From positions 117,558 to 170,073 of the forward strand of contig NOWV01000171.1 of the NCBI GenBank assembly GCA_003344405.1: DNA of 52,516 nt, given 5' to 3'. Under the pieces are notes generated by a model, which saw nothing but the letters and a program-made list of their open reading frames with translations, ran no database searches and was not told the DNA's origin. Both the position numbers and the translations under genes were made by a program. The DNA is from Trichoplax sp. H2 (Eukaryota). Below, in pieces: positions 1 through 52,516 of the stretch; positions within the stretch are counted from its first letter, which is position 1; every line of letters begins with the position of its first letter.

Positions 1-142
1 AAGCTTGGGTCGCTTAAAAATCTGTTTAGCGAGTCACGCGCTCGAAGTAGAAAAAGACCTGCTCAGAAGTAAAGCATTTAGCCTTGCGCTGACATCCGTA
101 CCAAACAGTCTATCAACGTTGACAAATTCTCGTTAGTCAAAA

Positions 143-879
143 ATGGGGACGGAAAAAGCTGATCCTGATGTAGAATTTCGTGGTGAGAAGCAGGCAGTTT
201 CTGGCTTCCACCTATCTAAATTGCAAGTCATATTAATAATTCTTCTATCGATTGGCGTAGTTGTATTTACTGGAATTTTTGCTGGAGTTATCTTGCCTAG
301 CATCAATGCTGCCCACAGTACAAGCACTCAGGCACCAACTACACAACCACCAGCAGGAACTAATAATCCAACATCGACTTCGAATCAAGGTGGCTCGACT
401 TCAACGCCACAGTCTGCCACTTCCAAGCCTTATGTTATTCCTTCACCTCAACCAACACAACCTACACCTACTTCTTCTTATGCCGCCGTTAACAAACCAC
501 GTTTGCCCACCGATATTGTACCTGTTCAATATTGGTTAACATTGGAAATTGATATGACCAATTTGAATTTTTCTGGTGACACTACCATCGAGGTTACTGT
601 TAAAAAAGAGACAAATACAATTATTCTTCATGCATCTGGATTGACTATGACTCAAGATCCTCAGGTGACTAATAATCGAAACTATGATGGCTCTACCACT
701 TACTACACGATTAGCACCAAGGGAACGTACGCACCCAATCAATATTACTACATGATGATGCAGAACAATTTAACACCAGGAACATATTATTTACGATTCC
801 GCCATACTGCTCCATTATCAACCCGCTTGGACGGATTATATAAATATCAGTATACTAGAGCGTCCACCGGAGAAAAAAT
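143..879 (+). CDS. Gene A exon 1 (N-terminal tail, signal-anchor TM, mucin-like Ser/Thr/Pro stalk, start of ectodomain)
   Basis: ATG at 143-145 is the first ATG after the in-frame stop. The donor is AT|GTAAGT at 880-885 (phase 2), the same phase as exon 1 of genes B and C. Confidence 0.8.
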
Positions 880-3800
880 GTAAGTTTTTATACTGGACTG
901 TCTACTGCAATCTCGTCTAAGGTTGCAGCACCTACAGTACTATGTATTTGTATAATATCGAGTTTGCAAAAACTTGTAAGCACTGCTTAAGTGGGATTCA
1001 GCCCAGCCCGATAGAGGTAGATTTTCTAGTCAATTACCAGAATGTGCAGTTGAAATTAAAATTGCTTGCCCTGTCAATTTCTGACATTGGACTATGGAAA
1101 TAGCAGCAAAAATGCTCCAGGGTTCGCTTTTATTTTTACTTTTTCCTACAGGTATTACAGAGTACACTGTACCGTAGGCTTGATAGTACTATACACTGTA
1201 AAGTACTGTGCATTGTACTACACCGTACCAGTCACCCACTGGGCGTCAGCGTTGGCAAGTCCGTAAACTATGACGATTGCCGCCATGGTTGAGTCGGTAC
1301 GGCAGTTCTAGTTTGCCACTAGTCGGTATACTATTCCTACATCTATATCGAGTCCTAGTCTGCGAAAGAAAAATATTTCTAGGAGTACAGTATATTAATC
1401 TTATTATTATTATTATTATTAAAATGGTATATTGCCAGGGTATCAGCCATCAATGTTGAAAATCAAATGGCAGCTTTAATATTACTGTATCGTAGAAGTT
1501 GTGAGAAATGGAATTATACTTTATATTTTGAGTCAATACATAACGTATAGTACTGTACCGTATACTATTTAACCTGAAGTGGCTATGCAATACGCTTTAC
1601 ATTACTGTCCATGTCTTGCCCCAAAATAAGCAAACCACAGCATTTTTATGAATACAAATTGCAAACTCTGAACTAGGAAATAGCATAATTAAATGCTGCA
1701 TTCCCAGTAAAATTTCCGATTGTGCTTGTTACTTTCCGCAAGCAGCATCTATAATAGTACAAATAGGCGTCAAACACTAAGCTATCATACATCCACACTA
1801 TTCCATAGTCATCGAGTCTCAAATACGTGCTACTAAAGATCATTTATTGCGCATGAAAAACAATTCAGTAAGCTAGAAATTTTCCGCAACGCAAGCTTAG
1901 GGAATCGATAGAACGACCGAGCTATACTAAAGCTTTGCAGTGCCGTAGTTGTCAGGAAGCGCAGGGCAAGAAACAGTAAAATTATTTCGAATCCTTGTTT
2001 CAAAAAAGGAGTGAAAAATTTCCATTAATCGAGCAACTGAACGTTTCGTAAAATACGGCGAAAAACGCCCTTACTTCTGTCCAATTTGTCAAGCAGTATT
2101 CAAACAGCCAAGACAAGTACGGTTCAGGATGCGCACGCTACAGTACGTTACGTCGAGGTGTTTACAGAGAACCTGAAAATTATAGTTAGCATATTCAAAG
2201 TTTTTACACACGACGGTACAGTATACAGGGCTGTATCTGATTCTTTGTAAAAAAAACAGCTACTGTAATCATCTGCCGTATGTACTAAGGTCAAATTGAT
2301 GGCTTAAAATTAGAATAAATTAATAATTAATTAGTGAATAATTTTCACTGTGCCGCAATGTTGATTTTCGATGAAAACGGCTTTGACGCCATACTGAATT
2401 GTGGGATATAGTACCGCACTTGAGCAGATCAATTGTCATCAAACAAATCAATATAGCCCATTACTGACTGACATTTAACTGCAGGCAACGCGACTCCAAA
2501 TGCACTAATGCGATAATGAATACTCGCGCCATTGACGTATTGTAGCTTTAGTTTGCTCAAAAATTCATCATTGTACAGTACAGTGTATACAGTAGTGTAA
2601 CATTTACTATACTAGTGCACACGATTGCAGCATGGACCGCAAATATTTGCTGCATCACGCCATGCCGAAAAGGCGAAAGCGTAACCGTATTGCATAGCAT
2701 ACCGTCAATAAGAAATTATGATTTTCGTGCGATGTAGCATGGAGCAGAAGAGGGTCGAAAATAAAACGTACACAGTATGCAATCCATGGATGCAATCAGT
2801 GTTTGAACAATGTGCATTCTATGAGTTATACTGCATATTTTATCTGTGAAACAAAGTCCAAACCAGCTCAATGCTAGTTTTTCCTTCTGATCATTACAAA
2901 TAATAAAACAACTAACAAGAAATACTACGTGCTAGCACGTATATGTCTGAAATATTATTAGTCCTTCAAAGTTGATCGGTTAAATTACGATAGGGTTTAT
3001 TCTTTTTTTTTTGATCGAGTATGCTTTCCAAGAAACCTTAAATTTGGCCAATTTAGGTGCCGTTGCCTAATTGAACGGATGGATAGTATACTGTAAGCTC
3101 CACATGTACACGAGGCTTGATGCTATAGTAGTTCGAAGGTGCACAATACTCAAACGGCTAATTCTCACTTCAGTCGCTTGTTAGTGAGTTGCCAACCACC
3201 TTAAATTCTTGCGGTGATGATGATACCGCAAGGCACCTTTTGTCGCTTGCAAAATGTAAATATCTGGCATACGGTAGCGTATTTTCGCTATTGGACCTGA
3301 AGACAGATCAAAACAAAAATCTTATGTTTTGCATTCTAACAGGTCGTGCTCATAATATACCTTTACAGTGACTTTACGATTCATTTAAGGTTAATTATGA
3401 ATACATTTATTGGCTATATCATCTGTCGTTTACTCGAGAATTAACAGCCATTTCCAGTTAGAACGCGCAATTTACTTCTAGATTTATGATCTTATGATGT
3501 CGATATCATTTTCTAATCATTAATTCAGATTAGAACACTCGTGTCAGCTAACGTCAAGCTAACACCCCAGAGGCAAATCTTCATTTTCACCTACTATAAA
3601 TAAAGGATAGTACATTGCAAGCAAAATATTATTTAGCTTGAAAAATGAAATAAAAGCGTCTTAAACACATAGTATATTTTAATATCATGGTAAATGCCAT
3701 AAATTACAATTAAAAATATTGCAATATGTTTTATAGACGAGCGTACTAAATTACATTCCAAATAAATTCTATTAAATTAGCAACATTGATTAGCCGGGTA

Positions 3801-6800
3801 TAAATACTAAAATAGCTAAATTTCGATTTTATTTAGATGGGGTGTTGGAAGCCAGTGTGAATCATTCGATGCTCGCAGGATTATACCGTGTTTTGATGAA
3901 CCAGCATTGAAAGCTAGATTTCAAACTACCCTTATCGTTCCTAGCAATTACACTTCCTCGTTAACTAATATGCTTTTAGTCGGTGAACAACCATTGCAAG
4001 GAAATAGAGTTCAATTAAGCCATGAAAGTAAGGAAATATTCAAACCGCCGGTTTTATTTGCTGATATATTTCAGCAATAGCGTTCGCAATACAGTACATT
4101 CCTTTAACTTATCGAATATGTTTATAATATTGCATTGAATTCTTAACAGTTAGTTATACGTAATGGTAGTTAGACTAATGGAAATATAGACAACGCCGAA
4201 ATTCTATTTTATTCTAATCTCTAATTCTTTTATTTAAAACAATTTTAGACACTGTTGTTATGTCATCTTATCTATTGGCATTCAGTATCACTGACTTTGA
4301 TCGAGTTGAAAGAGATGTCGGAGGCATTTTGGTAAAATTGGATGCTAACAACATTACGTGAATTATACATTAAATTTTAGATAGCGTATTCTTATTGCAC
4401 GATGATAAACAATAAAGAGGCTCTAACTTCATTATTATAACTAAAGATTAATTAATCAACTACAGTATAGGATCTGGGCCCGTAAAGCAATTAAAAATGA
4501 CGGCAACTATGCACTTGATGCTGCCATTAACATCACTACTTACTTTGAAAATTTGCTTGGCGTGAAATATCCAATGCGTAAGCAAGGTAATGGTTATCAA
4601 ATCAGGTTCATAATCCGGTATACCGTAGTGTAACGGGTGTTCAAAATATCTAACATTAGCTTATTTTTTGATTAGATCATGTTTCTGTTCCTAAATTTGA
4701 TTCGGGCGCTATGGAAAATTGGGGATTAATCTTATATAGAGAGGAATACTTGTCATATAGTCCATCTTATACCGATGCTAGAGAAAAAGAATTTATAGTG
4801 GCTATAATTGCTCACGAATTAGCTCACATGGTAAGTGTCTAAATCTTACTTCCTTTTGAATCCACAGTTCTTAGAAATGGTATCTAATGGAATTGCTATC
4901 GATGATTAATTTAATTTTAAATCCACTTCATTTGTTAATTAAAAATGTCTTTATAAGTTATAATCAGTTTGGATAGCTACTAAATCGTTATGATATTCCA
5001 CAATCGATAAGTAAGAGCTCGGGTAGTGAAAGTATCATGAACTATACTTACTCAAGTACCTAATACTAGAAAAGACCAGCTCTCGCAAATTTGTTTATTC
5101 TAGATGCAAACTATCGTATCTACAGTTATAATATCCAATATATTTATCTTTCTTAATAGTGTATTAGCAAACTAGTTAAACTAAATTTTAATTTAGCGAC
5201 ATTAATTGTTACTGTACGCTCTGTTAGCCTATATTTGCCTACTCGTATATGTACGTATCATGTAATGTATATTCTTTATAATTCTCACTTTAAAATTTTT
5301 AAGATACATTCAGTAGTCGATAAAATGACTTTGTCAGTATTAAAACATTCTCTATGTAATGTTTGCTTCAGGCAAATGCTTTCTGAAATTGTTTTAAACG
5401 ATCATTTTAATGGCGATATGAAACTTATCATATGAAATTTTTTCAGCCTGTTTCTATACAGCAATATCTTCATTATTATCTGAATTGAAAGCTATCGGGT
5501 ATTTCATATACCGTGCAATAGCTGAATTATTTTTACTACTATTTTATTATTTAGCTATAATTTTCGCTCGTATGTAGCTAGTTGTGAAAAGCTGATTATA
5601 AGACTTGAGTGAAGTGATACTAAGAACAGATATGAGGTTAGTTTAACTCATTTTTCATTTGTTGTAGTGGTTCGGTAACTTGGTTACTATGGTTTGGTGG
5701 AACGATTTATGGCTAAACGAAGCTTTTGCAAGTTACTTTGAATATATAGGACAGACAAACTTTGCCCCTGAAACCCTCGGCGTAAGAATAATTTTATTAA
5801 TTATAATGAAAATCATTTCTCCTGTATTTAAAGTTATTAGATATATTTTAGTAAATAACCGATAACCTAGGAATTATTTAATTAACGTCAAGTTGTCTTT
5901 TGAAATTTATAGTGGGATTCCTTTGTTGGTTATGACATGAATTCTGCACTCGTTAACGATCAAACTCCAACATCTCATCCAATTAGTCCTCCAGAACAAT
6001 ACGGTCCTTTCTTCGATAGGATTACTTACCAAAAGGTGAGGATTATCATATCTCTTCTCCCTTCAAGACCAAATATATGAATAGTTATAATTACAAATTA
6101 TTGTCTACTCCAGACAATTAATTGCGATTGTAATTGTTGTAGGGTGCTACCGTTCTTCGCATGATCGATAACTATCTTGGTCGCCAACCTTTCCTCGATG
6201 GATTAAGGGTATTGTATTATATATTACAGCATAAATATCCGAGTATACGATATGAAAAAGCAACAATATCTAAAATGTTAATAAATAAAGTTATTTTTAT
6301 CGTTCTACAGCATACTTATTTGTAGATTTTAACACTTTCGTAATTAAATAACTAATTTCAATGCTTTAATGTTTTAAAATAGAATTACTTGGTCAACTTT
6401 AACTACTCAAATGCTATTGCATCAAATCTGTTCGACCGTATGACAGAAGTATGTCTAAAGCCTATTAAGAATTGATATAACTATCTTCTAGTTAACTCTA
6501 AGAAATTAAATTCTTTTAAGACATACACACTTTTGAGTGTTATCTGCACATAATTTTACTTGGTAAAAATGCAATATTAAGATGTGTTTAATTTGTAGTT
6601 ATAATGATTCTTTCGTATTTTTCCCTAAAAGCGATATAACGGTATAAATGTTACTGAACTTATGGGTCCATGGGTATACCAAATGGGCTATCCCATTGTT
6701 ACTGTAACCCAAGATTCTGCCAACAACAGAGGAATGTTATCACAACAACGCTATCTAACCAATAAGGACTTAAATCCAAGTGTAGATCCATCAACACAAC

Positions 6801-9583
6801 CATATAGATCACCATACGGGTAACTATTATACGTTACAAATGGTGATATATTTAATTGCCTATCTAAAATTATATTATTAATTTTATGAGTTGTGTAATA
6901 ATCTGTGATTTAAATAAGTCGAAAAAATTAATACGATAGCACAAATTCTTAAAAATTAAAGAATTTTTAAACACGCTGCTAACCATTTATTGATCATACT
7001 TTTCTACCTTACCTAGCTATAAATGGAATATTCCGATCACTTGGTTTGTAGGCTCTGCACCTAGTACTATTAACAGAGGGATGTTTAATAGGACATCACG
7101 TAAGTTTTCAACTGGAAAGTACTTCCAAACGAATTGTTCTACGCGACGAAATTAATTAATTTATCTTTCTCAATTTAGAATCTATGACCGTTTCCTGGCC
7201 GCAAAACACTTGGATTAAGATTAATGCAGGAAGTATGGGTTTCTATCGTGTTAACTACCCACAATCTAATTGGGATCAATTAGCTGCTGCTTTGAATGCA
7301 AACCCTAACGTAAGTTAAACTTTAAGCACAGCCTATACACTATCCATTATAGCACTCTTCGCAGTCCTTAACTATAGTGTTTAAACATGTATGAAGATTG
7401 ATTTTACTTATAATAACTCATGTTATACGATATTGATACGCTATATCATGAATAGCAATTTACTAAGAGAGATGCTGCTGGATTAATTTTGGATTCGATG
7501 GCCTTTGCATCGTAAGTCTGTGTGTTATCATGTTGGAAAAGTAGACATAATTCCAATTACCAGTGTAATTTTAAGTAAATTTCTAGTATTTGAAGATATA
7601 AAAGTCTTGACATTTTCTCATAACAACTTAAATAATTTTATGATATTATAGGACAGGACGCTTGACATACAGCACTGCATTATCCATCACTAATTACTTA
7701 GCTAAAGAAAGTGCATACGTACCCTGGTATGTCACATGGGCAGCCTTCTTAGACTATCAACGACGTTTAGCGGCTAGACCCTCGAACCAATATTTTAGGG
7801 TAAACTTAATGACCTATAATATAATTTGCTTATGAATCGACTCCATGTACAAATTTTTGTTGATAATATTCTGGATCCAACCTTACTTTTTATGGTTATT
7901 CATTCATAACCTAATACCTTCTTAAAACATAGAACTATTACGTAAAAATCTTGAAACCACAAGTAGATGCAATTGGCTTTGTTGGAACTGGAACTCATAC
8001 TGAGAGGTTCGTAGGTGTTCTAGAACTTTCATCGATCTCATAGTCGGTCAGAATACAGTAATTTATCAATTTTCTAGATTTTAAGTAAATTTAAAGCATC
8101 ATAGCTTAGAATGAAATTGTGATGATCATCATTATCTACGAAAGCCATGACATTATACTTAGTGATTTATGGGATCTTTAATTATCACCCTCTTTCAAAC
8201 AAAATTATAGTTTCGTTGTTACCGCGGTTATAACAGATAATTTTCATTTTCTCTTAGACTACTCCGAGAAATAATCATGGATGCTGCCTGTTATCAAGGC
8301 TATGAACCATGTGTTCAAAATGCAACGGCTATGTTAAGAAATTACATGAGCAATTCCACCACCAACGCGTTAGTATGGCGTAATATTTATTTCACCAACA
8401 TGACTATCCCTTTGATAAAATAATTTTACTCCTATACATTTCTATTACTAGGGAAAATTAAATAATTTTCATATAAGTAGTAATTAATTTATTAATTTTA
8501 TATCAATTTTAGTGTTCCAACTGATCTAAAGGAAGTAGTTTACCGTTATGGTATCATGTATGGTGGTAGTGCTGAATGGGACTTCCTTTGGAGCCAATAT
8601 CATTCTTCTATAACCATCCCTGATAGAGACAAAATATTTTACGCTTTGTCTTTTTCAAGAAATCCTGCCAGCATTAGAAAGTAAGCTTGACTATATTATA
8701 ACTTTCTTCCAAGTGTTTAAATATCTTGCAAAAAATATATTAATTTAATCAAAAAGCTGTATGCAGTACCATGTGCTGCCGTTAAGAGTTTCTCTATAAG
8801 TGACTATATACTATATTTTAAACTCTATGCTCTTCGCCGATAGTACATAAAAATATGGTTGCCTATATGAAAGTAAATCTTTGTTGATAATTTAGCTGTA
8901 GTCTAATAAGGCAATCGTTTCGGCATTATAGGTTTTTAAGCTACGCTATGGATCCTACCAAGATCGATAGGGCTGATACCTACTTGGTAATGTTATACTT
9001 GGCCAGAAATCCAGTTGCTAGACCCTTCGTCTGGGATTTCTTCGTAGAAAACAAGGCTTGGTTCAAGAATAGGTAACATACGGATCTTAAGATTAATCAA
9101 ACAATCAGTTGCTTTAAAGTTTCTTAATTTTACTGAAATTTAAATTTAACTTATGCTAAAATCTAGTACATTTTGAAGGTTTATTGTATTAGCTAAGTAT
9201 ATTAACTTATTCATCAATTCTAGATATAACAACTTGAGGTATCCCGCCTATTATGCAAGCTTGTACTTTGATGATGATCATAACTATGCTCGGGTATGAT
9301 TTGTTTTAAGTTTCTTAATATTTGGTTTAATTTGAGATAAAGATGTTAATATTATTATTAGTGTAATAACGACAAGTTGGATTTTAACTGACGAACGAGT
9401 CTTAAACAATCTCTCGTTTTATTATTTGATTAGGTTGAGAAATTCTTCGCTGATAATCCAGAGAATACTTATTACACGACCAGGGTAGAAAGAAACACCT
9501 TGAACCGTATTAAAGCTAACAAGAATTGGTTAACAAATCATGAAATGCGTTTTACTAAAGCTTGTCGCGATAACAGCATGTAG
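143..9583 (+). CDS. Gene A: membrane alanyl aminopeptidase (aminopeptidase N-like, M1 family). Span is start codon to stop codon, with about 20 exons.
   Basis: Exon 1 is ORF 143-883 with an in-frame stop at 134-136 just upstream. It encodes a cytoplasmic tail, TM anchor ([25 protein letters not shown]) and S/T/P-rich stalk. Downstream exons encode [43 protein letters not shown] and GYYRVNY-type M1 motifs. The terminal exon ends ...KACRDNSM with stop TAG at 9581-9583. Confidence 0.85.
1401..1420. repeat. (TTA)n microsatellite in intron 1 of gene A
   Basis: ttattattattattattatt read directly from the sequence. Confidence 0.9.
2025..2176 (+). pseudogene. Decayed C2H2-zinc-finger-like ORF fragment within intron 1 of gene A
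   Basis: The translation [50 protein letters not shown] contains a TGEKPY-type linker (YGEKRPYF) followed by CPIC…F, but lacks the His pair. A stop codon lies immediately upstream (…TTC CAT TAA). Confidence 0.3.
3837..4027 (+). CDS. Gene A exon 2 (…[19 protein letters not shown]…)
   Basis: Acceptor is tttatttag|A. The frame continues from the phase-2 donor of exon 1. It encodes the conserved FPCFDEP-type segment homologous to exon 2 of genes B and C. Donor is GAAA|GTAAGG. Confidence 0.7.
4249..4331 (+). CDS. Gene A exon 3 (…[28 protein letters not shown])
   Basis: Acceptor is ttttag|AC and donor is TTG|GTAAAA. The frame is continuous with exon 2. It carries the YL(L/I)AF motif typical of M1 aminopeptidases. 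Confidence 0.7.
4466..4586 (+). CDS. Gene A exon 4 ([40 protein letters not shown])
   Basis: Acceptor is ctacag|T and donor is CAAG|GTAATG (phase 1). It is homologous to gene C exon [17 protein letters not shown]…YPLPKL. Confidence 0.7.
4676..4830 (+). CDS. Gene A catalytic exon: GAMEN exopeptidase motif and HEXXH zinc site (…[19 protein letters not shown]…[10 protein letters not shown])
   Basis: GAMEN is at 4705-4719 and HELAH at 4813-4827. Acceptor is attag|A and donor is ATG|GTAAGT. The same exon boundaries are found in genes B and C. Confidence 0.85.
5668..5781 (+). CDS. Gene A exon encoding [38 protein letters not shown] (second zinc-ligand Glu exon)
   Basis: Acceptor is gttgtag|T and donor is GGC|GTAAGA. 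It carries the WLNE(G/A)FA motif that is C-terminal to HEXXH in M1 peptidases. Confidence 0.8.
9434..9583 (+). CDS. Gene A terminal exon ([49 protein letters not shown])
   Basis: Acceptor is ttag|G. The C-terminus is homologous to the last exons of genes B and C, which begin (V/I)KEFF and encode an …A(I/L)E…W(R/V)… segment. Stop is TAG at 9581-9583. Confidence 0.75.
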   Translation, partial: VEKFFADNPENTYYTTRVERNTLNRIKANKNWLTNHEMRFTKACRDNSM

Positions 9584-11737
9584 TAGATAAACAGCTCAAT
9601 GAATAATCAAACATACTTTTCGGTTGGATTATTATTTAGATTTACAGGCCGTAATATTTGTTGCGTAATCAATCGTGTTTTACTCATTAACTGATCATCT
9701 TCATTGTAAAAGTTTCTTTTATCTTTTACAATTTGAACGCTTACTTACTATTAGCTATCTTAATTTAGAGATTAATATTTTCGAGGCCTAGTTTTACTAC
9801 TTGTTGGCTACTAAGGAATGAGATTTGACTCTATTTAGATAGTTGCTAACCGACCGAAGTTATATTTTCCTCAAAATATGCAACTGCAGTGCTTTTGATT
9901 ATTTGTGGATACGATTAAAACAAGAGTAGATTTATGGTTTATAGCTCTGTTGTTGATATAATGTTATCAGATTTAAATTGTTTCATTAGTGCTAAAGTAG
10001 GCTGATTTGTCATAGTATAATAAAGGTTTTAAGTTGTAACCTCACGGAAAAGTTTATCTGCGAGACTAATGCGCAGTTATTAATTATCTGACAACAGGCA
10101 TTATGGAACACGATTTCTTTCAATTTCCAGTAAATTAATGATTCACTCTATCTACTATCTCAGATAGAAGCGCTGAAATTCCCTAACACTTTTGATAATA
10201 TCAGTTATCACTACTACACACTTTGTAGCAAAGAGTTTCAATGATGTCAAATTAATAAGTAGTTACGTTTTCCTTATAGCTGACATTCGACATGGAATGA
10301 TTTATTAGTGCTCATGTTAGTAGTTACATTAGCCTGATAGCGTCTTCATATTACTTCACTAAAACTTGAGACATACTCGTAATAAAGAGGAGGTCAAAGC
10401 CGCCGAGGCTTTCTGACTTTAAGAACTTAATAAAACTATAATAGTCTATTCAAGGATAAAAACTTAAATTAACAAAATTCATGAAAGATGCTTAGTCACT
10501 GATATTGTAACTTAAATCTATACATTATTTCCCAAAAATCAAATATATAATCGCAATAGTAATATAATCCTGTACCCAAAATCATTACGCAGCTAAAATA
10601 GTTGTAGAGAATAGTACTTAAATTGGTTACATGAATTCTTTTTTGTAAGAATAGAAATTGTTAAACCGCTTCTAGAGAATATAAACTAATAGCCCTTGAT
10701 ATAAGCGACATCATATCTATCTGACATGTTCGCACTGTCATATTATGCCAGGATATAAAACGACTATGGAGGTAAGCTTTGTACAGCTAATCACTGTCTT
10801 CGATCAAATTTTAGCAAAGTGATTCTCAAATTTCTACTGTTTCAACATTCTATATAGTTAGCTAGCGGAAAACGGAGTCGTGGTTTTATTTATCAATAAG
10901 TTACCGTGTATCTAATAAAACAAGAGGATATAATAATTTCTCAGATGATTAAAAAATTTACAAGTTATCGATTGTCAAGTAACTGTTATGGCATAGATAT
11001 AAAATACAAACTAGGTTCAAGTATTATTTTGTGTTGCATTAAACATGCACTGTAACTTCGCTGGGAATAATTTCATACCGCTTACCTGTACCTGTATTAA
11101 ATTATCAAGTAATATAATTAATAATTAACGAAGTTCTGGATTACGTTGTTAGATATATTTCGTTAAACATTTTGTATATTATACTACTCTGTTAAGTCAG
11201 TTGAAATCGAATCATCCTTAAAATTTTCAAAGCGCAAAGTGTTACATCTCTTCTTGTAAGATTAACTTTAAAAATTCCTTTTTATTTTCTCTTTATCAGT
11301 AGTAATAGTATTTTCATTTATTAGTAAAATATTGATCAATTCTATAAACAAAACCTATTAAGTAATATTATTCATAACAATCAAGCTTTCTTGCATTGCA
11401 TTACACCACTAACTAGGCAATCGCTAGATTTCTTTAAGAAAACTAGTACATAAGTAGAGACCGATATCAAAACTATATTAATCTCCAAACCAGTCCATAC
11501 CTAATATCGAAATAAAATCTTTAAAATGTTTACATGATAAGAACAGTATAATGATTCTTAGATAATTGCCAAATTTTGCTTGTTAGATGCTTGAATTAGT
11601 CTACAGTATAACAATATATAGTATACGCGTAATTTGCATTAATACGAATTAAAATTAGCATTCCTTTACTGTTAGAAATCAATCTTAACTTCGAGTGTGA
11701 TTAAATAATTGAGATCTTGTATAACTGTAAAGTGCAT

Positions 11738-11997
11738 TCATTTAATCTGTTGTTGTAACTGATTGGCAATATCATGACATCCACATTCTTGTAAATCCAT
11801 AATTAATCGGAACGGTATGGCCTTTCGGCCTGATTTCATCAACCACTGATTTAACATAAGACGAACTTTATCATCAACCGCATTTTCCATATGATCAGTA
11901 ACATTTAAATCGAACTTAGATAAACCTAGTCTTTTGGCTAATTCTGTCCATTTATTGCCAATATTTTCCATGACGCACTTGAAAAATGGTGACACGG
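11738..11997 (-). CDS. Ankyrin-like gene terminal exon: death domain
   Basis: Minus ORF 11738-11995: …WTELAKRLGLSKFDLNVTDHMENAVDDKVRLMLNQWLMKSGRKAIPFRLIMDLQECGCHDIANQL… matches the death-domain pattern (W..LA..LG.S..DI..I…LL..W..R.G..A…L…L…I). Acceptor is ttactag|CC. Stop is at 11738-11740. Confidence 0.75.
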
Positions 11998-14900
11998 CTA
12001 GTAACGGAACAGTAAATGAAGACAGAAATGAGGAAGGACTAAAACTTGGCGATATATTTTCTTGTTAAATCCCGAAGTATCGAACATTAAGAGAGTAGTA
12101 TAAATTATAAAATTGTGCATTGATATATATGTCGTCAAAACTATGTAGAGTTGGTTACTATGCATTATGCCTACTTATGGTCGATCATATTATTTCGTTT
12201 ATGTGAATTTATACAATGTTATGAAAAGCTAATCATTGTTTATTTACTAAAAATCATCTAAATATTATGGTAAATTTTGCAATAAGTGATTTAATTGCAA
12301 CAGTTGGAACTAGTAGAAATCATTTTACTCTCAAGTATTGAAAATCATTTACCTGAATTGAGAGGCCTAAATGCTTTATCATCAACTGTTCGATGAGTCT
12401 ATAAAATGGATGAAACTATTAAACATATCTAACGGTCTTCCTTTCACTGATCTCTTCTCGTTTATTTTAAGTAAACATCATAGAAAAATAATATTCAATA
12501 TAGTCTAGATGTTTAAAATGTCAGATGTATAATATTTGTTGGTGCTCTCTTGTTCTTGCAAAATATTTTACCATAGCAAGTTTCATTATATAGTGACCAC
12601 TACGTAAGATGGCGGCCCTTTACCAGGCTTTATTCGCTATCTAGCATATTTCACTGTCTGGTAAATAAGTGCTTAATCTGATGATTTCTATGCTAGCTAC
12701 AGGTATTATTTTAGAATCTAATATTATAAACTACTTTGTAAAACTTCATATATGCGATTACTCAGGGATATTTTTATCAAGAGCACTAAAAACGATTAAA
12801 ACTTATATCATAATAGAACGTCAATGATTATAATTACGTATTTGTACATTTAAGTAAGACGAAATATAAATTATATTACTTTTGAACTCCAGAAACCTGT
12901 CCTATTCTAAGGATTTTCTAATGATTGCCTTATTTAAAAGTACCTTGAGGATGGACACTTTCCACTTAATTTCTGATCGGTGTTGACTATTGTCACTGAT
13001 TATAATTCGACCAATTAATCCAGCATCAGGCAATTTCTCGGTCAATTGGCAAGCAAAATCTTCTAAGATCATGCTACCATTGAAGACAACTGTCTGAATA
13101 AGCGTTTCTTGTCCCAAATCCCGGTCAGCATTAAAGCCTTTACCCGTCAATTCGATGTTATAATAGCCATTTTTAATGCGCAAATCTCTAGCAAATCCAA
13201 CTATATTTGAAAATCCAAATTGATGATCTAAAGATTCATTCGATCGTAATACGACAATGCGGAAAGCAGTACGGAAATTATCTTCGCAGTCATCTACCAT
13301 CAAAACGTAGCAATTATAATAATCTGATATACTCGGATAACGGAAAGCAGGCCCTAATTCATAATGATCCAAAACTGATCGCTCATATTTATATAACCCT
13401 ACAAAAGTGGAAAAACGGCTGATTGGAAAGGAAAGGCTTTCATTACCCTGAGCATCTCGATTTACACGGTAATCAGCATCAATTAAATGCCATTCTGGTC
13501 TCTTTTCTTCAACACAATCACTATACCATAACGTTAATGGCAATGTATCATCTAAAGTTAAATTGAATTGCTGCCTAATTTTATCGCTATCCGGCAGAGG
13601 CAATGTCACTGTTACACAGTCCATGTCAGTACTTTGAAATTCATGATGATGTGGGCGAAACATAACCACAGGTGTAGCTTGCGCAAATGCTTCTGTTTCA
13701 TATGGATCAGCACCGTATGGCGGATCAGCATAAAATATTTTAATTTCGACTACTAAATCTGTGCTCGCACAATCAGCAGGTATATGACACTCAACTGAAG
13801 GGATAGACGGAAGTGTAACATAGCCTCCGATATTGGCTTCAATTTCGTGCTCATATGTAGGGTATCCTGTCAAGAAAGTAAGGATAGCTTATAATTAAAT
13901 GGCATGAGATATAAATGGCAGTTTTTGAGGAAAATATGTTTTAGTTTCTCTAACAGCATAGACACACATATTTCATCTATTTTGATGACTATTTCTACCT
14001 GTATTAGTTAATTCTAATCGATCTTCAAATTTCGCTTTGCCACTCATTATTTCTTCGTTGCTATTACCGATACTGCATTAAAATTTTAAGTTAATATGAA
14101 TGTAATAGAAGAAAATCTGTTTAACAGAAAGATACAAGCCCGAATAACATGAATTCTATAACGGTCGTCTATCTTACATTTCCAGAGATGCTTCCGAGTT
14201 TGAACCTACTAATAAATGATATCGAGTACAAAGTCAAATTATTCAATCGATTAATTTAATAAAATAGTTAGACATAGTGAATGCTATTATTAAATCATAA
14301 ATTACAACTGTATCATTTTAGCATGATTCTTATAATACAATATATTATGGTAATCTATAGATCAAAGTAACGTTTTAAGAATGATAACTGATGCTATCCG
14401 GGTTGATCATAGCTAGAGATAACTATACTTTAGTAATTTGTACATTACAATAACTAACAAGAAGCACATAGAATACATGTGGCAAGTAAACTACGTATAA
14501 ATTCAAAATAAGCGATGCAATATACGCCAATATAAATGATCAGAAATAGTTTACAGTAAATTTATGTAATGTATCAAGCTAAGAAAAGTTAAGTTTTTCA
14601 GACTTACTTATATCATTTCGTAGAGACTTAGTTCTGGATATATCAGTGCTCTACCGTAGATGTAGAAATACAGTAAAAACATGTTATTTGGGAATAATTT
14701 AAAATTTTTTTTAAATTGATAAAAAAGTTGAAGATTAATCATCACATAATATCTTGAATTAATTCAAATCAGGTTTTCTATCTCACGTTTCTAACTCCAA
14801 TTTCCAATATTCAGTGTTTTTGGGTTCATACTAATTTAGTGTAGTTTACTATACTGTACAATGTACATAGGGTTTACACCAACTAAAATTTTTTATAGTA

Positions 14901-17900
14901 GCGCAAAGATAGAGAGAAACTAATTTTAGATTAGTCATAGTATATCACTGCTTACGGTAACAGAGCGATGGAAGAATACTTTTTCAACAGTGGTCATGAA
15001 GCTATTACCAAGAGCAATATCTTTAGCTGTTTTACCATCCTAATAGCGTAAAAAGATGTATAATTAAAGTTTAAAATTATTTCCTTTACCGGTTAGTTTT
15101 CATTAAAAAAATGAGCATTAGCAAGTTAAAATTAAAACTAAACGGACTATAATTTCTAGTGTTTGAAATCTATCTTGTAGGTATAATATTAAACGTATAC
15201 GTACGTGTATACCACATATAATATATTTAGTATGATAGCGAAAATGTTGATAATACCAATTAAATATATCACAGATATCAAAGCTTTCAGATTACTTACA
15301 ATTCATACCAATTTATCATTGCTATTCTTAAAAGTACGAAATTTGTGATTATCTCTCCTTAAAATAGACGTTTGAGAATCTTTGTAATATCAAAAGCAGA
15401 CTTACATTATTTACTTCATGAATGTTGGCATTATGTTCCAGAAGCATGTGCACACATTTTTCATGTTGATACCGGGAGGCCAAATGTAACGGTGTGTTAC
15501 CATTCTAATAATTAGTTGCCAAAAGAAATCAAAATCTAGAATATCAATTCTGCTAGGAATATGAATATGTCACTTCTAATTGTTATGAATTAGTTAAAAA
15601 GTTCAGAAAAATAGGATTGTAAGAATTGCTCAGAGTAGAAAAGATATTGCGATCCCATAAGTTGACGGCTATTTCTAGCTGGCTTAATTGCATAGATTAA
15701 AAATAAAGAATCGAAATAGAGTCTTACAATATCTTTGTTATCGATATCAATTTCATCTTGCTTCAAAAGCCATTCTAAAACGTCGACTTTACCAGTTTTT
15801 GCAGCAATATGCATAAGAGTTCGGTTTTCCTGTATAAAATAAAAATAGTAAATTTCAGTGTTTTAAAGGAGACCAAAATCAGAACAGGTTAAAGTAAGTG
15901 TTTGAAATTAGATATTTAGTGCGGAGTACACTATGCAAGGAAGGTATGCATCTAGGGTAGTTGTAAACTAGATAAAATTTAGATTATATCTGTACATCAT
16001 CTCTAGACAGTTCCTTACTTTACAGACGATTAATTTTTCACCAGCAATTATGAATAATTACTACTAAATTTAGCAATATTTATGTAATGTCAAATAGTAA
16101 TTGATTTCAGCAACGTTCTTCTCTCCTTAAATGTAGCATGTTAGCTAATGATATCACTCAATACCTCACATTTTATAAGACAAAACTCTACTCCTCTATT
16201 ATTTGAGTTATTACATTTTATTCGTATTATTAAAACAAATCACAATAGACCTTTAAACGTTATAACGAATCAGATAAGGATATTAATATTTTAATGATGG
16301 ATTTAGGATCATTATCGACTTCTGCACCGTATAAAATACGCAGTATCATACCTAATAGTTACCGTATTCAAATTGAAGAATAGTATTAGCTGTAATTGAA
16401 GATGTAACTCAAAACTACTTTAATTTTAGTCAAAAAATTTCAATACATGGTGAGCTACTTGCTTAGCTATTTTAGAGTGAAATTTCAACTGCAATTAAAA
16501 TTTAAAAAGTATCCTTTTTAATTAGGCTATTTTAAACATAATACTTACATCGTCACGAGCTGTCAAACTGTTGTTATTATCATATAAAATCTTTAGGAGA
16601 TGTAAGAAGCCATACGAAGCCGCATAATGCATAGGTGTCTGCTGATATTTCTGTCAAGATCAAAACGTAAATTAGAATTATTACTGTCCTACTCTGTCTT
16701 GATCAATCATAACTATTGTGAGCTGTAGCGATGTTTAATCGAATAAACGATATGGAGTAGAACTAACATCTTTAGCGTTAGCATTGACACCAAATTGAAG
16801 TAGCAATCGCACAGCATGGTGATCGTCATAATCAACTGCTTTATGCAGTGCATTTCGATGAAAGTGCCTCTATTGGCATAAATATAATCCAAATCAACAA
16901 GACATTACGTTATGTTTAAGTTAACTATCAAATTGCCAAATTGAGTTATCCTTCAAGTAGTAAATTATAATCGCATTATTTCTGAAAGAATACGCAATAC
17001 CATCCAAGATTTCTAACCTTATCATGTACGTTGATGTTTATATTATTCTTGTTCATTTCCTTTAATACTACCTCATTTCGGCAATGTGCAATCCTGTAGA
17101 TCTCGTTAGTGGTGATCTGTAAGTTAATTAATGAGCAACAATCAATAGTTGTTCCACTTATTTATCGAATTGCATTATATAATTCTTACCGAATATTTCT
17201 TGCCAAATTTCTTATTTCAATCATTATTTCAAATCAAGAAGTGATATAAAATATGAAGCATTACTTATTCACAGAATTACATACCGGTAATTTATCAAGT
17301 GCATCACTAAAAACACTGAATAAGCTAATACGAATTTATTAGCTAAGTGATATAATAGAATGAACGATGTCTTGTATAATATTTTAATAAATTATTCAAT
17401 TTCTGACAAGTACAGTCATGGTATAGGTACATACAGAAATGTTTTTGGAAGAATTAAGATTCTTTACTGATGTCTTTTCTGGTAATTTTGCAACAGAACT
17501 TTCCGTTGAACTTATCACCTTGCTGCTGCATGATGATCGATCGTCAGGGCTATTTTCATTATCTTGCTCATATGACGCACTATTAGCACACTAGAGTATA
17601 AATGGCAAATGGGTCATCCATGACAGTAGAAATCGAAATCATAAGCTAGCAATTCACAACTTAAAGATTAGGTCGTTGATCATAATTACTCGTCCTACCC
17701 AAACGATACTATGCACCATTGCTTCAATGGTATCAGTACATTGATTTTCTACTGCTAGATCAGTGGCTGTCTTATTATCCTAATAAATTTTAAGGTCGAA
17801 TAGAATACTGTTAACTTTTTCAATCCATTTACTTTCGAGCTATATTTATAGCACTAGCGTACAATGTAATGCCTATTGTAAGATAGCTTGGTAAGTTAAT

Positions 17901-20900
17901 TGCCTGAATAGTTCTATATTGTTCAATGCTAGCATTATAATTAGTAATTTCTATCAGTAAAGAAGACATTTATTAGCGTAGTAAAATGAATATGAAAATA
18001 TTTAGTATTTAAATTAATATGCTTTAAGTTAAGGAATGCAGAAATGAAAAGCTCTTTCAAATACTAGCTGCATCATAATTCAATTTGGCATTTTATAGTC
18101 ATAAATAAGATTAGAACGATCAAATGAGCAATTACTGGGTATCATTAATTAAGAGGATTTATTCTAATTTTCTTTCAGTATCATAGTAGATAATTTATAC
18201 CAATACGTATTAGAGATATTACTAAAAGAGATACTTTCATTATATTCTAAAAAACTTGAATATTAGTAAGGAATCATACCGGTATTTCTTTACTTACAGA
18301 ATTCCTTATATTAACGCCTCCGCCATTGCGTAGTAAGATTTTAACGCAAGCTGTTTTACCATTGCTAGCAGCTAAATGAAGTGCTGTACAGCCATCCTAT
18401 TTTAAATTCATAAAAATATCTAATGCTAGTCGTAAAATGTATTTGGTTTCTTTAATGTTAGCAACGCAATTTGATCACTCGAAAAAAATCAGTGTGATTG
18501 GTTATTGAAATCTTGGTTTAAGAACTACTGTTATAATTACTTTAAAATATAAATTTTGGATCGATTCATGATATTTCTTGTAATGTGTTATTTCTTATCA
18601 TGAGAAAAACCCTCGATCCTTATATGAGTACCGTACATGCAGTACTTACCGAATTTTGATAATTTACTTCCACATTTTGTTCGATTAACCATTTTAATGT
18701 TGTTGGTTTACCATTCTTGGCCGCGAAATGTAAGGGCACTGATTTCGTCTAGCATTACGAGTAGAGAAAGAATAAGATAGCGTTGAGTTAGAAAGGATCG
18801 AGATTTATAGTATATTCATAATACTCAATTTCAGATCTATAGTACGTTACTTAATAAAATTGAGCGAGTGCAAAATTGAACTCGCCTGTGACTATAAAAA
18901 CGTATATTAGTGACTGCTACTTCTTCATATTCACTTTTAAATTATTCATTAATTACATTGTGACCCTCAAATATGTTCAATAAAACACCTGTTACGTTTA
19001 TGTCATTGGTAATTAAGCAAGCATTTTAAGTTCATACAGATACAAGTTTTATCTAATAAAATTACGAGCAGTAATAGATTGAAAAACATGTACTGCTATT
19101 GAACTATCAAGATCTGGATTAGTAAGTTCCTTTAGAACAGGTTTCTGAGACATAAATAGTTTGATTTATAAGATTTTACTTACATTATCCATGGCCATTA
19201 GGTTCCCTTTATTAGCGAATAATACTTTTAAAATTTCTATACAACCAAATCCTGCTGCATGATGTACGGGTGTAGCCTCCCATTTCTATTAAATGAAAGA
19301 AAATATATTCCATGCCTAAAACTTTCGTAAGCTACTGAAACTTTTCATTCTTGAAAATATCATTCTTTCATGCTAATGCCCTTTATAAATCATTAAAATT
19401 AGCCAAGCAAGCCCTTCTTACATCGGTGGCATTTGGATTCGCTCCATAATTTAGTAAAGTCATGACAACTCCCAGATCTTTATATTCCACCGCTTTATGC
19501 AAGGCTGTTCGATCAAATTGTGTCTATAACGATCATATAGCCATGATCAAGTAGGTAACATATACAGTAACCAGTCAACAAGCAAATTAATTTCATAACC
19601 TACTTCGCAGTTATCTATATATGTTCAGCAAGTGTAAGCTACAAGTGTCCTTTCCGTTTTGAAATAAATTTTTTAACAGTCATCTACCTTATCTTCCATA
19701 TCGATATCTTTCGCATGACCAGCTAAAAATTTTTCTTCTCTCAATTTTGCTGCTTTATAAATAATATCGGTAGATACCTATACATATTCAGAGCATGGTA
19801 TTAGTGTGTTACATTAGCTGATAGAAGGGCGATAATCGATAATTAAGAAGATAAGAATCCTACAGTTTGTTTATTTCGAATGCCTGTAAGGGATAATGTA
19901 CTTGCTCGTCTGGGCTAAAAATTAAATCATAACTTAAGATAAGTAGCTATTAGTTTACTCATACGATATCTTCCATCAAGTTGGAATGTATTAAGCAGAG
20001 TCCATGGCATAAAGTAATTATTTCCAGATAATTTAACCTAATTAAATCTTTTTACTACGCCAATCTGACAAACCTTAAATCATTAGGAAGCTAGAAGCGT
20101 AGCAATGCAAAATTTATTGCTTCGGTACATTTTTTAGAAAACGCTAAGCATTGATTCTATTCATGCTAAGTGAAACTGATTGACTGACATACGTAACAAT
20201 ATGATTTTACAGTAAATTTTCTTGTTTTAACAGCATATACGTAAGACAACCGTAACTTGCTATTAGAACTTTGCTACCTTGTTATTAGCTGTTGTGGCAA
20301 CATTGATACCCTTGAATAGATTGACAACATTATCGTGACCTTTCATGTTGGCAAGATCTTCAGCCGTTTTGTTATCCTAATAGCAGAATTATAGATCATA
20401 TTAATTGTTACCATCGCTTATTTGTGAAAAAGCTTTTGATCGTTTTATTAGTTTTAGGATAGAGATAGCTCTTGTTAATCTTTAAACTACTAAAAGAAAT
20501 TATTAAGCTTTCCTTCATTCATTGTAAAAGCATATCAGGACAGCATGATGGGCTTTTACAACTAATGAAGCATTATCTTTACTAGATTTCTACACTAAAA
20601 GATGAGATAGACGAGTTGTGATGTCTTAAATGAAATGTTACGATTCATAAATTTCTGAATTGGTAATCATAATGAATGATTTCGAAAAAGTAGTCCATTT
20701 TATAGAATTTTGTGAAAAATCTATAAGTCATATTTACGCCTTTGTACCGTCCTTGAATCGAATTATATTAGAATTTAGCACGTCTAACAAATACCTTATT
20801 GAATACATCTGATGATGCTTTACTCTCCAGTAGCATCCTGACGCAAGTAAAGTTTCCATAAAGTGCTGCTAGATGTAGAGGTGTATTTCCATCCTAATAT

Positions 20901-22621
20901 GTGTACAATTACTAGATCTGGTTATACAGGTATCCGTTATAAGGAACATTATATTTCAGAGTACAAATAGTAACAACTGACATAAATTGTAAAATATTTA
21001 AATTTGAGTTGAAAATGATGTTCTTCGGAAATAGATAAACAGCAACTAAATTGATTAATATGGAAGGTTGCGATTAACTTACTTCTCTCTTGCAATTTAA
21101 ATTAAGACGGCGTTGAATTAGCCAGAGCAAAATGTCAGAACGATCGTATTTTGCAGCAAAATGCAAAGGAGTTCCAGCTTGCTATCAGATTTGGAATTAA
21201 CAGGTTACAAATATATTTCGAGCAATTGCGTAATAAGCGTCGAAGTTTTGATAATCTATTATCAATTGTAATTACTTTATCTGTCGCTTCTAATTCTCCT
21301 TTTCTAGTATGTAAAACTTGTAAAATTTCTAAGTAACCTTCTTTAACAGCATAATGGCAAGGTGTTAAACCCCATTTCTATGTCAGAAATATTGTACAGC
21401 GAAAACAATGTATTAGTAAGTGCTTAAAATTTAAAAGGTAGATTATTTCGTCAGATTTTAACTATCTTAAAACGTAAAAGAGTATATTGACATATATATA
21501 TATACTTTCTCATTTATGCATACATCCTTAACTACGAATATAATGCTGTTCTGATTATCGCTAAGGCAAACACTTTTGGAAAAATTAATTGATTATTCGT
21601 AAGTATATTTCAGCTATCAACTCCAGTATATCATATTGCATGCAAAGATATTGAGCACAGTTGCCAAAGAGTCCGCTGGATCTATGATCATTTGAAATTT
21701 CATTTTAAATAAATTTTTATCAGCTATTCATACAGTTATCCTGAAGTAATTTAACTGAATTTTTATGAAGCAAGAAATGGAGTATACTGTAAATGTAAAT
21801 CTTTCAGCTAGTTTATAACCATTGCTGTAAGATTCAGAAAATCGTTATCGAAATGGGGTATTGATTGAAATGCATTTATTAGTTAGTACTGTATTTATGG
21901 CTAAAAATAATCTATGGCATCATCATGGCGTAAAATATCTTTTAAAATAAGAAATGTAGCATACTGTAAATGTAAATCTTTCAGCTAGTCTATAACCATT
22001 ACTGTAAGATTAATGAAATCGTTATCGAAATGAGTCTTGATTAAAATGAATCTATTTGTTAGTACTAATTATGGCCAAAAATAATCTATGGTATCATCAT
22101 AGCGCTAAATATCTTTCAAGTTAAATTTGCCTATTAATTAATGCCATTTCTACTAGTAAAGTCGTCACTTACATCGCCAATATTTGGATCAGACCCATTT
22201 AATAGTAACAGTACTGCAGCCTCAAGATCTCCTTCTTGGACTGCCTTATGTAAGGCGGTAGATGATAAATTATCCTGGAATTTATAATGCATACCAAGAC
22301 ATATAAAATTACACTTTGTTAGATTATCTGATGTGTCTGTTTCAGGCAAGCATAATGGCTTACAGACTTACATCGGTTAAATTGATATCGGTATGAATGA
22401 TTAAATTTTCTAACGTTTCCTCATTGTAGCTTTTGGCAGCATTTAAAATATCTTGCATCGTATACTGCAGATGAGTAGATAAAGATTATTAAAAATAAAA
22501 TTGGACTAATTAGTGATTGCACTTAAATACATTATCCGAAGTATTCGATAATTATTTGACTGATAGAAATCAAACTCACAGCGGAAGAGGAACCATTCTT
22601 TGCATCCGCTTTTTCTTCCAT
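11738..22621 (-). CDS. Ankyrin-like gene: N-terminal ankyrin repeats, then a ZU5(/UPA)-like region and a C-terminal death domain. Span is start codon to stop codon, with many ~100-nt exons.
   Basis: Minus-strand exons encode canonical ANK repeats, for example DGNTPLHLAALYGNFTCVRMLLE (~20810-20900), QAGTPLHFAAKYDRSDILLWLIQ (~21060-21160), DGCTALHLAASNGKTACVKILLRNGGGVN (~18290-18390), TKSVPLHFAAKNGKPTTLKWLIE (~18650-18750) and ENRTLMHIAAKTGKVDVLEWLLK (15728-15829). The 3' end is a ZU5-like exon (ORF 12902-13873), a 46-nt linker exon and a death-domain exon (ORF 11738-11995), all of whose phases are mutually consistent. Confidence 0.8.
12353..12398 (-). CDS. Ankyrin-like gene 46-nt linker exon (THRTVDDKAFRPLNS)
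   Basis: Acceptor is ttttatag|ACT and donor is TTCAG|GTAAATG. This is the only exon that restores the frame between the ZU5 exon (leaves in phase 0) and the death-domain exon (requires 1 nt). Confidence 0.5.
12944..13866 (-). CDS. Ankyrin-like gene large exon encoding a ZU5-like (and probable UPA-like) region
   Basis: This is minus ORF 12902-13873 (323 aa). IGGYVTLPSIPSVECHIPADCAS…IKIF is a ZU5-type pattern (compare GGxLxLPxxGVSLxIPPGAI in UNC5 and ankyrin). Acceptor is cttgacag|GA and donor is CTCAAG|GTACTT. The length is 923 nt, entering in phase 1 and leaving in phase 0. Confidence 0.7.
15728..15829 (-). CDS. Ankyrin-like gene ANK-repeat exon (ENRTLMHIAAKTGKVDVLEWLLKQDEIDIDNKDI; 102 nt)
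   Basis: Within minus ORF 15590-15814. Acceptor is ttatacag|GAA and donor is GATATT|GTAAGA. Confidence 0.65.
21763..22127. repeat. Tandem duplication of a ~182-bp unit, 2 copies, in an intron of the ankyrin-like gene and ending ~45 bp from exon 3
   Basis: …agtatactgtaaatgtaaatctttcagctagtttataaccattgctgtaagattcagaaaatcgttatcgaaatg… (~21775) recurs as …agcatactgtaaatgtaaatctttcagctagtctataaccattactgtaagattaatgaaatcgttatcgaaatg… (~21957). Confidence 0.8.
22173..22274 (-). CDS. Ankyrin-like gene exon 3 (DNLSSTALHKAVQEGDLEAAVLLLLNGSDPNIGD; one ANK repeat, 102 nt)
   Basis: Within minus ORF 22134-22349. Acceptor is ttccag|GAT and donor is GGCGAT|GTAAGT. Confidence 0.65.
22372..22464 (-). CDS. Ankyrin-like gene exon 2 (YTMQDILNAAKSYNEETLENLIIHTDINLTD)
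   Basis: Acceptor ctgcag and donor GAT|GTAAGT on the minus strand. It resembles the pre-repeat N-terminal segment of ankyrins (…[24 protein letters not shown]…). Confidence 0.6.
22582..22621 (-). CDS. Ankyrin-like gene exon 1 (MEEKADAKNGSSSA)
   Basis: The minus-strand ATG at 22621-22619 is followed by GCT|GTGAGT (donor = plus-strand actcac at 22574-22579). The phase is compatible with exon 2. Confidence 0.5.
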
Positions 22622-25600
22622 GTCGTCTTGAAACTACGAGAGCAAGGTTAACTCCAAATAACATCTAGTAATCATTAATTCTGACGAGAAGGTAGAAAAC
22701 TTAAAATTAATGCGAAAGCACTCTAACTCTTTCTTAATCGCACAGGTATTAGCGAAGAAGAAATTGGACTACATCTTTTGTCCAATAGATCAAATACATT
22801 TCAGAGCAAAACTTGCTGCAAATTTTAAATAAGTATATTCTACTGTGTATATACACGTATATGGTCATTTAAATAAAAGACTGTGTAGCTTTTAAATCAT
22901 TTATATATACTGCAAATCTTGTACAGTCGCCAAAATATATTAAATTCAAAGGTTTTATATCATGATAAGTATCCATTCTGATCGTATTTTGTGACAGCAC
23001 TACGTTCGTCGAACGGGTATACTTGCACGTTATTAATTCTATATTTGCCGAATTCATACAAAAGTTTTACGAACTAGCTCTGATGATGGCAGTTACAGTG
23101 TTTGCTCGAGAATTTTCTACGATTTTAAAATCTAGCCGGTAGATTACTTACTAAGCTGATGATAATTAATTTATGACATCTGTTATTGTAAAAGGCTATT
23201 GCATCAATTTGGCTTGTAATTTATCTTGACGATGCATTAATTGTCGAATGCAATAAATAAGCATTTATATAGATATTTGGACAATAAAAATTTATCATGA
23301 AATCAAATATTCGATTCGCATGTTAAACTACTTATTGAATTGAATCTGCAAATTAAAGTTCTCAATATGATAAGACTACAGTAAAATTTGCTAATAAGGA
23401 AACTGAAATTGCATTTATGTAACCACGCTTTAAATTATTACCTTCTATGCTAATGATGCTACCATTGCAATTCTGTGAGAAAATTTTACCTTCGGTGAAT
23501 GATATCTTCACCCAGAATATGACATCAAGTTCTGTAACTCTAAGGTTAAAAATTTCTATTTTTCGTAAGAGATACTTATGTAAAGATATCCTTTCTTTTA
23601 AGTGAAAGTGGTGATAAGAATTTTTGACATCAAGGCTAAAATGATGTATTAATAATATATATACCGGTGATTGATGAGTTACTCAGTAAAATTTGATTGA
23701 GATGAAGAGATACAGCACCGTATTGTTTTTTCAATCTAAAATATGCATTAACATAAAATAGGCGATGCAAGTCATATTTTTAAGTGAATCTGATTTATTA
23801 AGTACCGCGTTGGTGTCTGTATAGACAAACCTATATGAAGACCATATGGTGAAGAAATTGAGTGAATGCCTTCATCAGTAACCATATTAATAAACAAAGT
23901 AGAAGAATTAATTACAAACTCTATAGCATAATGTCTATTACTCATGGACTCTGTTAGGCCACACCTTGCAGCCTAAATGCGTCATAAACGATGTCATCTT
24001 AGTTTCCAATCCCCGATGTAAATCGGATGAGCAATTAAGCATTGAATTATTACGCCATCTTTCGTAAGTTACCTTGATAATAGCTATGCTTTTACGAATC
24101 GTGAATTGCTATAACATACAGACTTTTACTGGTGGCTTTATTTTGAGGAAATAGTAATATACAGCTTTTATACTACATTGCTACGAATAACTACTAATTG
24201 AGCTGTAAGTAGATATCTTTATGATCTAGTCTAATCCAGACCTTGGTCTGCAGATTAAAATTTAAAATCGGATCTAGACCACTGTATATATCTAGTAAAT
24301 TTTAGCCATATTCTAGGTAATTTTTACATTCCCCTGAAAATTTTTCTAACATCGAATATCCTAAAATTTCGTTCGTGATTAGGGTTTCATTTTCTATTAA
24401 TACCACAATAGCTACGGTATAGGCCATTAAATGAAACAAATGAAATGGTGTATATTGTATAATAGTTCACTATGGTACAATTACGATTACGCTATTTACC
24501 TTAGCTCCATGGCATGCTTTCTGTGGACATTGGTTGTTGTATTATTAGTCGCTATAATCCCTAGATACACTGCATTAGGAAAATAACTGTTTTACTAAGA
24601 GTATAAGACTGACATGATTATATTACGTAATGCTGTATTCGATATCCATTATGTTTCTAGATCTTATATGCGTTCAACTTCAGAAGCTACAATACATTCA
24701 ATATAGAAAGATCTATTTCAAGGCTCATGAATGCTTTAAATCGAATCATAAATTTTGGTAGAAAGCTTTAATCACTACCCTGTACACGAGTAGTATACAA
24801 ACACTATGGAAAGGTTAGCTGGTGCGCTCATTTCTATGTCATTGCAATATCAGTTGTAGGCGTATGAACTTTTTCGTCGAAGTGTTTAAGTGTTATAAGA
24901 ATGACATCGTGTTTGTTAGCTTGTACTATAAATTAAAGTATCTTGCCTAAAAAGGTATGTTTAACACCGTGAAAGACTTTAGCACCCGAGCATTTTTTTT
25001 TTCAAGGAAATATGTTGTACACTTCGTTTGTTAGGTGCGTATTATAATAGTTCCTATTCTGTTATTGTATAATGGGAGAGATTTTATGTCACTACATCGA
25101 ATTAGTAGATACGTATTATTGATTAAAATTAATACCTGTAGTAATAATTTTACGTGCAATTGCTTAGTCTGTTAATAAAAGTAGGTTTTGATCGCAATTA
25201 CAGTATGCAAAAATGACCAAATGTGTTCTGTCATGTATAAAAGCAAGTCATTGAGACTTAATTATGTCATCTTGTCTTTCAAAAACTAAGTGTTCTTCTT
25301 GCTCATCACGTTTGCTTAATTTCAATAAACAATACAGCATATTCTTAAATCTAGCTAAAATGCTGAAAACCTTAGGATTCCTTAATTAATGAGTATTATT
25401 CAGTAAGTAGCTTTTCCTGATGGCACTAGCGACATCCGATTAAGTATTACCGGTATTTTGAAATATTTGAACTAAGTATTATTGCTTCTGTATACCTCAG
25501 TGCTGTAGTCGAGAATCGGCCAAGATTTACTATATTGTAAATGGGAAAACGCAGTTGCGATGGTAGTTATTACAACTTGCATTTGCAATCTCTTGATTAA

Positions 25601-28579
25601 TACAAACATGTGATCATTGTTATTTGAAAATGTGAGCTAATATCTTTTCCTAGTTGCCTATAATCGTCAAAATTGACTACTTCTTGCAGCAAATAGTAGA
25701 GTAGTGATACGGTACTTAAAAAAAATGTTACAGGAGCATCACTATCTTAGAGTTGTAAAATATTTCTTGCTCGGGATTTTACTTAATGCAAAATGGTTTT
25801 GACATTTAAAGTACTATTCACGCTATATTCAGGTCATGCTGGTAGTTGCTTTTAATATTAGTAATTTCGCTATTACCAATGTCGCCTTATAATCCACTTA
25901 AAATTGAATGCAATAATTCTTAAAATATTCAAGTGCAAACTTAATAGAATAACGCTATTATCCGCTTTTAGTAATCAATATTTATTTCAAACGTATTTTA
26001 TTCTTTCCATTAGTAACGACGCAGTTGACCTATCTATGAAGCAATCTGAAATTCATAAAGTAAAAGAATTACTGGTTTAAAGGTCTTTGACAGGAGTGTT
26101 TAAGGGCTATCTGCAACAGATTGAGCAACGATAAATTGGTTTTGATTCTGCTGATAGGATAATTATAAAGTGTGATATGATGGTCTTACGTTCGGGTTTT
26201 ATCTTATTAATATAGCTACTTTCAGATCGAATTATTAGCTGTACTGTAAAATTAATCTACATTTTCTCAAATTAACTTCAGCAGCTGCTATTTATTAAAT
26301 AAAAATACCAGGAAATTGCTAAATTTGAATTTATAAATATTTTAACATGTAACAAATTAAACGAATTGAAACATTGTTCTATTTGAATTTTTTTCGGCAC
26401 GATGTTAATTTTTAAACAGCTTTAATAAATATGATTCGTTAATCAATTGAGGCATTGTATAAAAATCTCTCAGGGATCACTGTTTCGTACCAGGTACCAT
26501 ATTGGTACGGTATCGGGATTTGATCAAAAAGGTAAATAACTCGGATTAAAATTAATATAATAGCCAATATCTAGTCCTTCCAAGATTATTGCAATTGCAT
26601 TGGTCTATTTATCTTAACTTACATAACATATTTAAAGTTTCCATTCTTTAATAACTTTCTATTTGATTATAATATACTTCTCAATCTCGCACTTATCTAG
26701 TCTTTCCGAATGTGACTTTATAATTACATCGTCTCAACTCCCATAGTATGTATGATAAAGTGTCTTCTCAAAAATACAACAAGAAATACAGTTTCTTGTA
26801 AACTTTACTTTATTACATAAGATTAGGTTCATTTGGCAACTATCAAGGACTATTTAACTGCAATCAGACTATCTCCACTATCTTGGATCGTAATCAAAGC
26901 TATATTTGGGGCAGCAGTATTATGTTAAAAAGCCTTTCATTTTTTTTACAGGCTTAAATTGTATTACCCTATGATGCTAATGTGTACAATTTTATAAGAT
27001 TTTCTAAATATACTAGGAAATTGACTGGATAGAACTTTATTTAATTATTATGAATAGTACTATCTGTTATTAGCTTGATAGGATTGGATTGATGTATTCG
27101 ATATTACCATCATCACTATATTTTCTATTCGAAACTATTTAGTCTGGCAGGTGTATTTTGCAATACTATAGTAATTATTGTTGATTACTCTGTGACGGCT
27201 CCAGCAATTTCGTTTGAAATTGAAAATTTAATTGTAGAATGGGTGTAGACGAGCTTATGTCAATAAATAAGAACAAAAAATTTCCTAAGCATTGATTGTA
27301 TATAGCACAGATATTTGCATGTCATCCGGATTATGGTTGTCAGCAGTTGAATAAACTTTTATCCAATCAGTCATTTAAAATTCTGAAAATCTAAGCTTGA
27401 TCTGAATTACAGCTTTTGATAAATAAAATGAGTTATTAGGTATTGCTGTCTGTTATGATTATGTTGAACTTTTCACCTGTTATTACAATGTCAACGAGAG
27501 CAAGATAGTAAACAATGTACTGTATATCTATTGCAGTAAATTTCGTATATTATTAAGAAGAAAGTCAATTTTTTTGCCAACCAGCTCAAACCAACTATTC
27601 TAAAATACTAAAAATAATAATAATTAATTAATTAATCAATGTTAATTATTCTTGCGCTTTACATCAAGTCTCAGATACACATGTAGCTACAATAATGTAA
27701 TTTAAATACTGTACGAAAATAGCTTTGCTATTTACTGAGGTGAATGAAATAGAATCGAATTGATGGCATTGGATAAAAAAATATTTATCTACTACAAATA
27801 ATAAAAATATATTGAATCTATGAATATAATTATTTAAAGAGATAGTCATTAGCTACCAACGATAAAGGTCGCACCAAGGTATGCCTCATTTACTGTTGTT
27901 TCATCAGAAGGTAATAAATTATTAAAGCGAATCGATTTTGACTGTTACTATCTTTGCTATGGAGAATTTCTTTACGTTCTAGTTGCAATGATATCCTTCT
28001 AGCTATCATCTCGACCTCCAATTTTGCACCACAATAGTTGCTGATCAATCTATAATGATAGTTACGAAATGATTCAATATTCGTACTGATCCGGAAAAGC
28101 GCTGTGATTTGTATTCTAGCACTAGTCATTTTGCTATCCAATGTATTGGCGTTATGAAAGCGATGATGATGGCGTCGTCGTATCGAATAGTCGCCGTAAG
28201 CTATTATTGCATTGATTCAATATAATATACTGTACTGCATACTGTATATCGATGAGAACAAACAAACAAATCAATCATTCACATTTACAGGTACACGAGC
28301 GAGCAAGAAACACTAATAAAATCTCTTTTTCCCTCGAACAAGCCCTAGCAGTGACTACCTCTGGGACATTTTATTCTATGGATTGCATTGGCTTCAATGT
28401 CGTTTCCTACGAATACATAATCAATATCGATCGGTTAACCGCTCAACGCTGGTTGCTTGCACAGCTGGCATCATTTTAACGCCTATGCCCAAACTGCCGT
28501 CTAACTATAACACTGGTACAGAAGATAGTTTTACTATCTATAATGAGTGCACTAATGGGCTACAACAGTTTTTGCAAGT

Positions 28580-29215
28580 CGATTATAACAAAGAGAAAAT
28601 GAGAGTAATAACCAGTGTTGAAAACACTGAATTAACTAGTGTTGACTGTAATATGAACAATCGTATACGTAAAGTATTTGCTAACCGTAAACGCCATTGC
28701 ATGTACAGAGCGGGTGGAAAGTTTAGGCCATGTCTAGTTAGCAAGCAATGCAAAATGAAAGTATTAACCAGTGTTAAAGCAATGGAATTAACTAGTGTTG
28801 ACCGTAGTATGAACGGTGGTATACGTAAAGTATTTGCTAACCGTAAACGCCATTGCATGTACAGAGCGGATGGAAAGTTTAGGCTATGTCTAGTTAGCAA
28901 GCAATGCAAAATGAAAGTATTAACCAGTGTTGAAAGCAATGGAATTAACTAGTGTTGACTGTAGTATGAACAATCGTATAAGTAAAGTATTTGCTAACCG
29001 TAAACGCCATTGCGTGTACAGAGCGGGTGGAAAGTTTAGGCCATGTCTAGTTAGCAAGCAATGCAAAATGAAAGTATTAACCAGTGTTGAAAGCAATGGA
29101 ATTAACTAGTGTTGACCGTAGTATGAACGGTGGTATACGTAAAGTATTTGCTAACCGTAAACGCCATTGCATGTACAGAGCGGGTGGAAAGTCTAGGCCA
29201 TATCTAGTTAGCAAC
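28580..29215. repeat. Satellite-like tandem array of a 156-157-bp unit, about 4 copies, with two alternating unit variants
   Basis: The marker aaccagtgttg recurs at 28610, 28766, 28922 and 29079, giving periods of 156, 156 and 157. Copies 1 and 3 share …ctgtaatatgaacaatcgtata…, while copies 2 and 4 share …ccgtagtatgaacggtggtata…, an A-B-A-B pattern. The edges are degenerate at ~28580 and ~29215. Confidence 0.9.
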
Positions 29216-30134
29216 CATTGCGTTAGCCTACCGTACACGTCTTGGATCATATCCTATTAAGGTAGTAATATGAATAATACTAATTTTAAAGTATGAGATT
29301 TTGTGCATTAAAAATAAAATTTCATATATGCTGTATAAGCAATTTTTTTTTCCAAGCCATATACAGCATGACTGCTTTGGGCAATTTGCCACTTCATCTT
29401 GACGTTCATATTAAGCAGTCCATGACTGTACCTCTCACTGACACTGTCATGGACTACAATACTGTACAATGTGTAGAATTTCTTTCTGGAGCAATGAGTG
29501 CATACTTTTATTCCGATTTTTGCATCAAAATTCTCAACATTTTCAACGTGTAGCAAGAGGAAGGTCTAAATGCTATCGATTCATAACAAAAATTCAATAG
29601 AATCTATCAATTTTGGTCAGTTTTATTTCATTTTTTATTTCATTTTGAAAAATGTGAATCGAATTTCTACTCGCTGTACACTACAGTGTACAGTACAAAA
29701 GCAGTGTCGTACTGTACAGTATAGCGGGTTCTCTACAATGTACAGTACAATATACGGTGCTACAGGACGCCTGGACAAAAGCAACCTCTGGACAAGCTGT
29801 TGGTGGGTGAATATCATGACAGGTGCATCGGGCCTTTTCGATACCTGGTGTTTTCATTCATTGCATCATTCATTGTTGATCAGGAAAGCAACAACGACTA
29901 AAAATATCACTTTCAATATTACTTGATCATGATTGATTCTAATAATAGAGATCATTTTATTCATATTTCTTCATGAGTACAGTACAGTATTTTAATGAAC
30001 TGCAATTGGCTTGCTTGTATGGGTAACAATGCATTTTAGCCTAAAATTGCAGATAATAATAGGGGATTATTTATAGTTCAAGTCGGGCTTCTATCGTTAA
30101 CCAACACCTTGAAAAGGGTAGAGCCATCGACGCG

Positions 30135-30173
30135 TATATATAAGCATTGGCAATCATCGTATAGTGTCATTGG
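30135..30173 (+). promoter_or_regulatory. Putative core promoter of gene B: TATA box plus two inverted CCAAT (ATTGG) boxes
   Basis: TATATATAAG at 30135-30144 lies ~85 bp upstream of the gene B ATG. ATTGG is at 30146-30150 and 30169-30173. Confidence 0.45.
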
Positions 30174-30225
30174 CCGCCCTAAAAACGTGAATATTGTCAT
30201 AGGCCGATAGTAGAATATTGAACAA

Positions 30226-30935
30226 ATGGACGCTGGAGATTCTGATATTGAAAGTCATGACAATGATCAATTACTAGGAGATGGGTATAGTAAATCCGAT
30301 GAGAAAAGAAGACTGTTTAAAACGGCCGATTCATCCGAACAATTCCATTCGGATAGCCGTTTCGCACGCAATAAACGTTGTTTTATCTTTGGTGCAATAT
30401 TAGCTGGTGTTGTCATCTTAGCCATTTTGATCGGGATCATTGCAAAATCTAAAGCACAAATCAACGGTTGTAATCAATTGAGTAGTTCAACCCACGGCAA
30501 TGATGATAGCTCTCAATTCAATAACATTAGCGTTGACGGGAAAAAATTCCCCTATACGGCATCTCGTCTACCATTGCATTTACAGCCTATTCAATATCAA
30601 CTTTTATTAGTACCAAATATCCAAGCCATGAATTATAGCGGCCAGGTATCGATTATTATCAGAGTTAAACATCCCGTCGACTACATCGTTCTACATCAAC
30701 GACAATTATACATAGGTACTATTCACCTTGTTCACACCAGAGATCCATCAAGAAAATTGAAGGTAGTCCAAGTATTAAAAAATACCTATAACGAGTATTT
30801 GTATATTAAAGTCAACGAAACCATGGCAAGGTACAAGTTCTACACTTTGAAAATTCTATTCAGCGGTCAGATAGCTACCAATAAATTGATTGGAGTCTAT
30901 AGAAGCATATATACTACAGCAAACGGTGATAAAAG
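30226..30935 (+). CDS. Gene B exon 1
   Basis: The ATG is preceded by a TATA box ~85 bp upstream. Donor is AAAAG|GTAAGA, phase 2 (710 nt = 236 codons + 2). Confidence 0.8.
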
Positions 30936-33900
30936 GTAAGACGACATCTCGGCCAGTATCCATGTACAGTAAATGTACTTTTACTAGAATAAAGTAGTAG
31001 CACAGTCTCACGATAATCCTGCCACAAGATATAACTAGATATAATCTTTCGCCTCTTTTCAGTAACGATGATAATAAAGTATCATCGTAGTCCAGCACAT
31101 TTTGTACTTGCCGTTGTCTTAATAGGCAAGTTAGTGCTTCAAAGAATGAAGTACACTGCCATTTCTCATTTCTTTTTCATCCATACTAGGAATTTTAAGA
31201 GTGGAAATTATCCCTTTTAGTCTCGTATCATTGTGTTTATGCAAAGCATAATGTACTTGAATGTGTTTTAAAGTCTTATGGACTAAATTTAATCTGACCT
31301 GCAATTCTACAACGTGTAGAGACTCTCCATCTTCGCTTTTAGTATAGTACTGTAACTTCTCATTGAACTGTTGTTGCAATCAACACGAGAAAATGTCGCA
31401 ATTCTTCGTGAATTCGACATTGAAACGACCTTTACATGCTAGTTTTATAAAAATTAGAAACTGTTATCGCTCTGAGATTGCGTTTTAATCCATAGGCGCT
31501 ATAGCCAAACCCAGATTAAAATCCAATCGTAGCTTTTATTTTCTCTCTACTTCTATTGTGCTGCATGTAGTACCCGGTATACATTTGCTATCCTCGGTTT
31601 TAATATAGTGCAGCTTCTAGTTCGACTGTTGTTGCAATCAATAAGTTGAGAGAATGTCGCAATTCTTCAATGGATGGTTACGTTGGAGCAACCCCTAGAT
31701 GCTAGTTTATAAAATTATAAAGTATTATCGCTCTGAGAAGGCGTTCAATCTATATGCGCTGTAGCCAAACCCATTAAAATCCAATCGTAGCTTTTATTTT
31801 CTTTCTATACTGTATCGCCATCGATGAATACATATAGTGGTAATTGTCAACAATAATACTTTAGCTGAATATTCTCTGCTTGAAACAATTAGTAAAGGTA
31901 TCGATATTGTCATTACCCTTTTAAGGAGATTTGAACTAGATTATTGATTTAAACTTTAAAACCCAATCATCCTTATTTCAGTCGTATTCAAGCCACTTCT
32001 TCATACTTGAAGATGGAATCTTAAAAAGCCTAAACTCGAGGTTCACCTTACTTCATCCCTTTCGTTTTTTTTGTAATGAGTGAACTGATGATGCTATTGA
32101 TGCATGCTAATATTACAGTAGAATATCTTCAAAGATATCAAAATTGGATGTATTGAAATTTAGAATTGTTATGAATTTGATCGTTAATAATGGCGTACTT
32201 GTATTATGTAATTATCTTCTGTTAAGAGCTAAGCGATGCTGTTGCTACTACACAGAAGATTGCTAATATTACTCCCTTTGATGTGAACTCAGAAGTATTT
32301 CAGTTATTTCGAAAATGAATCGGTTTACTGATTATGGTATTCATTTAAGGCGATAGTTGTACAGTCCTATGTCTTGAAAATTTACTAGTTCAGCCTGTTG
32401 GTACACTTTCGCTAAGTAGGAAACAATGCCATACCATGCTATACTCTACGTTTTTCCTAGTTTCATTTGCTTAGTAAAGCAATAAATGGGTTGGATATTA
32501 TTCATAAGGGGTTGAGAATGGTAAAGAATTTGTGTGTATCTTTAGTACATCGAAATTTAATATACTCGCAAGTTATTAATAGAACACGCCAATGCTTTGT
32601 TATAACGTATCTTATACTACTGTATACGCGGACGTTAGAGGGATATCATAATTTAAAGCAGACATAGTAAAAGGGAACTTGTGCTAACATTAAAGGATCC
32701 TTAAGTAAACTTTAGCCTTGTTACCATTAGACTTCCGCTTGGATATTAAATAATGCCTTTACGCAGTACTGCATCATCAACTGGGAGCGTCTCTGTTAGT
32801 ACGAACAGTACTAATAACAGCATGCAGAGCTATAATAACTGTAGAAGCTGGGGAATTTCTATCCTATTTGATTAATGTACTGTTTTATTCCGAAAGGAAA
32901 TCAGTTTCTATTTTAAAAAAAACAACATTGTTTTGCGATCTATTATCATTATCCACTCAAATTGTAATTTATAATACTAGATGTTGTACCATAGCTTCTG
33001 CTTACGGTATAATCGCGAACACTCTACCGTTTCATCTGGAATCCTATGGAATCGCTACAGTTACTTTTATATCGAGCATAGTTTTCAAAATTTAGTTTGT
33101 GTTGCAAATTGTATACTACTGATATAAAAGCATAAATTAGTTAAGCGTCTCAACCAATTTTCTTTCATTTTATCTTTTCTTCTGCTGTAGAGTAACGATA
33201 TCAACCGATTTTGAACCTGCCGATGCTAGATCAGCCTTTCCTTGTTTCGATGAACCAACTTTTAAATCTCATTTCAAAATAAGTATAATACGGCCTCTTG
33301 TTGATAAATGGGTAGCACTGTCAAATATGCCTATAGAATCAATTACCAATCTGCAGAATGGTTATGCTCAAATTAACTTTGCCAATTCAACTTACATGAG
33401 CACCTATCTAGTTGCTTTCATCCTATGCCAGTTTGATTCACTAACAACGAATACTTCCAATGGCATTATGGTAATAATAATCATTCTTCATGTACTGTAC
33501 GGTATTAATGTAATATTATTTAAAGTTGCCAGTGAAACTTAGTATATAAATTTTTCCTACTGTCAAAGTCGAGAATCAATAGTCAATACTATCTTCTATG
33601 CCAAGAAGTTAATATTGATTATTCAGATATCATTTAGTATTTTTTAGTTACGTCTTAGTGATAATTATAACGGCAGTCTTCGTTCTTAATAAAGATACGC
33701 ACATGGTCGGTACCTCGCCAAATAAGCAAAACGCAGTATGCCCTAAATGTAGCTAGAGAAGTTCTAATGTTTTATGAAGATTATTTTGGTATAGATTACC
33801 CATTACCGAAATTAGGTAAAAGAATCTCTTTTTGATAGTCTTTCCACTTGAATTTAATCTTTATTTAGCATATCACATCAAAGTTACACTACAACATCAT

Positions 33901-36900
33901 TCTCGAAGAAGACTTTAAATTTATCTTGTCTTATATAGATATAGTTGGGGTACCATTTTTTTCATCCTCAGCTATGGAAAATTGGGGTTTACTCTTCTTT
34001 AAAGAAACCTCTTTGTTATATGATAATACAACTGCCTCTACGTTAGACCGCCAGGCAATCTCAACGACAGTTTGTCATGAAATCGCTCATCAGGTAAGCA
34101 AATCGCATCTTAGCGCTATGTAGCAGAATACTAAGCAAAAAGGATCATGAAATAGATTGGGTACTAATCTCAATTTAATATTTTAATATTATAGTGGTTC
34201 GGCAATTTAGTTACGCTAACTTGGTGGAATAATTTATGGTTAAATGAAGGATTTGCTTCCTATATGGAAAATATTGGAGCTAGCTACACAAATCCCGAGT
34301 TTCAGATGGTTTGTTCCATTAGCTCTTCATGGATATTGATTCTGCACAGACTACGATACAGAACCAAATCAATATATAATTATAGCTTAGACTTTATTTA
34401 GTAGTCTCTATAGTTAATTTCACCTTCAAAAATCATCGAAATATTTATCAAAACTTCACGATTCCATAAATGGTTTGATATATAGTATTTAAATTACAGA
34501 TGCGTCAATTCCCAATGACATCTACAAGTCGCGCAATGAGAGTAGATGGCTACAAAAGTGCTAAACCAATTTCAGTTCAAGTTACTACTGTTCGCCAAAT
34601 TGGAACTATGTTTAATGCAATATCTTATGACAAGGTTTTTGATCTTAGTAAAAATAAGAATTTTTTTACTATTCATGTTATTCTATTTATTAACTTTATA
34701 AAGTTAAGGTCATCAGCTAATAGACTTAGTAACCAGTCCTTACGTATTTGTAGCTAAATTACGTTACAAATTGTAAGCTATCCCTAAATATTTAAATTAT
34801 ATCTCTTATACAATTGTTAGGGAGCCGCGCTATTGCATATGCTTCATACAGAATTGGGAGATTTAGCATTTCGTAAAGGGATACAGATATATCTTAACAA
34901 GCACAAATTTTCGAACGCTGACGATAGCGATTTATGGAAAGCGTTTAGAAAGGTATCTCTAATTATTAAAATTGTTACTTTCCAAAAGACGTTTTATTAT
35001 AAGTTTTAGTAAAAATTTGATACGGTAATGCTCTGATACATTTCCAATTTTGCAATACTATACTTCAATACACATCTTTTATAGCAGAAACGATGTTACG
35101 TAGGATAGAAATCAGTATATTGTAATCGGTTATGATGCTGACTCTATGTTAGTGCCGTAACTAATTCCTATGGAATTACTGGATAAGTTATTGAAATAGA
35201 TTTCTGTACAATGTTATACAAAAGTATAAAAAACAAGGATTTTGTACTTCTGCGAACTACAGTACTGTAAACATTCAATTTCGTGATAATAATCTCGTTG
35301 CAGATAGCGTTTTACATTTGCAGTAAAAACCGTCTCATCTTACTGCAATTTATAAATGATGATTGATATATGCGTATTGTATTAAACCTTTCATTCTAGC
35401 ATAGCTAGAAGGCAAAATTAGATGGAGTATATTATTGTAAGATTTTGATATATCTTTGCACCATTATACTGTATGTTAGTTTGTCAAATGTCAGTAGTAA
35501 AAATAGCGATGATGAAAGCTTAACTTTCCGCCTGTTATTATGTATAGATAACTTTATTAATTTTAGTAAGCCTGTGCTTAATGGTAACAGCAATGTGTAC
35601 ATGAGTTTTAAAAAAGCATATGAAAACTTAATCCTCAGTTATCGGTACCATGTTATGATCGGTTATGATCTATTTTTTTACGTACTTATGGCTTTTTGTC
35701 TAAAATACCTTATCTTAGTAAAGTATTATTGGATATGATTAAGTGGTGACAGTATAAAATGACACGACGTATAGTATAAGAATTGCTTATGACCCTAATC
35801 ACTAATTACGAATATCACTTGATTGACTCAATATTCCTTCATATAAATGTTGCGATCATGCCAACATTTTACTTGATGAAACTAATGATACCAATTCATA
35901 ATTTCTTTAAGTGACATAATATATCTTGACGTTAAAATTAAATTACTATATCAAGCCATATTCATAAAATATTAATACCTCTCTGATGGGATTGGAACAA
36001 TTTTATTTTAAGGCAGTGCATGGCCAATACGACGTTGAGGGATTGATGAATACTTGGACAAAGCAGTCCCATTTTCCAGTTATTACGATACAAAAATTAA
36101 CGCAAGGCAAGTTAGGCATCACGCAGCAATTGTATAAGATTAATCCAACTAGCGATCAAACCAAATCAAAGCCACCAGTCTACGGGTAAATAAGTTGAAA
36201 GTTATTACACTGATTATTCGACTTTGTAATGTGTGATTTCAAATCACTGCAATAACTAACTGTATATGCTACTATTTGTTCATGATATTTAGATATAAAT
36301 GGTATGTTCCTGTCTCAGTTAAAACGTCCAACGGAGAAACTTATAGACATTTACTAAAAATGGATAATGGTTAGCTCACCTTTATAGATCCGAAATACTA
36401 GATAGTGTATTTCTTGAGTCTATGATATAATGCATTCTTATTTATAGGCGGCGTTTTTAAAAGTGTGTTATGTAACACATCGAATATAACTTATAATTAC
36501 AAATAGCTTGTATTCATGTCGTACTTTAAGTGCGTAAAACATATTGTTCCGCTAGGTACAATACCCACCACCGCAGACTTTAGATGGATTAAGGGTAACT
36601 TGAATCAAAGTGGCTATTACAGAGTTAACTATGATGCTCAAAATTGGAGGGAATTGGAGAAACAGCTCAGCCAAAAACATACGGTTATTTAAATTAATAG
36701 CAGCTAATAATTTATGTATTAAATTTAACATACTAACAGCCTTGGCAATACTTGCACGTAAAGATCATATTCAACTTATATATGATTAGTTAAAATAATT
36801 CATTAATTTTTACTTGAATTAAATATTTATCATAGGAACTAAACGAGCTCGATCGGTTTGGATTATTAGATGACTCTCTTGCTTTATCAAAGTACTCAAA

Positions 36901-39273
36901 ATACTACGTACAAATCAAAAATTAGCAACTCTAATTTTTATTCTTCCAGCATACACGCTTTAAATATAGTGTAACTTATTTAATGCTCACGGATAGGACT
37001 GGATTATTAGCTGCAAGAACGTTTCTTTCACTTACATGGTACATGGACAAAGAAAGAAACTATTTACCTGTTAAAGCCGCTTTGGATGGTATATTTTATA
37101 TACATTCTCTGCTAACCGCGGAAGCAGACAGAAAAAACGCAGAGGTGCAGATTTCATTAGACGTAGTATTTTCAGTAACTTAGGTGTTGGAATCTATTCC
37201 GTAGTGTGTTAAATTATTTAGTTACCATTATATTATTGTCAATAAAAAATATTTCAGAATGTAGCGAAAGTAATTTACTGAGTCTAATGCTAATAACTAT
37301 ATTCATAGATTACATCTACCGTTAATATTGTACATTTTAATTGCTTTATGTATTTTTAATATGCCAATATAGAAATATTTACTGAACAAAGTAAAGCCTA
37401 TCTATGAATATCTCGGTTGGCTCGATGATGGACCACCTTTCAGACAGTAAGTAAATTATTGAATTCACAGCTAGTTTTTACAATTCTTACAGACTTTTAC
37501 TCTGGATAAATCATTAGAGGTAGCTTTAGGTTGTGCTGGTCAACCCTGAAACTGTTATAAAACTTTTTAATGCCATCTTGTAGATACCTACGAACCGTAG
37601 TGATAGGTGCCTTGTGCAGCATTAACTACCCGGACGTGGTAGATAGAAGTAAAGCTCTCTTTAAGGACTGGCTTACTAATCCAAATATGTAGGTTGTTAT
37701 ATATCGCTAGAATTTATAGGAAAGCTTCTATACGTTATTCAGATTGATAAAATTCATAATGGTACAAATATTACTTATAAAAATTGTGATCTTTTAGCCT
37801 GTAATAGCTTGATACAAATTTGTTGCTAACGCTTTAAATCGGATAGAACTATTAATGGAAAAATATATCCTGTATTTCAATTTACGTAGATGATTAGTAT
37901 TTTATTTCCTCCGATTTCTCCTTTATAGTCACTAATACAGCTAAGATTGTAATTGTACCGATACTCTGTTATATTACTATTCACTAAGCGATACCTCTCC
38001 ATTAATATCGTAAAATTAGGTAAAGTAATAAGGGAGCATTTGTCTATAGTAACGTATAATTTTTCTGGAAATCTTTTTCGTTGCAAGTATTTAGAAATGA
38101 ATACGATGTTTTATTATATACTACTTTTTACGTTCGCAAGGGAGGTATCCGTTATGAAGCTGATAGTATTTTATTTCTTATTAATGCCTATACAATGTAT
38201 AGGGCTTGATTGTTTATGATTTGATGTCAATATTTATTAACATCATGAAGGATTCCATAACGTACGATGTTTTAGCAAAAGTTCAGTTATCTACTTATTT
38301 GATAATTTTTCTGTATTATAATCTTAATCATGAATATGATATTAGAGTACCAGCAAATTTGGAAAATGTAGTTCTTGACTGTGCAATTATGAATGGTGAT
38401 GAAAATGATTGGAACAAAATGTTCACCAAATACATTCAATCTCAAAATCCCATTGACAAGGCAAAATATCTAGCAACTCTTGGCGTAATCCGAGATCGAA
38501 AACTTTTGTATCAGTAAGTTTAAATGACAGATTCAAGTTCAAGCAGTTTATTTACTTATCATATAAGCAAGTAAGCGATACATATCTGCTATGTAGAATA
38601 ACTTTGATATTTGAATAAATCGTGCAGATTACTAGATTCTTCTATGAAGGAAGACATCATAGGTCTCGGCGATACCGTTAATGTCATCACCTCAGTTGCT
38701 AATAACCCATTGGGCAAATCTATGGCATGGCAGTTTACAGTGCGGCATTGGAAAGACTTAATGTCTAGGTACGTTAAAATGCTAAGGTATAATTATTTAG
38801 CAACTTGAATGTTTTTAAAGGTGATGTGGATGATCTCACTAAGTAAAATCCTGGTATAATTATTTTAATATTCCTATTTAAAAGAGAATTTGGGTACATA
38901 ATCTGAGTATCTTTATACTTTAGATATGCAGCAGCAACATTTGTTAAGGATCATTTAATAAGTGGCGTTACCAGAGGGTTTCGAACTAAAGAAGAGTTGC
39001 AAAAGGTCGTCTGAGAAAGAACGATATCTATTTTGAGCTCGTTGCGGTGCTTTTGTAATAATGTTTTTAACGCTAATAAATTGTATATATTTTTGTCCTC
39101 CTGTACAGGTAAAAGAATTTTTTCAGTGCCAAGATAGAGAATCTAAACTGCCAGTAGTTTTAGAAGCCATTGAAAAAATTGAGGCTAAAATTCATTGGAG
39201 GCAGATGCATGAAAAGGAAGTTTCTAAATGGTTTAAAATTGCTACGAAGGAAAAGTCCCAAAATCCTATTTAA
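30226..39273 (+). CDS. Gene B: membrane alanyl aminopeptidase (aminopeptidase N-like, M1 family) paralogue. Span is start codon to stop codon.
   Basis: Exon 1 is ORF 30226-30939, with TM anchor [22 protein letters not shown]. Later exons encode [56 protein letters not shown] and a C-terminal VKEFFQCQ…KSQNPI* exon (ORF 39061-39273). Confidence 0.85.
31290..31810. repeat. Tandem repeat of a ~259-bp unit, about 2 copies plus a partial copy, in intron 1 of gene B
   Basis: …ttctcattgaactgttgttgcaatcaacacgagaaaatgtcgcaattcttc…atcgctctgagattgcg…tagccaaacccagattaaaatccaatcgtagcttttattttct… at ~31356 recurs at ~31615 with about 85% identity. Confidence 0.8.
33191..33470 (+). CDS. Gene B exon 2 ([29 protein letters not shown]…[15 protein letters not shown]…)
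   Basis: Acceptor is ctgctgtag|A, completing the AG+A codon from exon 1. Donor is ATG|GTAATA. It is collinear with gene C exon 2 and gene A exons 2-3. Confidence 0.75.
33939..34093 (+). CDS. Gene B catalytic exon ([29 protein letters not shown]…VCHEIAHQ)
   Basis: Within ORF 33926-34123. Acceptor is tatag|A and donor is CAG|GTAAGC. The exon size (155 nt) and phases are identical to the catalytic exons of genes A and C. Confidence 0.85.
38923..39005 (+). CDS. Gene B penultimate exon ([28 protein letters not shown])
   Basis: Acceptor is ctttag|A and donor is AAAAG|GTCGTC. The frame links exon …WKDLMS(R) to the terminal exon VKEFF…. Confidence 0.55.
39109..39273 (+). CDS. Gene B terminal exon ([54 protein letters not shown])
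   Basis: Acceptor is ctgtacag|G. Stop is TAA at 39271-39273. It is homologous to the gene C terminal exon IKEFFSCHG…. Confidence 0.7.
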   Translation, partial: VKEFFQCQDRESKLPVVLEAIEKIEAKIHWRQMHEKEVSKWFKIATKEKSQNPI

Positions 39274-42191
39274 ATTGTCTTGTTTAAACATTTGCAGTAG
39301 AAGTTATTTCTTTTGTGATAGATTATGATTCTGTTTTTAGTTAGTCTGAGCGTAATCATCAACATTTAATGACAGTATTATGCTTGTTGATTAAAATTTA
39401 ATATACTAGAAATTTTAAAATGATAAAAAAATAGGACTATACATCTATAAGCTAATTGAAACTTTAATTGAATGAATGACTGATTTCTTTGATTCCATTT
39501 ACACCAGTGAATATATGCAGTTGCATTACTTTTGTAAAACCGCTAACAGTAGCGGTATGAAATGGGTATAAAAGGAAAACATACAAAAAGTATACCCGTA
39601 AATAAAAACGGAGAAAGTCAGAAACATTGGTTTCTACCGATGATAACTATACTTCAACATTTACTGTTGCGATATGGATAGAATTCTGCATCTGAATGTT
39701 AGCAAATGATGGTTCCGTAAGATAAAGCTGTACAATCCAGCATATAGTAAAATAAGTGTAAATTAGAGAATAGCAAACGACTAATAGTATTTCGATCTAT
39801 ATACGTATGGCCCGGATTATCGAGTAATACGATGATGAAAGTTAAACAAGACTATTTAAGTCATATTAGCCAGCGTATATACGGGTATTTTTACTTTCTG
39901 TTGTCACGTCAATGCATGTAAAAATAGTGATTCATAGGCTGCTTATAGCAAGATATTATGCCTCGTTATAGATATACACCCATATCAAGGTGACAAGGTG
40001 TAAACAGTAGCTTTCTACTACTAAATGCGTATTCTTAGTAGGTAAAAACAAGTCGCGTCCAAATACACGGTACGTTTTGTTACTTGATAACTGCATAGGA
40101 GTTTACATAATGACAGCAAAATTATGAATATTTTGATATTATAACACACTCGCATACGAGATACGAGGAAAATACATAATTATTGATCTTTATGTAAATA
40201 ACAATGAATAATAAAGGCAATTTATTAGATGCCAGGTGCACCATACTACATGCCATTTGGTATATAACAAAAATCGCGACGTATCAGAATAGCTTTAGAT
40301 AGTCGAATTAGTAGTAATATGTATCATATCTGTTGAAGGATAAAAAATATACCATAATTTATAGAAAACTAGATAGGTTCACAGCCGTATTATGATCTCT
40401 TAGAGGTTATTGAACGTTATGTATGTTAATACATTAAAAAGTTGAAGTTCTAATACTTTAATTCTACCGTATGATTTCATAGTGTACTACTATTCTAAAT
40501 TTTTAGTCAACACTTAGGTTATCGTCCTTAATAATCCTTTACAACAGCAATTGATTCTTTAAAATAATATCTTATTAGAGCTTTTACTCTTCATTTTTTA
40601 TAAGAATTCTCATAGCATAATAATTAATTTTTTTCACCCTAAAATGTCGCATTATGAAGATGGAAATATAGTAAACAAAATCTTTTAGTCCTAACAGAAG
40701 CGCTACTGTATCCTCACAAGATGACAAGAGTAATTGAAAATAAACCAGATTCTCATTCGTAATCATGGGTCTTACGTAGTGTTCACTGTTTGTTTACTAG
40801 AAAATCCTTTTACAGTATAATTTAAACAATGGTTATTAGGAGATAGTCGAAGATTTTAATTTCGGGTGATAATAGAGTTAATGGCTATAAAAATTCTCAT
40901 ATCTTACCAATTAACAACATAGGAGCCCAAGATGATGATTTTTAGAATTTCTACCGCTATAGACGATCAATATACTATTCCATCATGAGTAATACCGAGT
41001 AGCGAGTAGCAGCATCATTTTTTCAGATGCTTTTATTAAAAGTCATTTATAACAGTTTTTGACATAAATTTAGCAATGACGTTATTGATTTAACAATAAA
41101 AGAAAATCGGCGTCTGTTCAAATTTCCTTATAAGTATAGGCCTGAATTGCCTTCATACCTGCTTTATCAAAATTACTAAAGAATTATTTTTTAAAATTTG
41201 ACTGACATTGGATTATGATTTTGATCTTCAATCGCCATAGTTTAAAAGCTAGTAAAATATTGTTTTGGACAGTTTTTAGTTAATTGATACGTTTATGATT
41301 TACGAGAATGATGAACTTTGATTGAATTATTACTATATCAAACAGATAATGGTAAATATTGCCGATAGCTTGCTATAGTCGAATAAAACGGTTAGTTTAC
41401 TATTAGACCGTTACGTTTATTGATTATAACTATTTTAATTAAAATAGTCGATAAGTCAAGCAATATTATTGCTAAGACAGATCAAAAAATGCTCGGATGA
41501 GAGCGTTAAAGTAGTAAATTAGCCGTTATTAATGCTTATACTCTCTCTTTCGATGGCCTATTGATTGTCGATAACGCTGCTTCATGTAGAAGGAATTTAA
41601 AGTTATTTTTCTGCGCCAGCTATTGTCAAACAAAATTGTTTTCTTCTCTTTCATGCAATTTCCTAATAATAAATTTTATCGATTGTCTTGCGTATTAAAT
41701 CAGTATAATAGCAATGAAAATGAAATTTATATGGCTAAGAATAGTTTTCTATACAAAATTGGTCATAAAAAGGATGATAAATGTATTGTAACTCCTTTGT
41801 TATAATTCGACAATATCAGTTTTTATGATCATGATCGATGCAAGCAGTTTGCATAGAGAAAAACCTATAGTATAGTTGCGATCAACCAAGACAAACTCAG
41901 TATTGAAAAATTGATAGCAGCAAATGAATTGAACTGATTATACTACAGAGAAGAAAAGATTGCATAAAAACTCAACTGAAAATTGCCCTACTTTAAAGAG
42001 GTTAATAAATTGTGTTTCCTGAATATTTCAACAGACAAAGTAAAGTGTACTGCTAGTAGTTGCAAAGAGTCATTGATATTGCTTATTCTCGTATGCTATC
42101 TTTTCACTCATGTTGTAAAAATAGGCTTAAAAATTACTGATTTCTTCATGGTTATTTTTGAAGTAGTTATTTAATAGAAATTAATTTATCT

Positions 42192-42199
42192 TATAATAA
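42192..42199 (+). promoter_or_regulatory. TATA-like element upstream of gene C
   Basis: TATAATAA lies 44 bp upstream of the gene C ATG (42243). The context is AT-rich, so specificity is limited. Confidence 0.3.
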
Positions 42200-42242
42200 C
42201 GAACCTAACTTTTAAATTGTTGTTCAATTTGAAGAAAAAGCG

Positions 42243-42946
42243 ATGGTCAACGAGGCAAAATATCAACTAATCCAGAGTCGAAATGACGATGATGGACCCG
42301 ATGAAGTTCCTGATATAGATAGTACCATTAAATGTTGCTGCTGCCGAATAATGAAACATCGGGCTTATTTCTATTGCTTTGTACTTACAATAGTATTACT
42401 GTTTGCTATGATTTCTTTGGTATTAGCCATTGTATCACAAAATTATATTCGGCCCTCCGTTTCCAATAATGACACATCCAAATGTACAAGTAACATCAAC
42501 TTTACACCGTCATCGAATCAAGATCCTGCCAGACTAGCTTCTACCTCTACTAATGGTGAACTATTCCCTTATAGTCACACACGATTGCCACAAACTATAT
42601 TCCCATTACATTATGAGATCTACTTGCATCCTAACTACGCTAAATTACAAACTCATGGTGAAATTAAAATTAATCTAAGCTGTGTACAAGCTACATCGTT
42701 CATTTTGATTCATGCCAAAGATATCGATATTCAATCCGTCTTGATTACCGATTTCAGGCAACATCCTATAAATGTCAGTAAAACTTTACAAAACAACTAC
42801 AACGATTTCTACTATATTCAAATGAAAGAATCTTTTCAACCTGATCAAAATTACAACCTGGAGATGACTTTTATCAGTAAGATTTCAACAGAAAAGCTGC
42901 AAGGATTTTACCGAGCAAGCTACAGGGATATGACTGGCAATAATAG
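42243..42946 (+). CDS. Gene C exon 1
   Basis: A TATA-like element lies ~45 bp upstream of the ATG. Donor is AATAG|GTTAGC (weak, phase 2; 704 nt = 234 codons + 2). Confidence 0.7.
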
Positions 42947-45900
42947 GTTAGCTGATCTATGATTTATGTTCTTTATCTGTAGCTTTACTTTTAAGAGACA
43001 ACGGTAAATTATGATATAAGTATATAACTAGTATCAGTTACAGTAAACTAAAAGTGATCGATTTTCCACGATATTGTTACAAAATGGTATCTTATAACAG
43101 TTAAAAATGTGAAATGCTAGCATTAGATATTGCCATCTTCGTTAAACCTGAAAAATTTTTATTTGACAAATCCTAATGGTTTCGATCTTGCAAATGACTT
43201 ATTATATTTTTATGGACTATGTTATTATCGATGAATAAGGCAGTCAACTTACTAAGTTTTCTAATAAATCTTCTGTTAGCTATATTACTATAGGCACAGT
43301 CGACATTAGATCAGCACAAATATTTAATTAATCCGTTATATCCAGCAAGTAAATATTCTATCTGCCAACCGTTCAAATGATATTTACCATAAATAGAAAG
43401 GATGTTTCAATAATCAGTTAAATTCACTGTATTGCCGGGAATTACACCTACGTTAGTGAAATGAAGTCATACATATATATATAAAATAAGATCAAATAAT
43501 CCATGAAATATAGACTACATTAAGTACCAATATTCATTAACATCAGTTTTCCATCTGAAATTGAGTTATCCTAGCGAAGAATTTCTACTGCCAAAGATTA
43601 AACTTACTTTTTACATCTTTATATAATCTAAGTCGAATATTCTTTCTTTGCATCATCATATGGTGACCCATGAATAAGTTGAATTACTGTACTAATACTA
43701 TATGATCTCAACTAGCATTGCTTACGAAATTCATAATTCTTAAATTCAATGTTAAATTACTGTAAAGCACTAAATAATTCATTCTTTTTCTAATCCCATA
43801 ACGAGTATATCTAAAGTTAAACTTACTCGCTGTATACTTAGTACTAAATGATATAGATATAGTTTCATGTCTATTTTAATCGATCTAAGTATAGAGCTGG
43901 ATCCTTTCTAAATTTCGAGACGTTTGTATCTACAGTTACAATAGATGCCTTTACCAACTCTGGAAAACGTGATTCTAGTGTCCCTAATACTGTTCCAGAT
44001 TAATTTAAATTTAATATTTCGAAAATCCCCCAAATTTATATTTTGATTGTGGAAATTTGGTTACTTCTATTGCTATAGGCTAATCAAAATCCAGTACTTT
44101 TTCAAAGCTGAGTAACACGTATATCGATGATAAACGATAAATTGTTTATAAGCGCTAGATAGGTTAAATCTAGTTATATTTTATTAGTTATATGCTGCCC
44201 AAATCTAGTAGTTGATCGAAATCTATAACATATGGATCTATAGTTGAATCAATAGATACAGGTAGCTCGTAATAGTCGTAACCTAAATTATGTATTAGGA
44301 TAGTCTAGGTAAATTTAGTTTATATATCGTTAAATAATCTAGATCAATTACGGCATTACATCTAAATTTTATAACGCACCACGTGGATTTCATTCCAGTC
44401 AATTTGCGAAAATAGGAACGTTTCTCTAAATGTAATTTAATTTTAAATTTATGACATATATATATATAACATAGCCACGGTTAAGCTTACTTATCGAGCT
44501 GTTGGTGTACATTATGTATTTTCTAATTCCGGTATTATTTCCAAAATTTCGTTTCATACAGCCTTAGACATATATTTCAAACTTGATGCTATATCTAAAT
44601 ACCTTCATAACCTATCTATATAGCATAAATACCGTTGAGTAAAATTACCGATACTATCCCTTGAGATAAAAATTTCTATTTGTTATTCTATCTAATTAGG
44701 TTAACGAGTTTTCTTGCAATAGTTAATACAGCCCTACATTTTATTCTTTACTGAGAAGTTAAAAAGCGGTCCTAACAAATGCAGATATCGGGAAATGTAA
44801 CTTATACTTTATGTATGGGGGTTAGCTTTCTGCAGTAATAAAAAATTGCCAACTTGCAATCTTTTACACGAGCAAATCGATGATATCCATCATAATTTTA
44901 TAGCTCCTAACTACCGATAGCATCTTATAAGACTTACTAATAGACTGAATTATCCATAGTAGCAGGCTTTAAATTAATAGATTCTTTCATAATTTATATA
45001 AAACCTTAGCATCAATAACCTATTTCAAATGATAATTAATTACTGATATTATAATTATTTGCTGGATAGGTATATGTACGTTACCCAATTTGAAGCTGCT
45101 TCTGCAAGATCTGCCTTTCCTTGTTTTGATGAACCCGGTATGAAGGTTACTGTATCTTTAACTATTGTAAGACCAAGCGGCTACCAAGCTCTATCTAACA
45201 TGCCCATTGAAGATAGTATTGTGCTAAATACGGAAAATAATATGGTAGCAGTCAAGTTTGCAAAGAGCGTGAATATGAGCACGTATTTGATAGCATTCGC
45301 AGTAGTTGATTATCATTACTTAGAAAGACGCCAAGGTTCAGTTCATGTAAGTTTTTACTATCAATCTGGTTTAATTATAGTTTACAAACGATAATGGATC
45401 ATTTTTTAATTGAATCATGTAACCAACAATAGCTTTATGTTCAATCTATTCTAACTTGTTACAAATGCTAACGATGAAAGAATGCATAAGATTATGGCAA
45501 AGCAGTAATTTGATGCTCGATTAAGAATAAAAGAACTCAATAAAATTGACCTGCATTATCTAATTTTAAGATTCGAACTTGGGCACCAGCTGATAAAATC
45601 AATTATACCGAAGTCGCTCTGAACGCTAGTGTTAAAATCTTACCATATTATCGAAAATTATTTGGTATTGCATATCCACTCCCAAAGCTAGGTTTGATCA
45701 CTTTTGTTGAATTACTCCGTATGTCTTAAATTATGACCTATCATAATTATCAACAATTAAATAAATTTGTATATTGCTGAATAAAATGCCATAGTCATAA
45801 AATAAGTACTGCGGTCAATTATATCCATTTATCAGTATAAATGCAATCATAACGTAATTAATTAATATCTTATTCATATTAATAGATTTGATAGCTGTAC

Positions 45901-48900
45901 CGGATTTTTCTGCTGGTGCTATGGAAAACTGGGGTCTAATTACTTTTCGAGAGACATCATTGCTTTATAATCCTAAAGTAGGCACAATCAGTAATTTTGA
46001 GCGTGTTGTCACTACGGTTGCACATGAACTGGCTCATCAGGTAAGATCGAGTTTTTCATCGAGCATTATTAATATGAAATGGCAATGCAATTATCGCAAA
46101 CCTCTATAGTGCTGTTTGCGAAGGACTATTTAGACATAGATATCCCATTCGAATCTCATATTTAATAAATACTTTAGAATTCACTGATTGTTTCGTTTTA
46201 TAACAAAGATAACATCATAAATTATTTTCATTTGTAAATTAGAAATTATTACATTTTCGGTTGTACTGTTCAGAAAACTGCTTGTCTCATTTGAAAGCTA
46301 TGTAATTATGACATAGTTATGAATAATAGCTGTTTCCCATACCGAGATAGTTTTACTTCTGTGGAAATGATTTATAAGCCTAATGACTAAAACATACAGT
46401 TCAAAACTTCTACCACGGCTGGTACATACAGTACTGACCGTCATGAAATTGCAGCATAATAATTTAGTACCTAATTTTTATAAAAAAGAATCTTGTGCAA
46501 ATTGATGAAATGTTGTATTATTTCATTCAGAGTAGCTATAAAGAATTCGTGCAGTATAAGCGTAAATTAAGCAATGTTTAGTATACAGCTGTTGTAAAAT
46601 CTATCCTGCAGTAACCTGAAAATTTTTTATCTTATGCCTTATTAATATCTAAATAACTTTTAGTGGTTTGGTAACCTGGTCACAATGAGATGGTGGAGTG
46701 ATTTGTGGCTGAATGAAGGCTTTGCTTCTTTTGTCGAATATTTAGGCGGCAATCTAGCTGCCCCAAGTCTTCATATTGTGAGTTTTTGCAGCATTAAATA
46801 TCTATAGACTGAAAGATTTACTAGATAATGAAGTATTTATATTGACCATTTAATGAAACTATAGCTAGAAAGCCTCTATATGAAGGAATTCATACCAGCA
46901 ATGCAATATGACAGCTACATTAATTCTCATCCGATCCTGCAAAATGTTGATAGAACAACTGAAATTGGCGCTTTGTTTGACAAAATTTCATACTCGAAGG
47001 TAAAAATTGTTTAACGTTTGGTAATCGGACAGCTAATTTTGTCTATTTTGTACAACACATACAATCTGAATTATTTATTTAATATTAGGGATGCTGTGTT
47101 TTGACAATGTTACAAGATTATTTAAATTCTACCATATTCTTTAACGGTCTTCGCAAGTACTTGATTACCTATAAATACCGAAATGCTGACAGTGATGATC
47201 TATGGAATTCGATTTCTTCGGTTTGATAAGATATTTACGCAACTACGTAATAATTAAATATTATTACTCATAAAATCCTCTAAAAGTGCAGTAAAGGCAT
47301 TCCCTAACAAACATTACCAAAGTTATTACTGATTAATTTATCGATTTGTTTCTAATTCATTTTATTTTATAACTGATCATGTGTTTCAATTTAGATATAC
47401 AGATATGATTTAAAACCTGTCATGAACAGTTGGACACATCAATCAGGATTTCCTTTGATTACAATAAAATATGATAGCTTGTATAGCAGTTATATTGTTT
47501 CTCAGGAAAGATTTTCAATGTCTGCAGGAAATCAACAATTTAATAAAACTGATAGGTAATATTTCTGTACAGTATAAAAAATCGAATATTGTCTCTTGTG
47601 AAGTACTCATTTATGCTATCTTCAAACCGTTACTATGACTAAAAATCTTTTAGCTAAAAACTAGCTTTAATTAATCTTTTCATATCATTTATAGTACCTT
47701 ATGGCACATACCGATACGATATATTACCGGAGAAGGTCTTGCAGGTAGAGTGATGATGACCGCTAAAGAAAGTAAGTGTCTTTATTCTAAAATCATCCGC
47801 TCATTTCTTAAAATATACTATAGATAATTTGACACAGGAATTAAAATGATGATTGACAGCCAAATATTTAATTACTGATTAAACCCTACAGTGGCAGTGA
47901 AATTTGTAAAAAGCCAGCATTGGATTAAAGCAAATTATTTGCAAAAGGGATACTATCGTGTCAATTACGAGCTTGAAAATTGGGTTAAATTAATAAAACA
48001 ACTCCAAGAGAATTATAATGTTAGTAATATTCGTAGCTAATAGTTTAAATTTTTGTCTATAAAAATTTCGTATTGCTTAGAATAAAATGCTTTTAATATA
48101 TTCCATCTATATTTATTTATACATTAATAATACAAGTATATAAGTAAATTGTCGATTTATGGAACGAGTGACTTGTACTATCTCAATTAGCGAATCATTT
48201 TATTAAAAAATTTTCGAATTATAAATATCTGTATCTATAAAATATAGAAATTATCAAGTCTCGATAGGACCGGGTTATTAGATGATTCCTACAATTTGAA
48301 TCGGTAATGCAGTTTTTTTTATACAACTTAAATAAATCCAAAATTGAAAGATACGAAGTTATACAGTAGTTATCATGGCCTATAGATTAATAATCTATAG
48401 GCATGTACTATAGTAGGATCTAATATAAATACCAGCAAGTTTAGGTTATTGATGCATTTTTTATCATTCCAACAGTGCTGATATTTTGGATATTACCGTA
48501 TTCCTGAACATGACAAAATATTTAAGAGTGGAAAAGGCCTACAATCCAATGTATGTTGGCTTATCCAAGATTTCAAAAATCATTTCCCTCTTTGAAAGAA
48601 ACAGTGATGATATCCTTAATGTTCAGGTATTTTCCAGCCGCTATTCCTTAAGAATTACAACAAACAATAATATGACAGTATTTAATGCTATAAGTTAATC
48701 TCATATATTTTTGATATATAATTCGTCCGCAATGTTACTATATATGCCCATGAAATGTATAAATTACTAACTAAATATGCAACATATGTTGACAGGATTC
48801 TAAAATAAATTTTAAAGGGATAGTATTACTAGAAATCTAAGCAATGTATATAGAACAAACTCTAAAACGATTTTGATATTTATAAAATTATTTTTTAGCG

Positions 48901-50795
48901 ATATCTACAGTATCTAGTTGAGCCACAGCTGCGAACACTTGGTTTAGAAGATAAAGGAACAGTGCAAGAAAGGTAGCAATTTTCTAAGATATTAATATAG
49001 AATTTGTGTCTTGAGTATCCTAAAGGTCATCATGTATTAATAAAATGAAAATAACTTCTTTCGTTTCGGTATCATCATAGAAAAGGCCGCAAGTTTATTA
49101 TAAGCGTAGCAGCAATGGCTAATGATACTAATGTTTTGCAAAACATCACAACCCGTTTTCAAGAATGGCTGCATGGAAAAAATAGGTAATGAAAAATTGC
49201 TTTCTTATGGGTGCCGAAGCACACATGATATACCATTTCTATCCAAAAACTTTAGTCAAGCTCAGAACTGCAATTAGATGTGCAATGCATATTTAATTAA
49301 CTCGAATAATAACTATTATATGCTAACTAACTATATTTATGGTATGGCATACACTAGATACAGAATTCTTAGAACTAGGCTTTTTAGTATCCGCATGTAG
49401 ACCTACAGAAATGCCAATCCGTATCATAATTTTTTTTATTCTTCCAGTCCCACACTATTTCCATTTACGTATTTTAAAGCAATCTGTAAATGGGCTTGAG
49501 AATACAGCATCATAATTTTCAGTATTTTCCGCTTCCAACTGTATAGTATTCAAACTACCGCTTACTGGCTATCCCTAATAAAATTTGCACATGTTTTTCA
49601 CTAACCTTAGAAATTTTTGGCGCTTTACAATCATGTAGAGTCCCTTTTTAAATTAACGGCCATCTATAATTAACTAGCATAATTGCTTTTTACTTACCGC
49701 AACAAAATATAACTATCTCCAAATCTTAAAATATTCCAATTTATTCAAAGATATTCCGTAGTAAATTTAATTTAGGATTAGTATCAAAATTTATAATATT
49801 ATCTCGATCTTACTATAATCTGGTCGAATTTAAGGCTTCTAGCTTTGTGCTGGCACAATTGTTTTCAATATCATTAACGTATCCATTTAAATTACCGATT
49901 TTAGTATTCCAATTGAATTAAAGGCTATTTATATAATAAATGGAATCAAAATGACTGGTAACGATGAATGGGAAAAGTTACTACGAAAATATGATGCCAC
50001 CAACGACGCTAATTTAAAACGTCTTTATATTAATGCTTTATCTGCTAGTAATAACCAATCTTTACTTAGGCGGTTAGTCCATTTAAATTATTATCGTTTA
50101 ATTTACAGTTTATTTAGTACTTATTTACCTCTCTTAACCATTTCGCATATAATTTGGTTAGACTGCTAGAATTGTCCAAAGATCATACCAAGATACCAAA
50201 ATCTGAAATTATGAACGTCGTCAGCGCTGTCAGTGGCAGTAGAGCTGGCGAAGAAATGGCATGGAATTTTGTAATAGAAAACTGGAAGTACTTCATAGAT
50301 ACGTAAGATTGCTCTAAGTGATTTAGCAAACTTTAGTCGTCTCTAGATATTGTTATATATATATTAATGATTGCGATATTATAATTATTAGATAGAGTTA
50401 TTTATTAAAATATGGGAAAAAAGGTTGATCCATTTATGATTCTTTCTTTTAGCTTCTCTGGTGATCTATTTTTAATGGCTGATTTGATTGATACAGTGAT
50501 AAGCAGCTGTCACAGCGAGACTCAACTAATGAAGGTATTAAAACTACATAATTTTAGCAAGATACAACAATCTCATTGAGACTTGCAAATAAGAAAATCC
50601 GTCCATTCTGAAATCACTATTTTTATTTTGATATGATAGATAAAAGAATTTTTTTCATGTCATGGCGATGCTGGAACTGGTGGACTTGTTGTAAACGAAG
50701 CAATAGAAAAAGTAGAGGCTATTTTCCGATGGAGAAAGAAAAACTACAATGACGCCAGGAACTGGTTTCAGTATATTCAATCAGAAATTGAATAG
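42243..50795 (+). CDS. Gene C: membrane alanyl aminopeptidase (aminopeptidase N-like, M1 family) paralogue. Span is start codon to stop codon.
   Basis: Exon 1 is ORF 42243-42962 with TM anchor [23 protein letters not shown]. Later exons encode [59 protein letters not shown] and a terminal exon ending …[10 protein letters not shown]. Confidence 0.85.
45070..45346 (+). CDS. Gene C exon 2 ([28 protein letters not shown]…[24 protein letters not shown])
   Basis: Within ORF 45059-45394. Acceptor is gctggatag|G and donor is CAT|GTAAGT. Confidence 0.75.
45886..46040 (+). CDS. Gene C catalytic exon ([33 protein letters not shown]…VAHELAHQ)
   Basis: Within ORF 45888-46109. Acceptor is aatag|A and donor is CAG|GTAAGA. 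The exon is 155 nt, as in genes A and B. Confidence 0.85.
50453..50534 (+). CDS. Gene C penultimate exon ([28 protein letters not shown])
   Basis: Acceptor is cttttag|C and donor is AAG|GTATTA. It follows exon …[14 protein letters not shown](T) at 50170-50304. Confidence 0.55.
50640..50795 (+). CDS. Gene C terminal exon ([51 protein letters not shown])
   Basis: Acceptor is gatatgatag|A. Stop is TAG at 50793-50795. AATAAA lies ~100 bp downstream. Confidence 0.7.
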   Translation: MKEFFSCHGDAGTGGLVVNEAIEKVEAIFRWRKKNYNDARNWFQYIQSEIE

Positions 50796-50890
50796 TATAT
50801 TGTGAATGAAAATATGCTCTTTTATCTTTAAAGAATACATTTTAGCTAATAGGAATTGCTTGAGATTGTTCATTACTGCCGTATTAAAGA

Positions 50891-50896
50891 AATAAA
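50891..50896 (+). terminator. Polyadenylation signal AATAAA for gene C
   Basis: AATAAA (with ATTAAA immediately 5' at 50884-50889) lies ~100 bp after the stop codon at 50793-50795. Confidence 0.45.
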
Positions 50897-50999
50897 AGTT
50901 TGTCCGTTATAGTTATTTAATTAGTGTGATCGTTATTCTTGAGTCATTACTGAAATTTGTTCGGTTTATCAAGAGGTAATTTATATCATTTATTCATAT

Positions 51000-51940
51000 T
51001 TACAATAGATTGGCATAAGAAGTATATCTCTAATCACCACTTATAAAATATTTGTTTTTAAATCCCTCGATCAGCCATTTGGAATATTACCGAAATACCC
51101 TAACTACGCTACATTACCGCCAATTTATATACATACTTACATATATTGTAGGACAGGTGTACTTACTATATTTGATTATTTGTGAGGTAGCAATTTATTA
51201 ATTTTAGTAATAGTTCGATTTTTGGCAAAGTACAATAGACTTTAATAGCAGTTACGATATAGTTCTTAGTAATATCATGTACGGGTACTCATTATGTATA
51301 TTCGCTGGCTATTCATAGTTCCAATGATAAATTTATAGTAATCAAGAAGTCTCATGCAATATCATGTAACATTTATCCACTTAAATTGACAATACATTGG
51401 CACTAAAAATTATATCTGATTACCCTTTATCAAATTTTTGTTTTAAAATCTCCTCAATCAGCCATTTGGAATGTTACCGAAATACCATAACTCCGTCATA
51501 AAGCAACTAGGCTATATATACAATCTATCCGTACTCGTATATATTGTAAAGCGTACGTACTGGATAGATTTGATTATTTTTGTGGCAGTTATTTCTAGAT
51601 TTTAATGAATGTCAGATTTTGACGCTCAAACTGAATAAGGACCGTATAGTAGCGCTGGAAAATATTACATAAGAGGTTGAATATGGAAACTCTTATTTTA
51701 ATTATTACCGAAAAGGACAGCACGTCTATTTGATTTGTAAGCGACATTTATGAATATTGATAATCCTGAGAGATATTACATTTGGTAATGTATATAGGCT
51801 TTTTATACCAATTATGGTATAGCTGTTAGTAACATTGTCTACGGATACTCGTTATGTATATTAGCTAGGTATTCATAGTACTAATGATAGATTTGTAAAG
51901 ATTTCTGATGCAATACCTCAGCCTTTACATAATTATATGG
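51000..51940. repeat. Two diverged direct copies of a ~390-bp element downstream of gene C, the second copy carrying a ~180-bp internal insertion
   Basis: Shared blocks: cagccatttggaat(a/g)ttaccgaaatacc at ~51073 and ~51462, and …atcatgtacgggtactcattatgtatattcgctggctattcatagttccaatgataaattt… at ~51270 versus …ttgtctacggatactcgttatgtatattagctaggtattcatagtactaatgatagattt… at ~51830. Confidence 0.65.
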
Positions 51941-52516
51941 GTCTAGTCAATCTGCAAACGATTTGGTTGTAATATTAAACTAAAAACACTCAGAGTTAGC
52001 TACTTTACTTTGCTTTTTTACGCGTTGTAGAGCAGCTATCAATAGAACTTGATTAAAAATCACCAATACTTATTTAGTTAGTTGAATGCGAGACGACAGT
52101 AATAAAAACATTAAGGTTTTTAGTGAGCTAATACAATATACCGTGGTAAAATTATGAGTTACATCATAAATTTCCGCATTCATATTCAGGTATTATCTAC
52201 AAAGATCGATCTTAGTATTGAATCCTTTTCATAATAGATGAAATAGTCACGCCATTTTATTCTGAGCAATTGGAAGGAGTGTAAAAATTAGCTATACTTA
52301 AATTAAAAATTTAAAGTAAAAATGAACGTATTTCCGATCACTGCATGCTGTGTGGACAGCGATATTTCGGTACAGTTTTTATATTATACTCGTAAACCCA
52401 CAATGAAATAGTAGATAAAAATATTTATCTAAATGCGTTTTCTTGCTATTTCACCACTTGTTATGATTTTTGACCATTATTATATTTGTGAGAGTGTTAC
52501 CACATTTGCTGGCATC

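Follow-up and report, generated by a model that had tools for sequence, protein, structure and literature searches.

Three M1 aminopeptidase genes in Trichoplax and their relation to aminopeptidase N and the oxytocinase subfamily

The oxytocinase subfamily genes LNPEP (IRAP), ERAP1 and ERAP2 lie in tandem on human chromosome 5 (PMC7390905), and in human IRAP the GAMEN and HEXXH(X)18E motifs are encoded by two consecutive exons (PMC3342382). Vertebrate APN (ANPEP/CD13, aminopeptidase Ey; MEROPS M01.001 type) has a type II anchor, a very short tail and a Ser/Thr/Pro stalk. Here we describe a stretch of 52,516 nucleotides of Trichoplax sp. H2 DNA (the window) that holds three complete plus-strand M1 aminopeptidase genes, A, B and C. 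These are known genes, already annotated in GenBank: the finding is real but ordinary. The explanation that we favour, and in which as a whole we place high confidence, is that the window carries a section of an old tandem array, whose genes for gluzincin (MEROPS M1) aminopeptidases belong to two old subfamilies, one APN-like (A) and one ERAP/LNPEP-like (B and C).

Gene models and protein features

Gene models were checked by spliced alignment (DP aligner) of the three H2 proteins to the window; support for them comes from the H2 annotation and from the H1 label 'expressed hypothetical protein' on the 3′ part of gene C. Every residue was recovered (991/991 in A, 987/987 in B, 978/978 in C), with a stop codon after each last exon; all 53 introns are GT-AG, and an in-frame stop lies upstream of every ATG. 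The features, with exons from the spliced alignments, are:

143..9583, plus strand: gene A, RDD38552.1 'Aminopeptidase Ey', 991 aa, 20 coding exons including the stop; APN-like
143-879, 3837-4027, 4249-4331, 4466-4586, 4676-4830, 5668-5781, 5913-6035, plus strand: gene A exons 1-7
6143-6208, 6383-6448, 6632-6819, 7017-7099, 7179-7309, 7456-7511, 7652-7799, plus strand: gene A exons 8-14
7933-8006, 8258-8368, 8513-8680, 8932-9072, 9224-9293, 9434-9580, then TAG, plus strand: gene A exons 15-20
143..879, plus strand: gene A exon 1, 737 nt, ends in phase 2; encodes tail, signal-anchor TM and Ser/Thr/Pro-rich stalk
880..3836, plus strand: gene A intron 1, 2957 nt
4676..4830, plus strand: gene A catalytic exon, 155 nt, GAMEN and HELAH, phase 1 in, 0 out
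5668..5781, plus strand: gene A exon with WFGN...WLNE, 114 nt; carries the third zinc ligand, Glu
6143..6448, plus strand: gene A exons 8 and 9, 66+66 nt
30226..39273, plus strand: gene B, RDD38548.1 'ERAP2', 987 aa, 18 coding exons including the stop; ERAP/IRAP-like
30226-30935, 33191-33470, 33695-33815, 33939-34093, 34195-34308, 34500-34634, plus strand: gene B exons 1-6
34821-34952, 36013-36185, 36293-36369, 36556-36683, 36836-36891, 36997-37144, plus strand: gene B exons 7-12
37373-37446, 37584-37688, 38346-38513, 38628-38768, 38924-39005, 39109-39270, then TAA, plus strand: gene B exons 13-18
30226..30935, plus strand: gene B exon 1, 710 nt, phase 2; predicted 51-aa cytoplasmic tail with DNDQLL, TM at about aa 52-73
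30936..33190, plus strand: gene B intron 1, 2255 nt
33939..34093, plus strand: gene B catalytic exon, 155 nt, variant SAMEN and HEIAH, phase 1 in, 0 out
34195..34308, plus strand: gene B exon with WFGN...WLNEGFA, 114 nt
42243..50795, plus strand: gene C, RDD38561.1 'ERAP2', 978 aa, 18 coding exons including the stop; ERAP/IRAP-like
42243-42946, 45070-45346, 45571-45691, 45886-46040, 46664-46777, 46865-46999, plus strand: gene C exons 1-6
47089-47220, 47395-47555, 47695-47771, 47892-48019, 48248-48303, 48476-48626, plus strand: gene C exons 7-12
48899-48972, 49081-49185, 49905-50072, 50162-50302, 50453-50534, 50640-50792, then TAG, plus strand: gene C exons 13-18
42243..42946, plus strand: gene C exon 1, 704 nt, phase 2; tail of about 41 aa with YQLI and CCCC, TM at about aa 42-65
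42947..45069, plus strand: gene C intron 1, 2123 nt
45886..46040, plus strand: gene C catalytic exon, 155 nt, GAMEN and HELAH, phase 1 in, 0 out
46664..46777, plus strand: gene C exon with WFGN...WLNEGFA, 114 nt

The stop codon of gene C ends at 50795, where a sequence-only reading of the window had also placed the end. The H1 annotation splits this gene into two gene models.

Each protein carries the Pfam domains Peptidase_M1_N, Peptidase_M1 and ERAP1_C, all far above gathering scores. The HEXXH-X18-E zinc motif is found in all three, as HELAH...WLNE at aa 424 in A, HEIAH...WLNE at aa 417 in B and HELAH...WLNE at aa 414 in C, gene A having WLNEAFA rather than WLNEGFA. The GXMEN exopeptidase motif reads GAMEN in A and C and SAMEN in B, which retains the MEN core and differs in the first position; the catalytic Tyr is present (ITYQKG, ISYDKG and ISYSKG in A, B and C, against S/A-Y-S/D-KG in condor APN and gar ERAP2). 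A Kyte-Doolittle scan revealed one strong hydrophobic segment per protein, near the N-terminus (19-residue maxima of 2.9-3.1 at residues 29, 54 and 46), and no second such segment elsewhere in the three proteins, which are predicted to be single-pass type II membrane proteins. In A a tail of about 25 aa is followed by the TM (about aa 26-51) and a Ser/Thr/Pro-rich stalk (aa 55-115), whose composition, in the alignment, is like that of the condor APN stalk. The tails of B and C, 40-50 aa long, come without such a stalk and carry candidate sorting motifs – DNDQLL, of the [DE]xxxL[LI] type, in B; YQLI, a YxxPhi motif conserved as YHLL in two related placozoan sequences, and a Cys cluster in C – that are only 4-6 residues long and may have arisen by chance. 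All three genes are under purifying selection, pN/pS between H1 and H2 being 0.18 for A, 0.09 for B (the lowest) and 0.13 for C. The proposal that the window holds three separate, complete M1 genes on one strand is thus borne out: they are neither exons of a single gene nor pseudogenes.

Gene arrangement, exon plan and descent

Genes B and C lie 2.97 kb apart in the same orientation, and no gene was detected in the interval. Between A and B, 20.6 kb apart, stands a minus-strand gene with ankyrin, ZU5-UPA and death domains. If a tandem array is taken to consist of adjacent genes in the same orientation without an unrelated gene between them, the term 'tandem', which the sequence-only reading had applied to all three, holds for B and C and not for A and B. 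In the H1 assembly the orthologues of A, B and C are all on scaffold DS985241.1, and the array extends to both sides, with an A-like gene upstream of the window and a B/C-like gene (D) downstream; given these additional M1 genes beside the window, tandem duplication did act here.

The exon plan common to the three genes was correctly described from the letters. The first exons, of about 0.7 kb (737, 710 and 704 nt in A, B and C), all leave a remainder of 2 modulo 3, so the intron that follows is in phase 2; first introns measure 2-3 kb (2957, 2255 and 2123 nt); what A carries as exons 2 and 3 (191+83 nt) is a single exon, exon 2, in B (280 nt) and in C (277 nt); and the 155-nt exon with GAMEN (SAMEN in B) and HEXXH has the same phases throughout, 1 in and 0 out. 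A critical issue is what this plan says about origin. It had been read as the mark of local birth-and-death within placozoans, whereby A, B and C would be APN-type paralogues, B and C the latest to separate, their exon plan reflecting local origin. In keeping with this, the genes are linked on one strand, A has introns at all 17 intron positions of B and C, these two genes are mutually nearest within the window, and further M1 genes lie beside it in H1. However, the same introns are found in vertebrate and cnidarian genes. Counting as matches introns of identical phase that lie no more than one alignment column apart, we found 16/17 of the B/C introns in condor APN, 15/17 in gar ERAP2 and 15/17 in a Nematostella homologue, with 14/17 present in all three; among them are the introns on either side of the 155-nt exon. 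The plan is therefore family-wide and provides no evidence on local origin; in all likelihood it is the ancestral metazoan M1 structure and bears no trace of recent local duplication. The intron between the two 66-nt exons (column 596, phase 0) is another matter: A has it in common with vertebrate (condor) APN, whereas B, C, gar ERAP2 and the Nematostella gene all lack it.

Phylogeny speaks against local birth-and-death as well. In an unrooted neighbour-joining tree (Kimura distances, 200 bootstraps, no outgroup) neither a clan of A, B and C nor one of all Trichoplax sequences was recovered in any replicate (0/200 each), whereas the split that places B, C and vertebrate ERAP/LNPEP opposite the A clade and vertebrate APN was recovered in 200/200. 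The nearest partners of gene A in the tree are five other Trichoplax paralogues; the clade that they form with it (200/200) falls on the APN side yet is not sister to vertebrate APN. B and C group in 196/200 replicates and join vertebrate ERAP1, ERAP2 and LNPEP in 178/200; both are on long branches, so this sister position could be long-branch attraction, and deep nodes among invertebrate ERAP-like sequences have only 28-42% support. The best matches among solved structures were APN for A, ERAP1 for B and ERAP2 for C, although score gaps were modest (A: 454 bits to APN, 442 to ERAP1; C: 562 to ERAP2, 543 to APA). The label 'APN-type', once given to all three genes, thus probably suits A, and does not suit B or C.

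Within the window B and C are indeed closest to each other, with 35% protein identity against 29% between A and either of them, while A reaches 46-48% with Trichoplax paralogues on another scaffold. The idea that the B/C duplication is recent does not survive: besides that low identity, blastn between B and C returned a single match of 53 nt, and we found no DNA similarity among the three genes outside the catalytic motifs. With an unrelated gene standing between A and B as well, we regard local birth-and-death as a most improbable account of the three genes. On the explanation of an old, two-subfamily array, A and B/C very probably separated before placozoans diverged from cnidarians and bilaterians, and the B/C split is probably also old.

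Predicted activity and cellular location

Judged by motifs and architecture, the three enzymes would most likely act on peptides at the extracytoplasmic face of a membrane, removing residues from the N-terminus. The product of gene A is a putative cell-surface ectopeptidase of the APN-like lineage; those of B and C, oxytocinase-like (ERAP/LNPEP) with an IRAP-like architecture, putatively cycle through endosomal or vesicular compartments. We know of no MHC class I pathway in placozoans, and an antigen-trimming role is therefore not applicable to B and C.

That at least one copy, notably B, has changed or lost its catalytic function and serves, for example, as a receptor or binding protein we consider unlikely. 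Such a view draws on SAMEN, found in 3/274 of the motif-bearing homologues collected, two of the three being gene B itself in H1 and H2; the change from Gly to Ser might alter or reduce activity. Yet gene B retains HEXXH, the distal Glu, the catalytic Tyr and, within SAMEN itself, the Glu and Asn, and its pN/pS, the lowest of the three, indicates constraint, if not proof of catalysis. Moreover, the substitution falls at the position of the motif that matters least for function: M1 enzymes with GGMEN or other first-position variants are active.

Comparison with known systems

A tentative and rather doubtful extension of our reading is that the array is a relic of an ancestral metazoan M1 array that linked APN-type and oxytocinase-type lineages, with B, C and D in an IRAP-like ancestral state. 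If so, this linkage was kept in Trichoplax and dispersed in vertebrates, and soluble ERAPs arose later from the membrane-anchored, tail-sorted state of B, C and D, which fits the proposal of LNPEP as progenitor (PMC7390905). As vesicle-resident aminopeptidases, B, C and D could then be candidates for the N-terminal processing of placozoan and cnidarian neuropeptide precursors, an activity that lacks an assigned enzyme (PMC9545775).

The best non-placozoan match of gene B (38% identity) is a cnidarian ERAP-like membrane M1 protein, Nematostella vectensis 'glutamyl aminopeptidase isoform X2' (P0083). The two are alike in having an N-terminal tail and anchor, the Nematostella tail being longer, and 15/17 gene B introns have the same position and phase there, including those around the 155-nt exon. 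The Nematostella gene differs in an extra intron inside the region of the 114-nt exon, in lacking the intron after that exon and in having no M1 neighbour within 10 kb.

Gene A resembles vertebrate APN in its predicted type II anchor, short tail and stalk, three M1 domains and 20 coding exons, and in its best solved-structure match; 18/19 of its introns, the 66|66 intron included, have a counterpart of identical phase in condor APN no more than one column away. The 66+66 split and the short tail with stalk, both APN-type features, set A apart from B and C. It differs from APN in identity (only about 33-36%), in not grouping as its 1:1 orthologue, in the place of the intron within the exon 2 region and in WLNEAFA for WLNEGFA.

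Genes B and C resemble the oxytocinase subfamily (35-40% identity to ERAP/IRAP-like proteins) in their best structure matches and, with the long-branch caveat, in their tree grouping. As in human IRAP, GAMEN/HEXXH (SAMEN in B) and the distal Glu are on consecutive exons (PMC3342382); as in gar ERAP2, the 132-nt exon is unsplit. An N-terminal, predicted cytoplasmic tail with a membrane anchor and a dileucine- or tyrosine-type motif also recalls IRAP, whose tail measures 109 aa against 40-50 aa, and SAMEN distinguishes B from the subfamily. The tandem arrangement of B and C is similar to that of the human ERAP1/ERAP2/LNPEP trio; the tree suggests, however, that the placozoan duplication giving rise to B and C (and D outside the window) was independent of those in vertebrates.

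Gene models and layout of the locus

The three forward-strand M1 aminopeptidase genes of the window, A, B and C, are known genes of a well-known family and are sensibly named in GenBank. The first exons of gene C matched TRIADDRAFT_20075 of Trichoplax adhaerens at 100% identity, and a cluster look-up led to the H2 proteins RDD38552.1 (A), RDD38548.1 (B) and RDD38561.1 (C). Spliced alignment, using a protein-to-genome aligner written for this analysis, gave 991/991, 987/987 and 978/978 identical residues, respectively. These full-length matches at 100% establish the window as Trichoplax sp. H2 DNA in which GenBank annotation already covers all three genes; no publication on this Trichoplax M1 cluster turned up in a literature search.

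M1 genes of the window
143-9583, + strand: gene A, RDD38552.1 "Aminopeptidase Ey", 991 aa, 20 exons
30226-39273, + strand: gene B, RDD38548.1 "Endoplasmic reticulum aminopeptidase 2", 987 aa, 18 exons
42243-50795, + strand: gene C, RDD38561.1 "Endoplasmic reticulum aminopeptidase 2", 978 aa, 18 exons

A sequence-only reading had taken these for three separate M1 genes, and separate genes they are. That they might be pseudogenes, or the exons of one gene, is ruled out by three full open reading frames with stops, by GT-AG boundaries at 53/53 introns and by low pN/pS. An in-frame stop lies upstream of every ATG, and a stop codon closes each coding sequence. The orthologues in H1, the T. adhaerens assembly, are TRIADDRAFT_63531 (A), TRIADDRAFT_18529 (B) and TRIADDRAFT_20075 plus EDV28939 (C), on scaffold DS985241.1 at ~8.89-8.94 Mb, and show few residue differences from H2. 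Between H1 and H2 coding sequences pN/pS is 0.18 for A, 0.09 for B (first 15 exons) and 0.13 for C – values that fit purifying selection, drawn from small counts (19 synonymous and 10 non-synonymous differences over the three genes).

The overall significance of these models is small and mainly one of bookkeeping: the window supplies correct full-length models of B and C where the older H1 annotation errs. The H1 model of gene B (931 aa) reads through into intron sequence at its end and misses the last two exons, a fault explained by a 50-N assembly gap at the gene's 3′ end (~18600-18650 of H1 locus L003, DS985241.1; window ~38815), while H1 gene C is broken into two models of 492 aa and 280 aa.

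Genes B and C lie 2.97 kb apart, and A and B 20.6 kb apart. The A-B interval, in which the H1 annotation calls no gene, holds a multi-exon gene on the opposite strand.

Minus-strand gene between A and B
~11738-22367, - strand: multi-exon ANK/ZU5-UPA/death-domain gene
~22.3-15.4 kb, - strand: about a dozen single-repeat ankyrin exons, e.g. 22349-22134, 20893-20771, 18396-18277, 15814-15590
13873-12902, - strand: 323-aa exon, homologues LRR-ZU5-Death (PIDD-like)
11995-11738, - strand: death-domain exon, Pfam Death, E = 2.9e-11

Homologues of the 323-aa exon number 68, the best being LRR-ZU5-Death (PIDD-like) proteins, and the exon itself gave no match in Pfam or among solved structures; a single-sequence structure prediction (pLDDT 38) was set aside.

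Exon plan of the M1 genes

The dimensions given in the sequence-only reading proved accurate. The first exon measures 737, 710 and 704 nt in A, B and C, ends in phase 2 in all three, and precedes a first intron of the 2-3 kb described (2957, 2255 and 2123 nt), later introns being mostly 80-270 nt. Genes B and C have an exon 2 of 280 and 277 nt, respectively, that is indeed split in A, where it corresponds to exons 2 and 3 (191+83 nt). The catalytic exon carrying GAMEN and HEXXH is, as reported, 155 nt long in each gene with identical phases (1 in, 0 out), and is followed directly by a 114-nt exon encoding WFGN...WLNE.

That reading also saw in the shared architecture a sign of local birth-and-death. 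We mapped the introns of A, B and C on one protein alignment together with those of a California condor APN, a spotted gar ERAP2 and the Nematostella gene that is the best cnidarian match of B, the outside proteins being threaded onto fetched genomic loci; introns were matched if they had the same phase at an identical or adjacent alignment column. The introns of B and C coincide at 17/17 in column and phase, and 17/17 are also found in A; 16/17 recur in condor APN, 15/17 in gar ERAP2, 15/17 in Nematostella, and 14/17 in all three. Exons measuring 155, 114, 56, 148, 168 and 141 nt are repeated across phyla. Among the genes compared, one extra intron of A, dividing a 132-nt exon into 66+66, is common to vertebrate APN only, and another (191|83) occurs in A only; in that region the intron of the vertebrate and cnidarian genes lies at another place, and B and C lack one. 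The GAMEN and HEXXH(X)18E motifs of human IRAP are reported to be encoded by exons 6 and 7 (PMC3342382), two consecutive exons in an arrangement equal to that of A, B and C.

The shared exon plan is the ancestral metazoan M1 gene structure, and a plan that is ancestral and family-wide is unusable as evidence for local duplication history; the presence of the same introns in vertebrate and cnidarian genes removes the argument for birth-and-death. The plan, 155-nt exon included, has persisted almost unchanged since before the placozoan/cnidarian/bilaterian split, and the intron map cautions that shared exon structure need not mean recent duplication.

The long first introns of A, B and C showed neither conserved elements nor repeats in common, and no ORF in them reaches 90 aa; tblastx gave only weak matches (25-34% identity), taken to be chance. 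Intron 1 of gene B contains, at ~31329-31807, two adjoining ~220-nt copies that are ~79% identical (off-diagonal blastn, H2 against H1). Four tandem 157-nt units, 84-95% identical, occupy 28596-29246, ~1 kb upstream of the gene B ATG; the long ORFs that cross this array on both strands are probably repeat artefacts. Rfam and ARAGORN found no RNA genes in the window.

Origins of the array

Relationships were assessed by a neighbour-joining tree (200 bootstraps, no outgroup) of 44 sequences over a trimmed 908-column alignment. Gene A forms a group with five further Trichoplax paralogues in 200/200 bootstraps; it is 46-48% identical to TRIADDRAFT_63982 and TRIADDRAFT_63983, both of which lie on a different scaffold. 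B groups with C in 196/200, and the pair with vertebrate ERAP1/ERAP2/LNPEP in 178/200, with the caveat that the tree is distance-based and the branches leading to B and C are long. The split between {B, C, vertebrate ERAP/LNPEP} and {A clade, vertebrate APN} was recovered in 200/200, an all-Trichoplax clan in 0/200; support is weak for the deep nodes that join invertebrate ERAP-like sequences. The top solved-structure matches are APN for A, ERAP1 for B and ERAP2 for C, by modest margins. Over the 908 columns B and C share 35% identity, compared with 29% for A against either.

A recent duplication, or gene conversion, is ruled out at the DNA level: blastn among the three genes returned only 35-68-nt matches, at catalytic motifs, and a repeat search only the coding stretches FPCFDEP and AMENWG. 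The tree splits, identities, structure ranking and scant DNA similarity together point to A as APN-like and to B and C as ERAP/IRAP (oxytocinase)-like, with old separations: A and B/C probably parted before placozoans and bilaterians diverged, and the duplication that gave B and C is old as well. The proposal that all three are of APN type thus survives for A, but not for B and C, which fall on the ERAP/LNPEP side; B and C are each other's nearest relatives, as proposed, but their duplication is not recent. Rather than a recent local APN expansion, the genes form an ancient array with members from two old subfamilies and a family-wide exon plan, and a clan of A, B and C was recovered in 0/200 bootstraps.

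Tandem M1 aminopeptidase arrays are common among animals. In the H1 assembly, from which the neighbourhood beyond the window was taken, the array extends past the window on both sides, on the same strand, and has at least five members.

M1 genes flanking the window (H1 loci)
L002 1-5551, same strand as A/B/C: A-like gene, ends 4.4 kb upstream of A
L001 20892-24713, same strand as A/B/C: B/C-like gene, starts ~0.8 kb past the window end

The upstream gene encodes a 976-aa product and has exon sizes equal to those of the 3′ half of A; the downstream gene carries a GGMEN motif. Both are divergent as well, sharing just 33-36% identity with their nearest relatives. No conserved M1 linkage was found in Nematostella, where the homologue of B (P0083) has no M1 neighbour within 10 kb.

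Protein features and likely function

Each protein contains the Pfam domains Peptidase_M1_N, Peptidase_M1 and ERAP1_C, with HEXXH-X18-E and the catalytic Tyr intact. The exopeptidase motif is GAMEN in A and C and SAMEN in B (exon 33939-34093), in H1 and H2 copies alike; SAMEN occurs in 3/274 of the motif-bearing homologues collected, and two of the three are B itself. Each protein has one strongly hydrophobic N-terminal segment, preceded by basic residues, that looks like a type II signal anchor, and this single segment together with the M1 domains is consistent with the type-II membrane enzymes proposed from sequence. A, B and C would be zinc aminopeptidases with an extracytoplasmic catalytic domain.

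Gene A encodes a short cytoplasmic tail, in which no sorting-like motif was found, and a Ser/Thr/Pro-rich stalk, as does APN. Most simply, A would be a cell-surface ectopeptidase, plausibly one that carries out the terminal digestion of peptides on the feeding epithelium. The cytoplasmic tails of B and C are 40-50 aa long. That of B contains DNDQLL, a [DE]xxxL[LI] motif (30259-30276); that of C contains YQLI (YxxPhi; 42261-42272), which two related sequences from placozoans (71-73% identical) keep as YHLL, and a CCCC cluster by the membrane anchor (42333-42344). Placozoans are not known to have an MHC system, and membrane-anchored ERAP/IRAP-like enzymes in such animals bear on ideas of what the oxytocinase subfamily originally did. 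IRAP itself carries sorting motifs in its cytoplasmic tail, where dileucine motifs steer endosomal trafficking (PMC3342382); the tails of B and C are similar, their motifs being short and putative.

What the first reader, a model, noticed from the sequence alone, without database searches (positions are those of the whole stretch)
28580..29215. 156-bp satellite-like array with alternating unit variants between the divergent promoters of the ankyrin-like gene and gene B
About four head-to-tail copies of a 156-157-bp unit sit in the 7.6 kb spacer between the 5' end of the minus-strand ankyrin-like gene (~22.6 kb) and gene B (30.2 kb). Copies alternate between two variants (A-B-A-B), so a ~312-bp dimer was amplified. 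Each unit contains an internal imperfect sub-repeat (ttaaccagtgttga / ttaactagtgttgac) and a GC-richer core (ccgtaaacgccattgcatgtacagagcgggtgg). The unit is close to one nucleosome in length. The array could be a dispersed satellite or TE-derived family, or a boundary element between the two divergently oriented genes. The two >100-aa ORFs that overlap it are artefacts of the periodicity.
Basis: seen in the sequence. Interest (0 to 1): 0.6.

Follow-up and report, generated by a model that had tools for sequence, protein, structure and literature searches.

The report
Short 157-bp tandem repeat upstream of gene
A real but ordinary stretch of non-coding DNA in which a 157-base unit is repeated four times head to tail, about 1 kb upstream of an aminopeptidase gene in an animal genome; nothing shows that it codes for anything, belongs to a mobile element or has a function.

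Summary
Tandem Repeats Finder places the array at 28596-29221: period 157, 4.0 copies, 93% matches, and it is the only long-period tandem repeat in the window. Units alternate A-B-A-B, but only at four sites, all within a 16-bp block. The other 15 variable sites are each private to one unit. Each unit carries the TTAACYAGTGTTGA sub-repeat twice and has a GC-richer second half.

The array lies 1.0-1.6 kb upstream of the ATG of the middle of three tandem M1-aminopeptidase paralogues. An ankyrin plus death-domain gene lies on the other side, on the minus strand.

I found no second copy or lone monomer in the 52 kb. There was no hit in the metagenome, prokaryote-genome or viral collections, in 5.8 billion proteins, in Rfam or in the literature. 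The flanks are unrelated to the unit, and no convincing terminal inverted repeats bracket it. The orthologous upstream region of the nearest available relative has no repeat. The overlapping ORFs are artefacts: the consensus unit is not a multiple of 3, all diagnostic changes are non-synonymous, and there are no homologues.

Most likely this is a young array made locally by two rounds of duplication, partly homogenised in its interior and neutral. Whether it belongs to a genome-wide satellite or TE family cannot be tested without the source genome. Interest is low.

The parts
28596..28751 (+). Unit 1 (type A, 156 bp; private 1-bp deletion at unit column 34; 6 private changes, all in its first 57 columns)
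28752..28907 (+). Unit 2 (type B, 156 bp; private 1-bp deletion at unit column 25)
28908..29064 (+). Unit 3 (type A, 157 bp)
29065..29221 (+). Unit 4 (type B, 157 bp; 4 private changes, all in its last 29 columns)
28608..29115 (+). Span holding the eight copies of the 14-bp sub-repeat TTAACYAGTGTTGA. Starts: 28608, 28632, 28764, 28788, 28920, 28945, 29077, 29102. Two per unit, 24-25 bp apart.
   Evidence: at up to 2 mismatches the window holds 9 matches against 1.3 expected; 8 of them, each with at most 1 mismatch, are in the array
28804..28824 (+). The 16-bp block carrying all four A/B diagnostic differences, shown here in unit 2. Type B reads ACCGTAGTATGAACGGTGG; type A reads ACTGTAGTATGAACAATCG. 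In type B, ACCGT and ACGGT form a perfect 5-bp inverted repeat.
   Evidence: and direct reading
28383..28952 (+). 189-aa ORF over the left flank, units 1-2 and the start of unit 3: an artefact of the unit's one open frame
28583..28939 (-). 118-aa ORF on the opposite strand: artefact
30226..30939 (+). Context: exon 1 of gene B (M1 aminopeptidase, type II membrane anchor plus start of Peptidase_M1_N). The array ends 1005 bp upstream of its ATG. A TATA-like word, TATATATAAG, sits at 30135-30144.
22137..22367 (-). Context: the most 5' recognisable ankyrin-repeat exon of the minus-strand ankyrin plus death-domain gene

Best explanation
This is a young, non-coding, low-copy tandem repeat that arose in place, in the upstream intergenic DNA of the middle aminopeptidase paralogue.

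Proposed history. A unique 157-bp segment, already carrying a ~25-bp internal duplication, was duplicated in tandem. One copy then acquired a clustered 4-base change, giving types A and B. The AB dimer was duplicated again by unequal exchange or replication slippage, giving A-B-A-B. Since then the units have gained private point changes and two 1-bp deletions. Exchange between units kept the interior more uniform than the two outer edges.

Function. It needs no function to exist, and it most likely is neutral. Any effect on gene B would be incidental, through the eight-fold multiplication of the TTAACYAGTGTTGA word about 1-1.6 kb upstream of the start codon.

Shown: the anatomy, the variant pattern, the lack of coding or RNA signal, and the lack of relatives in everything searched. 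Inferred: the order of the duplications, the exchange mechanism and neutrality.
For: - Array and units.
- Only 4 clustered sites separate A from B, and all 15 other variable sites are private. So almost no ordinary substitutions fell between the monomer and dimer duplications, which points to a quick two-step expansion.
- u1/u3 differ at 8 sites and u2/u4 at 7, about 5%. The nearest relative differs by 24% in coding exon 1. The array therefore looks much younger than that split.
- Private changes crowd the two array ends: mean distance to the nearer end is 95.5, against 157 expected, P = 0.003. This is expected if the interior is homogenised by exchange.
- The flanks are unrelated to the unit (55/300 and 70/300 shuffles reach the observed score), so the edges are sharp.
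- No other copy or monomer in the window by blastn word 7, nhmmer --max or tblastn of the ORFs. The rest of the 7.8-kb spacer shares nothing with the rest of the window.
- The orthologous 2.6 kb upstream in the relative has no unit and no tandem repeat.
- No convincing inverted termini.
- No Rfam match and RNA folding z between -2.2 and +1.
- No protein homologues.
Against: - The source genome is not in any collection I could search. Its own exon-1 protein is not on record, and the best relatives are 74% identical. The absence of other copies therefore covers only 52 kb plus unrelated data.
- Short arrays of 150-180-bp units near genes are often members of dispersed, sometimes TE-borne, families in other invertebrates (PMC4675708, PMC7492417).
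- The array sits in a GC-richer block starting about 28.0 kb. A hairpin-rich segment follows it at 29328-29748. Either could be part of a larger inserted element or of a regulatory region.
Confidence: 0.55

Rival explanations
1. The array is one copy of a genome-wide family. It would be either a low-copy satellite scattered in gene-rich DNA, or the central repeat cargo of a non-autonomous transposon such as a Helentron/HINE, pearl or DTC84-type MITE, brought here by transposition or by rolling-circle/eccDNA reinsertion.
For: - The unit length (157 bp) and copy number (4) match the central arrays of such elements, which carry 1-5 core repeats of about 160 bp (PMC3879986; PMC7492417).
- Ordered repeat variants are described for DTC84.
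- A decayed (TACTG)n-like stretch lies 349 bp left of the array, at 28228-28247.
- A perfect 10-bp-stem hairpin lies 107 bp right of it, at 29328-29369.
- A weak gapped inverted pair sits at 28206-28240 / 29973-30006.
- The block from 28.0 kb onward has a different GC content.
Against: - No second copy, monomer or shared flank in 52 kb.
- The best inverted pair is barely above shuffles (8/200) and is built from TACTGTAC words that are over-represented across the whole window.
- It lies about 750 bp from the array's right end, not within about 60 bp as in HINEs.
- TRF calls no microsatellite between 28.0 kb and the array.
- No hit in any collection.
Confidence: 0.3
2. The array is a cis-regulatory module of gene B, or a boundary between gene B and the divergent ankyrin/death-domain gene. 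The duplications would have multiplied a transcription-factor site (TTAACYAGTGTTGA, 8 copies) or created phased nucleosomes.
For: - Position 1.0-1.6 kb upstream of the ATG, inside the GC-richer block that continues into gene B.
- Eight evenly spaced copies of one 14-mer that occurs nowhere else in the window.
- The unit length is close to the nucleosome repeat.
Against: - Nothing comparable lies upstream of the orthologue in the relative or of paralogue C. Only a short proximal block, 30016-30079, is weakly conserved.
- No 10-bp WW periodicity in the unit (384/500 shuffles reach the observed power).
- The units are decaying at the rate of about 5% between same-type copies, with no sign that the motif is spared more than the rest. 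Two of the 8 copies already carry a mismatch.
Confidence: 0.1
3. The repeat is expressed sequence: a repetitive protein-coding exon or pseudogene with 52-aa repeats, or a tandem array of small RNA genes.
For: One frame of the unit is open in all four units, and a 189-aa ORF spans units 1-2.
Against: - The consensus unit is 157 bp, not a multiple of 3. Units 1 and 2 are 156 bp through independent deletions at different columns.
- All four A/B diagnostic changes are non-synonymous: C to R, N to G, R to G.
- No Pfam family above cut-off.
- No homologue at E <= 10 among 5.8 billion proteins.
- The two weak hits of the minus ORF are translations of unrelated tandem repeats.
- No tRNA, no Rfam match below E 0.5 and no unusual RNA stability.
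Confidence: 0.03
4. The array is an assembly artefact: a collapsed or expanded repeat created by the assembler.
For: None found. Tandem repeats are a known source of copy-number errors in assemblies (general knowledge).
Against: - The four units differ from each other by 4.5-9%, with unit-private substitutions and indels. Read-stacking artefacts would give identical copies.
- The whole array is only 626 bp, shorter than a single long read.
Confidence: 0.02

Closest known systems
Euchromatic satellite-like tandem repeat families of invertebrates, e.g. the ~170-bp TR families in Tribolium castaneum chromosome arms (PMC4675708, PMC11610590)
   Same: Non-coding head-to-tail units of nucleosome-like length, in short arrays of a few units, in gene-rich DNA close to genes.
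   Different: Those are families with many arrays per genome. Here only one array is seen, and the genome-wide count is unknown. There is no sequence similarity to anything searched.
Tandem-repeat-carrying non-autonomous Helentrons / MITEs: Cg_HINE of Crassostrea gigas (PMC7492417), DTC84 and pearl of bivalves (PMC3879986)
   Same: A central array of 1-5 repeats of about 160 bp with ordered repeat variants. A hairpin lies to the right and a decayed microsatellite-like stretch to the left.
   Different: No 11-12-bp subterminal inverted repeats next to the array. No true microsatellite adjoining it. No conserved flank modules can be defined from a single copy. Multi-copy status was not shown.
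Higher-order (dimeric) repeat organisation of satellites
   Same: Alternating A and B variants, with dimer-register identity (95.2%) above monomer-shift identity (93.2%).
   Different: There are only two dimers, and the A/B distinction rests on one 16-bp cluster of four changes. That may be a single mutational event.
Large-unit minisatellite / VNTR formed by local tandem duplication
   Same: A single locus with sharp boundaries and unique flanks, few copies, and edges more diverged than the interior.
   Different: The unit (157 bp) is longer than the classical 10-100 bp minisatellite unit. Copy-number polymorphism was not tested.

Membership tests
Satellite DNA (dispersed or classical family) | Head-to-tail tandem arrangement of a non-coding monomer | tested here: met
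   TRF: period 157, 4.0 copies, 93% matches. Coding was rejected.
Satellite DNA (dispersed or classical family) | Many copies or arrays in the genome | not testable with these tools
   The source genome is not available. Within the 52.5-kb window there is no further copy. There were 0 hits in metagenome, prokaryote-genome and viral collections.
Satellite DNA (dispersed or classical family) | Long arrays of tens to thousands of units | tested here: not met
   Four units, 626 bp, with sharp edges.
Higher-order repeat (dimer) | Units one period of the HOR apart are more alike than neighbours | tested here: met
   u1/u3 94.9% and u2/u4 95.5%, against 91.1-94.3% for A/B pairs. Dimer register 95.2% against 93.2%. 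The support is only 4 clustered sites.
HINE / pearl / DTC84-type tandem-repeat-carrying transposon | Central array of about 150-190-bp core repeats | tested here: met
   The feature is as described in PMC7492417 and PMC3879986.
HINE / pearl / DTC84-type tandem-repeat-carrying transposon | Microsatellite module in the left flank or adjoining the array | tested here: inconclusive
   TRF calls no microsatellite between 28000 and 28595 or directly after 29221. The only candidate is TACTGTACTGCATACTGTA at 28228-28247, and the TACTGTAC word is common across the window.
HINE / pearl / DTC84-type tandem-repeat-carrying transposon | 11-12-bp subterminal inverted repeats in both flanks, the right one within about 60 bp of the last repeat | tested here: not met
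   The best inverted pair between the 1-kb flanks is 28206-28240 / 29973-30006. It is gapped, scores 31 against 25 +/- 2.6 in shuffles (8/200 reach it), and lies about 750 bp from the array end.
HINE / pearl / DTC84-type tandem-repeat-carrying transposon | Palindrome or hairpin at the 3' end | tested here: inconclusive
   A perfect 10-bp stem at 29328-29337 / 29360-29369 lies 107 bp after the array. It is one of four such hairpins in 29328-29748, so it is not specifically tied to the array.
HINE / pearl / DTC84-type tandem-repeat-carrying transposon | Multiple dispersed copies with conserved flank modules and empty sites | not testable with these tools
   This needs the source genome.
Protein-coding repeat | Unit length a multiple of 3, an excess of synonymous change, and homologues | tested here: not met
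   Consensus 157 bp. The diagnostic changes are all non-synonymous. There are no homologues.
Known structured RNA family / tRNA-derived repeat | A match to a covariance model or tRNA, or a stable conserved fold | tested here: not met
   Rfam gathering mode gave 0 hits and e-value mode a best E of 0.59. ARAGORN gave 0. Folding z was -2.2 to +1.
Insulator / boundary element or nucleosome-positioning repeat | Insulator protein binding, phased nucleosomes, enhancer-blocking activity | not testable with these tools
   Only a sequence proxy could be run: there is no 10-bp WW periodicity in the unit.

The most novel reading that the evidence does not exclude
The array is the visible seed of a lineage-specific satellite or TE-cargo family in an unmethylated, compact, poorly sampled marine animal genome. 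At this locus it would act as a repeated binding platform (8 x TTAACYAGTGTTGA) or as a boundary separating the aminopeptidase paralogue from the divergent ankyrin/death-domain gene. Its copy number would be kept dynamic by exchange between units.
Probability: 0.07. Interest if true: 0.4.

Novelty: new member of a known kind. Interest (0 to 1): 0.15.

Why it matters
It matters little on present evidence. Short large-unit tandem repeats in intergenic DNA are common, and this one shows no sign of function. It could serve as a marker for copy-number variation. It is also a clean small example of array growth by monomer-to-dimer-to-tetramer duplication, with decay at the edges and homogenisation in the interior. 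If the full genome showed many copies, it would define a new repeat family in a lineage that is nearly absent from public databases.

Tried and rejected
1. Other copies in the window. blastn word 7, an nhmmer --max profile of the four units, and tblastn of both ORFs found only the array.

2. Public collections.
- The exact 21-mer GCTAACCGTAAACGCCATTGC gave 0 hits in metagenome, prokaryote-genome and viral contigs.
- The gapped sub-repeat pattern gave 0 in the metagenome and prokaryote-genome contigs.
- These collections hardly sample the source lineage, so the negatives are weak.

3. Array ORFs as a handle on related arrays in assemblies.
- The + ORF had no hit at E <= 10 among 5.8 billion proteins.
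- The - ORF gave 2 weak hits in 1.84 billion representatives. Both are translations of unrelated tandem repeats, so the scores are repeat-on-repeat inflation.

4. A degenerate fifth unit in the flanks. The 77% match at 29265-29294 is no better than shuffles, so I rejected it.

5. Terminal inverted repeats or a MITE structure. No convincing pair was found.

6. Orthologous locus. The relative's contig L001 covers 2.6 kb upstream of the gene B orthologue, and it has no unit and no tandem repeat. Non-coding DNA is not alignable at that distance, apart from one weak proximal block, so this shows only that the tandem structure is not conserved.

7. Rfam, tRNA search and RNA folding found nothing.

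8. Nucleosome-positioning periodicity was absent.

9. A literature search for sequence strings of the unit found 0 papers.

10. Identifying the organism.
- All three homologue searches returned only unnamed metagenome or Logan ORFs at 74% identity.
- One of those samples belongs to a marine biofilm study (PMC6355793).
- The species remains unknown. The ankyrin plus death-domain gene suggests an animal; that is an inference from general knowledge of where death domains occur, not a tool result.

Full report
**Observation**

The window is AT-rich (32% GC) and has few long ORFs. Tandem Repeats Finder reports one large array at 28596-29221: period 157, 4.0 copies, 93% matches, no indels in the TRF alignment, score 1091. 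Every other tandem repeat in the window has a period of 18 bp or less. The repeat finder and a MAFFT alignment give the following units:

| Unit | Coordinates | Length | Type |
|---|---|---|---|
| u1 | 28596-28751 | 156 bp | A |
| u2 | 28752-28907 | 156 bp | B |
| u3 | 28908-29064 | 157 bp | A |
| u4 | 29065-29221 | 157 bp | B |

Otherwise the description is correct.

**Internal anatomy**

- Nineteen of the 157 alignment columns vary.
- Four of them (columns 53, 65, 66, 68) show the A-B-A-B pattern. All four lie inside one 16-bp block: type A reads ACTGTAGTATGAACAATCG and type B reads ACCGTAGTATGAACGGTGG.
- The other 15 variable columns are private to a single unit: u1 has 6, u2 has 3, u3 has 2 and u4 has 4.
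- Same-type units are 94.9% and 95.5% identical. Different-type pairs are 91.1-94.3% identical.
- In dimer register the two halves of the array are 95.2% identical, against 93.2% when shifted by one unit.
- The 14-mer TTAACYAGTGTTGA occurs eight times, twice per unit and 24-25 bp apart, and nowhere else in the window. At up to 2 mismatches the window holds 9 matches against 1.3 expected.
- The second half of the unit is 47% GC and the first half 30%.
- Each unit also holds an 8-bp inverted repeat, TTGCTAAC...GTTAGCAA (direct reading). Folding energy is not unusual on either strand or in any phase, with z from -2.2 to +1.

**History inferred from the variants**

A and B differ only by one tight cluster, while every unit carries 2-6 private changes. 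So the monomer duplication and the dimer duplication followed each other closely, and most divergence is later.

Same-type units differ by about 5%. Exon 1 of the neighbouring gene differs by 24% at the nucleotide level from the nearest relative I could find. The array therefore looks much younger than that split. Exchange between units would make this an underestimate.

The private changes are not spread evenly. Ten of the 15 lie in the first 57 columns of u1 or the last 29 columns of u4. Mean distance to the nearer array end is 95.5, against 157 expected, P = 0.003 by permutation. This is the pattern expected when unequal exchange or gene conversion homogenises the interior of an array and leaves the edges to decay.

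The flanks themselves are unrelated to the unit. The best local alignments are matched by 55/300 and 70/300 shuffles, so there is no degenerate fifth copy.

**Context**

- The window carries three tandem paralogues of a type II membrane M1 aminopeptidase. Their first exons are at 143-883, 30226-30939 and 42243-42962 (Pfam Peptidase_M1_N).
- Between the first and second paralogue, on the minus strand, lies a gene with ankyrin repeats (exons from 15352 to 22367) and a C-terminal Death domain at 11741-12064.
- The array ends 1005 bp upstream of the gene B start codon. A TATA-like word sits at 30135-30144.
- GC content steps up from about 0.28 to about 0.38 near 28.0 kb, 600 bp left of the array, and stays up into gene B.
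- Apart from the array's own units matching each other, the spacer 22.4-30.2 kb matches neither itself nor the rest of the window.

**Is it coding or an RNA?**

One frame of the unit is open in all four units. This produces the 189-aa + ORF, and the minus strand has a 118-aa ORF. Several results argue against coding:

- The consensus unit is 157 bp. The + ORF continues through u1 and u2 only because each lost one base at a different column.
- The four A/B changes are all non-synonymous.
- No Pfam family reaches its cut-off.
- The + ORF has no hit at E <= 10 among 5.8 billion proteins.
- The two weak hits of the - ORF among 1.84 billion representatives are translations of unrelated tandem repeats.

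For RNA, Rfam gives nothing at gathering score and a best E of 0.59 in permissive mode. ARAGORN finds no tRNA.

**Is it a dispersed satellite or TE cargo?**

Within the window there is no other copy. Exact-pattern scans of the metagenome, prokaryote-genome and viral collections found nothing. No paper in the library holds strings of the unit.

These negatives are weak because the source lineage is barely sampled:

- The window's own exon-1 protein is not on record.
- The best relatives of two of its proteins are unnamed ORFs at 74% identity, from Logan runs SRR30664516/7 and two ENA metagenomes.
- One of those ENA metagenomes belongs to a marine biofilm survey.

I compared the flanks with the published architecture of tandem-repeat-carrying Helentrons and MITEs. 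That architecture has subterminal inverted repeats of 11-12 bp, a microsatellite in the left flank, a right flank within about 60 bp of the last repeat, and a 3' palindrome (PMC7492417, PMC3879986). The results were:

- The central array fits.
- The best inverted pair between the flanks (28206-28240 / 29973-30006) is barely above shuffles (8/200). It lies about 750 bp from the array and is built from a word that is common all over the window.
- No microsatellite is called next to the array.
- The hairpin 107 bp to the right is one of four in that segment.

Membership is therefore not shown, and one defining feature is not met. The multi-copy criterion cannot be tested here.

**Orthologous locus**

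Contig L001 from the relative covers 2.6 kb upstream of the gene B orthologue. It has no tandem repeat. It has no similarity to the unit, with a best nhmmer E of 0.12 over 30 nt. Its only collinear upstream match is a weak one, window 30016-30079 against L001 2459-2527 (72%, E 0.01). The tandem structure is thus not a conserved feature of this promoter region.

**Function**

Nothing in the sequence requires a function. The unit shows no 10-bp WW periodicity, so the nucleosome link rests on length alone. The eight-fold motif could act as a binding platform, but two of the eight copies already carry mismatches and nothing comparable lies upstream of paralogue C. I rate a regulatory or boundary role at about 0.1.

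**Verdict**

This is a real, ordinary, non-coding tandem repeat. It most likely arose in place by two quick duplications and is now drifting, with partial homogenisation of its interior (confidence about 0.55). The main rival is that it is one copy of a dispersed satellite or TE-borne family (about 0.3), which only the full genome can settle. It is a new sequence of a known kind, and interest is low.

Noticed in passing
whole window; densest at 29425-29989, also 1166-2580: The palindromic heptamer TACWGTA is the most over-represented 7-mer of the window (58 against 11 expected, z about 17). TACTGTAC occurs 19 times against 1.7 expected, 9 of them between 27.7 and 30.0 kb. TACCGTA is also enriched. 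The same word is enriched in the relative's contigs L001-L003 (5-6 against 0.4-1.1 expected). It could be a lineage-wide word, decayed (TACTG)n microsatellites, or a shared cis-motif near the 5' ends of the aminopeptidase paralogues.
   Followed up: partly
window 29328-29748: Four of the nine perfect >=10-bp-stem hairpins (loop 3-40) of the whole window lie in this 420-bp segment between the array and gene B. They are 29328-37/29360-69, 29417-26/29446-55, 29687-96/29709-18 and 29709-18/29739-48. About 0.05 would be expected for a segment of that size. Two of them are built from GTACAGTAC words.
   Followed up: partly
window 143-883, 30226-30939, 42243-42962 (first exons): Three tandem, same-strand paralogues of a type II membrane M1 aminopeptidase. 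Each is about 11-12 kb with many exons. Their first-exon translations look strongly diverged from one another on reading.
   Followed up: partly
window 11741-22367, minus strand: A gene with at least five ankyrin-repeat exons and a C-terminal Death domain. Its 328-aa exon (12905-13888) matches no Pfam family and has a single 74%-identical homologue among 5.8 billion proteins. It may be a lineage-restricted domain.
   Followed up: partly
whole window: CpG observed/expected is 0.96 overall and near 1 in gene bodies. There is no CpG depletion, which suggests a genome with little or no cytosine methylation.
   Followed up: no
window about 28000: GC content steps from about 0.28 to about 0.38-0.40, 600 bp left of the array, and stays raised through the array and into gene B. 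A 108-aa minus-strand open frame at 27893-28216 has no Pfam match.
   Followed up: no
window 30016-30079 vs L001 2459-2527: This is the only collinear non-coding similarity with the relative's orthologous locus (72% over 72 nt, E 0.01). It lies about 150-210 bp upstream of the ATG and may be a conserved proximal promoter block.
   Followed up: no
L001-L004 (relatives): The only relatives of the window's proteins in the large collections are unnamed ORFs at 74% identity. They come from Logan runs SRR30664516/7 and two ENA metagenomes, one of which belongs to a marine biofilm survey. The source lineage is essentially unsampled in those databases.
   Followed up: partly
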